Position numbers and translations under genes: made by a program
Shown here: positions 1 through 64,000 of the stretch, one piece after another
How the letters are laid out: each line of letters starts with the position of its first letter
How positions within the stretch are numbered: position 1 is the first letter of the stretch
Source of the DNA: Candidatus Altiarchaeota archaeon
GTDB taxonomy: Archaea; Altiarchaeota; Altiarchaeia; IMC4; SCGC-AAA252-I15
Assembly (NCBI GenBank): GCA_043813075.1
Contig: JBDRLL010000006.1
Span: 5,043-69,042, forward strand
Length of the DNA stretch: 64,000 bases
Reading direction: 5' to 3'
Notes under the pieces: generated by a model
What the model was told of the DNA's origin: nothing
Seen by the model: the letters and a program-made list of their open reading frames with translations, nothing else
Databases searched by the model: none

Positions 1-165
1 GGTGCTGAGGGCATGCGTGAGCGGCTTATCAGGATACTCGGCGGGAGCACCGGGGGTTTGACTGTGATAGGGCCAAGCAAGCTGATAAAGAACGTTAGCA
101 AGAGGCCTGACCAGATTTCCATGCTCGCGGGGGGCGATGATAAGAGGAGGAAGGGTAAGAAGTAG
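1..165 (+). CDS. oapB: DUF2073 family protein (OapB/ArvB-like), 3' part only
   Basis: Frame 1 reads GAEGMRERLIRILGGSTGGLTVIGPSKLIKNVSKRPDQISMLAGG...* (TAG 163-165). GLTVIGP is typical of the DUF2073 C-terminus, and it lies directly upstream of a DUF2072 gene. Confidence 0.75.
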   Translation, partial: GAEGMRERLIRILGGSTGGLTVIGPSKLIKNVSKRPDQISMLAGGDDKRRKGKK

Positions 166-186
166 GGGTTTGATGGGGTTTATCTT

Positions 187-567
187 ATGCCGCACAAGTG
201 CGCTAGATGCAGCAGCATCTATGAGGACGGGTCTGACGAGTTGATTAATGGTTGTGGCTGCGGTTCACGTGTTTTCCTTTATCTCAGGTCCGATTATGCT
301 GGGAGCAGGGAGGAGACCCTGAGGGTTCTCGAGGAGAAGAAGCTGAGTGACAGCGAGGTTGACTGGCTTGATGAGGAGTTCAAGGACAGGCTCGCTAGGG
401 AGGAGAGGACGATAAGCCTGGATATCGAGAACGTATTGAGGATTGATGAGGGCAAATACCGTCTTGACCTGCAGTCCCTGATGAGGGGCGAGCCGATCGT
501 GATAAAGGCCAGGGACGGGGTGTATTATATAGACATACCTTATTCCATGCGGAAGAAGAGCAGGTAG
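187..567 (+). CDS. oapC: DUF2072 Zn-ribbon protein (OapC/ArvC-like)
   Basis: MPHKCARC...LINGCGCGSRVFLY N-terminus and IENVLRIDEGKYRLDL...DGVYYID C-terminus. Confidence 0.85.
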   Translation: MPHKCARCSSIYEDGSDELINGCGCGSRVFLYLRSDYAGSREETLRVLEEKKLSDSEVDWLDEEFKDRLAREERTISLDIENVLRIDEGKYRLDLQSLMRGEPIVIKARDGVYYIDIPYSMRKKSR

Positions 568-568
568 C

Positions 569-1108
569 CTATCTTATGTAGTCTTGCGTGGCCTGCCGGT
601 CCAATTCCATTGACTCGCGGGCAACGTCGTCCGAGTATATGTGGAAGTACTTTAGGCAGTAGTATCTAGCAGCCTCCCTGCACCGGTTCACTGTCTCCAG
701 CGATTCCATGAACGTTTTTTTAGAGGGTTTCTCGTCGAGCCATATCTTGTGTATGACGTCAAAGCGTTGGGGTCTCTTTTCCCCGTCGAATTTGAGGTAT
801 ACGCTCGGCTGCGCGAGGAGGAATATGCTGTAGAACGAGTACTTGAATTCCTCGAGTTTTTTTTTGTCCAGTTTCTCGTAGGCTTCCATGAACTTGTCCG
901 AGTTGAGGGTGAGGCTGCTGCCCACCATCAGGACGTCGTTCTTGTCTTTGGGGGAGTAGACTAGCGTCTTGAGCTTGCTTTTCTCGGGATAGTTGATGAA
1001 TAGTAGGAAATGATCCCTGTCAGACTCTTTCTCGTAGTGGTTGACCCCCTCCTCATCACACCAGTCTGTTATCTGTTGCTTAAGCAGGTTGAAATCACCG
1101 GCATCCAT
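569..1108 (-). CDS. DUF2299-like hypothetical protein
   Basis: 179-aa ORF; the ITDWCDEEG...FLLFINYP...SPKDKNDVLMVGSSL pattern resembles archaeal DUF2299. Confidence 0.55.
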   Translation of the reverse strand: MDAGDFNLLKQQITDWCDEEGVNHYEKESDRDHFLLFINYPEKSKLKTLVYSPKDKNDVLMVGSSLTLNSDKFMEAYEKLDKKKLEEFKYSFYSIFLLAQPSVYLKFDGEKRPQRFDVIHKIWLDEKPSKKTFMESLETVNRCREAARYYCLKYFHIYSDDVARESMELDRQATQDYIR

Positions 1109-1145
1109 GTTATTAATTCTGCACAGTATTATAAGATTAACTGTT

Positions 1146-1832
1146 ATGATAGACGTTGTGCTGCCGGCCTACAATGAGGAGGAACATCTCAGGGATAATG
1201 CCGGAAGGCTCTACGATTATCTGACTGGGAACATTGAGGGGGAGTGGAGGCTGATAATCGCCGACAATGGTTCGACAGACGGGACGCTGGGGATAGCGAG
1301 GGCGTTAAGCAGGGAGTACGAGAGGGTAACCTGCTCCTCCATGTTGGAGAAGGGTAGGGGCAGGGCGTTACGCAAGGCGCTGTCTGAGAGCGAGGCTGAA
1401 GTCCTCGTCTACATGGACGTGGACTTGTCCACCGACTTGAAAGACCTTAACGCACTCATCTCCGAAGTTAGGGGGGGGAGTGCCGTGGCGACAGGCTCCA
1501 GGCTGATAAGCGGGTCAGACGTTAAACGCAGGTTCGTCAGGGATTTGCTATCCAAGTCCTACAACAGGCTGGCGAGGATAATAACCAGGTCGGGCGTAAA
1601 TGACCTCCAGTGCGGTTTCAAGGCATTCAACGTGCGGGAGGTCGGGAAGATTCTTCCAGAAGTGGAGGACAACAACTGGTTCTTTGACACTGAATTGCTG
1701 GTAAAAGCGGAGAGGATGGGCCTCAAAGTGTCTGAGATACCCGTCAGGTGGGTTGAGAGCGAAAAAAGCAGTGTTAATGTCAGACGAATCATCACGTATT
1801 ACATAAGGAACCTGTGGAGAATCAGGGCATAG
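1146..1832 (+). CDS. GT2 glycosyltransferase (dolichyl-phosphate hexose synthase-like)
   Basis: VVLPAYNEE, ADNGSTDGT, GRGRA, YMDVDLS, DLQCGFKAF, WFFDTELL; likely ATG at 1146. Confidence 0.9.
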   Translation: MIDVVLPAYNEEEHLRDNAGRLYDYLTGNIEGEWRLIIADNGSTDGTLGIARALSREYERVTCSSMLEKGRGRALRKALSESEAEVLVYMDVDLSTDLKDLNALISEVRGGSAVATGSRLISGSDVKRRFVRDLLSKSYNRLARIITRSGVNDLQCGFKAFNVREVGKILPEVEDNNWFFDTELLVKAERMGLKVSEIPVRWVESEKSSVNVRRIITYYIRNLWRIRA

Positions 1833-1843
1833 AATACAAGAAT

Positions 1844-1861
1844 ATTTTATATTATAAAAGA
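1844..1861. promoter_or_regulatory. 18-bp AT-rich element with palindromic core, copy 1 (upstream of purB)
   Basis: ATTTTATATTATAAAAGA, core TTTTATA-T-TATAAAA; identical copy at 7104-7121. Confidence 0.4.
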
Positions 1862-1909
1862 CTGTTTTGTGGGGGTAATATTTAACCCCAGCTAATATGT
1901 AAGTCCAAT

Positions 1910-3244
1910 ATGAGCATCCATCCTATTGAGACAAGATACGGGAGAAAGGGGGTCAAGAGTATTTTCGAGGAGGAGGTTAAGCTCCAGAAGATGCTGGACG
2001 TCGAGGCCGCACTAGCGAGAGCCCACGCAGCGGTCGGTAACATACCTGAGAAAGACGCTAGGGCGATATCAAGGAAAGCCAGTGTGAAGATAGTCAATAT
2101 TGACCGGGTCAGTGAGATAGAGAAGACCATAAGGCATGACGTCATGGCCATGGTGAAGGCCTTGAGCGAGAAGTGCGGTAACTCTGGCAGGTTCGTGCAC
2201 TATGGGGCCACAAGCAATGACATAACTGACACTGCCATGGCACTGCAGCTCAAGGAGTACGTGGTCTTCCTGGCGGACGATTTGAACAGGCTGAGGAACG
2301 TTCTGAAAAAGCAGGCTAAGAACAACATAAAGAGAGTTTGTGTGGGCAGGACCCACGGGCAGCATGCCGTGCCAACCACTTACGGCCTCAAGTTCGCGAT
2401 ATGGGCTGCTGAAGTCCAGAGGCACATAGACAGGCTGAACGACTGCAAGCAGAGGATGCTGGTCGGCCAGATGACTGGTGCCGTCGGCACTCAGGCGGCT
2501 TTCGGCAAGCATGCCGTGAAGATACAGAAGCTCACTATGGAGTATCTTGGGTTAAAGCCTGTGATGTCTTCGAACCAGGTGATACAACGGGACAGGCACG
2601 GGGAATTCCTCCTGCTACTCGCGCTCATCAGCGAGACGCTCAACAAGATATGCACTGAGGTAAGGAACCTCCAGAGGACGGAGATAAGCGAGGTGAGTGA
2701 GGGATTCAAGAACAAGCAGGTCGGGTCCTCCACGATGCCACACAAGAGAAATCCGATATACGCTGAGAGGGTTTGCGGCCTCTCTAGGGTGGTGAAGGCG
2801 AATGCTTTCGCTGGGCTGGATAACATCCCCATGTGGCATGAGAGGGATCTGACGAACTCGAGTTGCGAGAGGATTATAATACCTGAGTCCTGCATACTCA
2901 CAGACTACATACTGAACCTCACGATAGACGTCCTCGATAACCTGGTCTTCAACGACGAAGCCATACAGAGGAATCTGAGGATGACTGACGGGAGGATAAT
3001 GGCTGAGGCGGTCATGATAAGCCTTACAGAGCGGGGTGTTGGCAGGCAGGATGCTCACGAGCTCACCAGGGAATGCGCTATGGAGAGCTTCGAGAAGAAC
3101 AAGCCGTTCAGGGACGTGCTATTGAAGAACAAGGATGTTAAGAGGCTGATAACGCCCGATGAGCTGGATGCGATACTTGAGCCGTCCAACTACATCGGAA
3201 CGTCCATCCATCAGGTCGAGAGGATGCTTAAGGAGTTAAACTAG
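1910..3244 (+). CDS. purB: adenylosuccinate lyase
   Basis: RHDVMA, HYGATSND, GRTHGQHAVPTT and the fumarate-lyase signature GSSTMPHKRNP. Confidence 0.97.
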   Translation: MSIHPIETRYGRKGVKSIFEEEVKLQKMLDVEAALARAHAAVGNIPEKDARAISRKASVKIVNIDRVSEIEKTIRHDVMAMVKALSEKCGNSGRFVHYGATSNDITDTAMALQLKEYVVFLADDLNRLRNVLKKQAKNNIKRVCVGRTHGQHAVPTTYGLKFAIWAAEVQRHIDRLNDCKQRMLVGQMTGAVGTQAAFGKHAVKIQKLTMEYLGLKPVMSSNQVIQRDRHGEFLLLLALISETLNKICTEVRNLQRTEISEVSEGFKNKQVGSSTMPHKRNPIYAERVCGLSRVVKANAFAGLDNIPMWHERDLTNSSCERIIIPESCILTDYILNLTIDVLDNLVFNDEAIQRNLRMTDGRIMAEAVMISLTERGVGRQDAHELTRECAMESFEKNKPFRDVLLKNKDVKRLITPDELDAILEPSNYIGTSIHQVERMLKELN

Positions 3245-4165
3245 TAGCATCCTGTTTCCAACAAGCACAGCCTTTACTGCGTCACCCTGCGACACACCAT
3301 CCCTTTGGGGGACGTTGTATATCTCATAGGTTTCTGAGTCCATCACCTGCATTCCATCAGGCTTCAGCGCGTTCACCAGCACACTCCTGAATTCATCCTT
3401 TCTCGCGTAGGCGGGAACATGCTCCAGGTCCCTGAGCTTGATCGACCTGTTCTTGCCTGAGACTATGTCGGTGAACTTGACGTCCCTCGCTATCTCCCTG
3501 ACCTTCAAGTAGCGTCCATCATACTCTATGACATCGCCAATACCGAAGTCGGTGCCCTTGACGGCGTAGTAGACTCTGTAGAGATTACGGCCGTTCTTCG
3601 TGCCGATAAGCTTTGACGAGGTTTTGACGAAATACCCTTTCTTGCGTATCTCGTATGCAGCGAGCTTCGCGTATTCCCTGGACATCATGTAGTAGTCCAG
3701 GCCTCCCTTCACTTTCACCACCTTAGCCACCTTGGTTTCATCGAGAGCATAGTCCAAGTCTTCCACGCGGACTTGCATGATGGCCTCGTAGTATCCGCCC
3801 GCTATCTTGGAGCATTCCTCGCACGCGAAGAAGACTGGCCTCAGCTTGAAGTTCCAGTCCTTCTTGAATCTGCTGCCGTTGTATGTGCCGTACACTTCAA
3901 CAGCTATCTTGACCAGCTTGTCTCCTTCAATGGACTTTACCTTGACCCGGATCACTTCGACACCGGGTGGCGGCACCAGGTCCTCGGGGAGGTATTCCTT
4001 TATTATGTCCTTTAGGGATTCGTAGACTTCCCCCTTGAAGAAGTGCTTGCCGCACTTGCATATCTCTATCTCTCTTTTCCTAAGCCCGAAGGGGTATTTG
4101 TCTGCAAAACAGTCCAAGCACACTCCAATCGAAGGCCTCCCGCACTGGGGGCATTTAGAAGCCAT
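3236..4165 (-). CDS. nmd3: NMD3-family ribosome biogenesis protein
   Basis: Starts MASKCPQCG...CLDC, then CKCG and CEECSKIAGGYYEAIMQVR; likely ATG at 4165. Confidence 0.9.
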   Translation of the reverse strand: MASKCPQCGRPSIGVCLDCFADKYPFGLRKREIEICKCGKHFFKGEVYESLKDIIKEYLPEDLVPPPGVEVIRVKVKSIEGDKLVKIAVEVYGTYNGSRFKKDWNFKLRPVFFACEECSKIAGGYYEAIMQVRVEDLDYALDETKVAKVVKVKGGLDYYMMSREYAKLAAYEIRKKGYFVKTSSKLIGTKNGRNLYRVYYAVKGTDFGIGDVIEYDGRYLKVREIARDVKFTDIVSGKNRSIKLRDLEHVPAYARKDEFRSVLVNALKPDGMQVMDSETYEIYNVPQRDGVSQGDAVKAVLVGNRMLLV

Positions 4166-4202
4166 TATGGTATTTATATACAATACTCCTATTTTATCTA
4201 CC

Positions 4203-4358
4203 ATGGCGAGGAACAAGGAGCAGGATAAGAAGGAGACGCTTGTTAAAGCCAACAGAGTGAGGAAGAGGGCTCCAATCTGGGTTTTCCTGAAGACCAAGCG
4301 GAAGGTCAGGGACAGCCCGAAGAGCAGGCGAAACTGGAGAAGAGACAAATTATTCTGA
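4203..4358 (+). CDS. rpl39e: 50S ribosomal protein L39e
   Basis: MARNK...KANRVRKRAPIWVFLKTKRKV...RRNWRRDKL. Confidence 0.95.
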   Translation: MARNKEQDKKETLVKANRVRKRAPIWVFLKTKRKVRDSPKSRRNWRRDKLF

Positions 4359-4367
4359 TAATACTGT

Positions 4368-5324
4368 TTAGACCATCGTTTTCTCTAGGAAATTGAAGAC
4401 ATATCCTATGAGTATTATGCCGCCTGCCACCAGCCCGAAGAATGCTATTATCAGGCGTATCTTCATGGCCCTCCGGAGTATGACTGCTTCCGGAAGGCTT
4501 AATGCCGCAGTCGCCATCATGAACGCGAGCGCCGTGCCTAGGGGCATTCCCTTCTGGAATAGGACCAATGCTATGGGGACTACTGCACTGCAGTTAGCGT
4601 AGATGGGTATGCCGATCAATGCGGCGATTGGCACTGAGAACACGCCGGTCGCGCTTATCGCAGACTCTATGGCCTCCGCCGGTATGAACCCGTGTATGAC
4701 CGCGCCTATGCCCACGCCAACCATCACCCAGAGCCAGAGTTTCCTCACTATCGAGGATGCCTCGCTCATGCCGTAAGCCATGCGGTCTCTGAATCGAGGG
4801 TGGAGTTTCTCGGCCTTATCATCGGTCGACTTCATGTCCGACTCTATCTCGGATTCAAGGTGCATTGAGTTCACAAGGATCCCGGACATGACCCCCAACG
4901 CCATCCCGAATAGCACGTATGCCGCGGTTATCCTCCATCCGAAGAACCCCAGCATTAAAACCGTCAAGTACTCGTTGATGAGGGGTGAGGTCACGAGGAA
5001 TGAGAATGAAGGCCCGATGGGGACGCCAGCCTTCAGGAAGCTTATGAAGATGGGTATTGAGGAGCAGGAGCAGAAGGGCGTCAAAGCACCGAAGGCTGAT
5101 GCCATCACGTAGCCTGCGCCATAACGGCTTCTTGAAAGCCACACCTTAATCTTATTTTGGGGTATGTAGGTCCTCAACACGCCTATGAACGCTATCATGA
5201 GGTATAGTAGTAGCAGTATCTTTACGGTGTCGTAGAGGAAGAAGTGGCACGCCTTCCCGAATGCCGTGTCTTCTGACAGCCCTAGGAAGCCGTACACCAC
5301 GAGGTCGCATAACCATTCTATCAT
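4368..5324 (-). CDS. arsP: ArsP/DUF318-family permease
   Basis: GALTPFCSCSSIPIF, SFLVTSPLINE, GIPIYANC, GTALAFMM..ALSLPE; divergent from an ArsR gene. Confidence 0.9.
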   Translation of the reverse strand: MIEWLCDLVVYGFLGLSEDTAFGKACHFFLYDTVKILLLLYLMIAFIGVLRTYIPQNKIKVWLSRSRYGAGYVMASAFGALTPFCSCSSIPIFISFLKAGVPIGPSFSFLVTSPLINEYLTVLMLGFFGWRITAAYVLFGMALGVMSGILVNSMHLESEIESDMKSTDDKAEKLHPRFRDRMAYGMSEASSIVRKLWLWVMVGVGIGAVIHGFIPAEAIESAISATGVFSVPIAALIGIPIYANCSAVVPIALVLFQKGMPLGTALAFMMATAALSLPEAVILRRAMKIRLIIAFFGLVAGGIILIGYVFNFLEKTMV

Positions 5325-5446
5325 CAGTCACAGCAGCCGCAGCCGCCCCCGGACTTACAGCAGGAACCCTTCTTCTTGGACTTGTCCTTCATCTTACCGT
5401 CAATCTTGTCTAAAATCCTCCCGAAAAAGCCTTTTTTATCCGCCAT
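5324..5446 (-). CDS. 40-aa Lys-rich peptide with Cys-rich tail (putative metal/metalloid-binding); not in the ORF track
   Basis: MADKKGFFGRILDKIDGKMKDKSKKKGSCCKSGGGCGCCD*; its TGA overlaps the permease ATG (TGATG). Confidence 0.75.
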   Translation of the reverse strand: MADKKGFFGRILDKIDGKMKDKSKKKGSCCKSGGGCGCCD

Positions 5447-5459
5447 GCATATCACCAAA

Positions 5460-5487
5460 AATCATATAATGAAATTCGAATATGATT
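5460..5487. promoter_or_regulatory. putative ArsR operator (inverted repeat)
   Basis: AATCATAT-N12-ATATGATT between the divergent peptide/arsP and arsR genes. Confidence 0.55.
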
Positions 5488-5523
5488 ATATGTATTTATT
5501 GAATAAAAACTGATTAGTAACCG

Positions 5524-5853
5524 ATGGCTGTGAGTGAGAATGAGAAATGCAGGTGCCTGAAGGAGGTCCCAAAACTCAGCAGGATTCTTTTTTCCGCCAG
5601 AGAACTCGAATCTAAGACCAGGCTTATGAGGCTCTTGTCGCATCCGACTAGGATGCAGGTCCTCAGGATACTATCCGAGAAAGACGTCTGCGTGTGCGTA
5701 CTATGCAGGCTATTGAAGAAAAGCCAGCCGAACATAAGCCAGCACCTGTCAAAGCTGAAGGACAACGGGATAGTGGGATGCTATCAGAGGGGGAAACTAG
5801 TATACTACAGGATCAGCGACCCTGATGTAAAGGCGACAGTAAAGCGGATCTAG
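5524..5853 (+). CDS. arsR: ArsR/SmtB-family transcriptional regulator
   Basis: LSHPTRMQVL, DVCVCVL (ELCVCDL-like metalloid site), SQPNISQHLSKLK, GKLVYYRI. Confidence 0.92.
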   Translation: MAVSENEKCRCLKEVPKLSRILFSARELESKTRLMRLLSHPTRMQVLRILSEKDVCVCVLCRLLKKSQPNISQHLSKLKDNGIVGCYQRGKLVYYRISDPDVKATVKRI

Positions 5854-6770
5854 TCGCCCCAATACGGGTTCTTTATGTACATGTAGGCTTTAAGCCCTGC
5901 AGTGCATCCTTCCCCGACTGCTGTGGCTATCTGCGGTATGCCGCCGGTCACGTCGCCTGCGGCGAATACGCCGGGAATGTTCGTCCTCATGTCCCTGCCC
6001 ACCTGGATGAACCCCTTATCATCCAACTGGACTCCAGCCTTCTTAGCCAGCTGCGTGGAAGGAACGTTACCTATGGATATGAATATTCCATTAACCTTCA
6101 GCGATGACGCTTCCCCAGACTGGTTGCTCTTTATCCTGAGTTCGCTGACAAAAGCATCGCCAGATATCTCCTCTATGGCAGAATCCAGTATGACTTCAAC
6201 CCCGCTCTTCTTAAGGTCTTCCTGCAGGGTCTCCTCAGCCCGGAGCTCACCGCGCCTGTGCACCAGGTAAGTCTTATCCGCGACGCCATTCAGGTATAAA
6301 GCATCCTCCACAGCAGCATTCCCTCCGCCGATGACTGCAACAGACTTGCCCTTGAAAAGCGGGCCATCGCATGTGGCACAGTAGCTGACGCCCTTGCCCA
6401 CGAACTTCTGCTCGCCCTTCGCCTGCAGCTTACGGTGCTGGCCGCCAGTGGCGATTACGACAGTCTTGCACTTAATCCCTTTAGAGCGGGTCTTGACAGT
6501 CTTCACGTCACCGTCCAGCGCAAGGTCTATCACCTCGTCATTCAGGAATTCCACTCCAAGGCTCCTGCAGTGGTCCTCCATTTGGGCGGACAATTCCGGG
6601 CCTGGAACGCTTTTAACGCCAGGCCAGTTGCACACCTCAGTAGTGACCTGCATCTGCCCGCCGCACAAGCCCCTTTCAATGATTATCGTCTTGAGGCTCC
6701 GCCTTATCGCGTATATTCCAGCAGTCATGCCAGCAGGACCGCCACCAATGATAACGACGTCATAATCCAT
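5850..6770 (-). CDS. trxB: thioredoxin-disulfide reductase
   Basis: GGGPAG FAD motif, GVSYCATCDG, GGGNAA, FAAGDV; likely ATG at 6770. Confidence 0.95.
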   Translation of the reverse strand: MDYDVVIIGGGPAGMTAGIYAIRRSLKTIIIERGLCGGQMQVTTEVCNWPGVKSVPGPELSAQMEDHCRSLGVEFLNDEVIDLALDGDVKTVKTRSKGIKCKTVVIATGGQHRKLQAKGEQKFVGKGVSYCATCDGPLFKGKSVAVIGGGNAAVEDALYLNGVADKTYLVHRRGELRAEETLQEDLKKSGVEVILDSAIEEISGDAFVSELRIKSNQSGEASSLKVNGIFISIGNVPSTQLAKKAGVQLDDKGFIQVGRDMRTNIPGVFAAGDVTGGIPQIATAVGEGCTAGLKAYMYIKNPYWGD

Positions 6771-6828
6771 GATTTTGAGATATATCCTGTGAATCATGGT
6801 TTAAATTTGCATTATGCGAATGCGGCCG

Positions 6829-7062
6829 CTATTCGGGAGAGGAGTATATCGACTCGGATATCACCTTCTTAATGTCGTTGAATCGCTTGGTGAATTTGAC
6901 GTCAGGACTCCTCGGCCTGCTGAGTTCAATTGCGTGTTCCCCCATTATCCTCCCGTCCTTGAGGACTAGGGCCCTGTCCGCCAGGAATACGGCCTCGTCT
7001 ATCGAGTGTAGGATTAGCCACTCTGTTTCATGCTGATTAATGAAGACATTGCGGACTCCCAC
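6829..7062 (-). pseudogene. C-terminal fragment of a NitT/TauT-type ABC ATPase
   Basis: HSIDEAVFLADRALVL...IELSRPR (H-loop onward). No Walker A/B or signature motif, and no permease nearby. Confidence 0.7.
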
Positions 7063-7089
7063 AGAAAATACTTCAACTATCTGTGGGAG
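7056..7089. repeat. 10-bp perfect inverted repeat (hairpin)
   Basis: CTCCCACAGA-N14-TCTGTGGGAG. Confidence 0.6.
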
Positions 7090-7103
7090 ATGGCTAAAAA
7101 ATA

Positions 7104-7121
7104 ATTTTATATTATAAAAGA
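7104..7121. promoter_or_regulatory. 18-bp AT-rich element with palindromic core, copy 2
   Basis: ATTTTATATTATAAAAGA, identical to 1844-1861. Confidence 0.4.
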
Positions 7122-7146
7122 ATAGTTTTTATTATATAAATTATGT

Positions 7147-7563
7147 TTATATTTTACGTATTTCTATTGTTACAGGCAGCCCGCAAGCAAGCTTCTCGAC
7201 CAGCCCACGGCCCAAGTCTAGGGCAGCCTTGTCCGCGTTCACTGCGAGAGTGCGCGAACAGACGTACTCGCTCTTGCGCAATACAGCGTCGGTGGGGTGG
7301 GTGAAGGAGAGTCCAGGATGCCCGTATGCTGTGACCGTGTCTGAGATGCCGCCACACGTTATCTTGATTTTGATTTTCGTGCCAGGGTTTCGAAGCACTT
7401 CAAGTAGTTCAGGCTTAAGGTCGCCAAGTGACTTGTCAGCGCCCACAGCGATGATACAATCACCGCGCGGCGTTAGGTGAGTCTCCTTTGTGAATTCCAG
7501 CGTGGTCTTGTGGGTTGAAAGCACGTTAGGGTGTCCGCGCGCGGCGACAACATCCCTAATCAC
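7147..7563 (-). CDS. DUF371 family protein
   Basis: ARGHPNVLSTHKTTLEFTKETHLTPRGDCIIAV...VLRKS...RTLAVNADKAA. Confidence 0.9.
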   Translation of the reverse strand: MIRDVVAARGHPNVLSTHKTTLEFTKETHLTPRGDCIIAVGADKSLGDLKPELLEVLRNPGTKIKIKITCGGISDTVTAYGHPGLSFTHPTDAVLRKSEYVCSRTLAVNADKAALDLGRGLVEKLACGLPVTIEIRKI

Positions 7564-8308
7564 CTGACCTCACCTTCCGTAGGACTTCATTATACTCTGC
7601 CTTAACGCCTTGCTTGGTGAAGTAGTTGACTATGTTGGCGACGTCGCGCTCCACGAACTCTTCGGCGAGCGGGTGCTCTAGCAGTACTCCCGTACTGAAG
7701 TCTATGACCACAGGCCTGCCCCAGTCGAGAAGGTTGTATTCGCTCAGGTCGCCGTGGACTAGGCCTCGTGAATACATCTTCCGCATGTAGTCCAGAGTCC
7801 TGTTGAAGTATCCTGTAGGGTCTTTGAGGGCGGAGTCCTTGAGTCTTGGGGCTGGTATGCCGTCGTCGCCTATGAACTGCATCACCAGGACGTTGTTCAT
7901 CACCGCTATCGGCTTGGGGCATTCCACTTCACCGGATATCCTGGAGAGGTTGCTGTACTCCTTCTGCGCCCACGTGTTGACCAGCTGCCTCTTGTTCTTC
8001 CAGGACGTGAATCGTGGGTCGCCGCGGATGTACTTCCCCATGTTCTTGAAGTCGCTGGTCTCATATGCGTATATCTTCAACGCAACCGATTCCCCATCCC
8101 TTAAGCCATGGTAGACGTTAGCCTCCTTGCCCTGCGACACGAGGCTCTTGATTTCCGTGAACGCTCCCTTCCGCGATAGTTTGCTGAGCGTCAGGAGGGT
8201 TGCGTTGTCGAAGACCCTCTCGCTTATCTTCCTCCTGCTGTGTCTGCCGGATATCCGCCCGTCAACCTCGGTCTTGGATAGCTTGTCGTAGACTTCGTCT
8301 TCCTTCAT
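7556..8308 (-). CDS. rio1: RIO1-family serine/threonine kinase
   Basis: SQGKEANVY, ALKIY, WAQKEYSNL, VHGDLSEYNLL, VIDF. Confidence 0.95.
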   Translation of the reverse strand: MKEDEVYDKLSKTEVDGRISGRHSRRKISERVFDNATLLTLSKLSRKGAFTEIKSLVSQGKEANVYHGLRDGESVALKIYAYETSDFKNMGKYIRGDPRFTSWKNKRQLVNTWAQKEYSNLSRISGEVECPKPIAVMNNVLVMQFIGDDGIPAPRLKDSALKDPTGYFNRTLDYMRKMYSRGLVHGDLSEYNLLDWGRPVVIDFSTGVLLEHPLAEEFVERDVANIVNYFTKQGVKAEYNEVLRKVRSGD

Positions 8309-8344
8309 GATGTAGATATATACGGTGAAACAGGATATTTTAAC

Positions 8345-9100
8345 ATGCTATCGACTCCAGCCAGAAGCATTATCGTGGCCACACTCCTACTGGCGGCGGC
8401 AGGATGCCTTTCAGAGGAGCGTGGGGAGGCCACTACGACAAGCCTTATGAAGGGGGTTAATGCTGCTGCCGGCAGCACCATGACCAACAAGCCTTTCGTC
8501 CCTTATGAGCCCTACGCCCTGTCAAGAAATGGGACAACCACGACCACAATGGGGGGATACTCTTACTATGGCAGCGGGGACTTGGGGGATATTGTATACC
8601 CTACTCTGGATGTGGATGCTCCCGAAAATACGGTAAGAGGGGACTCTGACACTGGTGCTGGGGGTTACGGTGGTTTTACTGGCAGTGAGACAGAAGGTGA
8701 TGGTTATACCGGCGGGGGCGGCACGAAAACTCCGTCTGCGGGAGGGGGTGTCGGCGGGAAGCCGGACATCGGATGGTGCGAGACACTGGGGGGCAAGTCG
8801 GTCTGCGGCGTCTGGGAGTACTGTCCCGGCAGTACGATCAAGATAAGTGATGATGGCGGGACATGCTGTGACACTGCATGCAAGAGGGGGGAGATAAGGT
8901 ACGAGTACAACTGCGAGAAGAAGTGCATGCAAGTCTACGGGACAACGGGATTCTGCAACGTGTACTGGAACAAGAGGCCGTGCCCTGGACAGGAGCCGGC
9001 AGGCGGCGTATTGTTCCCTGAAACGTGCGTGTACGCTAGGCCCAACAAGGTTGACGTTCCGATACCATGCTGCTGCGAGAACAAGCTCCCAGTATTCTAG
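8345..9100 (+). CDS. putative lipoprotein with Gly/Thr linker and two Cys-rich C-terminal modules
   Basis: Lipobox-like LLAAAGC, low-complexity middle, 14 Cys in the last ~105 aa. Confidence 0.65.
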   Translation: MLSTPARSIIVATLLLAAAGCLSEERGEATTTSLMKGVNAAAGSTMTNKPFVPYEPYALSRNGTTTTTMGGYSYYGSGDLGDIVYPTLDVDAPENTVRGDSDTGAGGYGGFTGSETEGDGYTGGGGTKTPSAGGGVGGKPDIGWCETLGGKSVCGVWEYCPGSTIKISDDGGTCCDTACKRGEIRYEYNCEKKCMQVYGTTGFCNVYWNKRPCPGQEPAGGVLFPETCVYARPNKVDVPIPCCCENKLPVF

Positions 9101-9462
9101 AAGTCTTCAATGCCCTTCAGGTGGCCGTGGTCTTCAAGCCACTTGGCTTGCTGTGGAGTGTACCGCCATAGGACGTCGCCACGCTCGTTGCCCTGGACTT
9201 CCCATGGTTCTACGAGGACTATGTTACCCTCCTTGATCCATATCCTCCTCCTGACTTTCCCTGGAATCCTGCAGAGTCGGGTGTTGCCGTCAGTGCACTT
9301 CACGCTCATCCTCCGGTCTCCGAGAAGCTGCTCCACCTCACCCAGTATCTGACCCCTGCGTGGAAGTCTGACACGGACTATCGCATCCTCTCCGTTGGGT
9401 GACCTGCTTACAGTAACCGCTTCACCCTCATTTTCTTCTGTGTCTTCCACGTCATCGACCAT
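9097..9462 (-). CDS. eif1a: translation initiation factor 1A
   Basis: RVRLPR...GEVEQLLGDRRMSVKCTDGNTRLCRIPGKVRRRIWIKEG; ATG at 9462. Confidence 0.96.
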   Translation of the reverse strand: MVDDVEDTEENEGEAVTVSRSPNGEDAIVRVRLPRRGQILGEVEQLLGDRRMSVKCTDGNTRLCRIPGKVRRRIWIKEGNIVLVEPWEVQGNERGDVLWRYTPQQAKWLEDHGHLKGIEDF

Positions 9463-9493
9463 ACTTAATAATACGCTACAGCATATTAATAAG

Positions 9494-9886
9494 ATGCTTT
9501 GGGATGAACTCAAGAAGAGGAGCATAGACGGCATTGAGGACCTGATTGTGGTGATAGTGCAGGATAACGAGTCCAATGAAGTCCTGATGCAGGCCTACGC
9601 CGACAGGGAGGCGTTTGAGAAGACGGTTGAGACGGGTAAGGCGCATTATTACTCCACCAGCAGGAAGAAGCTATGGCTTAAAGGCGAGTCCTCCGGCAAC
9701 ATACAGGCTGTCAGGGAGGTTCTAGTTGACTGCGACGGCGACACAGTCATATACCGTGTCGTCCAGAAGGGCGGGGCATGCCATAAGGGATACAGGTCTT
9801 GCTTCTACCGTAAAGCCGTTCAAGGCGGGCTTAAGGTCGTCGGGGAGAAGGTTTTCAACCCTGACGAGGTCTATAAGAAGGGTTAA
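9494..9886 (+). CDS. hisI: phosphoribosyl-AMP cyclohydrolase
   Basis: VLMQAY, YYSTSRKKLWLKGESSGN, DCDGD, ACHKGYRSCF; ATG at 9494. Confidence 0.95.
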   Translation: MLWDELKKRSIDGIEDLIVVIVQDNESNEVLMQAYADREAFEKTVETGKAHYYSTSRKKLWLKGESSGNIQAVREVLVDCDGDTVIYRVVQKGGACHKGYRSCFYRKAVQGGLKVVGEKVFNPDEVYKKG

Positions 9887-9926
9887 GAATTATTTTAAAC
9901 AGTCTTACCCTATTGATTAGAGTAGA

Positions 9927-11321
9927 ATGAAGGCCATAGTAATGAAGTTCGGCGGGACCTCGGTCGCAGACGGAGACAGGATAAGGCATGTCGCAGAACT
10001 CGTGAAGAAGGATGAGAGGCCGACTGTCGTGGTCGTGTCCGCGATGAGCGGGGTCACAGACAAGCTGATAAACATCGCGTGGAAGGTCGTTGACCTGCCC
10101 AACAACGTGGTCGAGAGGGAGGTTGACGCGTTCTGCAGGGAGCTTCTCGCGCAGCACAGGTCTGCTGTCATGAAGGCTGTGACAGACAAGAAGAGGAGGA
10201 GCGACGCGTTGAGCGAGGTCATAGAGCTCATCGACAAGCTAAAGGTTACGCTTCTTGGCGTCGGGTATCTGGAGGACCTTTCCCCAAAGAGCTTGGATTA
10301 CATACAGAGCTTCGGCGAGAGGCTTAACATAATAACGGTTTCAGGAGCCCTATACTCTCTTGGAGTTAAGAGCACATACCTTACCGGATACGAGGCAGGG
10401 ATTGTGACCGACGGCTTCTTCGGGAGGGCTCGGCCCATGCACGCGAAGCTAAAGAAGAACATACCGGAGTCGCTAAACCCGCTGCTCAAGAAGGGTGTGA
10501 CCCCCGTGGTCGCGGGCTTCATAAGCGCGGACGAGAGCGCGAGGATAACCACGCTGGGTAGGGGCGGGTCAGACTACACTGCATCGCTGATTGGGAAATA
10601 CTTGAATGCCGAGGAAGTTCAGATATGGACTGACGTGGATGGGATACTCTCCACAGACCCTAGGATCGTTAAGAAAGCCAAGCTGATTTCAACACTATCG
10701 TATGTGGAGGCCATGGATTTGGCGTACTTCGGTGCGAAGGTCATACACAGCAAGATGATAGAGCCCGCCATGCAGGCGAAGATACCTGTGAGGGTGAAGA
10801 ACACGTTCAACCCGGATTGTGAAGGCACGCTGATAGTTAAGAAGCAGCAGAAGATTGAGGGTGTGATAAAGGCTGTTGCGATAGCCAAGGACGTTGCGAT
10901 AGTCAACCTCCAGGGTGTCGGGATGGCTGAGACCCCCAACATAGCCGGTAAGACGTTTGGAGCGATGGGCGACGGGAACATAAACGTGTTGATGATCTCA
11001 GGCTCCTCCGAGTCAAACCTGTCTTTCGTGATATCAGACAAGGATGTTGACAGGAGCATGGAACTCCTGGAGGATGCGTTAGGGGGGGACATAGTGAGGA
11101 GCGTCGACCTGATAAAGGACGTGGCCATAGTGACTGTGGTTGGGACTGGGATGGCTGGGACGAAGGGCATCGCAGCCCAGGTGTTCATGACCGTTGCTGA
11201 ATCCAAGGCAAACATAATAATGATCGCGCAGGGCTCCAGCGAGGTGAACATAGCCTTCATGATAAAGACTTCCGACGTGAAGAAGGTTGTTGACGCATTG
11301 CACCAGAGATTCATAGAGTGA
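9927..11321 (+). CDS. lysC: aspartate kinase
   Basis: VMKFGGTSV, VVSAMSGVTD, TTLGRGGSDYTA, WTDVDG, two C-terminal ACT domains. Confidence 0.96.
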   Translation: MKAIVMKFGGTSVADGDRIRHVAELVKKDERPTVVVVSAMSGVTDKLINIAWKVVDLPNNVVEREVDAFCRELLAQHRSAVMKAVTDKKRRSDALSEVIELIDKLKVTLLGVGYLEDLSPKSLDYIQSFGERLNIITVSGALYSLGVKSTYLTGYEAGIVTDGFFGRARPMHAKLKKNIPESLNPLLKKGVTPVVAGFISADESARITTLGRGGSDYTASLIGKYLNAEEVQIWTDVDGILSTDPRIVKKAKLISTLSYVEAMDLAYFGAKVIHSKMIEPAMQAKIPVRVKNTFNPDCEGTLIVKKQQKIEGVIKAVAIAKDVAIVNLQGVGMAETPNIAGKTFGAMGDGNINVLMISGSSESNLSFVISDKDVDRSMELLEDALGGDIVRSVDLIKDVAIVTVVGTGMAGTKGIAAQVFMTVAESKANIIMIAQGSSEVNIAFMIKTSDVKKVVDALHQRFIE

Positions 11322-11322
11322 A

Positions 11323-12240
11323 ATGAAGTCAGATCTAACCGAGAGGGTGTTGAGTCTGCTCGACGAAGCCGGCTTTCAGGTTGTGGACTGCACCGGATCC
11401 AGGAGCAGTTTCGACATAATCGCCAAGAGGGGGGAAGTCCTGTTCCTGGTCAAGATACTCAAAAACATTGAGGGATTAAACAGGTTCTCAGCCAACGAGC
11501 TTAAGAACGTCGCGTCACTCCTTTCTGGAATACCCTTTGTCATAGGGGAGGGTATGAAGAACTCCATGCTGTCTGACGACGTTGTGTACGACAGGTATGG
11601 GATATGCGTCTCAAGCCCCACGACTTTTGAGAGGATAATAAACAACATGCTCCCAAGCATCTATTCGACCCGCGGTAATTACTGTGTTAAGATAGACTCG
11701 AAGCACTTGAGCGAGTTGAGGCACAAGTCAGGCCTCACGCAGGACGCCTTGGCTAAGAGGCTTAACGTTTCGAAGCAGAGCGTATACAGGTATGAGAGGG
11801 AGGGTAGGGTGTCGCTCGACGTTTTTGAACGGCTCATAGACTTGTTTGAGGACGAGGGTCTTGCGCTCCCCGGATTTGAGATGGAATTCCAGTTCAACGG
11901 GCCGGAGTCTAGGAGGCATGTGTCACGGCACGTCAGCGACCTGAAGAAGGTTGTGCTCGAGGAGTTCAGGAACATGGGCTTCAAGACGTCCATGACGAAC
12001 GCTCCCTTCGACATTTACGCTTCCAAGGACGAGATGATTCTGACTGTGGTCAGCAACGACTGGAGGAGGTTGAAGCACAGGATAGAGATGATGCGGGACA
12101 TAACAAGCATGGTTGGCGGCTACAGCGTCTGCATAAGCGAGAGGCATGTGGACATTGACGGTTCTGTTATACGGCCTGAGGAACTGCATGAGATTCATTC
12201 TCCGAAGGATTTCTTCAAGCTGCTGTCCGAGGACTTCTAG
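11323..12240 (+). CDS. archaeal HTH (Cro/C1-type) transcriptional regulator, COG1395-like
   Basis: SFDIIAKR...VKIL.NI, VVYDRYGI, HTH GLTQDALAKRLNVSKQSVYRYE, APFDI. Confidence 0.85.
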   Translation: MKSDLTERVLSLLDEAGFQVVDCTGSRSSFDIIAKRGEVLFLVKILKNIEGLNRFSANELKNVASLLSGIPFVIGEGMKNSMLSDDVVYDRYGICVSSPTTFERIINNMLPSIYSTRGNYCVKIDSKHLSELRHKSGLTQDALAKRLNVSKQSVYRYEREGRVSLDVFERLIDLFEDEGLALPGFEMEFQFNGPESRRHVSRHVSDLKKVVLEEFRNMGFKTSMTNAPFDIYASKDEMILTVVSNDWRRLKHRIEMMRDITSMVGGYSVCISERHVDIDGSVIRPEELHEIHSPKDFFKLLSEDF

Positions 12241-13214
12241 TCCAGCAGTATGTTGTACCCGTGCCGCTTGTGGTACATGAATTCATCGTCTGTCGAATCC
12301 TTAGCCCACTTCACGTAGTCTGTTATCTCTGATAGCTTTGAGCTCATGTCGTCCGCATAGTATACCGCAAATGCTTCAGGCGTCATGGGAGGCTTCGGGG
12401 AGCCGTATTCAAGGCGTCCGTGGTGGCTGAGTATTATGTGGAGGAGTTTCTCCCGCGTCTCAACTCCGGTGCCCAGCTCCTTCATGTATTCAGACACCAT
12501 AGCATAGCCGATTGATATGTGCCCCTCCAACTGTCCCTTCCTCGTGCCCTTAACACGTGAGGTGACTTCAAGCTCCTCCAGCTTTCCGATGTCGTGGAGG
12601 AGGGAGCCTGCTACCAGAAGGTCCTTGTTCATGTCCGGGAACAGCCTGTGGCTGAGCAGAGCGTACTCCACCACCTCGAGGGTGTGCTGGAGGAGCCCGC
12701 CAGTCCAGTTGTGGTGTATCTCTATCGCAGCGGGATGGGTCTTGAACTTCTCGCTTGTAGGGGGGTCGTTGAATATCCTCTCCAGGAGCTTTTTCAATTC
12801 AGGGTCCCCGACCCCGCTGATTCTTTCCATCAGGAGGCCGTACATTTCCCCAACATCCATTTTCGCGGGTATGATGAAGTCTTCCGGACTGTACTCGCCC
12901 TTCTGTAGTGCGCGGATTATGTCCGGCTCGTTGGTGGAAATCTGCAGTTTGTCGTTGTATTTCGAGGCCTTACCCTGCACGTATACGACCGAGTCCGGTT
13001 TTATGGACTCGTAGACGCTCTTAACAACATCCTCGTTCACATTCCCCCAGTACTTGTAGTCTATCGTGCGGCCGCTGGAGTCGGTGAGGAGGAGCTGAAA
13101 GGAGAATCCCTTCGAGTAGGGTTGTATCCCCTTCTTTATCTTGACCACGAATATGTCGTCTATCCTGTCGCCCTCGCTTATGGAGTCGATGGGCTGCCTC
13201 TTGCTGTAAACCAT
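12237..13214 (-). CDS. YhaM-like 3'-5' exoribonuclease (OB-fold plus HD)
   Basis: N-terminal OB fold, PAA..IHH..GGLLQHT, LLHDIGK, ILSHHGRLEYGSP. Confidence 0.9.
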   Translation of the reverse strand: MVYSKRQPIDSISEGDRIDDIFVVKIKKGIQPYSKGFSFQLLLTDSSGRTIDYKYWGNVNEDVVKSVYESIKPDSVVYVQGKASKYNDKLQISTNEPDIIRALQKGEYSPEDFIIPAKMDVGEMYGLLMERISGVGDPELKKLLERIFNDPPTSEKFKTHPAAIEIHHNWTGGLLQHTLEVVEYALLSHRLFPDMNKDLLVAGSLLHDIGKLEELEVTSRVKGTRKGQLEGHISIGYAMVSEYMKELGTGVETREKLLHIILSHHGRLEYGSPKPPMTPEAFAVYYADDMSSKLSEITDYVKWAKDSTDDEFMYHKRHGYNILLD

Positions 13215-13258
13215 CGCGTATGAAGAATTACGTGTCGGCCAATAAGAATGATGGTTGA

Positions 13259-13867
13259 CTATGCGTACATGACGTATTCACTGCAGGAGTCTCTCAATTT
13301 AGGGTCGGTTATGCGTTCGCATAATGCCGGATTTTTCAGGTTTTTATTGACTTCATGCAGGCATTCGTCCTTGGCGGTCTGGTTTCGTATCTGATTCTCG
13401 CATAGCATTGAGTTGTTGGAGTATACAGCAACCCAGTGGAAGCAGATGTCATGCCATACTGGGTCAGTCACTTGACTGCATATGGACGCGTTTAACGTTA
13501 CTGTCGCCATGCACCAGTTATGCCATTTGTCCTCTTGGATATTAGCGCATCCGCCGGGATCGTTCATTATTATGGCGATGCTTCCATAGCACCATGTCTG
13601 GCCGGGCGCATTTGATATCCCACCGCAGATTGACGAGTCGTTTAATGTTGCCGCGATTACAAGGAGACATTCATCTTTCTTGCCCTGATGCCTTATTTCC
13701 ATGCAATATGACGCGTCAAGGAGGTCATACGCCATTTTATCGTAACATATGTCCCTGTAATCCGGGTCTGCCAGTGAATCACAGTCAGTTAAAGCCTCTT
13801 TAGGCGTATCATCCAGGCAACCGCATAGTAGGAGGGTGAGTATGACGCAGCAAATGGCGTTTCTCAT
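13259..13867 (-). CDS. putative lipoprotein with about seven 26-aa Cys-paired repeats
   Basis: LLLCGC lipobox-like motif; repeats such as CMEIRHQGKKDECLLVIAATLNDSSI. Confidence 0.7.
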   Translation of the reverse strand: MRNAICCVILTLLLCGCLDDTPKEALTDCDSLADPDYRDICYDKMAYDLLDASYCMEIRHQGKKDECLLVIAATLNDSSICGGISNAPGQTWCYGSIAIIMNDPGGCANIQEDKWHNWCMATVTLNASICSQVTDPVWHDICFHWVAVYSNNSMLCENQIRNQTAKDECLHEVNKNLKNPALCERITDPKLRDSCSEYVMYA

Positions 13868-14009
13868 GTATGAGTATTCAGACAGATGCATTTTTATATA
13901 CGTTTAAACCTATAACTAATTTCAGAAATTTGTATACAGTTAAACCCATAAGTAATCCCATTTTTGGGGTGTTTTGGGGATAGTGAAAAATAAAAGAAGG
14001 TGATGAGAT

Positions 14010-15650
14010 ATGGCACAAGGACAACCGATATTTATACTGCCAGAAGGCGCGCTCAGAACGCAAGGAAGAGACGCCCAGAGGTCAAACATCATGGCCGCGA
14101 AGGCAGTTGCGGAGGCTGTTAGAAGCACTCTAGGCCCCCGCGGTATGGACAAGATGCTCGTCGACGACATGGGGGACATCGTCATAACGAACGATGGAGC
14201 CACAATAGTCGAGGAGATGAACGTGGAGCACCCCGCAGCCAAGATGGTTGTGGAGGTCGCTAAGACACAGGACGACGAAGTAGGAGACGGGACAACGACA
14301 GCGGTCGTGCTGACCGGAGAATTGATGTCCAACGCAGAGAAGCTATTGGATCAAGGCATCCACTCCACAGTCATCGCACGCGGATACAGGATGGCTGCAG
14401 ACAAGGCCATAGAAACGCTGAACGCAATAGGCAAGAAGATAAGCCTAAACGACACCAAACTCCTCGAGGAAATCGCTGTCACAGCGATGACTGGAAAGGG
14501 TGCTGAAGCAGCCAAAACCGCTCTTTCAAAGCTGTCGGTGAAGGCCGTCAGGCAGGTCGCTGAAGAGGAAGGCGGTAAGATCACGGTAGACCTTGACAAC
14601 ATAAAGGTCGAGAAGAAGAAGGGCGGCAGCACGCACGACACCGAGTTGATTGAAGGGATCATAGTCGACAAGGAGCGAGTGCACGCTGGAATGCCGAAGA
14701 AGGTTGAGAACGCCAAGATTGCGCTGCTAGACGTCGCAATCGAGATAAAGGACACTGAGACGGACGCTGAGATAAGCATAACTTCACCAGACCAGCTGCA
14801 GGCATTCGTACAGCAGGAGGAGAACATGCTTAAGGAAATGGTCAGCAACATATCTAAAAGCGACGCTAACGTCGTGTTCTGCCAGAAGGGCATCGACGAC
14901 CTGGCCCAGCACTTCCTGAGCAAGGCCGGAATCTTCGCTGTGAGAAGAGTGAAGAAGAGCGATATGGAAAAGCTCGCGAAGGCGACTGGAGCAAAGGTGG
15001 TGACAAACTTGAAAGACCTGAACAAGTCAGACCTTGGTTCCGCAAAAATAGTTGAAGAACTGAAGATAAGCGGCGACGAGATGACTTTCGTCCGCGGATG
15101 CAAGAACCCGAAGGCGGTCAGCATAATAGTCCGCGGAGGGACAGAGCATGTGGTAGACGAAGTAGAGCGCGCCATAAATGACGCACTCGGCGGAGTCGCG
15201 GCAGCAGTCGAAGTCGGGGCAATCGTCGCGGGCGGCGGAGCGCCCGAAGTGGAAGTAGCCCACAAGCTTAGGAAGTTCGCTGACTCCGTCGGCGGAAGGG
15301 AACAGCTTGCTGTAAACGCGTTCGCTGACGCTCTGGAAGTGATACCAAGAACACTTGCAGAAAGCGCTGGCATGGACGCCATAGACACGCTAGTCAACCT
15401 AAGGGCGAAACACGACAAGAAGGAAGGCGTAAACTACGGCGTCTTCGTCGAAAAAGCCAAGATAGACGACATGTGGAGCAAAGGCGTAGTCGAACCGCTG
15501 AAGATAAAGACCCAGGCAGTCAAAAGCGCTTCAGAGGCTGCGGAGATGATACTCCGTATAGACGACGTTATCGCAGCAACAAAGCCCAGAGGCGGCGGCG
15601 GAATGCCACCAGGCATGCCACCCGGCGGAATGGGCGACATGGACATGTAA
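14010..15650 (+). CDS. ths: thermosome (group II chaperonin) subunit
   Basis: [28 protein letters not shown] tail; SD-like AGGTGA upstream. Confidence 0.98.
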
Positions 15651-15700
15651 GGGGGGGTACACGACCCCCATTTTTCTTCTTTCCTTTATTCTTTTCTTTC
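15651..15700 (+). terminator. hairpin plus pyrimidine-rich terminator after ths
   Basis: GGGGG...CCCCC stem followed by TTTTTCTTCTTTCCTTTATTCTTTTCTTTC. Confidence 0.65.
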
Positions 15701-15715
15701 TAATAGATTCTCAAC

Positions 15716-16591
15716 ATGCTAGTCACAGCCGTCATATGGGTCACGCTGCTTTTCCTGATACTGGACAGCATAATAGACTTGAAGACCGGCGAGATACCGG
15801 AGAAGCTGACGCACGGCCTAACAGGGATCATCATCCTGCTGGCGGTCGGCCACGGAATCATTGAGAACAGTATTTCGATGGTGAAGTCGACTATCCTTGT
15901 GGGCGCATCATATTTCATCGCAGGGTATGTCCTTTATCGACTAGGGCAGTGGGGGGGTGGCGACGTCAAGATGATGGCTGGCATAGGATGCGCGCTAGGA
16001 TACCTCGATTCCATGGGATACGCGTGGCCCAATTCCATCATAACAGGGTACTACCTGACGTATTTCATAAACATGTCGATTTTTGCCATACCCTACGCGG
16101 TAACCTACTCTCTGATACTTGGTTTCATGAACCCCAGCGTATTCAGGGAATTCCTTAGTGGTGTTAGGGAGTTTAAGGTCGTCATACTCCTAGCAGTCTC
16201 GTTCGCGCCCGCATTATTGTCCACGTATTTTGGTGAAAGCCTGCTCGCGCTCGTTTACCTTATGCTGCCGTTTTTCATGCTCGCGACGATTTACCTCAAG
16301 GTCGTCGAGAAGAAACTGCTGTGCAAGACGGTCAGGGTCGAGGAGCTTAGAGTCGGGGACATACCAGCGGAAGACATCCAGTGTGAGGGAGAGAGGATAG
16401 CCTCCAAGATGATTGAGGGCATAACAGGGGAAGAGCTGGAGAGAATAACGAGGTTGGCGTGGGAGGGGAGGATACCTGACGAGGTTAAGATACGTTGGGG
16501 CATCAAGTTCGCGCCAATACTCCTGGCATCATATGTTATGACACTATGGCAGGGCAGCCTGCTGGAGATCTTCTTCAACAACATACTGTGA
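15716..16591 (+). CDS. A24-family prepilin peptidase (EppA/PibD-like)
   Basis: DLKTGEIP and GGGDVKMM aspartate motifs, multiple TM segments, C-terminal GIKFAPIL. Confidence 0.88.
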   Translation: MLVTAVIWVTLLFLILDSIIDLKTGEIPEKLTHGLTGIIILLAVGHGIIENSISMVKSTILVGASYFIAGYVLYRLGQWGGGDVKMMAGIGCALGYLDSMGYAWPNSIITGYYLTYFINMSIFAIPYAVTYSLILGFMNPSVFREFLSGVREFKVVILLAVSFAPALLSTYFGESLLALVYLMLPFFMLATIYLKVVEKKLLCKTVRVEELRVGDIPAEDIQCEGERIASKMIEGITGEELERITRLAWEGRIPDEVKIRWGIKFAPILLASYVMTLWQGSLLEIFFNNIL

Positions 16592-16592
16592 A

Positions 16593-17018
16593 TCACTGCA
16601 GGTCCATGAGACCCAACCCTGTCTGAGCATCGTATTCCCTGAGGATAATGTCTTTGAACGCGCGCAGGTGGAATTCACCGGCGAAAACCCGCATGGAGAA
16701 GACGTGGCCGCCTATCGTCGAATGGTCTTTCCTGCAGAGGCAGGCGTGGGCGTGGGCGAATTTAACCCCGTCCTTGAGGGTGATGTTCCCGTTGCATGAT
16801 ATTATCTCCATTGGCTCGTTGAACTCTGTCTCACAGTACTCCTTCTTTTCCTGGTCATAGAACCCGAGTTTCGCGTACTTCACCGCACCTATCACGGTGA
16901 AGACTCCGGAGGATATGTTTTTCCTTGAGGCGAATGACGTTAATTCCTCGAGGAGGTCAGAGTCGTGGGCCAGTTTACCGAAGTACTCTCCCAATGGTTG
17001 GGCGTCTATTGATTCCAC
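16593..17018 (-). CDS. DUF296/PPC-domain putative DNA-binding protein
   Basis: IGAV, EIISCNGNI, AHAH, GGH, AGE, YDAQTGL. Confidence 0.88.
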   Translation of the reverse strand: MESIDAQPLGEYFGKLAHDSDLLEELTSFASRKNISSGVFTVIGAVKYAKLGFYDQEKKEYCETEFNEPMEIISCNGNITLKDGVKFAHAHACLCRKDHSTIGGHVFSMRVFAGEFHLRAFKDIILREYDAQTGLGLMDLQ

Positions 17019-17020
17019 TT

Positions 17021-18286
17021 TCAGGTGAAGTTGACTATAACAACATTGTCTGTCGATACTATCTGATCCTTCTTAACCTTCCGCTTACCCACCTTGATGC
17101 CGCTCAACTCCATGCCCTCGACAAAGACGTTTGTGACCTTCCCAATGTGCTTGCCGTCGCTAGTGTACACTTCCCTGCCGCTCAAATCCTTGACCAGGTT
17201 CTTTATGGCCTGTATCTCAGATATGAACAAGTATTCTGTCAGCTTGGTCCATATCCCGAATATGCACAGGGCCAGCGTGCCGTGGAGCACGAAGTCGCCG
17301 ACACCATAGTCTTCGTTGACTATGAAGTTCGCTCCAGAGGCTATCATGTCCCTTATCAGGACTACGAAGGCGAGGAGCACTAGGTATCTCCGTATGGCAA
17401 CATAACGCTGCGACGCATACTTGTCTATTATCAGACCGAGTATGACGACGAGTATGGAAATCGTAAGGAGGGTTATGGAGGCTGAGTTGAGGACGAACAG
17501 GGATATGCTGTTAAGGGTGACATCCATGTTGTCGATGCTGATGTTGATAGGGTATCGCCTCCAGTCGCTGACCATGTAGCCGGCGCTTATCACCAAGGCT
17601 ATGAATGATATGAGGTAGATGACAGTCTCGATCCGCTCTATGGACAATGCCTTGAAGAAGTCGGACGACCTCTCAAAGAAGCCCTCCTCCCATCCCATGC
17701 CCTTCAACAGCAGGTAGAATCCGACGACCGCGAGGATCAGGCTCAAGGCCTGTATGCCGCCAGTCGCCAGGAGGACCAGTGTGAGGCCGGGTATGCCGAA
17801 CATTAGCCGCGCCAGGTTCGGGTCTTCAGATATCTCCTTGAAGAAGTTCGTGAACTTGAAGTAGGCTTTCTCCAGCTCCTTGCTCTGGCGCACCACGACA
17901 GTGTGGACTGCGTCCACCTTAACCCTGGACTGTATTATGGGGAGGACCTGCTCGTCGTCCATCCCGTCGGTCACGACTATGACGGAATCTGGCTTGTACT
18001 TTTCCATCACATCATCCAGCTGCTGGGATATCTTGCGGTCTGACGTGACACCGACATCATAGTCTCCGGTGAGCGTGACCACATCCAGCTCCAGGTTCCG
18101 GGACAGCTTCAACGCCCCGAACATGGCGTTTACGTCAGTGTCCTCAGGATCCTCCAACGCAAGCTTCTCAGCCACCTGGAGGTTGCTGTCCCAGCCTAAT
18201 ACAGGACCCTTCACGTCGGTTTTCCGGCCTATGTCGTCGTCCCTGTCGATGCAGACGACGAGACTCTTCAGGTTAGACTTACCCAC
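17021..18286 (-). CDS. DUF373 membrane protein with C-terminal PRC-barrel
   Basis: VCIDRDDDIGRKT...DPEDTDVNA...VVRQSKELEKAY; C-terminal LSGREVYTSDGKHIGKVTNVFV. Confidence 0.85.
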   Translation of the reverse strand: MGKSNLKSLVVCIDRDDDIGRKTDVKGPVLGWDSNLQVAEKLALEDPEDTDVNAMFGALKLSRNLELDVVTLTGDYDVGVTSDRKISQQLDDVMEKYKPDSVIVVTDGMDDEQVLPIIQSRVKVDAVHTVVVRQSKELEKAYFKFTNFFKEISEDPNLARLMFGIPGLTLVLLATGGIQALSLILAVVGFYLLLKGMGWEEGFFERSSDFFKALSIERIETVIYLISFIALVISAGYMVSDWRRYPINISIDNMDVTLNSISLFVLNSASITLLTISILVVILGLIIDKYASQRYVAIRRYLVLLAFVVLIRDMIASGANFIVNEDYGVGDFVLHGTLALCIFGIWTKLTEYLFISEIQAIKNLVKDLSGREVYTSDGKHIGKVTNVFVEGMELSGIKVGKRKVKKDQIVSTDNVVIVNFT

Positions 18287-18367
18287 ATTAAAAATACTGT
18301 TTCACGACTTAAAACCGTTAAATATGAGGGTGGAATAATAAAGACGTGTTATTATATTATTCAATAA

Positions 18368-20962
18368 GTGATGGATTCTAGGGAATTATGCAATTTGACG
18401 GATTCTCTGCTCATTGCCGGGATCATCCTGATCATCTTCTCCCACCCGCTCGCAGCCTTTGCGGGAGGAGACGGGAGCCTGGGGGATCCATTCCAGATTA
18501 CGGATTGCGTTGAATTGAATGACACTAGAGCGGATTTGGGCGCTAATTATGTTTTGAACAATGAGGTAGACTGCAGTGACACCGTGAACTGGGAGGGTGG
18601 TGACGGGTTCACGCCGATAAGCACTTTCACAGGCAACTTCTCAGGGCAGAACAACGACATAACAGACTTGTACATAGACAGTACCAGCACCGACGTCGGA
18701 TTATTCGGCATACTTGATGGTGGTGGTAGGATAGTGGACCTTGGTTTGGTGGACGCTGACATAACAGGGGGTGGTAATACCGGAGGGCTTGTGGGAGATT
18801 TAGAAAACGGATTGATTAACAATGCGTACGTGACGGGGAGCGTGGCAAGCAGCGTCGACTATGTGGGCGGGCTCGTCGGATACTGCAAGAGTAATGGCTT
18901 GATAGCACTATCCTATTCTGAGGCTGACGTGACAGGACACACTTACGTCGGCGGGCTGGTCGGGTATAGTAATGGGGATGTGATTAGCTGTTACACAACA
19001 GGAACAATTGATGCAACGGGAGTGGCGCCAAATTATCATGGAGGATTGATAGGCAGCAGCAGTGGCGTTGACGTGAATACTTCCTACGCCACTGGAAACG
19101 TTAGTGGAGGCTCATTTAATGGAGGCCTAATCGGAGGGGCCTTTGGCTCAACAAGGATATTCAATTCATACGCGCTAGGTCATGTTTCAGGAAACGAGCG
19201 CATCGGGGGACTTATAGGTGATTTGAGGGGGCCAGCCACCAACTGTTACTCAAGAGGAAGCGCCACAGGTTCTGGAAAGGTAGGTGGCTTGATAGGTAAT
19301 CTGGATCCATCAGGGACGGCAGTGAACTCATTCTCGACAGGGGGGGTTTCAGCAGGCTCAAATGATGGGGGACTCGTAGGGTATCATAATGGGGGTACTC
19401 TGACGAACTGCTGGTGGTACAATGATTCAAGTGATAATCCAGATTACTGCTACACTGATTCGGTTTCAGTTCCGGGAAATACCGGCTGCACGCCTGATGA
19501 GGACTTATCCTACTTCTTCACTGTCGGTAACGAGCCTACAGACGTCTGGGACTTTGGTAACATCTGGGACAACGTGAATGACGGCGGCAACACCGCCCCA
19601 CTGTTATGGCAGAGCTCGTTGAAATGGACTGGAGTAAGCTGTGGTGACGGGAGCGAATGCGATTCAGGCAACTGCGTTGACGGCGTATGCTGTGATACTG
19701 CATGCGCTGGAGCATGCAAGGACTGCGATGTCGCGGGGAGTGAGGGCACGTGCACGAACATCCCCGATGGTCAGGACCCGGAAGGAGAATGCGGGAACAT
19801 AGACTGCTCGCCGTACATATTCGGGTGGGGTGTGGCAAACTCCGCCCTATCCTGCCGGACCGAATCATCGACCACAGAAGGCTACTGCGGGGGAGACGGG
19901 GCTTGCAGAAGCCAGAGCGAGGAATGCGCGGCCCAGGATGTGGAGGACGGGCAGTCAGGTGCAGCAGCCTGCGGGAGCGCGGCATGCAAGTGGCAGTGCC
20001 CCAACGAAGGCACTGCAACAGACTATGATACTGTCGAGGAAGTCTGCTACACAGACGATGCACAACACAGCTGCAGTGCGGGAGAAGTCTGCGACGCCAC
20101 CGGAACATGCACTGCAACAACGACAACCACAAGCACGACCACCACGACAACCACAAGCACGACCACCACGACAACAGACCCGCCGAAGGGTAGGGGCCCC
20201 ACCACCACTCGACCGGAGCCTACGACAACAGTAAAGACGACTTCGACAAGCACGACAATCATGCTGGTTGCGCAGACGAGCGTTACAAGCACGCTAAGGA
20301 AGGTTACGACAACGAGTATTGAGGCTGCCAGACCCCAGCCGCCAAGTGGAACATCAACGCCAGGCCCGGGCGGTAATAATCCTCCGACAGGCAGGGAAGG
20401 CCTGGGAAAAGAAGGGGAGGGTGATGAGGAGGAGACTAACTACGACACGCGGGAATACGACTCTGACGTGAACGTGAAACTCGATTTTAAGGACTTAAGC
20501 CACGCTAGGGCTGGTGAAGTAATCGGGATAAATGTCACAGTCCAAGCGGACTCCAGCATCAATGGCCTGCGGACGTTCATAATAACTTCGCCAGGAATAA
20601 GGATGATTGAGTACGATGAGGTAATCAACCTGGATGACGTGCTTGTCAAGGAGCTGACCTGGAAGGCTGTGGTGGAGGATGATGCTGGCGCCGGAAGATA
20701 CTTCATAAACGCCAGCCTAATAGACGTTCAGGGAAGCGTCAAAAGCATCAAGAACGCTGAGGTAATCCTGCAGGAGGGGATTGATATGCAGGAGACAGTA
20801 ATGCCTGAACCAGAGGGTCTGATTGAAAGGGTATTCAACATCATGAGGAGGGTATTCAATGTGATATACAGGAACAGGTTCCTGTTCATGGCACTGTTCC
20901 TGGTGCTCATGCTGATGGCCTACGCCTACTACTCGTACAGGAAGAGGAGGATAGGGCTATGA
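18368..20962 (+). CDS. membrane-anchored surface protein: GLUG repeats, Cys-rich module, Thr/Pro stalk, C-terminal TM
   Basis: Signal peptide, FAGGDGSLGDPFQI, repeated VGGLVG/GGLIG, CVDGVCCDTAC block, poly-Thr, TM plus RKRR. Confidence 0.85.
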   Translation: MMDSRELCNLTDSLLIAGIILIIFSHPLAAFAGGDGSLGDPFQITDCVELNDTRADLGANYVLNNEVDCSDTVNWEGGDGFTPISTFTGNFSGQNNDITDLYIDSTSTDVGLFGILDGGGRIVDLGLVDADITGGGNTGGLVGDLENGLINNAYVTGSVASSVDYVGGLVGYCKSNGLIALSYSEADVTGHTYVGGLVGYSNGDVISCYTTGTIDATGVAPNYHGGLIGSSSGVDVNTSYATGNVSGGSFNGGLIGGAFGSTRIFNSYALGHVSGNERIGGLIGDLRGPATNCYSRGSATGSGKVGGLIGNLDPSGTAVNSFSTGGVSAGSNDGGLVGYHNGGTLTNCWWYNDSSDNPDYCYTDSVSVPGNTGCTPDEDLSYFFTVGNEPTDVWDFGNIWDNVNDGGNTAPLLWQSSLKWTGVSCGDGSECDSGNCVDGVCCDTACAGACKDCDVAGSEGTCTNIPDGQDPEGECGNIDCSPYIFGWGVANSALSCRTESSTTEGYCGGDGACRSQSEECAAQDVEDGQSGAAACGSAACKWQCPNEGTATDYDTVEEVCYTDDAQHSCSAGEVCDATGTCTATTTTTSTTTTTTTSTTTTTTDPPKGRGPTTTRPEPTTTVKTTSTSTTIMLVAQTSVTSTLRKVTTTSIEAARPQPPSGTSTPGPGGNNPPTGREGLGKEGEGDEEETNYDTREYDSDVNVKLDFKDLSHARAGEVIGINVTVQADSSINGLRTFIITSPGIRMIEYDEVINLDDVLVKELTWKAVVEDDAGAGRYFINASLIDVQGSVKSIKNAEVILQEGIDMQETVMPEPEGLIERVFNIMRRVFNVIYRNRFLFMALFLVLMLMAYAYYSYRKRRIGL
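20120..20175 (+). repeat. 24-bp tandem repeat (about 2.3 copies) encoding a Thr/Ser stalk
   Basis: ACGACAACCACAAGCACGACCACC twice, plus a partial copy. Confidence 0.8.
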
Positions 20963-21655
20963 ATCCCCCTTCAGGGATTTTATCTTCGCCTCGACTTCGA
21001 TAAGCCTTTTCTGGTAGTCGCGTATTATCTCGCGGTAGCTTTCCTCGTCTATGCCACGCTTATGGTACTTGATTTTAGTCAGGTTTATCATGTACTCGAG
21101 CTCATGCATCTCGTGCTGCAGCGCGGACAGCTCATCGCCCTCGGGCTTGGCTTGGTCAAGCTTGTTCTGCAGGTGGGACTGCCGTTCCTCAAGATCCCGG
21201 ATTATCCGCTTACGCCTGAAAAAGAGCTGGTCCACGAATATGAGGAAGAGTATGAGAAGGGCTACGAGGACGACCATCCAGAAGCCGTACTTCTCGACGA
21301 CATCGTCGCTGTATGTGGATTCCGCGGAGATGTCGAAGTTCACTGTGTAAACGCCGTTAGCCTCGACTACGCTGCTTGTCCGCTGGTTGGGGTTGGTCTC
21401 CCCCATCCGCACGTATATGTCATAGTATGAGCCCGGCGACACGGTAGTGTTGAAGTAGCCGTTGCTGTTTGAGTATGTTGAGGCGACCGGTTTATTAAAG
21501 TCTCCTGTCTTGAATATGTCGACCCTGAGGTTGCTGTATGGCGCCCCATTGTTGCCGTCTCTGATATGCCCTTCTATGACCGCCGTCTCCTGGGCGATGC
21601 ATGCGGGAGAAAGCAGAATAAGGGCTATGGCGAGCAGAGTGGCATGTTTAAGCAT
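20957..21655 (-). CDS. single-pass membrane protein with carboxypeptidase-regulatory-like domain
   Basis: Signal peptide, IEGHIRDG..GAP....TYSNSNGYF, TM segment, cytoplasmic coiled coil. Confidence 0.65.
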   Translation of the reverse strand: MLKHATLLAIALILLSPACIAQETAVIEGHIRDGNNGAPYSNLRVDIFKTGDFNKPVASTYSNSNGYFNTTVSPGSYYDIYVRMGETNPNQRTSSVVEANGVYTVNFDISAESTYSDDVVEKYGFWMVVLVALLILFLIFVDQLFFRRKRIIRDLEERQSHLQNKLDQAKPEGDELSALQHEMHELEYMINLTKIKYHKRGIDEESYREIIRDYQKRLIEVEAKIKSLKGDS

Positions 21656-21700
21656 ATTAAGGATTAGTTGCTGAGTAAAAAAAGCAGTATGACACGTTAT

Positions 21701-21946
21701 TTAATCCTTTACCACGACAACCTTGCTGACCGCGTTAACAGCGTCGAAGGGTATCACGTAGTTACCGTCCTTGTCCTTAGGGTAAGTGACCCTTGAGACT
21801 ACGTCGCCTAGTGGCTCGACGATTATGGATATGAAGTCGCCGGTATTCTCGTCGATAATAATGTCGTCCAACCGTCCGAGCTCTTCACCACCAACTGTGA
21901 TAACAGGCTTACCCCCCAATTGTCTGGCAATAATGTAAGTTACCAT
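21701..21946 (-). CDS. PRC-barrel protein (CdpB-like)
   Basis: LGGKPVITVGGEELGRLDDIIIDENTG...IPFDAVNAVSKVVVV; SD AGGTGA before ATG 21946. Confidence 0.85.
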   Translation of the reverse strand: MVTYIIARQLGGKPVITVGGEELGRLDDIIIDENTGDFISIIVEPLGDVVSRVTYPKDKDGNYVIPFDAVNAVSKVVVVKD

Positions 21947-22012
21947 GTAAGTCACCTAATGGGCTTATTTTAATACAACTTATTAAGAATGTTAGTTTAA
22001 AAAGACGAGAAG

Positions 22013-22924
22013 ATGATTGATGGCGGGGTGAGGGAACTCCTCGAGAAACAGGGTTACCGGGTTGCGGGAGATCATGGCGCAGTCAAACTATGCACGTGGC
22101 TGAGGAAGAGTATACGTGGGGAAGGCCACTGCTACAAGCAACAGTTCTATGGTATAGAAAGCCACCGATGCCTCCAGATGACTCCATCCGCAGCATGGTG
22201 CACTCACAACTGCATATTCTGCTGGAGGAATACGGAGGCCACTCTGGGGACAGAGATGACGTCGTGGGATGAGCCGGAGAAGCTGATTGACGAGGCTGTG
22301 GAACGCCAGAGGGAGCTCGTATCAGGGTTCGGACACCTGAAGAGCGAGGAGAGCAGGAAAAAGTATCTGGAAGCAAGGAATCCGAGGCACGCGGCCATAA
22401 GCCTGGCTGGGGAGCCGACATTGTACCCGATGCTGGGGGGTTTGATAGGCGAGTTCCATCGTAGGGGTTTAACCACATACCTTGTGACCAATGGGACCAG
22501 GCCTGATGTTATCGCTGGCTTGGATGAGCTTCCGACGCAATTGTACATGTCCCTCATAGCACCCAACAGGGAGGTCTATAGGAGGACTTGCCTTCCCATA
22601 ATAGATGACGGGTGGGAGAGCATCAACAGGACTCTTGAGTTGTTCCCGAGCCTGGACACCAGGAAGGTGCTGAGGATTACCCTAGTTAAGGGCTACAATA
22701 TGACAGGCGCTAATGAGTACGCGAAGCTGATTGAGAAAGCGCAGCCGGATTATGTTGAAGCTAAGGCGTACATGTTTGTGGGGGCCAGCAGGAACCGTCT
22801 TACGCTAGACAACATGCCCTCCAACCCGGAGGTCATGGACTTCGCCGCCCAGATTGCGGGAGAAACAGGATACATCATAAAGGATAGGAAGGAGGACAGT
22901 AGGGTGGTGCTGCTCGCCAGGTAG
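22013..22924 (+). CDS. taw1: 4-demethylwyosine synthase (radical SAM Taw1/TYW1)
   Basis: VKLCTW, CYKQQFYGIESHRCLQMTP, CTHNCIFCWR, AISLAGEPT. Confidence 0.96.
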   Translation: MIDGGVRELLEKQGYRVAGDHGAVKLCTWLRKSIRGEGHCYKQQFYGIESHRCLQMTPSAAWCTHNCIFCWRNTEATLGTEMTSWDEPEKLIDEAVERQRELVSGFGHLKSEESRKKYLEARNPRHAAISLAGEPTLYPMLGGLIGEFHRRGLTTYLVTNGTRPDVIAGLDELPTQLYMSLIAPNREVYRRTCLPIIDDGWESINRTLELFPSLDTRKVLRITLVKGYNMTGANEYAKLIEKAQPDYVEAKAYMFVGASRNRLTLDNMPSNPEVMDFAAQIAGETGYIIKDRKEDSRVVLLAR

Positions 22925-22932
22925 ATTATTGC

Positions 22933-23238
22933 CTATCGTATTTCCCCGAAGTCTCGGATTCCGGGTAGTTTTTCTCTAGGAAGCGCTTCAACCCACCGGG
23001 TCACCGTTTCGGCATCAGTTTTACGCAGAACCTTACTAACGTTATGGGCTGCACGCTCCCTCGACTCGTCTGGGCTAAGACGTGCTTCACGCTGTATCGC
23101 AAGACGGTATTGACTGAAGAAGCCGCGTATCTCAACAGGATCCTCCAGCTCTCTCGCAGCAGTGAAGACTGGGTGGGCGTTATCACGCCTAGACTTTGCC
23201 ATCACGTTAGCCCATACTTCAGGCGGCTTACGTGCCAT
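22933..23238 (-). CDS. hypothetical protein
   Basis: 101-aa ORF that fills the gap; TATA-like TTTTAATAT about 25-33 bp upstream. Confidence 0.55.
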   Translation of the reverse strand: MARKPPEVWANVMAKSRRDNAHPVFTAARELEDPVEIRGFFSQYRLAIQREARLSPDESRERAAHNVSKVLRKTDAETVTRWVEALPREKLPGIRDFGEIR

Positions 23239-23303
23239 ACCATAATATCTAGGGGATGGGGGATATTAAAATTACTGTCTCTCAGTCAGGCTCAACATTC
23301 ATT

Positions 23304-23816
23304 TTAGCACATCAATGACTGTATCTCCTCGTGCATGCGGCGTATACGGTCTACCGACGGGTGGTCTGGGCCAAGCCGTTGCCTGAATTTCTCCAGTGAT
23401 TCGTCTATGGTTATCTCTTTTTCGCCGTCAACGAGCTTGTCGGCGTAGCAGATTATCTTCTCCTCCAGGGTCTCTGGGATGTAGTCCCCGGAGGGCAGTC
23501 CCAGCTCAGCAGCCTCATTCCTGTCTATGCCGCCGCCCAGATGGTTCCTGCACACCCTAGCATATTCCGGATGGTCCCTGAGTATATCAGAGCCTTCTAT
23601 GCCGTGGCGTATGCCGTGGGTGACTCCCCTGCCGATGTCATGGAGCAGTGCGGCCGTCTCCACGAAATCCACGTCCACTTTATGGCCTGAAGACCTTATT
23701 TTCTCTGCGATTCTCTTGGCCAGGCGGGATACTGTCTTGCAGTGGGCTATGACGTTTTCCGGGCAGCTGGCTTTTAACAGTATTATGGCTTCTTCCGGGT
23801 GGATGTTGTCGTTCAT
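23304..23816 (-). CDS. HD-domain protein (TIGR00295-like)
   Basis: VIAHC, ALLHDIGR, HGIEG, HLGGG, PETLEEKIICYADKL; coupled to tfe. Confidence 0.88.
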   Translation of the reverse strand: MNDNIHPEEAIILLKASCPENVIAHCKTVSRLAKRIAEKIRSSGHKVDVDFVETAALLHDIGRGVTHGIRHGIEGSDILRDHPEYARVCRNHLGGGIDRNEAAELGLPSGDYIPETLEEKIICYADKLVDGEKEITIDESLEKFRQRLGPDHPSVDRIRRMHEEIQSLMC

Positions 23817-24316
23817 GCTATCTGCTGGAGTAGGCTGTTCACGCGGGCTATTTCAGCGACAAGACTGTCTATGTGCTCGCTGTTGTCGACTTCAGAGTAC
23901 TGTTCACTACACTTCCGGCATATGAAGCTGGCTTCCATTGCGATCTCGTATGGGACGCGCTCGCACTCGCACTGGAATGTGATGCTCCCGGTCTCGTCCT
24001 TCAGCGCCGAGTTAAGCTCATCTATGCGCTTGCTCAGATAGCTGGATATGAAGGAGTCTATCTTATCCTCCCGCCTGTTCCACAGGTAGGTGTACCATCC
24101 AGTCCGCTTATTCTTGGTCCTCTGGTACTCCACGAGACTGTTCTGATGCAGCTCGTTCAGTATCGTCCGGACGATCGTGGCCTTCAAATCCAGTTCAGCG
24201 GCCACATCTTCATCGTATTTTGGTTTGTCGAGTCGTTTCAGAACATTGAAGTGATCTTCGCTCAGACTTTCGACGAGAATGTCCTGTACAATATTAGACT
24301 TCCACTTAGAAGACAT
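23813..24316 (-). CDS. tfe: transcription factor E alpha
   Basis: DEDVAAEL...VRTILNELH, TGWYTYLW, Zn ribbon CEC...FICRKC. Confidence 0.93.
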   Translation of the reverse strand: MSSKWKSNIVQDILVESLSEDHFNVLKRLDKPKYDEDVAAELDLKATIVRTILNELHQNSLVEYQRTKNKRTGWYTYLWNRREDKIDSFISSYLSKRIDELNSALKDETGSITFQCECERVPYEIAMEASFICRKCSEQYSEVDNSEHIDSLVAEIARVNSLLQQIA

Positions 24317-24374
24317 GGACTATTCTACGATATATTAGCTTAAATAATGAATTGAACATTGTACTTTTTGGTGT

Positions 24375-25616
24375 TTATGTTGAGGATGATGAGGATGAGG
24401 ATGTGGATATGACGTATGAACTTGACGTGCTTGATGTGGTGGCTGTGGTGCTGGTAGTAATGCTCGTCGTAGTGGTGATTATGCAGTTAGGACCGTACAA
24501 TCCAAGCGAGACCTTGTAGCCTCCCGGACAGTATTCCCTCCCCCAGAAGCTCTCGTTATAGCAGTCGACCATGATGTGGTAGGTGCCTGCCATCAGATTA
24601 CTGACTGCGCAGGACTCGGGCTCGCCCAGGAAACCCAAGTCTATAGGATGCCTAGGGCAGTCCCATTCAGGCCACTCGTATGGCCATATGCCGTAGTATA
24701 TGCGGGGGCAGAATTCTGGCGTCCAGTTCACGTACAAGTCATAGTCGCTGTCCGCGTCAGGCTGCATTATCACCTCGACGTCACAGACACTACCTTCAGG
24801 TATTGTGAAGAAGTGGTAGTTGTAATCGTCGCCGTGGGTATTGTACTCCCGTTCACTGTCCTCAAGCCTGCATCCACCGTACACTGGCGGGCAATCCCAG
24901 CAATTCGGGACGGTAGTTGAAGTCGAAGTTGTAGTGGTGCTGGTAGTGGTTGTTGAAGTGGACGTGGTAGTCGTGGTGGTCGGCGCTGGCCCGAACTCAT
25001 TCCACGAGACGTCAAACTCCACGGTGGAAAGCTTCTGTCCTGCCGGAACCCGTATGAAAAACAAGTCTTCAACAATGTCGGGAGGGTCATAAACAAGGTC
25101 TAGGTCCCTGTGCAGGATAGGACACCCGCGGATCCTGCACACGTAATCAATGCTCCAGGTGAAGTTCTCGAGAAGCCATGCCCTAGCAACCCATCCCTCG
25201 CGCGGGGTGTCGGCCATGTAGCCGGAAAGCAGGCGGGAGGCGCTAGCCTCATCCCCAGAATCCTTCTCGCTAGTCCTGGTGCCCCCTGAGTCGTAGATGA
25301 CTTGGCTGACGCTGACACCAGCAATCTCAAGACGGTACCCCATGTTCGGGGGGACCATGTTGTCCAAATACTCTCGAGTCAGATTCCCTGCGCCTGAGAC
25401 ATTGCCGGAAGAGTAGAGGAAACCAATCTCCTCGAGAACACCCTTCTTGTTGAGGGTCTCGATAGAATCCTGCGCCACGCCATGAGCCTTCTGGAAGGCG
25501 GCCTTCTCCACCTTACTGGCCCTGAAGTAATGTAGGCCTATGAATCCAGCCATTATGAAAAGCACCATGGAGAGCGATATCAACGCATCCCACGTGAGGA
25601 TATACCCTTTCTTCAT
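24375..25616 (-). CDS. type IV pilin-like protein with PPC-like domain
   Basis: MKKG/YILTWDAL plus hydrophobic helix; Thr linker; SDYDLYV...GEPESC...AGTYHIMV. Confidence 0.7.
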   Translation of the reverse strand: MKKGYILTWDALISLSMVLFIMAGFIGLHYFRASKVEKAAFQKAHGVAQDSIETLNKKGVLEEIGFLYSSGNVSGAGNLTREYLDNMVPPNMGYRLEIAGVSVSQVIYDSGGTRTSEKDSGDEASASRLLSGYMADTPREGWVARAWLLENFTWSIDYVCRIRGCPILHRDLDLVYDPPDIVEDLFFIRVPAGQKLSTVEFDVSWNEFGPAPTTTTTTSTSTTTTSTTTTSTSTTVPNCWDCPPVYGGCRLEDSEREYNTHGDDYNYHFFTIPEGSVCDVEVIMQPDADSDYDLYVNWTPEFCPRIYYGIWPYEWPEWDCPRHPIDLGFLGEPESCAVSNLMAGTYHIMVDCYNESFWGREYCPGGYKVSLGLYGPNCIITTTTSITTSTTATTSSTSSSYVISTSSSSSSST

Positions 25617-25647
25617 TATCTAAGAAACTATTATCCCTAGCCGTTTA

Positions 25648-27405
25648 TTAGACTACCTCGGGTTTTGGGTACACTAGTATGACGCGCAGGTATCCTACAT
25701 CTATGTAGTCTGCGGCAATGCGGCTCCACCTGCCCAACCCGGGGCTGGTTGAATTCTCCCTGCCTACCGCGTAATAACAGTACCGGCCTTCAGCATACTC
25801 CTTCGTGGTCCAGATGTGCTTGCAGTTCTTATCGCCGGGACATATCATCACGTCAGTCCTCCAGGGGATGTCAGGTGCGTCGGTGAACGGGTTCGTTATC
25901 TCCCCCAATTCGAAGTCGTTGGCGGACTTGCCGGAAGGATGAGCGGCATAATCCAGACAATCGAACTTAGGCTTACCTATGACACTCGAGAATGGGAAGA
26001 ATACTCCGTCACTCACGACAAGCTTCTCCATGCCGTCAGTGGCAGTGCCGCTCACGTTAAGGAAGATTGTCTCATCAACCTTGGCCAGCTTGCCCCAAGA
26101 GTCGTTGTATGCCATTATGGTGACAGCCAGGTCACCGTAGATGCACCTGTTGTTGTAGCAGACTTCACAACCCTCCCAGCAGGTGGAAGAGTCGACGCAA
26201 TACTCCCCGCAATCACCCTTCTCACATATGTAGGTGGCGGGGTCTCCGTCCACCTCAACGGGGTAGACGTCGCAGTAGCGGCAGCCAAGCTCGCATTCCT
26301 CGATAGTAGGGTCTTCAGCACTGCAGTTCTTGCCGCAGTCACCCTGCTCGCAGCGGAAACCCGCTTGGATTGATGTATTGCAGTAGAGGCATCTTTCCTC
26401 GCACTCCTCGTAATAGTCGAACTCGTCGCAAGACGCGCCGCAAGATCCATTCGGCTCGCACGTGTATACATCACGGCCCAGCCGGTAGTCATACTGCTGC
26501 CAGCAGTACTCGCACTCGAACTCCTCCTCGTTAAGCCAGATATCCATCTCACACTCTTCAGGGAATCCTCTAGGATGCCAGCAAGGCAGTCCGCACGTAT
26601 CATCCTCCTTCTTCTCCTCGCACTTGCCGCCCGGCCCTGAGACGGAGAGGTTACACCACTTGCAGGGATTCGGACCCTCATCCTCGAGATAGTCGCAGTC
26701 CTCGTCAGCCTCACAGTATTCATCGCACTTGCCGGATGGAACGCACCTCTGGTCCTGGTTGCAGTACGGGCACGCGCTATCCTGCATCTCCTCCTCGCAT
26801 ATGATGGAGAAGCTTCCGGGATCAGGGCAGAACATGTAGCATACGGACACCGGCAGGCTCGTTGTAGTGAGGAACGGCGGGACGCTCCATGGCTCCTCTA
26901 TGTGGCCGTAGAGCTTGCCCACACTCTCAAGCTCGCTGCCGGAGACTGTGTTTACGTAGTTGACGACAACGTCCGCGTCATAGTAGTCCCCTATACGGTA
27001 ATTGTTTTCAATGGACTGGCCTATGGCACAGCTGGATTCTATGACAACTGAGTCCTGTGGGTTTATCACCACTTCTTCAGCCGGGACTGGAGTGCACTCG
27101 ACGATGCCGAAAGACACGTTAACCCCGTAGATGGGTATCCTAACGGGAACGTCGCCCTCATTCTTTACTTTAACGTATATCGAGTTGTTCTGGGCTATAA
27201 CCCAGTCGACTGGGATGACCTGTGAGAACCCAGCCCAACCCCTCCGCTGGATGAGAGGCTTTAAAACGCCAGTCTGCCAGAGGAGGACCAGCGTTATGGA
27301 GAGGAAAAGGATTACTAGGGAAAACACTAGCAGATTTTCTACAGATATCTGGCCTTTAAACCCCTTAACCCTATTAGATGAACGCACAAGCATCCTTTTT
27401 AACAC
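25648..27405 (-). CDS. type IV pilin-like protein with six six-Cys modules
   Basis: KG/QISVE plus hydrophobic helix; 36 Cys in six C-x3-C-xn-C-xn-C-x2-C-xn-C units. The start may be ATG 27393. Confidence 0.75.
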   Translation of the reverse strand: MLKRMLVRSSNRVKGFKGQISVENLLVFSLVILFLSITLVLLWQTGVLKPLIQRRGWAGFSQVIPVDWVIAQNNSIYVKVKNEGDVPVRIPIYGVNVSFGIVECTPVPAEEVVINPQDSVVIESSCAIGQSIENNYRIGDYYDADVVVNYVNTVSGSELESVGKLYGHIEEPWSVPPFLTTTSLPVSVCYMFCPDPGSFSIICEEEMQDSACPYCNQDQRCVPSGKCDEYCEADEDCDYLEDEGPNPCKWCNLSVSGPGGKCEEKKEDDTCGLPCWHPRGFPEECEMDIWLNEEEFECEYCWQQYDYRLGRDVYTCEPNGSCGASCDEFDYYEECEERCLYCNTSIQAGFRCEQGDCGKNCSAEDPTIEECELGCRYCDVYPVEVDGDPATYICEKGDCGEYCVDSSTCWEGCEVCYNNRCIYGDLAVTIMAYNDSWGKLAKVDETIFLNVSGTATDGMEKLVVSDGVFFPFSSVIGKPKFDCLDYAAHPSGKSANDFELGEITNPFTDAPDIPWRTDVMICPGDKNCKHIWTTKEYAEGRYCYYAVGRENSTSPGLGRWSRIAADYIDVGYLRVILVYPKPEVV

Positions 27406-27467
27406 AGATTAATTAATTATTAAAGTCATTCGCAATATTAAAGACATTCAAAAAAGAAGGTGGTTAA

Positions 27468-28325
27468 ATGAGAAAGATAATACTATCTGCCCTAGCATTG
27501 TTCATAATATCAAGCACGTGTTCGGCGACGTTCATACGCATGGATGTGCTATTGAACACGCCGCCGTTAATAGAGGAGGACAACTTCCTGATTAACGTCA
27601 CGGTAACCAACAGCGGCGACGAGCCTGCCCACGACGTTCAGTTAGGCCTTAACCTGCCTGAAGGATTCACGTCAGATGAGATATACGTTGGCACGCTGAA
27701 CCCTAACCGGCCTTTCAACGGTTATTTCAAGGTTTCAACCGACAATGTGCTGCCAGGCAGATATCCCATAATAATGAAGACGCATTACGCTGACGCCAAC
27801 GCCTACCCGTTCTCTACGATAGCCCCTAAATTCATAGACTTCAAGATGCACTCCAAGTCCGACACAATGGCGAAGATGGAGAACATCGAGTTGGGGGCTG
27901 ACGAGGATGAAGGCAGAGACATAAAGCTTACTGTCATAAACAGGGACACCGCACCACACACATACTCTGTGAGAATGCACACGCCCAACGAGATTGTGGT
28001 GGAGACGATGAGCCAGAGCGTCGACGTGCCCGCCACCGGCGAGAAGGAGGTTTTATTCAGGGTGAAGCCTTTCGGGGCGATATCGAACAGCGCGTATGTT
28101 GTGGCAGCAACCCTGGAATACGAAGACTCTGCGAGTGGGAGCACCATGCACCGTTCATTCATAGCCACAGGACTTGTGAAGATAGTTGATGCCGGCCGGA
28201 TGGATTACATCCCGAACTGGCTGCCCGTAGCAGCACTGATATTACTGATAGCCGTCTTCGTGTCACTGCAGCTAAAGAAGAGGGCGAGTGGCGGGGATAA
28301 GAAGAGGGAGTATAAGGTGGATTAG
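27468..28325 (+). CDS. membrane-anchored CARDB/Ig-like surface protein
   Basis: Signal peptide, VTVTNSGDEPAHDV..LNLPEGF, C-terminal TM plus KKR. Confidence 0.65.
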   Translation: MRKIILSALALFIISSTCSATFIRMDVLLNTPPLIEEDNFLINVTVTNSGDEPAHDVQLGLNLPEGFTSDEIYVGTLNPNRPFNGYFKVSTDNVLPGRYPIIMKTHYADANAYPFSTIAPKFIDFKMHSKSDTMAKMENIELGADEDEGRDIKLTVINRDTAPHTYSVRMHTPNEIVVETMSQSVDVPATGEKEVLFRVKPFGAISNSAYVVAATLEYEDSASGSTMHRSFIATGLVKIVDAGRMDYIPNWLPVAALILLIAVFVSLQLKKRASGGDKKREYKVD

Positions 28326-28380
28326 GCTAGGGGATCATCACTAAGCCAAAATATTCTAAGATAATAAAAAAGAATTTGAG

Positions 28381-30684
28381 ATGAGTGGTAAATCAGAGAC
28401 AAAAGAGAAAAAGACTGCTAAGCACAAGCAGGATAAGAAATTCAAGGTGGACATAAAATACGGTGGATATGACCTGAAGTTCAACATAAAGCCAACACCA
28501 CAACTGATATCCAACATACTCGTATTCCTTATAATATACTGGTACCTGCTCTCCATATTCACCCCCAAACTGATGCTGTTGGAGACCATAACAACAGGCG
28601 GGGACACGGCCTCACACTACTACCCGACTAAATTCCTCAAGGAAGAGCTCATACCAAAGGGGCATATAATCGGCTGGCTGCCGGGATGGTACGGTGGTAT
28701 GCCATTGTTCCAGTTCTATTTCCCAGTCCTATTCGTCCTGATAGCATTCATGAGCTACGTGATACCGCTACAGATAGCCTTCAAGATTGTGAGCGCGTTA
28801 GGGGTGTTCCTGCTGCCGTTAACCGCGTTCCTTGCCATGAGAGTCATGAAATTCAGGTATCCGATGCCCATCATAGCCGCCATATTCACGATGCCGTTCC
28901 TATTCATGGAGTCGCACACGATGTGGGGCGGCAACATACCGAGCACGCTAGCTGGAGAATTCACTTACGGCTGCAGCATGTCGCTGATGGTGCTGCTGCT
29001 TGCAATGATATACAGGGGGCTTGAGGAGGACAAATGGATAATCAGGAACGCTGTTTTCATGGCCATAGTCTGCTTGACGCACGTTTACACGATAATATTC
29101 ACTGTCGCCTCGATACCATACCTTTATTTCACTAGGAACGTCAAGGAGTTAAAAAGGAGGATAGTGTACTCCCTGAAAGTCTACCCCCTGGCAATCATGC
29201 TGACAGGATTCTGGCTTATCCCGCTTCTCGCAAGACACAAGTGGACTGCAGTATACGACTTCGTGTGGGACATCACGGAAGAGGTGTTCCCGGTGCTCCT
29301 GTATCCGTTCTTCCTTTTCATGATTATTGGGATACACATGATGATCATAAACCAGGATAAGAGGGTGGGGTTCATGTTCTTCTCGATAATAGCGTCATTA
29401 CTGTTGTTCAAGTTCGGGAGCCTGCTTGGCGCCGGAATGGTTGACATAAGGTTCCTCCCGTTCACATACCTCTACACCCTCCTCATCGCAGCATACGGGA
29501 TGTACACTTTGGTGAAGAATGTTGAGGGGGCCTGGATTCTGCCGCTCATAATCGTCTTCCTAACCCTATTTTGGATAAACGAGTACAACGTAAGCGTCCC
29601 CAATGAAGGAGTCACCATGGACTTCATAGTGCAGGAACTCAAAAACTTCAGGTATCATGGCTTCACACCCTCATGGGTGAAGTGGAACTACGACGGCTTC
29701 GAGAGGAAGATGCGGTGGGCAGAGTTCAAGGAGGTGAACGACTACCTGACTGGGACATACAATGACCCTAGAGTAAAGTTCGAGCACAACGACCACCACA
29801 ACGAGGCGGGAACGGTCAGGGCCTACGAGTCCGTCCCACTCTTCGCTGGAAGGTCGATACTTGAGGGGTTGTACATGCAGTCGATACACACTTCAGTGTT
29901 CTCGTTCCTCATTCAGGCAGAAGTCTCAAAACAACAGTCATGCCCCTACTGGCACCGGTTCCCGTGCACGCATTTTGACATAGAAAACGGGACCAAACAC
30001 ATGCTAATGTTCAACGTGCGGCACATAATAGTCAGGAGCGACATGCTGAAGGAGGCGCTGCGGGAGAGAGAAGACTACAAGATGGTCTTGGAGACAGACA
30101 ACCATGAGATATGGGAGCTGACTGATAACACAGGCCATTATGTGACAGTGCCCCAGTATGAGCCGGTGCTCTTCAAGACAGACACCTGGCTGAATGACTC
30201 ATACAACTGGTTCAGGAACATGAGCCTGATAGACACGCCGCTCGTGTTTGTGGAGGAGATAGAGCCGGAGGACGCAGTATACTTCAGAAACGTCAAGGAA
30301 GATGGGGATTGGAGGGACATCCCGAAGGTGCCATTAGACAATAACTGCAACATAGAGGAGAAGCTGACTGCGGACGAGATATGGTTCAAGACGGACTGCG
30401 TGGGCAAACCACACATAATAAGCGTGTCCTACTACCCTAGCTGGAGGCCGGTCGGGGCAGATAAAGTGTATCTGATATCGCCTTCATTCATGATGGTAAT
30501 ACCAGAGCAGGAGGAGGTTAGGCTTGTGTACAGTAAGCTTCCGGAGGACTGGATAGGGCTTTTACTGAGTTTCACTGGATTTTTGACGGTATCCTGTGTC
30601 ATAGCATACTACGGTAATGGTAGGGTGAGGAAGATGATTGACGGTAGCATGCTGGGTGACGCATACAGGAAGTACGCTTCCTAG
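28381..30684 (+). CDS. GT-C-type membrane protein (PTPS-related/YfhO-like)
   Basis: TTGGDTASH, WLPGWYGGMPLFQFYFP, GGNIPSTLAGEF, many TM segments, C-terminal SYYPSW. Confidence 0.8.
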   Translation: MSGKSETKEKKTAKHKQDKKFKVDIKYGGYDLKFNIKPTPQLISNILVFLIIYWYLLSIFTPKLMLLETITTGGDTASHYYPTKFLKEELIPKGHIIGWLPGWYGGMPLFQFYFPVLFVLIAFMSYVIPLQIAFKIVSALGVFLLPLTAFLAMRVMKFRYPMPIIAAIFTMPFLFMESHTMWGGNIPSTLAGEFTYGCSMSLMVLLLAMIYRGLEEDKWIIRNAVFMAIVCLTHVYTIIFTVASIPYLYFTRNVKELKRRIVYSLKVYPLAIMLTGFWLIPLLARHKWTAVYDFVWDITEEVFPVLLYPFFLFMIIGIHMMIINQDKRVGFMFFSIIASLLLFKFGSLLGAGMVDIRFLPFTYLYTLLIAAYGMYTLVKNVEGAWILPLIIVFLTLFWINEYNVSVPNEGVTMDFIVQELKNFRYHGFTPSWVKWNYDGFERKMRWAEFKEVNDYLTGTYNDPRVKFEHNDHHNEAGTVRAYESVPLFAGRSILEGLYMQSIHTSVFSFLIQAEVSKQQSCPYWHRFPCTHFDIENGTKHMLMFNVRHIIVRSDMLKEALREREDYKMVLETDNHEIWELTDNTGHYVTVPQYEPVLFKTDTWLNDSYNWFRNMSLIDTPLVFVEEIEPEDAVYFRNVKEDGDWRDIPKVPLDNNCNIEEKLTADEIWFKTDCVGKPHIISVSYYPSWRPVGADKVYLISPSFMMVIPEQEEVRLVYSKLPEDWIGLLLSFTGFLTVSCVIAYYGNGRVRKMIDGSMLGDAYRKYAS

Positions 30685-31373
30685 CGGACTTTAAGCCAGA
30701 GGGAAACCAGGTTTTTGAAGCGGTAGAATATCTCGTTCACTAGGTTGAATTTGCTTCCCCTAGTGTCATTGCAGAAGACGGGTATCTCAACAACGCTGCC
30801 GCCATCCTTCTTTACGTGATAAACCAGTTCGATCACGTAGGATGAGCCGTGGTCTATGTCCTTCACGTAGGGGAGTATGTCAGACCTAACCCAACCCTTG
30901 GTGCCTATGCTATAGTCGCGGTAGTCCAGCCCCAGCAGCGCTCGGACCAGCTGTATGAATACGCCGCTTATGAATGTCCTGTAAGCCTTCCTCTCCTGCT
31001 TCCCCAGGTACTTTGAGCCTATGACCACGCTATTATCATCTAGCTTGGAGACGCAGTCTTTTATGAAGCTGAGGTCTGAAGATAGATCCATGTCGAGGGA
31101 TACAAGCTTCTCTGAGGATGCTGCGTCAACCATCTTGGTGAAGGCGTAGCCTACGCCACGACGGGGTATGAATAGGAACCTGAATCTGCCGGGATACCTT
31201 TCCTCGAGAACACGCCCCAATTCCACCGTACGGTCCGTGGAACCGTTGCTGCATACTATAACCTCGTATTCGCCAATCTTCGCCTTATCAAGGTATTTTA
31301 TCAGCTTGCCGGTGTTTTCAACGAGCAGCTCCTCCTCATTGTAGACAGGTATCATAACGGAAAAGTCCATCAT
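30681..31373 (-). CDS. GT2 glycosyltransferase
   Basis: IPVYNEE, NGSTDRT, SLDMDLS. Confidence 0.88.
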   Translation of the reverse strand: MMDFSVMIPVYNEEELLVENTGKLIKYLDKAKIGEYEVIVCSNGSTDRTVELGRVLEERYPGRFRFLFIPRRGVGYAFTKMVDAASSEKLVSLDMDLSSDLSFIKDCVSKLDDNSVVIGSKYLGKQERKAYRTFISGVFIQLVRALLGLDYRDYSIGTKGWVRSDILPYVKDIDHGSSYVIELVYHVKKDGGSVVEIPVFCNDTRGSKFNLVNEIFYRFKNLVSLWLKVR

Positions 31374-31412
31374 TAGATTAAATTAAAAGCACAGGCATAA
31401 TTAAATCTTAAA

Positions 31413-31859
31413 GTGACCGGGAAAAAGGCTAAGAACGCTGGGAAGGGGTTTAGTGCGCGTGGAAAAGGCATTGCCCATAGGAGACTAGCGTATGCCATTA
31501 TTGTTATCATAGCGTACTCTCTGCCAGCATACCTGTTGTATGAGAACTACTCGAAGAACGACAAGAGCAGTATGGACGGCGGGTGGGGGTACGGCACCGG
31601 AGTGTTCGAGGCCCTTGACGAGGATGCGCTGATACTTAGCAGATGGTCGGCTTACACCCTCCTCAACCACTTCAAGTACGTGGTGTATGATAGGGGGGAT
31701 GTGACCATACTTTCGAGGCGTAAGATCGACTGGCTTAAGGAGGTTGACAGGAACTATGGTGAGAAGCCAGTATACTTGACTGAGATGGATGATAAGGTCT
31801 CTGAGAAATACGTTCTAGAGAGGGTCGGTGGGATATATCATGTCAAGAAAAGGAAATAG
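31413..31859 (+). CDS. C-terminal module of a DUF2723/TMEM260-like transferase (split gene)
   Basis: TM plus LPAYLLYENYSKNDKS...YG...ALDEDALILSRW.....L.HFKYV...RGDV...KPVYL, matching the usual C-terminal part of DUF2723 proteins. Confidence 0.65.
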   Translation: MTGKKAKNAGKGFSARGKGIAHRRLAYAIIVIIAYSLPAYLLYENYSKNDKSSMDGGWGYGTGVFEALDEDALILSRWSAYTLLNHFKYVVYDRGDVTILSRRKIDWLKEVDRNYGEKPVYLTEMDDKVSEKYVLERVGGIYHVKKRK

Positions 31860-32931
31860 GTGGGGGGGTGTCACTCCAGGGCTTATCGTATTCACAACCA
31901 CGCTAGTCGTGTATCTTAGCACAGTGTCTACAAACGTTGGTAGGGGGGATACGGGAGAATTCCAGACGCTCCCATATGTGTTCGGCATAGCGCATCCAAC
32001 GGGATACCCCACATACATCCTACTGGGTAGCGTATTCAGATGGATTCCGCTAGGTTCTTATGCATACAGGATTAACCTCATGTCCGCATTCTTCGGGTCG
32101 GTTACCGCATACCTCCTTTACAGGATTGTAATGAAGTACGCGGAAAACGTGTATGCCGCTTCAGCCGCCGCCCTAACCCTCGCCTTCAGCAAGCTATACT
32201 GGAGCCAGTCGGTCATAGCGGAAGCATATATCCTGAACGCATTCTTCCTCGTCTCATGCCTACTACTACTGCTTGAATGGAGGGATGGGGGAGACAACAG
32301 ACTACTCTACGCGTTTAGCATACTATATGGCATTGGCTTAGGCAACCACATGTCCCTCGCACTCTACGCCCCGGCCTACGCATTCATAATACTTAGGAGG
32401 GATTGGAGGGTGCTGCTTGACGGCAGATTATTGAAGATGTTCGCCTTATTCGCCATAGGAGCCTCAGTCTACGCCTACATCCTAATACGCGACAACCCCG
32501 GGACCCCGATGAACTACATACACGAGTTCTCGGTGGAACACGGGACGTTCAACTACTCCGAAAACGCCGTTAAAGACAGGTTCGAGAGGCTTGGCTGGAT
32601 GGTCAAGGGACGGCAGTTCAACGCAGACGAACTGACATACAAGAGGCTTACTAGCACCATGGAAGAGCAGAGACTACGGGAGTCATGGGGAAGGATTATG
32701 GAGCAGATAACAGTCTTCGGGGCTATACTCTGCATCATTGGAGTCTCACGCCTCTTCATGAAGGACAAGCCGATGCTGGCTGCAACAATCATCTTCTTCA
32801 CGCTAAACACCATGAGGTTTGGTGGTGGAATGTACGAGCACAGCATACCTTCAGTGATAATATGCTGCATATGGATAGGATTCGGTGTTGAACAAACGTC
32901 AGAATACGTGCGTCAGAGAGTGCTGGTGTAG
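31840..32931 (+). CDS. N-terminal DUF2723/TMEM260-like GT-C domain (split gene)
   Basis: GDTGEFQ...GIAHPTGYPTY, RINLMSA, WSQSVIAEAY, GLGNH; ends just after IPS...IWIGFG. Confidence 0.85.
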   Translation: MSRKGNRWGGVTPGLIVFTTTLVVYLSTVSTNVGRGDTGEFQTLPYVFGIAHPTGYPTYILLGSVFRWIPLGSYAYRINLMSAFFGSVTAYLLYRIVMKYAENVYAASAAALTLAFSKLYWSQSVIAEAYILNAFFLVSCLLLLLEWRDGGDNRLLYAFSILYGIGLGNHMSLALYAPAYAFIILRRDWRVLLDGRLLKMFALFAIGASVYAYILIRDNPGTPMNYIHEFSVEHGTFNYSENAVKDRFERLGWMVKGRQFNADELTYKRLTSTMEEQRLRESWGRIMEQITVFGAILCIIGVSRLFMKDKPMLAATIIFFTLNTMRFGGGMYEHSIPSVIICCIWIGFGVEQTSEYVRQRVLV

Positions 32932-34475
32932 TTCACGTGCCTGAACAGCTGGGCGTACCTTCGCTCGTCTATAATCTCGTAATCACCGCTCTCATTGACT
33001 GTATACACGGACTCCAGCTCATTGCGTACGAGACGCGTGTCAAGCAGGACGAAATCCACGTCCGTGTCCGGATGCACTCCACTATCCTTGATGCCGTATA
33101 GGTTCACCCTAAACGGGTTGGGGAACATGTAGACACGCTCCCTGTGGGTCAGATGGGACACAAAGTTGTAGGATGCCGAGACCCTAGCATCTTCTGGAAT
33201 CAACTCCATCAACTCCAACACCTCAGCATACTCCCCATGAGGCCTGCCAAGCTTGGTTATGGTATCCCAAGTCATCTCATAGTTGGATATCTTCGCTTCT
33301 CCAGGACCTATCTCCTCGTTCCCTATGAGGGTGAACACAACGAGTACAAGCAGGAGTCCGTATACACTCCATTTCCGTGACTTGTATCTGGCGACCCCGT
33401 TAATGATGGATATGAAGACGAATGGTATTATGGGGGTGACGTAGTGGAACCTGATTTCATGGGCGTATGACCAGTCGGTGATCAAGTTGAGGTACAGGGA
33501 GGCTGCCGCTGCCATGGACGGCAGGTCCAGGAAGAAGAGGAATCCGGTTGGAAATAGGACGTCCATGAAGTACTTGTAGTTCTTTGCTGTAACGACTTTG
33601 TTGAACATGAAGAATGGGTTGGTCAGGCTCTTGACCTTGTCCATCGTGGTCTTCCCGAAAGACCCGAGAGTCCTGCCGGTGTAGAACGCACCCTCAGTAT
33701 TGAAGTAGGGGAAGAAGACGTGCATCACTAGCAGCACCCATATTAGTGACGTTGCCGTCGTGACCGCGCCGACACGCTTGTCTATCTTGAAGAATATGTA
33801 TATGCCGAAGAGTATGTAGCTGAATGATATCTCCTCCTTGCATATGAGCGAGAAGAAATACATCGCATAGTATGCGCGGAACCTCCTGTGCATTAGAAAC
33901 CAGTAGCCGAAAAGCGTCAGGGGGACCATGAAGCTCTCATAATGGTAGCCTTGGTCGAGGTTAGAGTAGTGGACTGCGGGATAGAAGATGTATGCGAACG
34001 AGAATACCAGCGGAATCCAATAGCTGTCGAACTTATCCCTCGCAATAAGGTACACTGGTATGGCCCCGGCAGCCAGCACGAGAGTGTGCAGGAGTATCAG
34101 GGCGCGCACGTCATTCCAGAGCCAGTATAACGGGGCCACGAAGATGTGTATGAAAGAAGTGTGGTCTCCGAAGAAGTGAAGCCCCCTGGTCGTAAGGTAG
34201 GGTGTTTTAAAGCGGGATAAAAGCCAGATGCCCTGGTCAGGTATCCCCAAATCGAAGTTCCCATACCAGAACATGTTGTACTGGTTCAATACCGTGAAAC
34301 AGAATACCAGCAGGTATAGACCGATCATGAGCGCCAGGATCATATAAGGAACTATCCTCGAACCCTTAATCCACCCACACGCAAGTGAGGCCTTATTCAA
34401 AATAGGCTTAAAACCCAATTTTTTCGCGATCCCAATCCTAGAGCTCTTCTTTGCCTTACGTCCCTTAGAAGCCAC
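32913..34475 (-). CDS. DUF2079 GT-C-like membrane protein
   Basis: FDLGIPDQGIW, HFFGDHTS, KEE, FHYVTPIIPF, HLTHRERVYMFPNP; likely GTG start at 34475. Confidence 0.82.
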   Translation of the reverse strand: MASKGRKAKKSSRIGIAKKLGFKPILNKASLACGWIKGSRIVPYMILALMIGLYLLVFCFTVLNQYNMFWYGNFDLGIPDQGIWLLSRFKTPYLTTRGLHFFGDHTSFIHIFVAPLYWLWNDVRALILLHTLVLAAGAIPVYLIARDKFDSYWIPLVFSFAYIFYPAVHYSNLDQGYHYESFMVPLTLFGYWFLMHRRFRAYYAMYFFSLICKEEISFSYILFGIYIFFKIDKRVGAVTTATSLIWVLLVMHVFFPYFNTEGAFYTGRTLGSFGKTTMDKVKSLTNPFFMFNKVVTAKNYKYFMDVLFPTGFLFFLDLPSMAAAASLYLNLITDWSYAHEIRFHYVTPIIPFVFISIINGVARYKSRKWSVYGLLLVLVVFTLIGNEEIGPGEAKISNYEMTWDTITKLGRPHGEYAEVLELMELIPEDARVSASYNFVSHLTHRERVYMFPNPFRVNLYGIKDSGVHPDTDVDFVLLDTRLVRNELESVYTVNESGDYEIIDERRYAQLFRHVNYTSTL

Positions 34476-34515
34476 TTTAGAAACAATATTTACATTAACA
34501 ACATTAATATTAAGC

Positions 34516-35232
34516 ATGACCCGGGTTTTAGTGATGCTGCCCACATACAATGAGGCTGAGAACATAGGGAGCATTATAGGAGACATCCTGGAGCAAGGAG
34601 AGGATGTGGACGTGCTGGTTGTGGACGACTCTTCGCCGGACGGAACATGGAGGATAGTGGAGGGGATTTCATCAGAGAACTCCAGGGTCAATCTACTGAA
34701 GCGCGAGGGAAAGAGGGGTAGGGGCCTGGCGGGGGTGGAGGGATACAAGTACGGTATTGAGAACAAGTACGATGCCATACTTGAGATGGACGCGGACTAC
34801 AGCCATGACCCGGAGCACATACCTGAACTCCTTAAAGCCCTTGAAGACGCAGACGTCGTTCTTGGGTCTAGGCTGGTGGAAGGCGGGATGGAGACGGGTA
34901 GACCGTGGATGCGGAGGATTATCACAAAACTCGCAAACACATATATAAGGCTGATGCTGGGGTTGGACGTGAGGGACTGCAATTCCGGATTCAGATGCTT
35001 CAAACGCGAGGTGCTTGAGGCCATAAAGCCGGAGACCATAACGTCTGAGGGACCTGGCATAGTGCAGGAGGCACTTTTCAAGGCCCACTTAAAAGGATTC
35101 AGGATAAGGGAGGTCCCCATACGATTCAAAGACAGGGTTGCCGGGGAATCCAAGCTGGGTGTAGGCGCTTTAATTAGCGGATACACTTTAATATTAAAGT
35201 TGAAGTTTCATAGTATGTTAGGTGGTGATTGA
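34516..35232 (+). CDS. polyprenol/dolichol-phosphate mannose synthase-like GT2
   Basis: LPTYNEAENI, VDDSSPDGT, EMDADYSHDP, DCNSGFR, EVPIRFKDR..GESK. Confidence 0.9.
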   Translation: MTRVLVMLPTYNEAENIGSIIGDILEQGEDVDVLVVDDSSPDGTWRIVEGISSENSRVNLLKREGKRGRGLAGVEGYKYGIENKYDAILEMDADYSHDPEHIPELLKALEDADVVLGSRLVEGGMETGRPWMRRIITKLANTYIRLMLGLDVRDCNSGFRCFKREVLEAIKPETITSEGPGIVQEALFKAHLKGFRIREVPIRFKDRVAGESKLGVGALISGYTLILKLKFHSMLGGD

Positions 35233-36172
35233 AATAAGGGTTCTGGTCACAGGCGCAAGCGGCTTCATAGGCTCCCACCTATGCCGGCTACTTCTTGAGG
35301 AAGGATGTGAAGTCTACGCCTCGTACCTTTATGACGAGGAATTGTACAGGATAAACGACATCAAGGAGGAGGTCACTATGATGAAGTGCGATGTCGCTGA
35401 CAGAAACAGGGTGGAAGCCGCGATAGAGGAGGCGGAGCCGGAAGTGGTCTACCACCTGGCAGCCCAGAGCTTCCCGACGGTATCCTGGGAGAAGCCGGCT
35501 GAAACACTTAGGACTAACGCTGAAGGCACTGTCAACATATTCGAGTCGGTGATGAGGCAAGACCTGGACTCGAGGATAATAGTAGCGTGCTCGAGCGCGG
35601 AATACGGGCTGGTGAGGGAAGATGAAGTCCCAGTCAACGAGGAACACACCCTCCTGCCACTGCACCCGTATGGGGTAAGCAAGGTGGCGCAGGACCTTCT
35701 GGCATACCAGTACCATAAGAACCACGGCGTGAAGACGGTCAGGCTTAGGGTATTCAACACCACGGGCCCCAGCAAGACCAATGACGTGTGCAGCGACTTC
35801 ACCCGGAGGGCTGTTGAGGCTGAGAAGAAAGGCGGTGGAGTGATGAGGGTGGGGAACCTGGAGCCCAGGAGGGATTTCACTGACGTGAGGGACATGGTGA
35901 GGGCGTTCCGCCTGTCCACCAAGCTGGCGGACAAGGGGGACGTATACAACGTGTGCTCCATGAAGGCTGTGAAAGTAAGGGAAGTGCTGGACACAATACT
36001 ATCTCTGACAGAGAACGTCACCTCCGAGATTGATGAAGCACTCTTAAGGCCCAGCGACGAGCCGGTGATACTGGGAGACAACACGAAAATAAGGAAGGCG
36101 TGTGGGTGGAAGCCGGAAGTGGCGTTGGATAAGACTCTTTCAGACATGATGGACTACTGGAGAGGCATGTGA
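35222..36172 (+). CDS. GDP-sugar dehydratase/reductase (Rmd/Gmd-like SDR)
   Basis: VTGASGFIG, HLAAQS, SSAEYG, PYGVSK, GNLEPRRDFTDVRD, LRPSD. Confidence 0.88.
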   Translation: MVIEIRVLVTGASGFIGSHLCRLLLEEGCEVYASYLYDEELYRINDIKEEVTMMKCDVADRNRVEAAIEEAEPEVVYHLAAQSFPTVSWEKPAETLRTNAEGTVNIFESVMRQDLDSRIIVACSSAEYGLVREDEVPVNEEHTLLPLHPYGVSKVAQDLLAYQYHKNHGVKTVRLRVFNTTGPSKTNDVCSDFTRRAVEAEKKGGGVMRVGNLEPRRDFTDVRDMVRAFRLSTKLADKGDVYNVCSMKAVKVREVLDTILSLTENVTSEIDEALLRPSDEPVILGDNTKIRKACGWKPEVALDKTLSDMMDYWRGM

Positions 36173-36173
36173 A

Positions 36174-37292
36174 CTAGACGCATAACACGCATATCTCGTC
36201 GCCTGCTATGAAGGCGTCGCAGTTGGCGTCCACATACTGGCCTATCTTCTTATGCCTGAGTTGGCATGCTGCTTGCGCTGACTGCAGGTCGCGCTGGCAG
36301 CTGCTGCCTGGAAGCACGTTACTGCAGCTAACTGGTGGTGACTGGGACTTGCAGGTGACGCACAATTCATCTCCAGGATTGAATGCATCGCAGTTGGCAT
36401 TAACAGTCTGGTCCACCACCTTGCCCTGAAGCTGGCATGAAGACTGTGCCGCCTGGAGGGTGCGCTGGCAGCTGCTGCCCTGCAGGACGCTGCTGCACTT
36501 GACTGCAGGTGACGGAGACTTGCATTTAACGCACAATTCGTCCCCTGGATTCATGCGGTCGCAGTTAGCCTGCTGGGTCTGGTCGATGACCATGTTCATA
36601 AGCTGGCATGAAGACTGTGCCGCCTGCATGTCGCGCTGGCAGCTGCTGCCTGGAAGCACCTGGTTGCAGGGCGTGAAAGGTGAAGGCGCCTTGCAAGTGA
36701 CGCAGACTTCTGGTCCGATCCTGAATGCATCACAGTCAACGGTGATTACCTGGTCGACGACCATGTTCTTAAGCCCGCACGCCGCCTGGGCTGCCTGAAG
36801 GTCGCGCTGACAGCTACTGCCTGGAAGCACCTTGCGACAGGAGGACTTTGGGGGAAGGGTTGTGGTCGTGGTTGTGGACTTACACTGCCTTAAGCCCCTG
36901 CAGTCAGGGTCCTTGCAGTCGACCAGGCCGTCACAGTCGTCGTCCGCCTTGTTAGAGCATTTTTTCCCCTTCTCGCTCCCGGATTTCTTGCAGTTGGGGT
37001 CTGCGCAGTCTATGAGTCCGTCACAGTCGTCGTCAACCCCGTTAGAGCATTTATTACGCATCTCCTTCCCCCGCATCGAGTTCTTGCATCCAGGATCCTT
37101 GCAGTCGACCAGGCCGTCGCGGTCGTCATCCACACCGTTAGAGCACTTCTTCCTGCCCTTCTCAGGACGTGACTTGCCCTTCTTGGAGGATACTGTTGAG
37201 GCAAGAGCCCAAGTCACTAGGATAAGCACCATGATGACTACAAGAGTCTTCTGGCTTGTTTTTCGGAGCCTTACATTCATAGAGGAGGACAT
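36174..37292 (-). CDS. exported Cys-rich repeat protein (three DDDxDGLxDC repeats plus four 57-aa six-Cys repeats)
   Basis: N-terminal hydrophobic helix; repeats visible at DNA level with a 171-bp period; start at 37292 or 37280. Confidence 0.8.
   Translation of the reverse strand: MSSSMNVRLRKTSQKTLVVIMVLILVTWALASTVSSKKGKSRPEKGRKKCSNGVDDDRDGLVDCKDPGCKNSMRGKEMRNKCSNGVDDDCDGLIDCADPNCKKSGSEKGKKCSNKADDDCDGLVDCKDPDCRGLRQCKSTTTTTTLPPKSSCRKVLPGSSCQRDLQAAQAACGLKNMVVDQVITVDCDAFRIGPEVCVTCKAPSPFTPCNQVLPGSSCQRDMQAAQSSCQLMNMVIDQTQQANCDRMNPGDELCVKCKSPSPAVKCSSVLQGSSCQRTLQAAQSSCQLQGKVVDQTVNANCDAFNPGDELCVTCKSQSPPVSCSNVLPGSSCQRDLQSAQAACQLRHKKIGQYVDANCDAFIAGDEICVLCV
36177..36842 (-). repeat. four-copy 171-bp coding tandem repeat
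   Basis: GGCAGCTGCTGCC-like anchors at 36296, 36467, 36638 and 36809. Confidence 0.85.
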
Positions 37293-37329
37293 TACGTAAA
37301 GATAATAGGCGTATTTAATTAAAAAAAAG

Positions 37330-39318
37330 TCAGGTGAAGCAGGGCATCCAGTCGAGTGGCGTGTCGTCTGCAACATCCGCTTCACCGAGCTTGCTGCAGT
37401 ATCCAAGGTCGCTTTCACCGGTGACTATGAAGTTGTACGTGTTCCCAGTCAAGTCCGCCAACCGCGGGTTGTTGAAGTTCACCTCACACGTCATGTTGTA
37501 GTACGTCGGATCCGCGTCAACATACTCTGTCTTGCATGCGTCAAGGAATAGGTAGTCTGTGCCATTGTCAAGGTAGAACGCCCAGTAAGTCTCCTCGTCA
37601 AAGCCGTGAGTACCAAGCCAGTATACGCTGACATCCTTGACGTCGCCGCATGTGACAGGCTCCCCGTCAACGTTAATCCAGTATATCCTGTCGATAGTAC
37701 CTCCTGGAATGCATTTCTCCTTAAGGCCTCCGGGATTGAATCCGGACAGCTCGGTGTAGGATATGCAGCCCTTTAGGAGCACGTTCCTGCTGTAGACTGC
37801 GTCGGCGATGAAGTTCATTTCTGGCGTGCAGTAGCCGGCGTAATCCTCTGCAGTGACTATAAGGTTATGGAATCCGTCGGCAGCATCCAGGTTGACGGGC
37901 ACGTTCACGTTGCATATCATGTCGTAGTTGTATGCGCGCTCAGGATCCTCGGGGGTTGTGTTCGTGCTATTGCAGGAGTCCAGATAGTGGGCTCCATCAT
38001 CCAGGAAGAAAGCCCAGTGATTGAAGTCGCTGTTATGGTTGCCATGCCATCTGACGGTGATGTCAAGGGACTTGCCGCACTGTAGGGGACGCAGCACTGT
38101 GACGTCGTCTATGACGACCACTGGATTAGCGCCGTCAAAACAATCGAATTGAGCCTCCCCGACGCATGACACGACGTGGGTGTTGGGGGACAGCGTTGTC
38201 GTCGTGGTTGTCGACACTATAGGTTCATATCGTCCGCTACTCCATATAACAACCCTCTGCTTGAATGTGTTTTTCAGTATCCTCTGTTTCCCGCTCAACA
38301 GGGTCAGGTCATCCATAGGCTCGCTGAATGACGCTGTCTTGACACTGCTGACGAAATCTGGAACCTCATCGCTCATAACGTGGTTTCCGACGATGCACTC
38401 CTTGATGCTGTTCGGGTTTCCATAGGACCAGGTATTGCTGTTTCGGGGGTCGTAGAGTGCATCAGTGGTCAGTAGGACAACGTCTATCAGGCTGTTGGGG
38501 TCTGTGTTGTCAAAGTATAGTTGTATCGAGTGTCCAGCGAATACACCGCCGACCTTGCTCCATTCAACGGAGCCTCTTAGAGTATTGAAGATGTAGAACG
38601 GCTCGCCGTCGACGACTATCTGGAGCACAGTGCTGCTGCTGAGGCCCCTAACCCATATGTGGTAGTAGCCTGGAGTCGTCTCAACAGTCTTCACGTTGTT
38701 GCCGTCATACTGCAGTTCGCTCATGAAACCGGCGGAACAACCGCGACTACATCGACTGGTCGTGTTAAACCCCCAGAATCGCTCGTCCTCAGCCTCAATC
38801 CATATGTGGGTGTCTGTGGTGTGGTTTGTTATGGTGAAGTTGAATCCGTTGAGGCATGATACTGGACGGTTATTTTCGTCGAGATGAATGCCCTGCATGC
38901 AACCAACATCTGACGTGTTGATGCACGAGTATACTATGTAGAAGTCGTATCTGCTGGAGCCGAGAAGACTCCTCCTTATATCAGTGTAATTCTCCTCCAG
39001 GTTCTTGATGAAATTCAACAGCTTATCAGGGTCGACGATACGATCCTGGAAGAAGACTCGCTCGCCGACAGGGGTTATGTCCGAAAGACCGTAGACTTTA
39101 ACCGTATCCTGCTTCCAGTCTTCAGGGTATCCGGGAGTCTTAACCAGCTGCTCGCCGACGGAGTCTGACAGCCACTGCATCTCGAATATCCTAAGGTCGC
39201 CGCTGATGTCCATTGTGACCGAATCCCAGAGGTAGATTACTATGGAGAATATGACTAGGAACAATACCGCCGAGAATGTGAGATCCCATGTGAATACCTG
39301 CCCCCTGCCCCCCCTCAA
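37330..39318 (-). CDS. type IV pilin-like protein with CBM-like and tandem Ig-like domains
   Basis: RG/QVFTWD plus hydrophobic helix, LVKTPGYPEDW, WIEAE..YHIWVRG..IDVVLLTTD..YDP, duplicated WxGxH..WAFxLD domain; likely TTG start at 39318. Confidence 0.72.
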   Translation of the reverse strand: MRGGRGQVFTWDLTFSAVLFLVIFSIVIYLWDSVTMDISGDLRIFEMQWLSDSVGEQLVKTPGYPEDWKQDTVKVYGLSDITPVGERVFFQDRIVDPDKLLNFIKNLEENYTDIRRSLLGSSRYDFYIVYSCINTSDVGCMQGIHLDENNRPVSCLNGFNFTITNHTTDTHIWIEAEDERFWGFNTTSRCSRGCSAGFMSELQYDGNNVKTVETTPGYYHIWVRGLSSSTVLQIVVDGEPFYIFNTLRGSVEWSKVGGVFAGHSIQLYFDNTDPNSLIDVVLLTTDALYDPRNSNTWSYGNPNSIKECIVGNHVMSDEVPDFVSSVKTASFSEPMDDLTLLSGKQRILKNTFKQRVVIWSSGRYEPIVSTTTTTTLSPNTHVVSCVGEAQFDCFDGANPVVVIDDVTVLRPLQCGKSLDITVRWHGNHNSDFNHWAFFLDDGAHYLDSCNSTNTTPEDPERAYNYDMICNVNVPVNLDAADGFHNLIVTAEDYAGYCTPEMNFIADAVYSRNVLLKGCISYTELSGFNPGGLKEKCIPGGTIDRIYWINVDGEPVTCGDVKDVSVYWLGTHGFDEETYWAFYLDNGTDYLFLDACKTEYVDADPTYYNMTCEVNFNNPRLADLTGNTYNFIVTGESDLGYCSKLGEADVADDTPLDWMPCFT

Positions 39319-39319
39319 C

Positions 39320-40276
39320 TTAGGGATACGTGATGCATACGTCATCGTTAGTGTTTAAAGTGATTTTACTGCCGTCAGCGTTAATCCATACCCAGTCAGT
39401 ACCCAACGGCGCTTCGAGGGGGTTAATACACATCCTGAAGCCCGTGGAGTTGAAGACAAACATTACCCCATCCAATTCTCCTGGTGTTGGGTTCCATACG
39501 CCCTCAGGCTCGACGTTCAGGCTGAACTCGCCCACATCGTCGGAGTATATGCTATCCAGATCCCCCATTATGTCGTGGAAATCCATCTTCACCACATCGT
39601 CGACCTTGTGGCGTATCACGAAGTCCAGTTGATCGGAATCCGTGTCCTCATACACATACATCAGGCTGCCGCCGTTGACGAGATGGGTTTCAGCCATGGA
39701 CGTGGAAGCGAGGTAAGCGTCGTCAGAACCGATGAAAGGAGAGACCATCACATTCAAGCCGCGGGACATGAGATTGTATCTCTCGGTGATGTAAACCCTG
39801 CCCTGACGCCTCAACACCCTCGCGTCAATGGACTCGTTGACGTGGATGCACCTCTCGCTCACACTCACATTGCAGAGTCCATTGCAATGCCGGAGAAAAC
39901 ACTCCACCCTCATCGTTGATATTGGAGCGCTGAAGTAGAGGGTCTTACCCCTCGCGAAAGCAGACCCCTTGACGAAGACTGTAGGCTGGTCTGGGAAGAA
40001 ACTCACGTTATAATCGCTGAAAGCATAAAGACGGGCTGGAATGTTGAAATACATCCAGTAGCCGTCACCCACCATGTTGACGGTGTTGATATTGTCGGCA
40101 ATAGAGGTCACAGCAAGGAGGCCATCTATGTAAACCTTGAAGTCGCTTGTTCTGACATACTTCAGGTATATAACGTAACTGGACATCATGAAGATCATGA
40201 GGAGGATTCCCATGACTGCGATAAACTCGACTGTTACTTGACTTGAATTCGACTTGCAGTGGATCATTGCAGGCAA
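39320..40276 (-). CDS. type IV pilin-like protein
   Basis: SS/QVTVEF plus hydrophobic helix, IADNINTV..VGDGY. Confidence 0.68.
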   Translation of the reverse strand: MPAMIHCKSNSSQVTVEFIAVMGILLMIFMMSSYVIYLKYVRTSDFKVYIDGLLAVTSIADNINTVNMVGDGYWMYFNIPARLYAFSDYNVSFFPDQPTVFVKGSAFARGKTLYFSAPISTMRVECFLRHCNGLCNVSVSERCIHVNESIDARVLRRQGRVYITERYNLMSRGLNVMVSPFIGSDDAYLASTSMAETHLVNGGSLMYVYEDTDSDQLDFVIRHKVDDVVKMDFHDIMGDLDSIYSDDVGEFSLNVEPEGVWNPTPGELDGVMFVFNSTGFRMCINPLEAPLGTDWVWINADGSKITLNTNDDVCITYP

Positions 40277-40283
40277 ACCATAA

Positions 40284-40712
40284 TCATATCTGGGTTACAT
40301 TAATCTCCGTGTCCGAAAGGGACTCGACCCTGAATACGTAATAACCCTCCCTAACCAGACCAGATAGATCGCCGTAGACCCTGCCTTTTGAGACGCTGTA
40401 TATGTCGGTGTAGGAGGGACCGATGCCGACGCGGACGTTGAACGTGTTATTGTTCAGGATAGAAGCTTCCTCAACATTAGGGGGTATGTATATGTTGACT
40501 TGGGTTCTGGAGGGGTGGCCGTGGACGTATATGAAGTCGGATGCGTCTCTAAGCTTCTCGACCGCACGGTAAGCGGAATCCACCCCAACCTGGGCGCTTG
40601 ACGTGGATATGAGGGTGCTCGTTACGTAGAGTATGGCCGAGAATACGGCAAGCGATAGTGCAAGCATTATCATGTATTCAAGCGATGCCTGGCCCCTTCT
40701 AAACCCGTTCAT
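40284..40712 (-). CDS. class III signal peptide (DUF361-type) pilin
   Basis: RRG/QASLEY plus hydrophobic helix; ASDFIYVHG.PS...VYIP. Confidence 0.85.
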   Translation of the reverse strand: MNGFRRGQASLEYMIMLALSLAVFSAILYVTSTLISTSSAQVGVDSAYRAVEKLRDASDFIYVHGHPSRTQVNIYIPPNVEEASILNNNTFNVRVGIGPSYTDIYSVSKGRVYGDLSGLVREGYYVFRVESLSDTEINVTQI

Positions 40713-40799
40713 GATGTACGCCTCTTGAATAATATTTATATATAGACTACATATAAAGTAGCCTATAAAATATGGACAAGACTTAGGGGTTTGATAGAC

Positions 40800-41102
40800 A
40801 TGGAATACGAGACGATTGTGAGTGAATACGTGGACTACGGCAGGAACAAGTTCATAGAGGTTTCTAGGAAGAAGGTTCTGCCAGACCAGACAGAGTTTTT
40901 GAACATCTCCAAGGGGTATTACACTCCTGACGGAGAAAAGAGATACCAGAGAGGTATCGGATTCCCGGTTGAGGAATCGATTGTCAGCAGCCTTATCAAC
41001 AAGCTGCAGATAGTCATATCCTCTGCTGAGGGGAGTTCTGGGTCGTCCTCAGAGATGATGGATGAATCCCAGGATGAGGTTCAAGAATCTCCGATGGAGT
41101 AG
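40800..41102 (+). CDS. hypothetical protein, possible PC4/PUR-like nucleic-acid-binding fold
   Basis: Beta-rich KFIEVSRK..EFLNISKGYYTPDGEKRYQRGIGFP, then a helix and acidic tail; SD GGGGT upstream. Confidence 0.55.
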   Translation: MEYETIVSEYVDYGRNKFIEVSRKKVLPDQTEFLNISKGYYTPDGEKRYQRGIGFPVEESIVSSLINKLQIVISSAEGSSGSSSEMMDESQDEVQESPME

Positions 41103-41156
41103 GTATAATAGTAGTGGACCTATCTGGAAGGCATTCTATTGGGCTCTGACATGAAG

Positions 41157-44100
41157 TCAACCCAAATTCTTTAATTTATTTTTTACATACTTTATGACTT
41201 CATCAATCTCGCCAGACATGTCAGGGTGCTTTGACTTGAAGTCCTCCAGCTCGTTTATTATGTCCTTGCCTGCCTGCCCTAAACCCTTCTTGTCTTCATG
41301 CAGCTTGCCTAGTACCGTGGCCAAAACCTTCTCCTTTTCGGAAACACCACCAACAGATGGTTTGACCTCTGATTTACCTGCAGTCTGTAACTCCTTCTCC
41401 TTCTGCCTCAAACGTTCCTCCCACTCAGACAGCTCTCGCTCGCGTTCTGAAGCATCATTGGGCATGTCAGCGTGGGAGCGTATTTTCTTCTCCATCTCAT
41501 GCAGGTCATGCTCCTTCTCCTTCAGACGCTGCTCCCAGTCGAAGAGCTTATGCTCCCTGCCTGAAAGACCGCCCTTGAACTCTGAATCCGTCCCATGATC
41601 GGATAACTCGGCCTCCCTCTTGTCCAGTTCGCTGGAACGCCTGTTCAACTCCTGCTCCCATTTTGAAAGCCTGCCCTCAAGTTCCGGGTCATGGGATGGG
41701 ACAGAACCGGAAAACAACTCCTCCCGTTCGGAGATGGCTTTTTCACGTGCGTCAAGCTCGCTCGCACGCTTAGCTAATGCATCCTCCAGGTCCGCGGACT
41801 CGCCGCCATCGGGAGCATGTTCATGTAGAGAACGCTCCTTCTCAGAGACTTCTTCCTCCCGCTTGATAACCGCTTCCAGACGCTCGTTAACCGTCTTTTC
41901 CTTTGAAGAAAGGGATTCTCGAACATCATTTAGCCTAGCAGACTCCTTCCCCAACTCAACCTCCCTTTCGGACAGCAGCCTCTCCCGCTCATCGATTTCC
42001 CCAATCCTCTCCTTAAGCACATCATCGGACTCCCCGGAGAAGTGCTTATCACCCAAGACCGCCTCCTTCTCCGCGATGGTCGCCTCCCTGTGGACTATGT
42101 TAGACTCCCTCTTCTGCAACTCAGCCTCCATCTTCGACAGCTTAGCCTCCTTCTCATCTAGCTCCGGTAGCTTTAAAGTCACATCCTGCTCGGAATCGTT
42201 GATCTTCCTCTCCCTAGCCTCAAGCTCGCCAGCCCTCTGGTTTAGATTGGTCTCCCTCTTATTCAACAACTTCTCGCGCTCAGCTAGGGTGGCGTTAGAC
42301 TCCTCTATCTTAGCCTCACGCTTCTCCAAGTTGGCTTCGCGTTCGCCGATAAGACGCTCCCTCTTTGTGAATGAATCAGCCTTCTTCTCTATATCAGCCG
42401 CATAGCCGCTGAAATCGCTCTCACGCTTGACCAAAACAGTCTCCCTATTCTTCATCTCCTGGAACTTCTGGTTCAACTCCCCGTCACGCGCTTCAGCCGC
42501 CTTCTCACGCTTCTCGACGAGTACCAGACGGGATTTTATCTCGCCCTCCACCTTACCGACATTGGATTCCCGCTCCTTCAGTATCTTTTCAGCCTCAGTC
42601 AACGCATTCTTTGTTGCGTTAACCTGCTGCTCACGAGCCTCAAGCCTTGACTGCGCTTCACCAAGCTTGTTTTCCCTGTCGTCAAGAGCCTTCCCGCGCT
42701 TATTCAACTCCGCATTCCTTGTGTTAAGCTCGGATTCCCTGGATTTTATCCCAGATTCCCTGTCCGTCAGCTCCTTCTCCTTGGGTTTGATCGCAGCCTC
42801 CCTCTGATTCAGGTTCGACTCCTTTTCACCGAGCATGCGTTCCTTGTCTGACTGCCGCTCCTCCCTGGACTTGACTGCCTCCTCACGCTTTCCGAGTTCT
42901 GTCTCCCTGCCATTTAGCACAGACTCCCGATCCTTTAAGGCAGCCTCGTTTGAGTCCAGCTCAGACTGCCTGCGTGAAAGGCCCTCATCCCTCTGATTAA
43001 GCCCGTCTTCCCTCGACTTCGCGGTTTTCTCAGACTCTGAAAGAATCTTCTCCCTTGCCTTCAAGTCAGATTCCCGGGAGTTAAGAGAGTCCTCCCTGGT
43101 GTCAAGCTCCGAATCCTTCTTTATGAGCGCCCGTTCCCTCTCCTTAAGCGCCTTATCGTCCTCCGCGAGATTAGCCTCCCTTGCTGAGAGGGATGAATCC
43201 GTCCTAGCGAGATCCTCAGATTTGGCGAGAAGACTACTCTCCCGGGCATCCAGCTTAGACTCCCTCTCACTCAAAACCCTTTCACGCGCATTCAAACCCT
43301 CTTCAATCACGTCGAGGGCTGACGCCCTATCATCTATGTTCTCCACTCTAGCGCTCAACTCACCCTCACGAGCGTTAACATCGCGCTCCCTGTCATTCAG
43401 CTTACTCTCACGGGATTTGACGGAAGACTCCCTGCCCTTGAGCTCTGACTCAAGGGAACGCAACTCCTTCTCAGCCACGTCAAGCCCATTAGACTTCTTG
43501 TTCAACTCGGATTCCTTCTTACCCAGCTCTAACTCCTTCCCACCCAATTTCTCTTCTTTACTATCGAGTTTCTCCTTCTGCTCATGCAACTCCTTCCTCA
43601 GCTCCTCAACAGACTTCTTCTCTGACTTCAGCTTGCTCTCACGGTCCAGAATGCTCTTCTCCTTCCCGTCCAGCTCCGCCTTCTTTACCTTTATCAGCTC
43701 CTCCTGCGCGATTATCGCTTTTTCACGAGCCTCGAACTCGTGGACGTCCCGTATGAAGTCGTCCTGCATGGACGCTAGCCTATGCTCCCATCCGGTGAAA
43801 TGCTCCTCCTTAGCCTGAAGATAATCCCTGTCATGGCGTTCGACACGTGGACTTGGCGCAGGCCTCTGGACCACCGTCTCCCTCATGACTTCGGGAGGCT
43901 TCTTCCGCTTCTTAGCCTGCTCCTTGTGCTTTTCAATCTCCTCCTCAACCTTTTCTTTAACAGCGTCATCCTGGGGCAAGTCAACCTTGCGGTCTTCAGT
44001 GTCCGGTTGGCTGCCATCACCGGAGTCGGACGGGGGTATGGGCGAGGATATGGACTCTCCCTCGCCTTTTGTGGCGGCGATACGCCGTTCAAGAACTCGT

Positions 44101-44399
44101 TTATGCATCAGACCTATGATTTCATCGGCAGACTCGCTTGACTCAGCCTCCTCCTTATCCAAGCCCGTTATTTCCTCTTCATCAAGGTCTGCGTCGATAC
44201 GAGAACCAGGCTTGAATACGGTTTCACCCACTATCGTGTAATGGATTTTTATGATCTCATGGTCTTTCAGTATCTTGGCGATGTTTATGACCGTTTCCTC
44301 ATCTTCGCCGAGACGTGAGACAGCATCCTCTAGCTTTATCTCCTTAGCCTCCTTAACCAGTTCTGTGAAACGCTGTAGAACACTCTTGTCTAAAGGCAT
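41157..44399 (-). CDS. large coiled-coil protein with N-terminal winged-helix-like domain
   Basis: 77 consecutive LxxRExx-type heptads (42057-43673). No ATPase, hinge or TM motif. Confidence 0.85.
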   Translation of the reverse strand: MPLDKSVLQRFTELVKEAKEIKLEDAVSRLGEDEETVINIAKILKDHEIIKIHYTIVGETVFKPGSRIDADLDEEEITGLDKEEAESSESADEIIGLMHKRVLERRIAATKGEGESISSPIPPSDSGDGSQPDTEDRKVDLPQDDAVKEKVEEEIEKHKEQAKKRKKPPEVMRETVVQRPAPSPRVERHDRDYLQAKEEHFTGWEHRLASMQDDFIRDVHEFEAREKAIIAQEELIKVKKAELDGKEKSILDRESKLKSEKKSVEELRKELHEQKEKLDSKEEKLGGKELELGKKESELNKKSNGLDVAEKELRSLESELKGRESSVKSRESKLNDRERDVNAREGELSARVENIDDRASALDVIEEGLNARERVLSERESKLDARESSLLAKSEDLARTDSSLSAREANLAEDDKALKERERALIKKDSELDTREDSLNSRESDLKAREKILSESEKTAKSREDGLNQRDEGLSRRQSELDSNEAALKDRESVLNGRETELGKREEAVKSREERQSDKERMLGEKESNLNQREAAIKPKEKELTDRESGIKSRESELNTRNAELNKRGKALDDRENKLGEAQSRLEAREQQVNATKNALTEAEKILKERESNVGKVEGEIKSRLVLVEKREKAAEARDGELNQKFQEMKNRETVLVKRESDFSGYAADIEKKADSFTKRERLIGEREANLEKREAKIEESNATLAEREKLLNKRETNLNQRAGELEARERKINDSEQDVTLKLPELDEKEAKLSKMEAELQKRESNIVHREATIAEKEAVLGDKHFSGESDDVLKERIGEIDERERLLSEREVELGKESARLNDVRESLSSKEKTVNERLEAVIKREEEVSEKERSLHEHAPDGGESADLEDALAKRASELDAREKAISEREELFSGSVPSHDPELEGRLSKWEQELNRRSSELDKREAELSDHGTDSEFKGGLSGREHKLFDWEQRLKEKEHDLHEMEKKIRSHADMPNDASERERELSEWEERLRQKEKELQTAGKSEVKPSVGGVSEKEKVLATVLGKLHEDKKGLGQAGKDIINELEDFKSKHPDMSGEIDEVIKYVKNKLKNLG

Positions 44400-44441
44400 C
44401 TTAGCGGTTAATGATATGTTTAAACCGTAAAAAAACGATTG

Positions 44442-44645
44442 CTACTCCGTTACAATGATCTTGATGCAGGCGACCGGGCAGTTCTCCTCCGCGTCACGGT
44501 TACGCCCCAACTCATCAAGCTCGGTCTTAACGGGCTTCGCCTTACCATCCTCCATCATCTTCCAGTTTTCAGGGCATACAGCCTCGCAGGCACCGCAGCC
44601 GATGCACGCGTCCCTCGTCTGTTTTATGATGTATTTTTTCGCCAT
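44442..44645 (-). CDS. single-cluster ferredoxin
   Basis: CIGCGACEAVCP...ENCPVACI. Confidence 0.9.
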   Translation of the reverse strand: MAKKYIIKQTRDACIGCGACEAVCPENWKMMEDGKAKPVKTELDELGRNRDAEENCPVACIKIIVTE

Positions 44646-44745
44646 AGAAGAAACACTCCAACAATAGTATGAATACGCAGGCTCGCTTATAAACCAATAA
44701 AACACAGGAATTAAAGGCTTACGCGAAAGTATTAAACGGTTTAAG

Positions 44746-45288
44746 ATGGGTTTTCTGGATCTGGCAAAATCGAGGAGGTCTGTAAGGCGCTTCACAGGAA
44801 GGGAAGTGCCTGTAAAGGATGTGGAACACATTCTTGAGGCAGGCAGATGGGCTCCGTCAGCGTTAAACAAGCAGCCATGGAGGTTCATAGTCATAACAGA
44901 CGGTGAGATAAAGTCATGGATAAGGAGGGTATATGACAGAGTCAGGGATGAGCTTGGCCTGTACAAGCAGGATGCCTCTTTCCTGGAGAAGTCGACTTTG
45001 ATAGTAGTGCTGTCAGACACTGGGATGCCAGGAAACGAAGTGTCCACCGCATTATCCGCCGGGAACATTCTGCTGGCGGCTGAAGACATGGGGTATGGAA
45101 GCCTTATTATGAGCTCCCCATTTATGGGTGATGAGGGGGTGAGAGACTTCAAGGATATTCTAGGGATACCAGACAACTACAAGCCAATGTTCGTGATTGC
45201 CGTAGGCTGCAAAGACGGTGAGACCCCTGTGAAGGACAGGATTCCATTGGAGGATCTAGTCTCATACAACAAGTATGGTGTAGGATGA
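44746..45288 (+). CDS. nitroreductase family protein
   Basis: SRRSVRRF, GRWAPSALNKQPWRF, NILLAA. Confidence 0.92.
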   Translation: MGFLDLAKSRRSVRRFTGREVPVKDVEHILEAGRWAPSALNKQPWRFIVITDGEIKSWIRRVYDRVRDELGLYKQDASFLEKSTLIVVLSDTGMPGNEVSTALSAGNILLAAEDMGYGSLIMSSPFMGDEGVRDFKDILGIPDNYKPMFVIAVGCKDGETPVKDRIPLEDLVSYNKYGVG

Positions 45289-46175
45289 GTCTGCTGGATA
45301 GGTTGAGGGAGGCTGTCAAGAGAGTAGAGGATTCCAGGGAGATATGGTCCATAGCATACCTTGCAGTCCTCATATACGCGTTCAGCGTCATAGTAATCAC
45401 TGGTGTATTCTTCTCAGCACCATACTTGGTCACGTCTGAGAACAGCCTGCTCTTCGGCCTCGGGATGCTGTCATACAACCACGGGTATCTGCTGAACAAC
45501 TGCCATCAGCTGCCGCAGAGAAGCCTGTCCCTCAACAACATACAGTTGCCAGTCTGCTCCAGGGACATGGGTATATACGTGGGATGCCTGATAGGAGTCC
45601 TATCAGCATTCAAGTTCAGGGCCAAGAGCAAGCTATTGAACTCGATATGGTTTGCGGGAGCCCTTATGACGCCGCTAATGGTGGACGGAGTCAGCCAGAC
45701 GCTGCTGACAATGAGGGAGTCCACCAACACCATACGCTTCGCAACGGGAATCCTGTTCGGCCTCGGCATGATGTATTACGTGACCGTGAAGACAATCCAC
45801 TACGCGAAGAGGAGTGAGATAGACTACATGAGGGTGAGGGGGACGTCAAAGATGGTGTTCATAGTATTCACTGCAGTGATAGTACTGCTTTCAATCACCT
45901 CATCATCATGGTACTTGACGAGGGAGGAGGCGTATCAAATGGTTTTGAAATCATATCCTGGAGAGAAATTAGAGCCACACACTTACATCCCGCCCAACGC
46001 GCTGAATACCGTGTCAAGAGACCCTTACTTGGACTCACATAGGACAGACATTCTAGACGACCTGACGCACATAAAGGCGGTGACTGAAGGCGGCCAATGG
46101 GCGTTCACAGGGGTATACGGGAGGTACTACGTTAGCGTTAATGACGGTAAAGTCACTGTCATGACAGGCTACTGA
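45285..46175 (+). CDS. DUF2085 membrane protein
   Basis: CHQLPQRS...QLPVCSRDMGIY, PLMVDG, RESTNTIRFATG. Confidence 0.85.
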   Translation: MSLLDRLREAVKRVEDSREIWSIAYLAVLIYAFSVIVITGVFFSAPYLVTSENSLLFGLGMLSYNHGYLLNNCHQLPQRSLSLNNIQLPVCSRDMGIYVGCLIGVLSAFKFRAKSKLLNSIWFAGALMTPLMVDGVSQTLLTMRESTNTIRFATGILFGLGMMYYVTVKTIHYAKRSEIDYMRVRGTSKMVFIVFTAVIVLLSITSSSWYLTREEAYQMVLKSYPGEKLEPHTYIPPNALNTVSRDPYLDSHRTDILDDLTHIKAVTEGGQWAFTGVYGRYYVSVNDGKVTVMTGY

Positions 46176-46801
46176 TACCTGTAGGTGACGCCATAAACGT
46201 ATTGGGTCTGGGAATTCTTCTTCTTGTAGTAGTATCCGTAGGCCAGGCCGAAAAGTAGGCCGCCGAGGTGGGCGTTATGCGCTATGGAACCCATTGTGCC
46301 CATCATCTCGAAGAGGGAGTAGAACACGTAGAAGGAAGCCCATATGTAGAGTGGCATGGGGAATATCAGGTTGAAGTATATGATCTGATGCGGGCGGAGC
46401 ACAACCAGCATGCCCATGACCGCGAATATGGCTCCTGAAGCGCCGACGGCAGGTATGTTTGGGGGAGGTATGTTGAACACGAGTGAAGTGAATAGGTAGG
46501 ATAGACTCGCGAAGACTCCGCCTATGAAATAGACTTTCCTGAACTCCTTAACGCCGACTATGGACTCTAGGAACGAGCCGAACATGATTATCCCAAAAAA
46601 CACGTTGAAGAAGATGTGCCAGATGTCGCTGTGCATGAACATGCTCGTGACTATGGTCCACGGGGTTTGGAGTATGCGGTCTGGTATCAACGCAAGATAG
46701 TAGAACGATAGGACTGGGAACGCTAGGGAGACGAAGAACATGAATGCGTTAGCTGCGACCAGCAATCTCACAAAATTACTCATCCTCATACCGAAAAACA
46801 T
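46169..46801 (-). CDS. rhomboid intramembrane serine protease
   Basis: PWT..TSMFMH..WHIFFN, GASG, AHLGG. Confidence 0.93.
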   Translation of the reverse strand: MFFGMRMSNFVRLLVAANAFMFFVSLAFPVLSFYYLALIPDRILQTPWTIVTSMFMHSDIWHIFFNVFFGIIMFGSFLESIVGVKEFRKVYFIGGVFASLSYLFTSLVFNIPPPNIPAVGASGAIFAVMGMLVVLRPHQIIYFNLIFPMPLYIWASFYVFYSLFEMMGTMGSIAHNAHLGGLLFGLAYGYYYKKKNSQTQYVYGVTYRYQ

Positions 46802-46811
46802 AATACACCAC

Positions 46812-47966
46812 CTAATTGTATCCAGCGTTAATCATCACGTACTCGGGAGTCATATCACACCCCCAGGAAGTCGCAGAATAACGCCCTTTGCTAAGGTTAA
46901 CAGTAACTGTTATCTCACTTGACTTTAGGATCTTCCTAGCCTGCTTCAAATCACCCATAACACCATTCTTCAGTAGGACGGCAGCACCCTTATCAGACTC
47001 GAATACTATGCTAACCTTACGATAGTCGATGCTGACGACACTGCCGATTGACGCCAGTATCCTGCCCCAATTAGGGTTCTCGCCGTAAAACGCAGTCTTC
47101 ACTAGGGGGGACGAGGCGACAGCCTTCGCCGCCTTCCTGGCTTCGACGACACTCCCACCGCCATTCACGTTGAATTCAATGAACTTTGACGCCCCCTCAC
47201 CGTCAACAGCCATCTGCCTGCACAATCCGACACATACGTTGGATAGCATGGACTTGAATAATCCCGGACTGCACTTCCTCCTCCTGTTGGACAACAACAG
47301 CACAACATCATTCGTACTCATGTCCCCGTCCACAACAGTCATGTTGAAGGAGCCGCCGACCGCGTCAGACAGAGACTTCTGCATAACACCCCTCGAGACG
47401 TCGGCATTGGTGGTTATGAAACATAGCATGGTCGCCATATCCGGCGCAATCATCCCAGCACCCTTGAGGATGCCGCCAACCTGAATCCCCTCATGCTCTA
47501 TGGAATACTGCTTGGGGAACGTGTCGGTAGTCATGATTGCCTTCGCAGCCTCGATGCTCGCCTTGCCGGAACATGACAACCTGGCGGAAGAGAACTTCAT
47601 GAGGCCGACAACCTTGTTGACATCCATTGGGCGGCCGATTATACCAGTAGATGCGACTGCTATGTTTCGGGTGTGGACGCCCATCTCGAGTGAAGCAGCT
47701 TTCATAACATCCATTGCATCTTCCATCCCATGTGAGACGCACGCGTTGGCGTTCCCGGAGTTGGCGACGACAGCCTGAAGCCCGTTCTTGACCGCCCTCT
47801 TGGAGAGTGTTACCGGCGCTGCCTTAACGCTGTTCCTCGTGAAAACCCCGACACTATCACACACCTGATCTGCTTTCACAACAGCAACACCATATTTCCC
47901 GTCCCTGACGCCGTAGGCCTTGAATCCTTCAGTGCATACGCCGCGCTTTGTTGGTTTATAATCCAC
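46812..47966 (-). CDS. argJ: ornithine acetyltransferase / N-acetylglutamate synthase
   Basis: NSGNANAC, STGIIG, IMTTDT, KGAGMIAPDMATML, DGDMSTND, NWGRI. Confidence 0.96.
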   Translation of the reverse strand: MDYKPTKRGVCTEGFKAYGVRDGKYGVAVVKADQVCDSVGVFTRNSVKAAPVTLSKRAVKNGLQAVVANSGNANACVSHGMEDAMDVMKAASLEMGVHTRNIAVASTGIIGRPMDVNKVVGLMKFSSARLSCSGKASIEAAKAIMTTDTFPKQYSIEHEGIQVGGILKGAGMIAPDMATMLCFITTNADVSRGVMQKSLSDAVGGSFNMTVVDGDMSTNDVVLLLSNRRRKCSPGLFKSMLSNVCVGLCRQMAVDGEGASKFIEFNVNGGGSVVEARKAAKAVASSPLVKTAFYGENPNWGRILASIGSVVSIDYRKVSIVFESDKGAAVLLKNGVMGDLKQARKILKSSEITVTVNLSKGRYSATSWGCDMTPEYVMINAGYN

Positions 47967-48013
47967 TGTCTATAATTATTAAGCCTATACTTGAAAAATA
48001 TAAGTTCTTGAAG

Positions 48014-49372
48014 ATGCGCGAGAAATGTGCTGTAATCGGGGTCAAAGGCAGGTCAGACGTCTTTGAAACGCTGTATAGGGGTCTTTTCGCCATGCAGCAC
48101 CGTGGGCAGGAGTCCGCAGGCATTGCAGTACAGAACGACAGGATACGCGTGCACAAGGATATGGGACTCATCTCTGAAGTCTTCAGGAACGCATACCTGT
48201 CCGGCAACATTGGCATAGGGCACGTCAGATATTCCACCACAGGCGAGTCAAAGTCGGAGAACGCCCAGCCACTGCTGATAAACTATTCCAAAGGCAGTTT
48301 CGCCATCGCCCACAACGGCAACATAGTGAACCAGGGCGAGCTGAAGCAGGAGCTCGAGTCTAAGGGCAGCATATTCATGACCACCACCGACACCGAGCTC
48401 ATAGCACAACTCATAGCCCAGGAACACGTCAGCAGGGAGAGTTTCATCGAGTCCATACAGGCGGTCATGAAGAGACTTGTCGGATCATACTCGCTGACGA
48501 TACTCCACGAGGGGAGGGTGATAGCGGTCAGAGACCCTTCGGGAGTAAGGCCACTGTGCTTCGGTCAGTCGGACGATTATTTCGTGGTAGCGTCTGAAAG
48601 CTGTGCGCTGGACACGCTAAACGTGAAGCTGGTGAGGGACATAAAGCCTTCTGAGATACTCGTCATAGGCGACACCATCGAATCGTACAGCGGGGTTAAG
48701 GACAGGATATGCCACTGCATGTTCGAATACGTGTACTTTGCGAGGGCAGACTCTGTGATAGACGGGATACCAGTCTACGAGGCCAGGACAAACCTCGGGA
48801 AGATTCTCGCGGAAGAGTCTGGCGTCAAAGCAGACCTGGTTTGCGCGGTCCCAGACTCCGGGATAACACATGCGATAGGATACGCGAGGGGCTCTAAGAT
48901 ACCCTACGGCGAATGCCTAATGAAGAACCGTTACGTTGGCAGGACTTTCATACTTCCAGAGCAGTCCCAGAGGGACGTGAGCACCAAGATGAAGCTGAAT
49001 CCCATAAGAAGCCAGGTTGATGGCAAGAGGATAATACTCATAGACGACTCCATAGTAAGGGGCACGACAACGAGGAGGATAGTCAAGATGCTTAAGGAGG
49101 CTGGAGCCAAGGAAGTGCACGTGAGGGTGGCTTCACCCCCATTAAAACACCCCTGCAGATATGGCATAGACATGCAGGTGAGCGAGGAGTTCATTGCGGC
49201 AGAAAAGACGGTGGACGAGATACGGGACGTGATAGGCGCGAAAAGCCTGGCGTACATAAGCATAGAGGGGCTTGTGAAGGCCATATGCATCAGTAAGGAT
49301 GAGCTGTGCCTCGCCTGCCTGAACGGGGATTATCCGCTGCGGGAAAAGCAGACTAAACTTACTGATGAATAA
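48014..49372 (+). CDS. purF: amidophosphoribosyltransferase
   Basis: MREK-C, QHRGQESAG, GHVRYST, CMFEYVYFAR, DDSIVRGTT. Confidence 0.97.
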   Translation: MREKCAVIGVKGRSDVFETLYRGLFAMQHRGQESAGIAVQNDRIRVHKDMGLISEVFRNAYLSGNIGIGHVRYSTTGESKSENAQPLLINYSKGSFAIAHNGNIVNQGELKQELESKGSIFMTTTDTELIAQLIAQEHVSRESFIESIQAVMKRLVGSYSLTILHEGRVIAVRDPSGVRPLCFGQSDDYFVVASESCALDTLNVKLVRDIKPSEILVIGDTIESYSGVKDRICHCMFEYVYFARADSVIDGIPVYEARTNLGKILAEESGVKADLVCAVPDSGITHAIGYARGSKIPYGECLMKNRYVGRTFILPEQSQRDVSTKMKLNPIRSQVDGKRIILIDDSIVRGTTTRRIVKMLKEAGAKEVHVRVASPPLKHPCRYGIDMQVSEEFIAAEKTVDEIRDVIGAKSLAYISIEGLVKAICISKDELCLACLNGDYPLREKQTKLTDE

Positions 49373-50417
49373 GTACCTTATAGTGGGGGTAGACCCTGGG
49401 ACGACGACTGGAGTTGCGCTCATCGACTTGAAGGGGAATCTGGTTTCTGTAACAAGCTCCAGGGACATGGGACTGTCAGGAGTCATAGAACACATAGTGT
49501 CTCATGGAGTGCCTTCCATGATGGCTTGTGACGTCAACCCCGCCCCAGGGATGGTGTCGAAACTGGCTTCAAGCATGGGCGTCGCCACATACGTCCCTGA
49601 TAAACCTCTTTCAGTGAGCGAGAAGATAGGGTTAACGCGGGGGTTAGACACTAGCGACGCCCACCAGAGAGACTCGCTGGCTGCGGCACTCAACGCCTTC
49701 ATAAAGAATAAGAACCTTTTCAAGAAGATAGAGTCTAAGGGCCTGGGTGACGATGTAAAACACATAGTGCTCCAAGGCTATTCGATAGAGTATGCCGCGC
49801 GGATATTATCCGAGCCGGAACCTGCCGTTGATGAGGGGGAAGACAGGAAGAAGTCTGTGAGGGAGCTAAGTCCCGGTGAAAAGAGGATAAGGTCCCTTGA
49901 AAAGAGAGTGAGGAACCTTTCCATAGAATTGGGTGTGAAAGACGCTGACATAGTCAGGCTCCATGAGGAGATAGCAGGATTAAAGGCTAGGAACCACGTT
50001 AAACAGGGCTTAAGAGACACGTCATCAGAGAACACCATAAGAAACCTTGAGATAAGGGTTGGCAGCCTGAAAAACCAGATAAGGCTTGAGAAATCAGTCA
50101 GAAGGATGCTGTTAGATGCTGTGAAGGGCGGTAAACAACTTGTGGGAGTATATCCTGAAGTGATAGGCGGTTACACCATCATAAGGAAAAAAATAAGGGC
50201 AAGTGACATAGAACAGGATAAAGTGAGGAGGGTATTCACTGACGTCAATGCAAACCATGAGACGCTAAGGGAAAGAGGAATACCAGTGCATGGCACAGAC
50301 AAGCTAAAGCAGGTTGACGGGATATGGTTCATGGATAAGACGAGTCTGGATGAGATGAGGAATGAAATTTCAGTCGAAGGATTGATACACGAATACAGGA
50401 ACAGGAAAAAACGCTAG
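49365..50417 (+). CDS. DUF460 family protein
   Basis: IVGVDPGTTTG, ACDVNP, HQRDSLAAA, coiled coil. Confidence 0.88.
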   Translation: MNKYLIVGVDPGTTTGVALIDLKGNLVSVTSSRDMGLSGVIEHIVSHGVPSMMACDVNPAPGMVSKLASSMGVATYVPDKPLSVSEKIGLTRGLDTSDAHQRDSLAAALNAFIKNKNLFKKIESKGLGDDVKHIVLQGYSIEYAARILSEPEPAVDEGEDRKKSVRELSPGEKRIRSLEKRVRNLSIELGVKDADIVRLHEEIAGLKARNHVKQGLRDTSSENTIRNLEIRVGSLKNQIRLEKSVRRMLLDAVKGGKQLVGVYPEVIGGYTIIRKKIRASDIEQDKVRRVFTDVNANHETLRERGIPVHGTDKLKQVDGIWFMDKTSLDEMRNEISVEGLIHEYRNRKKR

Positions 50418-50435
50418 GAGGGTGCGTGAACACCC

Positions 50436-51131
50436 TCATATTATCCCAGCAGCAAGAGCCATCAAAGCCTTCCTAGGGTCCGCGGCCTTCGTCACGCCGG
50501 AAGCTAGCAGCACGCCTATTGTGCCAAGCTTCAGCGCATCCCTCACGTCGTCGCCGGTCTTCACTCCAGCACCAGTGAGAACGCCAACACCAGGATCAAT
50601 CCCGTTGACTGCATCAACAACGCCGGTGACAAGCTCGGGCCTCGTTGTGACAGACACGTCACCCCCGATAAGGTCCGGGGGCTCGGCTGCCACGAAATCA
50701 GGCTTCAATGCGGCGATAGCCTTCGTCTCCTCAATCGTCTCGTCATTAGTCTTCTTGCCGGAGCAGACTATGCTGGTCAGACCCGCCTCACGGGCGGCCT
50801 CGACCCGTGCCCTGATGCCGTCCAAGTCGAGCTTGCGTTCTGAATGGCTTATCAGCGTGCCGACAGCGCCCGCCTGCTTGACTGCCTCAGGCATTATCCA
50901 GCCAGTACTGCTCCCATACTTGACAGGGTCTATGTGCTGGGCGAATACGGGTATGCTCACCGCGTCTGCGATGGTCTTTATGTCCGTCGGCTGGACCGCC
51001 ACTATGATGTTTGCGCCGGTCTCTGCCGCGACTTCGTCGCATATCTTAGCCAGGGCTAGGGCTTTACCGCCTGTCGCCTCAGCGTACGTCTTGAAGTTAA
51101 CCACAATGCTCTTGCTCAAGTCAACTGCCAT
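50436..51131 (-). CDS. tpiA: triosephosphate isomerase (archaeal type)
   Basis: VNFKTY, AQHID, HSE, AEPPDLIG, GAGV, LLASG. Confidence 0.96.
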   Translation of the reverse strand: MAVDLSKSIVVNFKTYAEATGGKALALAKICDEVAAETGANIIVAVQPTDIKTIADAVSIPVFAQHIDPVKYGSSTGWIMPEAVKQAGAVGTLISHSERKLDLDGIRARVEAAREAGLTSIVCSGKKTNDETIEETKAIAALKPDFVAAEPPDLIGGDVSVTTRPELVTGVVDAVNGIDPGVGVLTGAGVKTGDDVRDALKLGTIGVLLASGVTKAADPRKALMALAAGII

Positions 51132-51162
51132 TTTATCACCTTCAATAGATTAGATTAACAAG

Positions 51163-52320
51163 TTAAATCTTATCTGAAGCAAGCTTCTTATAGACTTCAA
51201 GCGTCCTGCCCGCGATAGCATCCCAGTTGAATTCACTCCTCGCCCTGCTGACGTAGGAGGGAAGCCTTTCACTGGCAATGCCGCCTTCAACGATACCCCT
51301 CACTCCAGCGAGTATGGAGTCCATGCTGGTGTCTGGAAGCTCCTCCACCACCCCGCACTTGTCGAGTATGTCCCGCATGCCACTCTTTCTCTGCGCTAGG
51401 ACAGGAATCCCTGATGACAACGCCTCCACCAGGCTAAGACAGAAACCCTCCACCTCGGCGGTGTGCACCAGAAGGTCTGCCGCATTATAATAGTAGGGTA
51501 GCATGTCCTCGGACACGAAGCCTTTGAAGAAAACGTTCTTAACGCCCATCCTACCGGCAAGTGACTTCATGCTATTCTCGAGAGGCCCTCCGCCACATAT
51601 CAAGAGCTTATAGCCGCCCAATAACGCCATTGATTTTATCAGCGCAGCCAGGTTCTTACGCTCCTCAAGCCTGCCGACAAAGAGGAGTATCTTGTCGTCG
51701 TGTGAGAGTCCCAGCCGGTCGCGTGAGTCGTGCCTGTCTCGCGGCTTGAACCGCTCTGTATCAACGCCGCTGTTGGTGACCGTTATGCTGGATTCTGCAA
51801 TGCCATAGTCTTCAACAAGGCTTCTGCGAGTGTATTCGCTCATGGCTATGAAGTGCCGGGATGACTTGAAGCTCATCCTCTCAAGGCGGTCCCTGAGTTT
51901 ATAGTAGAATAGATTGTTCATCATCCCGGTCGAGGAGTTGCCCCCGTTGAGTGAGACGAAATCCATTTCCGCCTTCATCGTATGGTGCACTGTCTCCAGC
52001 TTCCGTCCTGAAAGCATGAATCCCATACCAGAGCTGCTGTGTACAATATCGTATTCATCAGCCAGCTTACCGTACTTACGGTAGATGCTGTATCCTGACG
52101 ACGGGAAACGGAGTCCAGGCAGGTCTATGAAGCCGACCCTATCAACGCTGACGCGCTCGTCGATCGGAACTTCAGAACGGATGTGCTCCTTCTTCTTGTC
52201 AGGAACGACAACATCATACTCGACCTTGCCACAGAGCCTGGAGGTTATGTTGTATGCGTAAACGCCAGCCCCACCCCGTATGAACGGCGGGTACTCGTCT
52301 GTAGCGAAAAGAACGCGCAT
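51163..52320 (-). CDS. GT4 glycosyltransferase
   Basis: EYPP..GGAG, FVGRLEERKN, EGFCLSLVEA. Confidence 0.9.
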   Translation of the reverse strand: MRVLFATDEYPPFIRGGAGVYAYNITSRLCGKVEYDVVVPDKKKEHIRSEVPIDERVSVDRVGFIDLPGLRFPSSGYSIYRKYGKLADEYDIVHSSSGMGFMLSGRKLETVHHTMKAEMDFVSLNGGNSSTGMMNNLFYYKLRDRLERMSFKSSRHFIAMSEYTRRSLVEDYGIAESSITVTNSGVDTERFKPRDRHDSRDRLGLSHDDKILLFVGRLEERKNLAALIKSMALLGGYKLLICGGGPLENSMKSLAGRMGVKNVFFKGFVSEDMLPYYYNAADLLVHTAEVEGFCLSLVEALSSGIPVLAQRKSGMRDILDKCGVVEELPDTSMDSILAGVRGIVEGGIASERLPSYVSRARSEFNWDAIAGRTLEVYKKLASDKI

Positions 52321-52326
52321 GGTAGA

Positions 52327-53454
52327 CTATTGGAGTTGTTTTTTTAATAGAATCAATACCTTAGAGGCCGCGATATCCCACGTGAAATACTGTTCGACCC
52401 TGCTCCTGCCAGCTGAACCCATCTCCCTTGAAAGCCGGTCGTCTGAAAGCAACTCCTTGATCCTACCGGCAAGGGCGTCAACATCCCTGGGTTCCACCAG
52501 AAAACCATTCACCCCCTCCTCAACAACCTCCACGACCCCGCCGGACTTGTAGGCCACTACTGGCTTCCCGCATGCCCCAGCCTCCGCCAGCACGATGCCG
52601 AACCCCTCCCGCGTGGAAGGCAGGACCAGCAGGGTGGAATTCTTGATTTCACGTATAACATCATCATTATCCAAGACTCCCATGAAAGACACGTTATCCT
52701 CGAGTCCCATGTGAGAGGTCATTGCCTCGAGTTTCCTGCGCTCAGCCCCGCTGCCCACCACCTTCAACGTGACGCCAGGGAATTCCGGGATAATCATTCC
52801 GAATGCGCGTATAAGGTCGTCAACATGCTTGTGGGATATGAGCCGTCCCACGAATATTATCGACTTCTTCACAGGGGCCTTTACATTGAGCGAGTCGACG
52901 TAAGACAGGTCAACGCCGTTGGGGACGATATTGATCTTATCCTCGCTGACGCCGTACTCGTGGACGAGGATGTTGCGCGTGCTTAAGCTGACCGTCAGTA
53001 TCCGGTCATAGGGGATTTTAAGGAGAATCCACTCCACAATACCAGCCAGCCAACCAGGATACTGACCGCTCCACTCATTACGATAGACGTCATGGACTGT
53101 TGCGAAGAGGGGCACGTCCCTGAACCGGGTTGCGATGAATGCAGGTATCAGGGGGACGTACGTGTTGGCTTCTATTGCGTCGAAACTGTTCTTAAGCAGA
53201 TAGTATAACGCAGACAGCATGTAGTGGGCGAACTGTATTACGTTGCGTTTAGGAGGGTTTCTCACGCGCGGGCCAATGTGGACGACGCGGACACCGTCGA
53301 CTTCCTCCGCGTCTTCAACGCCGCGCAACCTCATTGACAGTATTGTGACATCCACACCATCCTTGACGAGCCTTCGGGCTATCTCGTGTATCCTGACCTC
53401 ACCGCCTCCCTTGACGTGCGGGAAGTTAAAATCAGTGAGCACGCACAATTTCAT
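52327..53454 (-). CDS. GT4 glycosyltransferase
   Basis: GGGE, FVGRLISHK, EGFGIVLAEA. Confidence 0.9.
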   Translation of the reverse strand: MKLCVLTDFNFPHVKGGGEVRIHEIARRLVKDGVDVTILSMRLRGVEDAEEVDGVRVVHIGPRVRNPPKRNVIQFAHYMLSALYYLLKNSFDAIEANTYVPLIPAFIATRFRDVPLFATVHDVYRNEWSGQYPGWLAGIVEWILLKIPYDRILTVSLSTRNILVHEYGVSEDKINIVPNGVDLSYVDSLNVKAPVKKSIIFVGRLISHKHVDDLIRAFGMIIPEFPGVTLKVVGSGAERRKLEAMTSHMGLEDNVSFMGVLDNDDVIREIKNSTLLVLPSTREGFGIVLAEAGACGKPVVAYKSGGVVEVVEEGVNGFLVEPRDVDALAGRIKELLSDDRLSREMGSAGRSRVEQYFTWDIAASKVLILLKKQLQ

Positions 53455-54566
53455 TTTCCAACTACACCCTCGTATACTTTAAGCACCCTTTCACCCACCT
53501 TAGTCCAGTCGTATTCGCCGAGGAACGGGGCTCCCGGAGTCACATCGCCAGCAAGAGCCTGCTTTATCTTTGAAGCCAGGTCAGACACATCCCCTGGAGT
53601 GAATAGGAGTCCGCCGACCCCGCCACGCGTAGCCTCCCTAAACGGCGGTATGTCTGACGCTACGTAAGGTACCTGGAGGGCCATCGCCTCGACGAGCGTT
53701 ATGCCGAATCCTTCCACACTGCTGGGATGGCAGTAGACGCTGGAGGATTTCATGGCTTCAAGCACGTCAGCATGACGCGGTATGAATCCCTTGAAGTCTA
53801 TGGAGTCTGACACACCCAGTTTTTTCGCTAGGGACTTTAGGTTCTCCAGTTCAGGGCCTGTTCCCACGAGGACTAGCCTTGCCTCAGGGTATTCCATCCT
53901 GACTATCGGAAGCGCCTTGATAAGGTCGTCGACGTGCTTGTACCCAACCAGGCGGGATACGCAGGATATTACCGGAGCGTCCTGCCTGAGTGCCTTCGCA
54001 TTCTGGCACTGCTTCAAGTCAACGCCATTATGCACCACGGTTATGTCTCCACCTGCAACGCCGTTTCGGACAAGTTTTTCCCGCGTATACTCGCTAACAG
54101 AGATGTATTTATCCCACTTTCTCGATAGGACATACCGCTCAAGCATCTCACCCAATATGCCGGAAAATCCTACGTTGCCAACCCACTCGCCCAACCACAC
54201 GTCATGGTAGGTGGCGACACGCCTCCCGCAGCCCGACCGCCATGCAACGGGGTAGGTCATGAAGCTTGAGCCGTCCACTATATCATAACTTTTCGCACTT
54301 ATCTCCCTGATCGCATTCCTCATGAACATGAACCGCTTGGACAACGAGGAGGCCTGGGAGTACTCCACCTCAGGTCCCACGCGGACGACGCTTATGCCGT
54401 TGAACTCTGCCTCGCGCTCCAGACCATTTTCCAGTAGGGTGTAGACTGTGACGTCGTTTTTCTCGGCGAGGTTCTTCGCGACATGGAATGCCCTGGCCTC
54501 CACGCCTCCGCGGACTTCGCAGTCGCTTGTGTGGGGGAAGAACTCGCTTGTTATCGCAATGTCCAT
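53451..54566 (-). CDS. GT4 glycosyltransferase
   Basis: GGVE, SRLVGYK, EGFGITLVEA; likely ATG at 54566. Confidence 0.9.
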   Translation of the reverse strand: MDIAITSEFFPHTSDCEVRGGVEARAFHVAKNLAEKNDVTVYTLLENGLEREAEFNGISVVRVGPEVEYSQASSLSKRFMFMRNAIREISAKSYDIVDGSSFMTYPVAWRSGCGRRVATYHDVWLGEWVGNVGFSGILGEMLERYVLSRKWDKYISVSEYTREKLVRNGVAGGDITVVHNGVDLKQCQNAKALRQDAPVISCVSRLVGYKHVDDLIKALPIVRMEYPEARLVLVGTGPELENLKSLAKKLGVSDSIDFKGFIPRHADVLEAMKSSSVYCHPSSVEGFGITLVEAMALQVPYVASDIPPFREATRGGVGGLLFTPGDVSDLASKIKQALAGDVTPGAPFLGEYDWTKVGERVLKVYEGVVGK

Positions 54567-54612
54567 GTGTTTCAGATTACACATAAATCTAGGAACTTAT
54601 ATAACAACCTTG

Positions 54613-56895
54613 CTAGAGGCAGTTGACGTAGAATACTTCAACCCCGTTGTTGGATGGTTCAACAGACTCCTCCTTCAACACCTCCAGCCCATCGTTCCTG
54701 CCGCTCGCGATGTTGTAGTTGTGGTAGGGGTACTTCCTCTCAAAAGTGAATTCAACGGGCTTCACCTCACCCTTCTCGAAGAACACGCTCCTCTTGTCTA
54801 ATGACTCCACAATCATCTTCTGCATCATCTGAGACGCAGTCAAGTCGACCAGAAGCAGGTCTATCCCATACTCTCCAGCATCGCCCGTGTTACGGAACGC
54901 CACTGTGCCCTTGAAACCCCAGCCGCCGTCACCGAGAGGGTAAGCCCGCATGCTGCAGTTGGATATGTTACCGATATCGGCTGGAATCACATATGCGGCG
55001 TCCTTCAGCTCGTTGGCTTCGAATGAATCATTAAGAGCATACGTTTGCATGCCATGTTCGCCGACAATATCGAGCTTCAAGCCGGCCTGCCTTCCGTCAC
55101 CGTAGTTCTGCATTACCGCCCCAACCACAACACCCCTGCCCTTACCAGCACCCAAGTCCGGTGAGACTTCATACAGCATCAACTCCACGCCAGTATACGG
55201 GTCGACCTCGCTCTTAACCAGCCTGAAGTATGCTGGGTCAGCCATCCTGTGCCTCAGCTTGTATACCGCGAGATGGTCGGCCAACTCCACAGGGGGAACC
55301 TGGTCAGGCATCATAACAAGGCCGCCCGATATCGCGTATGCCATCCTCCCCTCCTGGTTGACGACATTGAAGTTTAGGCTGTTTATCATGACGTGAGTCA
55401 CCTTGCTACGGGATAGGGCAATTGCGGCGGCTTTTTCAGGCATCCACAACGAATCGTGGATGTTCTTCCGTATTACACCGGGGTTAGAGACGGATTTCAT
55501 TCCTGACAGGGATTCGAGCATGTACCCCCTATCCCACCTTGTCAGCACCCTGCCATCCACGCCCTGCACGCCAAGCCAGCGGTAGAACTGGTATTCCGTG
55601 TCATATCCTATCCTACGAGGGTCCGAGTCCATGACGTACATGGCGTTGACAGTAAAGCTTGACAGCACAAGCAATGATAGTATAGCAAGCTCCCGCCAAT
55701 GGCCTGCGAGCTTCCATGAAGCTGCGACAACACCGAGTGAGGCCAGTATGAACACGTTCTGGAAGCTCTCCCGCGTGTCAAGGGAATCGTATGCGTAGAC
55801 AAGGCAGGGCACTGCAATCACCAGAAGGACGATCCATAGTCCGCCAACATTGTTTCTCTTGAGTGCTTTTGCCATTGGCTTGCCCGCCCATGACAGCAAT
55901 GCCTTCTCAGACTCCAGCCAGGAGGTTATGACGTGGCCAGCCAGCATGCAAACGCCAAGGTCGGATATCCTCGTCCCCCTGTCGAATATGAAGGCGAGCA
56001 TGAATCCGGTGAGCGTCAGCGTTATGCCGATAGTATCACGCCTGCGGACTGCGATGGGGATTGCAAGGGGGATTAGGAAGAGGAGTATGTTGTTCCTAAG
56101 CCAGAAGTTGCTCGGCTCGATGGGCTTCACGTCCGCACTACCATAGCGTCCCTGCGGGAGGGACTCCAGCATATTTGAGATGTAATGGGGCACGACCGTC
56201 AACCCGGCGATGACTATGACGACCGACACCATTGCTATGTAGGCGGGATATATTCTCGCAAGATCCTTCTTCTTTACGCGCCCACTGAACAGATGCTCGA
56301 CCACGAAGTAGCCGACGTATAAGCCGGCGACACCAAGGCCGACATAGATACTCTCGTTGATGAACATTGCAGGATAAATTATCGCAATGAATAACACGCC
56401 CCAGAACAGCCTACCCCCTCCTTTGGCTTTCACCGCCTTGACCACGCAAAAAAGAGCGGCTGCTATCAGAAGCAGCTGGAGGTGATCGTGGGTGAAGCCG
56501 ACGAGAGACAATGCGAGCGGCTCTATCATTGACGTGTATATCATAGCGGACGCGAACGCGGCCTCGCGTCCATGCTGCTCCCTGACTAGGTAATATATCA
56601 TGAGCCCTGTGAGCGACGCTAGCAGCGTGCTTAGGAATACGATAGCGTAGAAAAGCTGGTTCTCTGGGATGATGAAACCCAGAGCCTGGAGCAGCCATAC
56701 GGTAGGGTCCATCAGCTCGTATGCGGGCAGCAGGGTGCCCTTAGCCACCCCATAGTAGAACCATGTTTCCGTGTGGTTGACGGAATGCCAGCCGTATTTC
56801 GTGAAGAAAAGCAGGTTAAGCACCGTCCGTAGTATCACCCCAGATAATAGTATGATGAACGCCTGCCTCCTGCCGTCAGACCTGAAAAAATCCAT
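54613..56895 (-). CDS. divergent AglB/STT3-like GT-C transferase
   Basis: Multi-TM N-terminal part plus soluble domain; ETWFYY, FTHDH, SADVKP and VLTRWDRGY sit where DPxY, DHH, TIxE and WWDYG are expected. Confidence 0.6.
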   Translation of the reverse strand: MDFFRSDGRRQAFIILLSGVILRTVLNLLFFTKYGWHSVNHTETWFYYGVAKGTLLPAYELMDPTVWLLQALGFIIPENQLFYAIVFLSTLLASLTGLMIYYLVREQHGREAAFASAMIYTSMIEPLALSLVGFTHDHLQLLLIAAALFCVVKAVKAKGGGRLFWGVLFIAIIYPAMFINESIYVGLGVAGLYVGYFVVEHLFSGRVKKKDLARIYPAYIAMVSVVIVIAGLTVVPHYISNMLESLPQGRYGSADVKPIEPSNFWLRNNILLFLIPLAIPIAVRRRDTIGITLTLTGFMLAFIFDRGTRISDLGVCMLAGHVITSWLESEKALLSWAGKPMAKALKRNNVGGLWIVLLVIAVPCLVYAYDSLDTRESFQNVFILASLGVVAASWKLAGHWRELAILSLLVLSSFTVNAMYVMDSDPRRIGYDTEYQFYRWLGVQGVDGRVLTRWDRGYMLESLSGMKSVSNPGVIRKNIHDSLWMPEKAAAIALSRSKVTHVMINSLNFNVVNQEGRMAYAISGGLVMMPDQVPPVELADHLAVYKLRHRMADPAYFRLVKSEVDPYTGVELMLYEVSPDLGAGKGRGVVVGAVMQNYGDGRQAGLKLDIVGEHGMQTYALNDSFEANELKDAAYVIPADIGNISNCSMRAYPLGDGGWGFKGTVAFRNTGDAGEYGIDLLLVDLTASQMMQKMIVESLDKRSVFFEKGEVKPVEFTFERKYPYHNYNIASGRNDGLEVLKEESVEPSNNGVEVFYVNCL

Positions 56896-56944
56896 CTTAT
56901 AGTGTATAGATTATCTCCAGTTTAACATAAGACTGTCTTATACG

Positions 56945-58084
56945 TTATAGTTCAAGCACCAGTTCCAGACCGTCAAGAGACTTCACGAGCCTGCCTTCAT
57001 GCGTCTTACCCAGCTCCTCCATCACCTGGCTGTCGGCCAGACCCTGCTTCCGTAGGGAGGATACGAGCTTCATTAGGGAGTCTATCTCACCGTAGTGCTG
57101 GTATATCAAGTCGCCCTTGGACTTGTCGACGACAGACGACTCCTCGAACCGCTTCATGGAATCCTCCTGCTGCTTCAGCACCATCTCCACCTTAACCTTC
57201 CTGGACTCTGCTGCGGAAGTCATGCCCTCCCCAACGGAAAATGCCTCACGGCTGCTGAAGAACTCGTCGACAGCATCATTAAGGGAGTCATAATCTTCAA
57301 CAAGCATGCCATCATACTGCCGGGACTTGAATGGCTGGACGTCAACATAACCACCCTCGTCAGAGACCAATATGGGGCTTATGCTACGGGATAATACGTC
57401 GTCGACGAGAGACTTGAATGAATCCCACAGACTCTTCCTAGAAGCATCATCGAGGGCTGGATAAGCGACTTCCTTGTCAACCCCCGCATTAAGGCAAACC
57501 CCCTCCGCGAAGAAGCCGCCGACCCCAAAGCGCGATGCTATCGTAGAGACCACAGGCTTTTCCTCGCTTGACATTATATCATTGAACTCACCCAAGCCAA
57601 CATCCAAGATGTTGACTCCTGACGGAGGATACTCATAGGCCTTACCTACGCCAAGCGTCCTATGCCTCCACTTCTGCCATTCGAGGAGCCCTATTATCTT
57701 AAAGCCCTCGTCACAGAGTATGACATTCCCCTTGCTGAACAACTCGGCGATAAGGATGAGACGCTCCCTGCCATCGAACACCATCTCTATTATCCTGTCA
57801 AAACCATGCTGCCTTACCTCAGAGACCCTTAGGCCGCCGAGGCGCTTTCGCAACTGCATTGCGAAAGAGCTTGGGTTCTGGGGTATGGCCCGCGTGTATC
57901 CTGTGATGCAAAAGTAGTTTGGGGCTAGGACAAGGTCTCTGGTTCCTGAACCGGGCACGTAGAAGCGGAGCAAAAGCTCTTTAGACCCGACTTGGTATGC
58001 CTTTTCGAATCTGGCGCCAGTCAAAACCCCTGCGACCTCGCCGGCTAGAATACGGACGTCGATGCTGGATAAACCCTCTTTCAT
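56945..58084 (-). CDS. rqcH: NFACT/RqcH (Rqc2-like) N-terminal part only
   Basis: LSSIDV, PSSFAMQLRKRL, QHGFDRI, ELFSKGNVIL, YEYPP, FGVGG..AE; ends before the NFACT-R/C domains. Confidence 0.8.
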   Translation of the reverse strand: MKEGLSSIDVRILAGEVAGVLTGARFEKAYQVGSKELLLRFYVPGSGTRDLVLAPNYFCITGYTRAIPQNPSSFAMQLRKRLGGLRVSEVRQHGFDRIIEMVFDGRERLILIAELFSKGNVILCDEGFKIIGLLEWQKWRHRTLGVGKAYEYPPSGVNILDVGLGEFNDIMSSEEKPVVSTIASRFGVGGFFAEGVCLNAGVDKEVAYPALDDASRKSLWDSFKSLVDDVLSRSISPILVSDEGGYVDVQPFKSRQYDGMLVEDYDSLNDAVDEFFSSREAFSVGEGMTSAAESRKVKVEMVLKQQEDSMKRFEESSVVDKSKGDLIYQHYGEIDSLMKLVSSLRKQGLADSQVMEELGKTHEGRLVKSLDGLELVLEL

Positions 58085-58989
58085 TCCAAACCAAACTGCT
58101 TCAACAAAATCGCTTTCTGCGCGTGAACCCTGTTCTCAGCCTGACGCCATACCACGCTCTGACGGGAGTCTATCACGTCGTCGGTGACTTCAACCCCACG
58201 GTGGGCTGGCAGGCAGTGCATGAATATTGCATTCTCCTTGGCGTGAGACATCAATTTCCGGTTAACCTGAAATCCTTCAAAAGCAGTCAGACGATCCCCC
58301 TCCTGGGACTCGTCACCCATACTCACCCAGACGTCGGTGTAGACGACGTCAGCACCCTTGACTGCGGACTCGGGATTATCCAATACTATGACCTTTGAGT
58401 CGACCGCGGTCTTTAAAGCGTCGTTTACGAATCCTTTAGCCGGCTTGTATTCCGGCGGCGTGGCGACGGTTATGTTAACGTCGGTGAGCGAACACCCCAG
58501 TATGAGGGAATTGCAGACGTTGTTGCCGTCGCCAACGAAAGCCAGGTTAAGACCCTTGAGGTCGCCCTTCAACTCACGTATAGTAAGCAAATCTCCTATG
58601 ACCTGGCAGGGGTGCTCCTTTTCAGATAGGCCGTTGATGACAGGTATCTTAGAGTACTTTCTCAGCTCCTCGAGGGTGGAGTGCTTGAATACCCTTGCCA
58701 TAACACAGTCCACGTAGCCTGTCATGACGCGGGCTGTGTCCGCGATAGTCTCGCCCCGACCCAACTGCATGTCGCCCGCGTTAAGGACGATGGGTGTGCC
58801 GCCCAACTCGATCATCGCAACCTCGAATGATACTCTCGTCCTGGTTGAAGGCTTCTCGAATATCATGGCAAGCTTCCTGCCTGAAAGCCGGTCAGAGTAT
58901 TCACCAGGATTCTTCTTTACTTCGGCAGCGAGGTCGAGGATGCCTGAGACATCATCCCTGCTCAAGTCGCGGATAGATATGAGACTCAT
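58081..58989 (-). CDS. argF: ornithine carbamoyltransferase
   Basis: FEKPSTRTR, HPCQ, DVWVSMG, HCLPAHRG. Confidence 0.97.
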   Translation of the reverse strand: MSLISIRDLSRDDVSGILDLAAEVKKNPGEYSDRLSGRKLAMIFEKPSTRTRVSFEVAMIELGGTPIVLNAGDMQLGRGETIADTARVMTGYVDCVMARVFKHSTLEELRKYSKIPVINGLSEKEHPCQVIGDLLTIRELKGDLKGLNLAFVGDGNNVCNSLILGCSLTDVNITVATPPEYKPAKGFVNDALKTAVDSKVIVLDNPESAVKGADVVYTDVWVSMGDESQEGDRLTAFEGFQVNRKLMSHAKENAIFMHCLPAHRGVEVTDDVIDSRQSVVWRQAENRVHAQKAILLKQFGLE

Positions 58990-59017
58990 ATAAAGCTATT
59001 TGAATGAATAATTAAAC

Positions 59018-59923
59018 ATGGGTTCCGTCGACGAGACTGCCAGGAAAATAAGTTCAATGGAGGTCAGAGGAGCCCTGGACATAGCCATAGCCGCCCTGAA
59101 AGCCCTTGAAACCGTCGTTGACGGGGGAGGCAGGCTGAAGGAGCTTGAGGCTGCTGGGGAGAAACTCAAGAAGGCCAGGCCCACCGCAGTATCACTGCCG
59201 AATGCAGTCAACTATGTGATATACCTCGCGAAAAAACACGAGCCAGATGACGGGAAGGCGTTTAAGTCCGCCATGACCCGTGAGATACACGACTTCATAA
59301 TAAGGCAGGAGAATTCCCTGGAAAAGATTGCTGAGATAGGGTCTAAGCTCATAGAGGAGGGGGATGTCCTGATGACGCACTGCAACAGCGATACCGTAGC
59401 CCACATATTCAAGAGGGCTTGGAGGGACGGCAAGAAGTTCAGGGTGATAGCCACAGAGACGAGGCCGAGGTATCAGGGCTACATCACGTCAAGGGACCTT
59501 GCTTCTGCAGGGATACCTGTGACGCTCATAGTGGACTCCGCAGTATACCATACCATTAAGAAGCTTGACGTCGACAAGGTGTTTGTGGGCGCGGACACTG
59601 TATACGCTAACGGCGATGTCGTGAACAAGATAGGGACGATGCAGGTTGCATTGTGCGCTAAAAGCGAGGGCAAGGACTTTATAGTCGCCACGGAGTCTAT
59701 TAAATTCTCTCCTGAAAGCATTATGGGCGGGGTGTCGGTGATAGAGGAGAGGGACCCTAAGGAGGTGGCGGAGATAGAGGGCGTTAGGGTGTTCAACCCG
59801 GCATTCGACGTGACGCCGAAGGAGTACGTGAACATGATAATAACGGAATACGGGATTATACCGCCTGAAGCGGCTTACAGCCTGCTTAAGGAGAGGTTTG
59901 GATGGAGTCTTACAGGGGAATAG
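59018..59923 (+). CDS. ribose-1,5-bisphosphate isomerase (eIF-2B family)
   Basis: MEVRGA, RPTAVSLPNA, THCNS, ETRP, GADTV, NKIGT, NPAFDVTP. Confidence 0.85.
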   Translation: MGSVDETARKISSMEVRGALDIAIAALKALETVVDGGGRLKELEAAGEKLKKARPTAVSLPNAVNYVIYLAKKHEPDDGKAFKSAMTREIHDFIIRQENSLEKIAEIGSKLIEEGDVLMTHCNSDTVAHIFKRAWRDGKKFRVIATETRPRYQGYITSRDLASAGIPVTLIVDSAVYHTIKKLDVDKVFVGADTVYANGDVVNKIGTMQVALCAKSEGKDFIVATESIKFSPESIMGGVSVIEERDPKEVAEIEGVRVFNPAFDVTPKEYVNMIITEYGIIPPEAAYSLLKERFGWSLTGE

Positions 59924-59926
59924 AAG

Positions 59927-60424
59927 ATGGATGAGAGATACAGTAGGGTGCTGGACGCAGTCGCGAAGGAGGATTCGATAAAACTCAGGGAGCTCGCGTC
60001 AGAATACAGTGACGATGCTGCCATAAATCAGGATAAGGAGAGCCTGCAGTTGGCTGTCATAACATACAGCTTCCATAAGATATTCAGCAAGATACACTTC
60101 AGGGAAAAAACGGAGAGCCTGGTTGAGAGTTCAATAAAGAAGCTCTCGGAAGGCATGCTGGAGGGGGTGATAGGGGAGATAGAGTCCTTTGACAGGGAGC
60201 ACGGACTGTTCCACGGGGGCCTGGTGGGCAAGGCGAGGATAAAGATAGGCTCCAGGATATACTCGAGGGGTATTTCCATAACCCACGCTTCCACGTTGTC
60301 CGGGGCGCCGGTGTCTGAGATACTAGAGTATTCTGGGGACACGAAACACCATGAGGAAAAAGAGCGTGTGTCCCTAAGCGACCGTTTAAACAAGGCTAGG
60401 GACGTGTTTATGAACGGTAAATGA
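59927..60424 (+). CDS. hypothetical protein with C-terminal HTH-like segment
   Basis: 165 aa; KARIKIGSRIYSRGISITHASTLSG; starts 3 bp after the isomerase stop. Confidence 0.65.
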   Translation: MDERYSRVLDAVAKEDSIKLRELASEYSDDAAINQDKESLQLAVITYSFHKIFSKIHFREKTESLVESSIKKLSEGMLEGVIGEIESFDREHGLFHGGLVGKARIKIGSRIYSRGISITHASTLSGAPVSEILEYSGDTKHHEEKERVSLSDRLNKARDVFMNGK

Positions 60425-60482
60425 CTTTTAAACCCAAAATCCATTATCTAAGACACAAAAAGAGAGGGAATGTTGGCATATA

Positions 60483-61226
60483 ATGTATCCTACTGGTCCT
60501 GCGGCATACGACCGCGCTATAACGGTTTTCAGTCCTGACGGAAGGCTATTCCAGGTAGAATATGCTAGGGAAGCCGTCAAGAGGGGGACGACAGCAGTCG
60601 GCATAACCTATGACAAGGGTGTTATCCTCGCGGTGGACAAGAATGTTGTAAGCAAGATGATAGTCCCCTCTTCGATAGAGAAGATATTCCAGATAGACGA
60701 CCACATAGGTGTCGCAACATCAGGACTCGTTGCAGACGCTAGAAGACTCATCGAGGATGCGAGGGTGAGGGCTCAAAGACACATGCTGGTCTACAAGGAG
60801 GCTATAAGCGTCGCATCACTGACGAAGGAGATATGCGACATAAAGCAGGCGTACACCATGTACGGCGGCGCAAGACCCTTCGGGACGGCATTATTGATTG
60901 CTGGGGTGAACAAGAAGCCACACCTGTTTGAGACCGACCCGAGCGGAGCATTCACTGAATACAAGGCAGGGGCAATAGGCATGGGGAAGAGGGATGTTGA
61001 AAAGCTTTTCGAGGATAAGTACAAGGAAAATATCGGGAGGCAGGATGCGATAAACCTTGCGTTAATCGGTTTGAACAGCGTGTCTGAAGGCAAGATAAAG
61101 AAGGAGAACATAGACATGATCGCGATAGAAGTGGGTAAGAAATACGTTAAGATAGGCGTCGACGAGATAGGATCATCAATAAAGGAATTGGGTAAGGAGC
61201 TCGACTCCGGGAAACCCAAGGAATAG
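60483..61226 (+). CDS. psmA: proteasome subunit alpha
   Basis: YDRAITVFSPDGRLFQVEYAREAV, RPFG. Confidence 0.98.
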   Translation: MYPTGPAAYDRAITVFSPDGRLFQVEYAREAVKRGTTAVGITYDKGVILAVDKNVVSKMIVPSSIEKIFQIDDHIGVATSGLVADARRLIEDARVRAQRHMLVYKEAISVASLTKEICDIKQAYTMYGGARPFGTALLIAGVNKKPHLFETDPSGAFTEYKAGAIGMGKRDVEKLFEDKYKENIGRQDAINLALIGLNSVSEGKIKKENIDMIAIEVGKKYVKIGVDEIGSSIKELGKELDSGKPKE

Positions 61227-61272
61227 CATTCATTTAGTTAATCTGTCTATTACTGTGGACGGGGTGTAGCTG

Positions 61273-61962
61273 ATGGCAAACTTGGATGAAGCCATTATAA
61301 TCAGACTCAAAACAAGGGGACATACGTTTGAAGTGCTGGCAGACCCAGATAAGGCACTAGAATTCCGGTCAGGGGAGGAGGTGAGTATTGATAACGTACT
61401 CGCAGTGGAACACGTCTTCAAGGACGCGAAAGCCGGCGACAAAGCATCCTCTGACTTAATGGAAGAAGCCTTCAACACAAGCGAAGAGAGCAAGGTAGCT
61501 GAGGAAGTCCTTAAGAAAGGCGAGCTACACTTGACTACAGAACAGAAACGCAGGATGCTGGAGGAAAGAAGGAAACAAGTCGCATCCCTGATAGCAAGGG
61601 ACGCAATAAACCCCCAGACAAAGTCCCCGCACCCACAGTCAAGGATACTCCAAGCTATGGAGGAGGCGAAGGTTGAGGTAACGCTCTCTAAAAGCCCTAG
61701 AGAACACGTTGAAAAGGTCTTGAAGGCCCTAATACCCCTCATGCCCATAAAACTCCAGAAAGTGCAGGTAGCGCTTAAGGTGCCTGCAGCACACACTGGA
61801 AGGCTGTACGAGGTATTGAAGGAGTACGGGGAAGTCAAGAAGGATGAGTGGGTCGGGCAGGAACAATACTGTCTGATCGAGATTCCCGGAGGCCTGCAGG
61901 ACGAGCTGTTCAACAAGCTGAACAGCATGACACACGGGGAGATCAGCATAAAAGTATTATAG
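61273..61962 (+). CDS. SBDS/SDO1 ribosome maturation factor
   Basis: RLK..GHTFEVL, VFKDAKAG, INPQTKSPHP. Confidence 0.95.
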   Translation: MANLDEAIIIRLKTRGHTFEVLADPDKALEFRSGEEVSIDNVLAVEHVFKDAKAGDKASSDLMEEAFNTSEESKVAEEVLKKGELHLTTEQKRRMLEERRKQVASLIARDAINPQTKSPHPQSRILQAMEEAKVEVTLSKSPREHVEKVLKALIPLMPIKLQKVQVALKVPAAHTGRLYEVLKEYGEVKKDEWVGQEQYCLIEIPGGLQDELFNKLNSMTHGEISIKVL

Positions 61963-61970
61963 GTATTCAA

Positions 61971-62642
61971 ATGAGCGAAAATAGGGAGATTGTTATACCC
62001 GGCCAACTTGTTGGCGAAGGGGTTAAATGCGACAACAGCTGCTACCTGGAGGGGGGGAAAGTGTATTCCCTCGTTAGGGGCCTTGTGAGGATGAGCGGCG
62101 ACCGCGTGAGCATAATACCAGTGAGCGGCCCATACATGCCGAAAGTCGGGGACATGGTTATAGGAACCATAGTCGAGGATTTCGGGAAAGTCTACCTCGT
62201 GGACACTAAGACCGCGTACTATTCCGTCGTGAGGGAGGAGCGTGACGACGACAGGAGGTCTAGGAACAGGAGCGAACGGAGGCCTCAAGTCAAATACAAC
62301 ATAGGCGACTTGGTGAGCGGGAAGATAAGCTCGGTCGACGAGTTGCATGAGTCCCAGCTGACGGGCGTTTGGAAGCTGGAGGACGGGCTGACCATGGAGG
62401 TCGACCCCAAGAAGGTGCCCAGGGTGATAGGGAAGCACCGTTCAATGATAAACCAGATAAAGGATAAGACAGGCTGCAACATAGCGGTAGGCCAGAACGG
62501 GATAATATGGCTGAAGGGCGGTAAGACCAACATAGCAATAGAGGCCATAAGGAAGGTGGAGGCGGAGGCACACACAAGCGGCCTCACAGACAGGATAACA
62601 CAGATGCTGGATGAAGCATTATCAAGATCAAATAAGGAGTGA
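61971..62642 (+). CDS. rrp4: exosome RNA-binding protein Rrp4
   Basis: [39 protein letters not shown]. Confidence 0.93.
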
Positions 62643-62647
62643 TTCAT

Positions 62648-63382
62648 ATGAGTGGTGGAAAAGAAGTTGAGTTGATTAAAAACGGTAAGAGGCTTGATGG
62701 AAGAGCCTTTGACGAGTTACGAGAGATAAAGATGAAGGTTGGCGTCCTGAAGAGGGCGCAGGGTTCAGCATACGTTGAATGGGGTAAGAACAAGGTATTG
62801 GCCGCAGTATACGGGCCGAGGGAGATGCACCCCAAATTCATGCAGAATCCGACGAAAGCAGCCGTAAGGTGCACATACAATCTCGCACCATTCTCTGTTG
62901 ACGACAGGAAGAGGCCTGGGCCGGACAGGAGGAGCGTTGAGATTTCAAAGGTGTGCAGTGAAGCATTGACGTCCGTCGTCGAGGTTGGGAGATACCCTAC
63001 CGCCGCGATAGACGTGTTTGTCGAGATACTGCAGGCTGATGCGGGCACAAGATGCGTGGGATTGACTGCAGCATCACTTGCACTAGCTGACGCTGGAATA
63101 CCGATGAGGGATATAGTCGCCGCCTGCGCTGCAGGGAAGGCTGGCGGGGAAGTTGTCGTGGACTTGGATAAGGAGGAGGACAACTACGGTGAAAGCGACC
63201 TGCCCATAGCGATACTGCCGAAGACTGGGGAGATAGTGCTCCTACAGATGGATGGTAAACTAAGCAGGGAGGAGTTCACGAAAGCGCTTAACATGGCAAA
63301 GGAAGGCGCCATGAAGGTCTACGAGATACAGAAGCAGACCCTCATTGAAGGCTATGAAAACAGGCAGGAGGTGCAGGAATGA
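62648..63382 (+). CDS. rrp41: exosome exonuclease Rrp41
   Basis: RLDGR..DELR, GSAY, YGPRE, QADAGTR, DLDKEED, LQMDG. Confidence 0.96.
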
Positions 63383-64000
63383 ACATAGAGGCTTACTTGA
63401 AGAGGGACTACATTAGGAACATCATGAGCGATGGAAAGAGGATTGACGGCAGAGGATTCGACGAGCGCAGGAACCTTGAGATAGAGAAGGGATATGTGCT
63501 TGAGAAGGCTGACGGTTCCGCTCTAGTGAAGCTTGGAGGCACCCAGGTGCTTGTCGGCATAAGCATGGACGTTGGGGAGCCATACTCAGACCGTCCGACG
63601 TCAGGAGTAATGACTACTAGCGCAGAGTTGAGGCCATTAGCGTCCCCATACTTTGAGTCAGGACCGCCAAGGGAGGAATCGATAGAACTGGCGAGGGTCG
63701 TTGACAGGGGTATACGCGAGTCAGGGATGATAGACGTCGACAAACTCTTCATCGAGGAGGGTAAAGTATGGATGGTGTTCATAGACCTGCACATGCTGGA
63801 CGACTGCGGTAACCTTTTGGACGCTTCCGGGATAGCTGCAGCAGCGGCCCTGCATGACTGCAGGCTGCCGAAATACGAGGACGGGCAGGTGATAAGGGGC
63901 GATTGGAAGGGCAAGCTGCCCATAACGTGCACGCCGATACCAAACACTTTCGCGAAAATCAGGGATACCATAGTCTTGGATCCCTTGAGCGACGAGGAAT
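63379..64000 (+). CDS. rrp42: exosome protein Rrp42 (runs off the window)
   Basis: [25 protein letters not shown]..., [28 protein letters not shown]. Confidence 0.94.

Follow-up and report, generated by a model that had tools for sequence, protein, structure and literature searches.

Pilin-like genes and the glycosylation genes they enclose form a conserved block in an Altiarchaeota genome, probably for the adhesive parts of a type IV pilus

The metagenome-assembled genome of an uncultivated archaeon of the Altiarchaeota contains a cluster of five pilin-like genes enclosing a set of glycosylation genes, which raises the question of whether it encodes an undescribed adhesive pilus system, as originally predicted, or the parts of a known kind of pilus. 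In the window, that is, the whole stretch of 64,000 nucleotides that was analysed, the five pilin-like genes and the enclosed glycosylation genes form a conserved block, which probably specifies the adhesive components of a type IV pilus, the motor genes lying elsewhere. Taken as a whole, and with moderate confidence, the locus is best explained as a type IV pilus pilin and adhesin set with its machine elsewhere, in which the enclosed genes are a glycosylation module.

All five predicted genes are present on the minus strand. P142 (40284..40712; 142 aa, RRG/QASLEY) is a small pilin and candidate major subunit, which contains two conserved N-x-T sequons (88 and 138) and no Cys, is 63-78% identical in six orthologues across genera, and was found at 38 loci in the genome contigs searched, while no paralogue was found in its own genome at tblastn E<0.01. 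Beside it lie A318 (type A, 39320..40276; 318 aa, SS/QVTVEF, E at +5), which adjoins P142 in 21 of the 38 loci and shows invariant Q13 and E17 in a 17-sequence alignment, and B671 (type B, 37330..39345; 671 aa, RG/QVFTWD). The other group consists of E585 (25648..27405; 585 aa, KG/QISVE), with a pilin domain at ~19-175, Cys-rich repeats and a C-terminal beta domain, and C413 (type C, 24375..25616; 413 aa, KG/YILTWD), which contains a Thr linker and a beta domain with Cys residues. As had been predicted, four of the five are much longer than an ordinary pilin and multi-domain. RNA runs were looked for, and none turned up.

Prepilin-type N-termini are found in all five proteins, each consisting of a short basic leader and then ~20 hydrophobic residues, with Q at +1 in four of them. 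The cut-site motif is kept in orthologues, where positions -2/-1 are mostly [KR][GA], A318 of this window being an exception with S-S before the cut. Our own class III heuristic, applied to greedily called ORFs, matched 25 of the 1770 ORFs of the genome, all five included; the occurrence of five matches in 16.3 kb was compared with random scatter (Poisson P = 4e-6), a rough control only, given that pilin genes tend to be clustered in any case. Among the five, only P142 matches the Pfam Class_IIIsignal model (E 4e-5; 23.8 bits against a cut-off of 23.7), and beyond this borderline match no Pfam or NCBIfam pilin model was matched, A318, B671, E585 and C413 being without any Pfam family match. 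Structure prediction, which had been proposed as a check, gave AlphaFold models of P142 and B671 in which a long N-terminal helix begins at the predicted cut and is followed by beta domains (P142, AF2 pLDDT 88.3, helix 3-64 plus seven strands; B671, AF2 pLDDT 90.8, helix 15-69 beginning at the G15/Q16 site). None of the solved pilins matched the P142 model (Foldseek best E 5.7e-3; VIA best Z 5.5, helix only), and, as a lead, the Atlas structure of E585 residues 27-172 resembles ~150-aa archaeal proteins (TM 0.65-0.71).

Beyond these N-terminal modules, the cargo looks adhesive, as had been supposed, judging from a predicted fold and from domains of homologues. In B671, a CBM6/35-like jelly roll is inserted at ~176-300 (model residues 179-296 against 6ueh_A in VIA-align: Z 12.0, rmsd 2.5, 116 residues), and two beta-sandwich cargo domains (389-525 and 531-667) follow a Thr linker at 372-385 (Thr run 378-384). 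Lectin-type Pfam domains occur among 21 B-type homologues (CBM_6 in three; discoidin, cohesin and SUEL lectin in one each), and C-type proteins bear LamG, VWA or SUEL domains, with Laminin_G_3 in 2/8, VWA in 3/8 and SUEL_Lectin in 1/8 of the C413 orthologues, whose length ranges from 228 to >1000 aa. A profile search with B671 yielded 2200 matches at E<=1e-3, in which its modules turn up separately. The Cys counts are 42 in E585, within its Cys-rich repeats, 19 in B671, 12 in C413, 7 in A318 and none in P142. Thr-rich linkers had been described for three proteins; they are clear in B671 and in C413 (Thr runs at 213-235 and in the C-terminal tail, the protein ending within the second Ser/Thr run), but E585 has only three Thr here, with longer Thr runs in its orthologues. 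The expected constancy of N-termini against varying cargo is seen in that the N-terminal modules stay, whereas the cargo may be retained, lengthened, exchanged or missing; the G015 copy of E585, for instance, is the pilin domain alone (164 aa, alignment of eight). The term swappable is overstated for the closest genera, in which the B671 and E585 cargo is conserved.

Consistent with the original prediction, no PilB/PilC motor gene lies in the window, where neither T2SSE nor T2SSF matches (no ATPase, no TadC) were found, and no motor gene was found in the cluster of any genome compared. A search elsewhere in the genome, as had been suggested, revealed three complete loci on other contigs, each with an ATPase and two TadC genes; KaiC-like and MinD-like ATPases are also encoded in the pilus loci. 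On contig C1, paralogues of types A, B and C (and D) are contiguous beside the ATPase, KaiC-like and two TadC genes, and the C1 ATPase gives a weak PilB3_C match (E 0.0012, below cut-off). These paralogues are a 351-aa protein for A318 (E 2.4e-11), a 183-aa protein for B671 (E 1.6e-8) and an 887-aa vWA protein for C413 (E 4.5e-18), and their side-by-side position in a complete pilus locus bears out the view that both pilin groups are one set. As well, P-A-B-C genes are contiguous in the distant loci L066, L069 and L072, and in L073 a P-like gene lies beside C887-like, D897-like, ATPase512-like and TadC-like genes. The only Peptidase_A24 match of the whole genome is a prepilin peptidase gene in the window, 8 kb from the cluster (15716..16591, plus strand; Pfam Peptidase_A24 E 6.2e-13, Arc_PepC E 6.5e-9). 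The proposed link to EppA did not hold, the peptidase scoring 21.3 bits against a model cut-off of 450, and the FlaK model cut-off was not reached either (22.4 bits against 330).

The enclosed island contains everything that had been listed for it, i.e. three putative GT-C families, two GT2 enzymes, a GDP-sugar enzyme and a Cys-repeat exported protein. The last (36174..37418, minus strand; NCBIfam acid_disulf_rpt E 3.5e-29) occupies a variable slot, probably starts at 37292, and is composed of three acidic double-disulfide repeats, a Thr linker and four repeats of 57 aa, its gene showing DNA repeats with periods of 171 and ~90 nt; no orthologue was found at this position in the relatives compared. 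An NAD-dependent sugar-nucleotide dehydratase/epimerase (GDP_Man_Dehyd-type SDR; 35222..36172, plus strand; Pfam GDP_Man_Dehyd E 2.6e-69) is shared, among these relatives, with the G001 cluster only, and the glycosyltransferase GT2b (34516..35232, plus strand; Pfam Glycos_transf_2 E 9.2e-28) is represented by orthologues in the G001 and L042 clusters. A DUF2079 polytopic membrane protein (32913..34778, minus strand; Pfam DUF2079 E 9.8e-56, residues 170-580), whose ORF start is over-extended, with the real start probably near 34517, has orthologues in the clusters of G001, G002, G012 and L042. The TMEM260-like (protein O-mannosyltransferase-like) GT-C is a short form of 367 aa (31828..32931, plus strand; Pfam TMEM260-like E 2.8e-31) that matches human TMEM260 (9rql_A, E 8e-23). 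It is preceded by a 148-aa single-pass membrane ORF (31413..31859, plus strand) with no family in Pfam or NCBIfam; neither gene was found in relatives' clusters, and of the genomes compared, this one alone has these two and the Cys-repeat gene.

The core of the island is formed by GT2a and PTPS_related. GT2a (30681..31373, minus strand; Pfam GT2 E 4.5e-18) is a polyprenyl-phosphate sugar synthase-like GT2, the best PDB matches of which are the P. furiosus dolichol-P-mannose synthase (5mlz, E 2.4e-10), then ArnC and GtrB-like sll0501, and it is 59-65% identical in six relatives (G001, G002, G004, G012, G013 and G016). The polytopic membrane protein PTPS_related (28381..30684, plus strand; Pfam PF10131 E 1.5e-25) is single-copy in the genome, 45-70% identical in relatives and present in 0/14 control genomes; it is probably a YfhO-like GT-C, judging from an Atlas model that resembles a YfhO cluster (TM 0.73/0.80 over 627 residues), while hhalign found no GT-C relationship. 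An exported CARDB/NEW3-like protein, anchored in the membrane by its C-terminus (27468..28325, plus strand; Pfam NPCBM_assoc E 3.9e-6) is divergent from E585, and this pair is kept in G001, G002, G004, G012, G013, G015 and G016. It and the 148-aa ORF were absent from the original list of island genes. A second glycosylation block is also present in the window (51163-56895).

As for gene order, the glycosylation genes remain between the two pilin groups in eight genomes of four genera, as the predicted linkage would have it. The shared frame, namely P-A-B, the slot with GT genes, and the CARDB-like gene divergent from E-C-TFE-HD, is found in G000, G001, G002, G004, G012, G013, G015 and G016, among which island content and pilin cargo differ. 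The smallest islands comprise GT2a and PTPS_related only (G004 and G016), while that of G015 carries PMT_2, two GT2, GNAT, FemAB-like and LPG_synthase_TM genes. PTPS_related shares a contig with a B671 match in 8/20 relatives of the same family, and with a B-type gene in 0/20 outside it; the linkage is therefore lineage-specific. In the more distant locus L059, CARDB-like and GT2 genes directly follow P-A-B.

On the other side of P142, the divergent gene s103 (40791..41102, plus strand) encodes a small conserved cytoplasmic protein, possibly a regulator, which adjoins a P142 homologue in 27 of the 38 loci (52-77% identity) and has no match in Pfam, NCBIfam or PDB; Alti-1-like loci retain P142 with s103 as its only companion. 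The 1080-aa coiled-coil protein said to flank the block (41157..44399, minus strand) is present, but it is full-length only in the same genus (G001) and is a neighbour rather than a conserved cluster member. Its N-terminal residues 1-114 have homologues at this position in L042, L047 and L059, and residues 8-59 show a weak similarity to the C-terminus of a protein from the C1 pilus locus (pairwise E 2e-4).

Other explanations of these genes differ in how much of the evidence they accommodate. It is extremely improbable that these are unrelated surface proteins, each with an ordinary Sec signal or membrane anchor at its N-terminus: the Pfam class III model is passed by one of the five, by 0.1 bit, which would suit this reading, but in orthologues the conserved [KR][GA]/Q or /Y motif lies at a constant distance from the start, the modelled helices start at the cut site, and the genes have homologues within complete pilus loci. 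That P-A-B and E-C are two separate sets for different machines, neighbours by descent alone, is very unlikely. The two groups do have separate promoters 10 kb apart, and the N-terminus of E585 resembles small pilins on C10, C8 and C35, its pilin domain being closer to those of C35/C8 than to P142; however, type C comes directly after type B on C1 and C23 and in L066, L069 and L072, so that C413 supplies the third member that P-A-B otherwise lacks. A surface-display or pseudopilus set, in which the pilin-like N-termini would be processed anchors or a short stub holding lectin and Cys-rich domains at the cell surface, would resemble the Sulfolobus bindosome, whose sugar-binding proteins have class III signals. 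The motorless cluster, the four large multi-domain proteins, the carbohydrate-binding fold and the conserved membrane-anchored CARDB-like partner would all agree with it, but it is unlikely given that P142, small, Cys-free and highly similar across genera, stands at the head of the set as would be expected of a filament subunit, that homologous sets lie within complete ATPase/TadC loci, and that types P, A and E retain E at +5.

A further alternative accepts the pilins as real and concerns the enclosed genes, which could serve other envelope glycans; it is from linkage that we infer glycosylation of the pilins by the island enzymes. General envelope glycosylation (of S-layer, lipids or other exported proteins) in a recombination-prone slot would account for island content that is very different between genera, for the unrelated 3005-aa protein (G012) and the PEGA and dockerin protein (G013) held by the same slot, for a GT-C that is unlinked outside the family and for the second glycosylation block. 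We nevertheless consider it distinctly unlikely, since the position between the pilin groups is kept across the eight genomes even with different enzymes, GT2a, PTPS_related and CARDB occur together beside E-C, the first two are the sole island genes in two genomes, PTPS_related is single-copy, and a similar arrangement recurs in L059.

If the locus is indeed a type IV pilus pilin and adhesin set, P142 would be the filament subunit, while A318, B671, C413 and perhaps E585 would be minor pilins that are built into the filament by way of their N-terminal helices, most likely in the form of a priming or tip complex, and that expose lectin-like and Cys-rich domains carried by Thr-rich stalks. The five proteins would all be cut by the single A24 peptidase and polymerised by one of the three ATPase and TadC machines on other contigs, for which the C1 machine, with paralogous A, B and C genes and without its own small pilin gene, is the best candidate. 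The island genes would act as an extracytoplasmic glycosylation module, in which the DPM1/GtrB-like GT2 puts a sugar on polyprenyl phosphate and the YfhO-like membrane transferase passes it to exported pilins or their glycans, with the TMEM260-like and DUF2079 proteins as putative additional transferases in this genome.

Among known systems, the Epd pili of Methanococcus maripaludis have a major pilin, EpdE, encoded apart, minor pilins EpdA-C, the peptidase EppA, and an ATPase with two TadC-like genes; some of these details appear in parts of PMC4858521. The present set resembles them in Q at +1 (4/5), in combining a small major pilin with several minor pilins of essential type and in two TadC per machine, but its peptidase falls below the EppA and FlaK model cut-offs; the Epd proteins themselves were compared by description. 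Pairs of GT2 and GT-C enzymes, such as CsbB/YfhO and GtrB/Gtr, act in extracytoplasmic glycosylation. The likeness lies in the GT2a matches to Dol-P-Man synthase, ArnC and GtrB-like proteins and in the YfhO-like model of its neighbour, whereas the context here is archaeal, teichoic acid or O-antigen is replaced by a protein as the presumed target, and no gene of the window was recognised as encoding a flippase. In bacteria, minor pilins form priming or tip complexes with adhesins, such as GspH-I-J-K and FimU-PilVWX with the vWA protein PilY1. Similarly, three to four presumably low-abundance pilin-like proteins occur here, some without E5 and one with a large extra domain, and a vWA domain is found in the C1 paralogue of C413; however, the adhesin domains are fused to pilins, and the likeness, with a presumed tip location, is one without demonstrated sequence relationship. 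A PilY analogy for archaeal pili is also drawn in part of PMC4858521.

In Pseudomonas aeruginosa group IV pili, the GT-C TfpW is encoded next to pilA, according to the part of bioRxiv 10.1101/2020.04.19.049825 used here. Compared by description, both systems have a polytopic membrane glycosyltransferase gene beside pilin genes and a presumed lipid-linked donor, but here minor pilin genes flank a GT2 and YfhO-like pair and other enzymes. The hami of Candidatus Altiarchaeum hamiconexum, from the same phylum, are likewise surface appendages for attachment, but their subunit is described in the relevant part of Perras 2015 (PMC4460559) as a 97-kDa Sec-signal, S-layer-like protein, unlike pilins, and the present proteins are set apart from it by this description; loci of the hami-bearing lineage keep P142 alone (L071) or with A318 (L070). 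Nor is the locus a free-standing new system, since it belongs to a known kind, the euryarchaeal 'clade 2' type IV pili, exemplified by the Haloferax volcanii PilA pilins with the PilB3-PilC3 module and by the PilB4 locus, and pilin sets served in trans by ATPase/TadC modules are an established pattern, already described in general terms in the sections of Makarova, Koonin, Albers 2016 (PMC4858521) drawn on here. Shared with these are pilins with class III signals, two TadC-like genes alongside an ATPase, the separation of pilin sets from that module, and KaiC-like and MinD-like ATPases in the loci. Unlike the pili described in those sections, none of the present pilin families is matched by a pilin model of Pfam or NCBIfam, the minor pilins bear lectin, CBM and Cys-rich cargo, and a glycosylation island lies between the pilin genes. 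Overall, the block is a real set of pilin and glycosylation genes that is lineage-specific, belongs to the euryarchaeal kind of type IV pilus and has its motor in trans.

The five pilin-like genes of the window lie on the minus strand in two groups, as the original prediction had placed them, with the ORF listing giving P142 (40284-40712), A318 (39320-40276) and B671 (37330-39345) in one group and E585 (25648-27405) and C413 (24375-25616) in the other, where the letter denotes the type and the number the length in amino acids. Intergenic gaps across the cluster range from -32 to 78 nt, indicating tight packing. The source genome (1.8 Mb in 41 contigs, 89% complete) belongs to the Altiarchaeota, which are uncultivated, abundant in subsurface biofilms and known for their hami, and the window carries archaeal marker genes, namely that for TFE-alpha and a wyosine radical-SAM gene. 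A search of sequencing runs returned three DNA runs, holding 0.31, 0.07 and 0.07 of the sampled words, and no RNA run was listed.

All five proteins begin with a short basic leader, followed by G or S, then Q at +1 in four of the five (Y in C413) and a hydrophobic stretch of ~20 residues, in agreement with the class III-type signals that had been assigned to them. Orthologues of every type retain the cut-site motif at an unchanged position (the slash marks the predicted cut), namely [KR][GA]/QASLEY in P, /Q[VA]S[VI]EF in A, /Q[IVL]FTWD in B, /Q..[IL]E in E and /Y[IV].TWDA in C, and the S-S at -2/-1 in A318 of the window is unusual compared with a [KR][GA]-type cut site. The Pfam model Class_IIIsignal (PF04021), which is 27 positions long, matched one of the five proteins, P142, at 23.8 bits against a cut-off of 23.7, while the Pfam search of A318, B671, E585 and C413 returned no family and no Class_IIIsignal match even at E<=5. 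Our own class III heuristic matched 25 of the 1770 greedily called ORFs of the genome, including all five genes, and the other matches fall mostly within the three pilus loci of the genome. As a rough control only, five heuristic matches within 16.3 kb would arise from random scatter with P ~4e-6; the motif conservation in orthologues is the stronger sequence-based evidence that the predicted pilin N-termini are not due to chance.

Structure prediction, which had been proposed as a check, gave the helix and beta layout for both genes modelled. The AlphaFold2 models of P142 (37 sequences, pLDDT 88.3) and B671 (79-sequence alignment, pLDDT 90.8) have the predicted layout of type IV pilins, a long N-terminal helix and then a beta head. 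The helix of P142 (residues 3-64) is followed by a seven-stranded domain, and in B671 a 55-residue helix (residues 15-69) starts at the predicted G15/Q16 cut, after which come a beta head, a jelly-roll insertion, a Thr linker modelled as disordered (372-385) and a pair of beta-sandwich domains. Neither Foldseek nor VIA-align matched the P142 model to a solved pilin or archaellin; its best Foldseek hits in the PDB were unrelated OB folds (best E 5.7e-3), and the wide VIA-align search reached at best Z 5.5, on the helix only. The whole B671 model returned only generic tandem beta-sandwich matches in Foldseek, such as transglutaminase C-terminal barrels, RbmA and complement MG domains.

The two gene groups belong to one pilin set, as had been proposed. 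A318, B671 and C413 have paralogues on contig C1 (E 2.4e-11, 1.6e-8 and 4.5e-18, respectively), where the A, B and C types are contiguous and are followed by a pilin-like gene of type D (897 aa) and by genes for a DUF2226 protein, a T2SSE ATPase, a KaiC-like protein, two T2SSF proteins and a GT2. Moreover, three distant loci in relatives (L066, L069 and L072) show an uninterrupted P-like, A, B and C order, and C413 therefore joins the P-A-B set as its third member. The genes between B and C, that is, the glycosylation island and E585, are an insertion. In another locus, L073, a P-like gene stands ahead of C-, D-, ATPase- and TadC-like genes.

The alignment scan with P142, which took one genome per species, returned 38 loci, of which 22 are labelled Candidatus Altiarchaeota, Altiarchaeales or Altiarchaeia, 12 uncultured archaeon and four otherwise (Methanobacteriota, Euryarchaeota, Methanosarcinales and one weak Micrarchaeota match); the closest ones (78-64% identity) carry Altiarchaeota or uncultured archaeon labels, and the window is taken to be altiarchaeal on this basis. 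These loci and the genomes compared below are overlapping samples. In Alti-1-like loci, including two SM1-type records, P142 occurs only with s103 or with A only. The small gene s103 (40791-41102, plus strand), which encodes a cytoplasmic protein of 103 aa and is divergent from P142, adjoins the P142 homologue in 27 of the 38 loci at 52-77% identity, often above that of the neighbouring pilin itself. No Pfam, NCBIfam or PDB sequence match was found for s103, which may be akin to PC4/YdbC-type DNA-binding proteins and is a possible regulator of the neighbouring pilin gene. The 1080-aa coiled-coil protein adjoins the cluster as described, and it is found at full length only in the same genus; beyond the genus, only the first ~114 residues have counterparts at this position (L042, L047 and L059). 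This piece shows a weak similarity to the C-terminal end of the DUF2226 protein encoded on C1 (pairwise E 2e-4), and the coiled-coil protein is best regarded as a neighbour with a possible link to the cluster. In the distant altiarchaeal locus L059 (9485-10423), a homologue of the same piece and a P142-like pilin share a single open frame with no intervening stop, which may reflect a gene fusion, an ORF called too long or an error of assembly.

The island between the pilin groups encodes an exported CARDB/NEW3-like protein with a C-terminal anchor (27468-28325), a polytopic membrane protein of the PTPS_related family (28381-30684) and the glycosyltransferase GT2a (30681-31373), together with a 148-aa membrane ORF, a TMEM260-like protein, a DUF2079 protein, a second glycosyltransferase, GT2b, a GDP-mannose-dehydratase-type SDR and an exported Cys-repeat protein, which matches NCBIfam acid_disulf_rpt (E 3.5e-29) and is without a Pfam family. 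The frame, consisting of s103 next to P-A-B, a variable slot, the glycosylation genes, the CARDB-like gene next to E-C, and the genes for TFE and an HD protein, is kept in eight genomes of four genera (the source genome and G001; G002 and G012; G004, G013 and G016; G015), while in G018 the contig ends inside a GT-C gene. Thus, the expected linkage of glycosylation genes between the pilin groups was upheld, with enzyme content that differs among genomes. GT2a, the PTPS_related gene and the CARDB-like gene form the core, which stands alone in G004 and G016. The core is accompanied by DUF2079 and a 713-aa exported protein in G002, by a dockerin-containing protein with seven PEGA domains in G013, and by a 3005-aa protein and several more genes in G012, where the cluster reaches ~32 kb. 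DUF2079, GT2b and the SDR are common to G001 and the window, and the TMEM260-like protein, the 148-aa ORF and the Cys-repeat protein occur, among the genomes compared, in the window only. G015 has different enzymes, namely PMT_2, two GT2, GNAT, FemAB-like and LPG_synthase_TM proteins and two unassigned polytopic proteins. The PTPS_related gene is single-copy in the genome and occurs in none of 14 control genomes; among 20 same-family relatives, 8 have it on one contig with a B-type gene, versus 0 of 20 other-family relatives, many of these assemblies being fragmented. In the distant L059, genes for CARDB-like, GT2 and polytopic membrane proteins directly follow P-A-B.

As for the enzymes, the closest solved relatives of GT2a are dolichol-P-mannose synthase, ArnC and a GtrB-like enzyme, with sequence matches of the catalytic domain to 5mlz (E 2.4e-10), ArnC (1.2e-6) and sll0501 (3.2e-6), whereas GT2b was assigned by the Pfam GT2 model. 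The TMEM260-like protein matches human TMEM260 (9rql_A, E 8e-23; Pfam PF11028) and, by this similarity to an established member, is assigned to the GT-C fold. The Atlas model of the PTPS_related protein resembles the YfhO cluster (TM 0.73/0.80), which is a structural lead; its sequence had no match in the PDB at E<=1, and hhalign gave a probability below 1% against the TMEM260-like and PMT_2/STT3-like proteins. Of the island content originally listed, the two GT2s, the GDP-sugar-type SDR, the Cys-repeat protein and the GT-C assignment of the TMEM260-like protein stand, and that of the PTPS_related protein is such a lead only. A second glycosylation block on the minus strand (51163-56895) comprises three GT4 genes and a gene for a 760-aa PMT_2/STT3-like membrane protein (54613-56895). 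The latter was not assigned as AglB, as it is without the WWDxG motif. The orthologue of a GT4 gene of this block directly adjoins a module of ATPase, TadC and KaiC in G012.

The cargo of the pilins varies more than their N-terminal modules. VIA-align placed residues 176-300 of B671 onto CBM35/CBM6/CBM36 structures (6ueh_A, Z 12.0, rmsd 2.5 A over 116 residues; 3zm8_A, Z 11.7; 2wz8_A, Z 9.9). Pfam found CBM_6 in 3 of 21 B-type homologues, and F5_F8_type_C, Cohesin, SUEL_Lectin and NedA-like galactose-binding domains in one each; neither CBM_6 nor any of these others matched in B671 of the window. The matches in homologues agree with the CBM-like fold of the jelly roll, which is a putative carbohydrate-binding module. 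A profile search with B671 (1.84 billion representatives, 2200 proteins at E<=1e-3) found residues 1-170 as stand-alone proteins of ~170-200 aa, 170-360 as repeats within giant proteins, and 361-530 in proteins of otherwise unrelated architecture (up to 3087 aa), which shows B671 to be modular. The pilin module was covered in every B671 orthologue compared. In the nearest genera both C-terminal domains persist (coverage 0.9-1.0, 23-39% identity), and the protein often carries additional domains after them (646-1087 aa), whereas in other orthologues they are missing (171-368 aa) or for the most part replaced. The Cys-rich cargo of E585 is kept in seven of eight and absent in G015, where the protein has 164 aa. 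The C-type proteins range from 228 aa to >1000 aa, with Laminin_G_3 in 2/8, VWA in 3/8 (the type found on C1) and SUEL_Lectin in 1/8, and C413 of the window ends within its second Ser/Thr run. Since cargo is kept, extended, lost or replaced across relatives, it is neither invariant nor freely shuffled, and the proposal of constant N-termini with swappable cargo holds for the constancy of the pilin modules and the difference in cargo, but not for free exchange, as the nearest genera keep the B671 cargo. Linker boundaries are where cargo is acquired, lost or lengthened. Over 33 nt, the sequences that code for the Thr linkers in the Cys-repeat gene (36847-36879) and in B671 (38183-38215) are 82% identical, which makes them a possible site for module exchange by recombination.

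Two further observations concern individual relatives. The slot protein of G013 with seven PEGA domains (L032:15599-17617) carries Dockerin_1 (E 5.9e-12), and the Cohesin domain mentioned above (E 8.2e-10) belongs to the B-type homologue P0004, which points to possible docking of slot proteins on the cargo of pilins. As well, the C413 orthologue in the same-genus G001 (L030:2009-4062) is split into ORFs of 106 aa and 555 aa by a frameshift, as a pseudogene or through an assembly error.

No T2SSE or T2SSF gene was found within the window, in keeping with the predicted lack of PilB/PilC, and the motor sought elsewhere in the genome could be one of three complete loci with an ATPase and two TadC genes. 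T2SSF matches occur on C1, C23 and C35 only, two on each, while T2SSE matches over the cut-off occur on these contigs and at C6:70923-72443, on the contig of the window. The C23 locus contains types B, C and D, a MinD-like gene, the ATPase, two TadC and two small pilins, and the C35 locus type D, the ATPase, two TadC and two small pilins. The C1 locus is without a small pilin of its own and P142 without a paralogue in the genome, and therefore we propose that the C1 machine polymerises P142. The nearer ATPase on C6, an orphan of 506 aa (L079:1923-3440) located 2 kb past the window end and 64-73% identical in all five relatives tested, was rejected as the motor for its housekeeping surroundings and the lack of TadC on the contig. 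It stays a candidate accessory ATPase, because its orthologue lies immediately upstream of the P-like gene in L066, L069 and L072; these loci encode a second ATPase further downstream, an arrangement that suggests a two-ATPase pilus locus. In G002, G012 and G016, another ATPase/TadC module stands ~14-16 kb from P142, beyond housekeeping genes. Besides the three complete loci, stand-alone pilin genes are present on C8, C10 and C37, and five relatives have 6-8 T2SSE matches each; T4P-like systems are unusually many for genomes of 1.6-2 Mb.

The only A24 peptidase gene of the genome lies within the window (15716-16591), and 18368-21655, between it and the cluster, encodes a GLUG-motif protein of 864 aa and a CarboxypepD_reg-like protein of 232 aa that ends in a coiled-coil tail. 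The peptidase scored 21.3 bits against NCBIfam PrePilPeptEppA (cut-off 450) and 22.4 against FlaK (cut-off 330), so that neither equivalog cut-off was reached and the suggested link to EppA-type peptidases was not borne out.

In the proposed mechanism, P142 would form the pilus shaft, and A318, B671 and C413 a priming or tip complex that may present the CBM-like lectin, other beta-sandwich and Cys-rich domains on Thr-rich stalks, with E585 as a further cargo-bearing pilin. The pair of GT2 and YfhO-like protein, together with genome-specific extras, would add sugars to these pilins outside the membrane. To our knowledge, no enzyme has so far been assigned to O-glycosylation in archaea. It is conceivable, although we consider it rather improbable, that the island is a dedicated archaeal protein O-glycosylation pathway and that the window and C1 sets are interchangeable tip modules on one P142 filament. 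The Dol-P-sugar GT2 would then feed a YfhO-like, TMEM260-like or PMT_2-type GT-C, which would decorate the Thr-rich stalks of pilin-borne adhesins, and one machine would load both the window module with lectin/CBM domains and the C1 module with vWA/MAM; if true, the cell could switch what its pili stick to. Apart from this reading, the block supplies a candidate major pilin conserved across the phylum, minor pilins with putative, recognisable sugar-binding cargo, and a conserved genetic link from pilin genes to extracytoplasmic glycosyltransferases. This link offers concrete candidate genes for pilin-specific, possibly O-linked, archaeal glycosylation, and the block clearly illustrates the recombination of pilin modules with adhesin domains.

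Among known systems, the methanococcal Epd pili have Q at +1 of the mature pilins, which is also predicted for four of the five window pilins, whereas the A24 peptidase of the genome does not reach the cut-off of the EppA model. A link to hami was set aside solely from the published description of the hamus subunit, which is described as an S-layer-like protein with a Sec signal, unrelated to pilins (PMC4460559). Pilin-adjacent GT-C glycosylation is known in Pseudomonas from TfpW (bioRxiv 10.1101/2020.04.19.049825). Our literature search, with subscription journals outside its coverage, found no description of type IV pilin gene clusters in Altiarchaeota, and some of these pilin families might already have arCOG numbers. 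For archaeal T4P, the notions of pilin sets served in trans by ATPase/TadC modules and of adhesin domains on minor pilins are both established (PMC4858521). The block is therefore a new, lineage-specific form of a known type of system rather than a system of a new type.

Follow-up and report, generated by a model that had tools for sequence, protein, structure and literature searches.

Whether a membrane glycosyltransferase can be made as two polypeptides, whose genes stand in the reverse order of the parts that they encode, is the question raised by two overlapping open reading frames, here termed ORF A and ORF B, of Candidatus Altiarchaeota archaeon (assembly GCA_043813075.1, contig JBDRLL010000006.1, positions 5,043 to 69,042). 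GT-C enzymes bind their lipid-linked donor in a membrane core and deal with the acceptor in an outer domain; to our knowledge, the GT-C glycosyltransferases described so far (oligosaccharyltransferases, protein O-mannosyltransferases and ArnT) are single chains. A preliminary description of the window, by which we mean the whole stretch of 64,000 nucleotides that was analysed, had interpreted the two ORFs as the C-terminal and the N-terminal part of a DUF2723/TMEM260-like enzyme, with the C-terminal part encoded first. Here, we compare both ORFs with their unsplit and split relatives and weigh whether they form one enzyme, work separately, are remnants of former copies, stem from the assembly or are joined by frameshifting.

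The locus and its neighbours

Both ORFs are present as described, with the coordinates, the frames and the overlap borne out by the sequence (Table 1). They are located inside a conserved archaeal glycosylation cluster comprising a PTPS-related membrane protein, two GT2 genes, a DUF2079 gene and an epimerase. The GT2 gene adjacent to ORF A may act as the synthase of the polyprenyl-phosphate-sugar donor, and the likely start of the DUF2079 gene is M88 of its longest ORF, 32913-34778. The synteny was compared with a genome of the same genus (G001) and one of the same family (G002), in which the stop of DUF2079 and the start of GT2 are separated by 37 and about 48 nt, respectively, on the same strand, and the locus is empty of the A-B pair. 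Since the flanking genes are adjacent in both relatives, the pair is an insertion and did not arise at its present site. No flanking direct or inverted repeats beyond matches of chance size were found at the insertion. The GC content of the inserted segment is the same as that of its flanks, and the codon usage of the A-B pair is typical of the host genome, the two ORFs falling in the 40th and 27th percentile among 811 long ORFs of the genome and their +1 frames scoring about 4 SD lower. The spacer that separates the divergent GT2 and ORF A contains two TATA-like boxes, which are putative promoter elements, judged by the spacing usual for archaeal TATA boxes.

Table 1. Coordinates of the features at the A-B locus (positions in the window).
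Feature	Position	Strand	Description and basis
GT2 glycosyltransferase	30681..31373	-	230 aa; PF00535 4.5e-18; orthologues in G001/G002 at 60-63% identity
Insertion relative to G001/G002	31374..32912	.	~1.54 kb; synteny
Spacer between divergent GT2 (-) and ORF A (+) starts	31374..31412	.	39 nt, AT-rich; sequence read directly
TATA-like boxes	ATTAAATTAAAA 31377-31388; ATAATTAAAT 31397-31406		each ~28-30 nt upstream of the facing start codon
ORF A	31413..31859	+	GTG start, 148 aa; ORF calling, homology, AlphaFold2 model
Shine-Dalgarno-like GGTGGGAT	31827..31834	+	within ORF A 3' end; GGTG (31827-31830) 9 nt before ORF B ATG
Overlap of ORF A 3' end and ORF B 5' end	31840..31859	+	20 nt; ORF B in +1 frame of ORF A
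ORF B	31840 (ATG) or 31828 (GTG) to 32931	+	363 or 367 aa; PF11028, TMEM260 match, AlphaFold2, Foldseek
Convergent 3'-end overlap of ORF B (+) and DUF2079 gene (-)	32913..32931	.	19 nt
DUF2079 membrane protein	32913..34517	-	PF09852 9.8e-56; orthologues at 56-66% identity

Correspondence with the parts of TMEM260-like enzymes

ORF B matches the TMEM260-like family PF11028 (E 2.8e-31, 109.1 bits, with a gathering cut-off of 24.2) and corresponds to the GT-C transmembrane core, equivalent to helices TMH1-10 of TMEM260, its last residues lying in the loop after the helix that bears IWIGFG. Residues 6-216 align with residues 21-238 of human TMEM260 (9rql_A, E 1e-22), and the EL1 motif includes GDTGEF (D37) and AHPTGYP (H52), so aligned that the donor-site residues are kept, D37 being the equivalent of TMEM260 D52 and H52 that of H67. 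Both positions are invariant across the 38-sequence alignment A3, and all 6 family-invariant residues, together with the near-invariant ones checked, are retained in ORF B. The AlphaFold2 model (pLDDT 89.9, pTM 0.90) gave 15 Foldseek matches at E<=1e-3, all of them GT-C (STT3, PglB and AglB), followed by ArnT, Pmt4, ALG and Emb at weaker E-values; the membrane domain, as modelled, has the GT-C fold.

ORF A consists of a basic N-terminal tail, a single transmembrane helix and an alpha/beta Rossmann-like domain. Its residues 1-24 include 8 K/R, as expected under the positive-inside rule, and in the AlphaFold2 model (pLDDT 91) the helix 20-49 is followed by the succession H-E-H-E-H-E-H-E-E. No Pfam or NCBIfam match to ORF A was found in the local libraries, that to PF11028 being missing because this model spans the N-terminal core only, and no TPR domain was matched in either ORF in the Pfam search. 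A phmmer search of 1.84 billion representatives with ORF A returned 32 matches at E<=1e-3, of which 31 are non-self; 25 of these 31 have 457-1077 aa and are matched on the C-terminal side of the core (match starts 297-513), as in P0124 (335-455 of 457) and P0125 (355-478 of 481). These matches put the homology of ORF A to the regions that follow the DUF2723 core far beyond chance. In terms of the human protein, ORF A would equal TMH11 plus the Rossmann-like (Rl) 'palm' domain of TMEM260-type enzymes, the tie to TMEM260 residues ~405-470 being transitive via the unsplit relatives; a profile of ORF A and its stand-alone relative P0122 (see below) gave no direct match to human TMEM260 (9rql_A) at E<=10. 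Foldseek gave 0 matches at E<=1e-3 between the ORF A model and solved structures, and in a wide VIA-align search generic alpha/beta folds ranked first with a Z of 6.0, ahead of ArnT (last helix and periplasmic domain) at Z 5.7 and the C-domain of PglB at Z 5.3, all within the range that the tool rates as common. The domain after the core is labelled PF28495 (TMEM260_2) in precomputed annotation of homologues and, as a lead, of clusters close to ORF A in the ESM Atlas.

By BLASTP, phmmer, alignment and a comparison with 36 unsplit homologues, ORF A and ORF B are complementary parts of one DUF2723/TMEM260-like enzyme that do not overlap, the C-terminal part being encoded first, as had been proposed. 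On one 711-aa archaeal homologue, BLASTP places ORF B at residues 4-341 (2e-38) and ORF A at residues 360-485 (2e-8). The 36 homologues were picked from the match lists, and 26 of them have an ORF A match at E<=1e-3; in all 26 the two matches are sequential, without overlap, with that of ORF B N-terminal to that of ORF A. At E<=10 the same order is found in 33 of 33, the remaining 3 of the 36 having no ORF A match. The motifs singled out in the preliminary description (GDTGEF, GIAHPTGYP and IPS..IWIGFG in ORF B; NY..NDKS, RGDV and PVYL in ORF A) were all found in the translations and align to family motifs. Furthermore, in the alignment the C-terminus of ORF A (..GGIYHVKKRK-stop) coincides with the natural C-terminus of unsplit forms of ~480 aa (..GGIYKVFAK-stop), and the N-terminus of ORF B is the natural N-terminus of unsplit forms. 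With the 20-nt overlap, the natural stop of the C-terminal part adjoins the natural start of the N-terminal part, as expected of permutation by tandem duplication and complementary deletion. The pair is not the TMEM260-type single chain of eleven transmembrane helices and a luminal Rossmann-like domain; these parts are all present, on two polypeptides, the chain being cut between the IWIGFG-bearing helix and the last helix.

The Shine-Dalgarno-like site reported ahead of ORF B is also there, and the 3' end of the 16S rRNA, ...GGATCACCTCC, located on contig C6 of the same genome, includes the CACC complementary to its GGTG. Since ORF A stops 20 nt inside the start of ORF B and the GGTG precedes the latter, both are probably translated in a coupled manner from one transcript, the overlap being the arrangement expected for translational coupling. 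A run of seven G is found at 31862-31868, just past the ORF A stop.

Human TMEM260 (a protein O-mannosyltransferase; PDB 9rql, 9rqm and 9rqn; PF11028) has its GT-C core in common with ORF B, and ORF A corresponds, via the unsplit relatives, to TMH11 and the first part of the luminal Rossmann-like domain, where the NYS..D motif and the R-P-D-I/V strand are shared. However, the human enzyme is one chain, whereas the archaeal parts are two, cut between TMH10 and TMH11 and swapped in gene order; it has a TPR domain that ORF A and ORF B lack; its Rl domain has 149 residues, compared with ~100 in ORF A; and the host of the two ORFs is an archaeon. According to a preprint on TMEM260, D52 and H67 bind the donor mannose and the D52A variant is inactive, D441 in the Rossmann-like domain is the catalytic base, the Rl domain lies on the core and contributes to the shape of the active-site cavity, and the TPR domain recruits the acceptor peptide (10.64898/2026.03.17.711096). 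The position of D441 is occupied by S79 in ORF A (SRWSAY) and by Gly in P0122, in transitive alignments via P0124 to 9rql_A and via L007, so that the palm of ORF A may lack the catalytic role that its human counterpart has.

Short DUF2723 proteins of prokaryotes that are not split (~457-481 aa; for example P0124, P0125 and P0084) have the same parts in one chain and no TPR, and their length is roughly what the 363 aa of ORF B and residues 25-148 of ORF A give together. Ser, Asn or His occupies their D441-equivalent position. Each is encoded by one gene in the natural order and is only 26-35% identical to ORF A or ORF B; unlike them, ORF B and its relatives P0003 and P0004 carry an extra insert of ~30 residues after RD(N/T)P..MNY. 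The DUF2723-TPR paralogues of the same genome, L001 (634 aa) and L002 (at least 686 aa), and related archaeal frames of 611-787 aa share the Pfam family and the order of core and second domain, but they are 31-43% identical to ORF B, have a TPR tail and the Asp of G-D-N at the D441 position, and form a separate clade.

Split relatives and the origin of the pair

The split is found in other lineages as well. P0003 is a protein of 359 aa, 57% identical to ORF B over 99% coverage and with the same end point, and P0122 is a stand-alone protein of 131 aa, 45% identical to ORF A (E 2e-23), which begins at the ORF A helix. In P0004, the core is 47% identical to ORF B and is followed by an eleventh helix of its own and an unrelated C-terminal domain. 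P0122 and P0004 share Logan/ENA as their source, and the longest contig listed for each measures 17,956 bp; the two proteins are probably encoded on one contig. P0003 is encoded on a contig of 3,893 bp. No A-like partner for P0003 was found in the protein databases searched, a word-indexed search for further stand-alone A-like proteins returned the query and P0122 only, and scans of metagenomes, genomes and viral contigs did not find the DNA encoding P0003, P0004 or P0122.

Several candidates for stand-alone A-like proteins were discarded. The short phmmer matches P0140, P0146 and P0147 have no Met start, come from reads or contigs of 1-1.5 kb and are probably fragments, and P0128 (215 aa) spans extra helices, which points to a different cut or a miscalled start. 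L023 from Flavobacterium, the single match among the genome contigs, was rejected as a relative: its NHFKYVVYD is a chance word match in a secreted-type protein of 179 aa that has no DUF2723 gene nearby. Bacterial clusters of the ESM Atlas, which point to Chloroflexota and Planctomycetota, include cores of 345 aa and A-like proteins of 135-186 aa, and we record them as leads only.

In the trees, ORF B, P0003 and P0004 form one clade with a support of 100 (FastTree; IQ-TREE -fast), ORF A and P0122 form one clade in the A-part tree (95.7/99), and both are set apart from the archaeal paralogues. P0123 is sister to ORF A and P0122 in the A-part tree (95.2/96), but the B-part tree does not place it as sister of the clade of ORF B, the version of that tree used for this comparison being an intermediate one that carries no support values. 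Judged by these trees, the pair falls in a clade, probably a deep one, that is separate from the two full-length, TPR-bearing paralogues of its genome.

In a general model of protein evolution, circular permutation proceeds via duplication and deletion or via fission and fusion. The A-B junction resembles its outcome in that the stop adjoins the start and the C-terminal part is upstream, as a tandem duplicate shorn of its outer parts would look; it differs in that A and B remain separate genes instead of one permuted chain. Tandem duplication followed by complementary truncation, the origin suggested in the preliminary description, fits this junction, but no tandem copies or partly deleted intermediates were found in 61 genomes of the phylum; such an origin is plausible. 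Among the 61 genomes of the phylum searched, the pair was found in this one only. No split or permuted GT-C enzyme was mentioned in the titles and abstract openings among the papers listed by full-text literature searches, which does not prove its absence in print.

Readings of the pair and their significance

We lean, with restrained confidence, towards reading ORF A and ORF B as a genuine gene pair that jointly forms one DUF2723/TMEM260-like GT-C glycosyltransferase on two polypeptides, most likely, as predicted from the gene arrangement, a translationally coupled two-subunit enzyme whose expression, physical assembly, donor and acceptor we infer. ORF B would be the catalytic membrane core of ten helices, with the polyprenyl-phosphate-sugar donor site and the residues D37 and H52, and ORF A would be a single-pass, N-in/C-out membrane protein bringing the eleventh helix and an extracytoplasmic Rossmann-like palm, which would lie over the active site and position the acceptor as in TMEM260. 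The cut falls in the cytoplasmic loop that links helix 10 to helix 11; each piece could thus keep its native topology on insertion, and the two could come together again in the membrane.

It is possible, although unlikely, that the two genes work separately, ORF B being by itself a minimal GT-C transferase and ORF A an accessory, regulatory or specificity subunit, or a protein with another job. P0004 retains an eleventh helix of its own, together with a different C-terminal domain, so that the A-like protein probably encoded on the same contig may be an accessory subunit and not a missing piece; the lack of a detectable partner for P0003 and of an Asp equivalent to D441 in ORF A also favours separate functions, as would the bacterial clusters, leads as they are. 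What tells for a joint enzyme is that all 26 unsplit homologues whose ORF A match is significant carry the A-like region behind the core within one chain, that the Rl domain of TMEM260 rests on the core (10.64898/2026.03.17.711096), and that the overlap and the Shine-Dalgarno-like site tie the expression of the two ORFs. We regard as rather doubtful the wider proposal that the pair represents an old and conserved class of heteromeric GT-C enzymes, in which the palm is an exchangeable separate subunit that alters acceptor specificity and the C-part-first order is fixed; cores would then pair with different palms, or recruit one despite having a domain of their own (P0004), and the order would ensure that the small subunit is made ahead of the core.

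The occurrence of the arrangement in a single genome of the phylum, and the two full-length paralogues that could cover its function, would also be compatible with non-functional remnants, in which a 3' end left from one former gene copy is followed by the 5' part of its neighbour, both on the way to loss. We hold such decay to be improbable: both frames are open and end and start at natural termini, the same split point recurs in P0003 and P0122 at 45-57% identity, ORF B retains every invariant residue of the family, the fold predictions for both are confident and the in-frame codon usage is that of the host. In addition, ORF A has gained a start codon, a tail in line with the positive-inside rule and a TATA-like box.

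An assembly artefact, in which the metagenome-assembled genome would be chimeric or misjoined over the 1.5-kb segment or in the order of its two parts, is very improbable in our judgement. The genome is 89% complete and in 41 contigs, and the public Logan contigs on the stretch are six pieces of 151-425 nt, none of which, among those from 3 runs, bridges the junctions at 31304-31883 or 32837-33400. However, the covered pieces are 100% identical in these runs, which come from 2 studies, conserved synteny resumes precisely on both flanks, the junctions are tidy and of gene size (the promoter-like spacer and the overlaps of 20 and 19 nt), GC and codon usage match the host, and a misjoin within one unsplit gene gives no new start codon and basic tail for ORF A. 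Finally, a single circularly permuted polypeptide made through a programmed +1 frameshift at the A/B overlap, already thought unlikely in the preliminary description, has next to no credibility, because, for all that the frame of ORF B is +1 with respect to ORF A and the G run follows the stop of the latter, ORF A ends at the family C-terminus, ORF B opens at the natural N-terminus, where it has an ATG and a Shine-Dalgarno-like site of its own, the fusion would put an extracytoplasmic domain straight onto a cytoplasmic N-terminus with no intervening helix, and P0122 and P0003 exist as separate proteins.

In routine annotation, the 148-aa partner, having no Pfam match, would be named hypothetical, and the 363-aa core a truncated or partial DUF2723 protein. 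If the reading as one enzyme on two polypeptides is true, nature would have cut a GT-C enzyme between helices 10 and 11 and swapped its halves, implying modules that fold and insert alone and then meet. The pair would offer a natural system in which to test the contribution of the Rossmann-like palm in TMEM260-type enzymes, and it would be a case, caught in the act, of duplication or fission permuting a membrane protein.

Two overlapping genes and their unsplit homologues

The preliminary description had proposed a DUF2723/TMEM260-like enzyme split in two and encoded with its C-terminal part first, and comparison with unsplit homologues bears this out: the order-swapped arrangement of ORF A, the gene for the small C-terminal part, and ORF B, the gene for the membrane core, is very probably real. 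ORF B matches Pfam PF11028 (TMEM260-like, formerly DUF2723; E 2.8e-31), with PMT_2 as a second, weak match, while no family match was found for ORF A in the local Pfam and NCBIfam sets. In a 711-aa homologue encoded by a related genome, residues 4–341 are matched by ORF B (E 2e-38) and residues 360–485 by residues 41–144 of ORF A (E 2e-8). When ORF A was scanned with phmmer against 1.84 billion representative proteins (cut-off E<=1e-3), 32 matches were obtained, and 25 of the 31 non-self ones are proteins of 457–1077 aa matched beyond the core, typically in the final ~120 residues of ~480-aa proteins (see the table). Among 36 unsplit homologues hand-picked from the hit lists, a BLASTP match to ORF A (E<=1e-3) is present in 26, every one of which has the ORF B match ahead of it without overlap, the complementary coverage that had been expected. 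A 179-aa secreted-type protein of a Flavobacterium MAG (L023, 4758–5297) has the word NHFKYVVYD in common with ORF A by chance and lies in no DUF2723 context; it was discarded.

Features of the window and phmmer match ranges of ORF A in unsplit homologues
Feature	Position	Strand	Description
ORF A	31413-31859	+	GTG start, 148 aa
ORF B	31840-32931	+	ATG start, 363 aa; 367 aa from alternative in-frame GTG at 31828
Segment with ORF A and ORF B	31374-32912		1.54 kb
Glycosylation island	28381-36172		PTPS-related membrane protein (PF10131, 767 aa), GT2, DUF2079, second GT2, GDP-mannose-dehydratase-like epimerase
DUF2079, longest ORF	32913-34778	-	likely start M88 (34517), 87 codons inside
Divergent GT2 gene	34516-35232	+	second GT2 of the island; overlapped by DUF2079 longest ORF
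Large ORFs without Pfam family (E<=1e-5)	24375-27405, 36174-40712	-	413, 585, 414, 671, 318, 142 aa
RNase_Y_N-matching ORF	41157-44399	-	1080 aa
P0124	335-455 of 457		ORF A match, phmmer
P0125	355-478 of 481		ORF A match, phmmer
P0084	362-478 of 481		ORF A match, phmmer

In a MAFFT alignment, ORF B begins at the natural N-terminus of the family and ends in the loop past the IWIGFG helix, whereas ORF A carries a unique basic tail followed by the last transmembrane helix, the NY..DKS motif and an alpha/beta domain, and its stop coincides exactly with the natural C-terminus of the short, TPR-less forms. By sequence, the two ORFs are thus complementary parts of one enzyme. The two genes share 20 nt, ORF B being read in the +1 frame relative to ORF A; however, a programmed fusion of the two is implausible, because it would place an external domain right before a cytoplasmic N-terminus, which agrees with the earlier doubt about a frameshift fusion. 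The match of both termini to the natural ones of the family rules out a simple frameshift inside a single gene.

An SD-like GGTG lies 9 nt 5' of the ORF B ATG and is complementary to the 3' end of the genome's own 16S rRNA, whose gene (3' end ...GGATCACCTCC) is found outside the window, on the minus strand of the same contig. Two AT-rich boxes lie in the 39-nt spacer between ORF A and the GT2 gene that diverges from it (30681–31373, minus strand), each ~28–30 nt upstream of the facing start codon, a spacing that would suit leaderless archaeal transcripts.

Conservation of the split and relation to TMEM260

At the protein level, sequence comparison shows the split to be conserved. Among homologues from database searches, P0003 (359 aa; 57% identity, with 99% of ORF B covered) has the same end point as ORF B, and P0122 (131 aa, 45% identical, E 2e-23) stands alone and begins at the ORF A helix. 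P0004 (536 aa, 47% identity with ORF B) has a different C-terminal domain; its residues ~350–536 form an extra helix and a ~170-aa domain with neither ORF A similarity nor a Pfam match. P0122 and P0004 probably lie on one contig, since both come from Logan/ENA with 17,956 bp listed as longest contig. ORF B, P0003 and P0004 form one clade (support 100) and ORF A and P0122 another (95.7/99), both apart from the genome's own paralogues. All invariant family residues are kept in ORF B, and codon usage is genome-like in both ORFs (among 811 long ORFs, the two rank at the 40th and 27th percentiles), the +1 frames scoring ~4 SD lower. Protein database searches gave no A-like partner of P0003, and the same arrangement, which the preliminary description had suggested looking for in relatives, did not appear within the phylum: none of its 60 further genomes holds a stand-alone A-like frame, and the pair is missing from the locus in the same-genus genome G001 and the same-family genome G002. 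The nearest ESM Atlas clusters to ORF A are bacterial (146, 156, 186 and 135 aa, the last with 61% of members labelled PF28495 TMEM260_2) and the nearest to ORF B is a 345-aa PF11028 cluster from Chloroflexota; split forms may therefore be commoner in bacteria than sequence searches show.

Human TMEM260 is present in the PDB sequence set (9rql, 9rqm, 9rqn). A cryo-EM preprint (10.64898/2026.03.17.711096) describes a GT-C module (TMH1–7), a variable module (TMH8–11), a luminal Rossmann-like 'palm' (residues 416–564) and a TPR domain, with D52 and H67 contacting the donor mannose and D441, in the palm, as catalytic base. ORF B alone matches the human protein at E 1e-22, its D37 and H52 corresponding to D52 and H67. 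Linked through unsplit relatives, ORF B corresponds to TMH1–10 of the enzyme so described, and ORF A to TMH11 plus a shortened palm. The predicted models agree: that of ORF A (pLDDT 91) consists of a single long helix and, after it, a small alpha/beta domain, and that of ORF B (pLDDT 89.9, pTM 0.90) has STT3, PglB, AglB and ArnT as Foldseek matches. Unlike TMEM260, the pair lacks a TPR domain, and the D441 position is Ser79 in ORF A; its closest unsplit relatives have Ser, Asn or His there, whereas the archaeal TPR-bearing paralogues keep Asp. The acceptor-side chemistry may therefore differ from that of the human enzyme.

Insertion into a glycosylation island

The glycosylation island has the same gene order and orientation in G001, and in G002 for its first three genes, the A-B pair aside (54–70% identity). 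In these genomes the DUF2079 stop lies 37 nt (G001) or ~48 nt (G002) from the GT2 start, while in the window the two are parted by the segment with ORF A and ORF B, on the opposite strand; the pair is therefore an insertion. Rearrangement of a resident gene at this site is excluded by the same direct adjacency, and descent from the two resident full-length paralogues by their 31–37% identity and separate clade. Judging from host-like GC content and codon usage and from flanking repeats, of which none was found, the insertion is either not recent or from a donor similar to the host. The genome to which the window belongs is 89% complete and assembled in 41 contigs. Public contigs of two studies agree with short pieces of the window at 100% identity, none bridging any junction of the segment.

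Tandem duplication in which the outer parts were then lost would give just such a junction, with a natural stop next to a natural start. The proposed duplication with complementary truncation fits it, but the 61 genomes of the phylum yielded no intermediate, and fission with later reordering could also have produced the order.

Elsewhere in the island, taking M88 as the DUF2079 start leaves a 2-nt overlap of divergent start codons with GT2 and nil intergenic promoter space. Genes for TFE-alpha (PF02002) and a wyosine-formation radical SAM protein mark the window as archaeal. All the large Pfam-less ORFs listed in the table except that of 414 aa have homologues in G001 or G002 (33–74% identity), those of the 413- and 585-aa ORFs upstream in the G001 locus and those of the 671-, 318- and 142-aa ORFs in the G002 locus. 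The 1080-aa ORF has one Pfam match, to the RNase_Y_N region (3.4e-28, although no stretch passes by itself), which probably reflects a likeness between coiled coils and not a true RNase Y.

A putative two-subunit enzyme

On balance, and by a narrow preference, a functional two-subunit TMEM260-like enzyme is the best explanation of the pair. ORF B would be the donor-binding catalytic core, and ORF A a type-II-like membrane protein contributing helix 11 together with a palm that sits above the active site. Because the cut falls in a cytoplasmic loop, each protein could enter the membrane in its native topology and pair with the other there, their stoichiometry presumably set by coupled translation; the lipid-linked sugar donor may be a product of the neighbouring GT2 genes. 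The pair bears on GT-C enzymology and on membrane-protein evolution.
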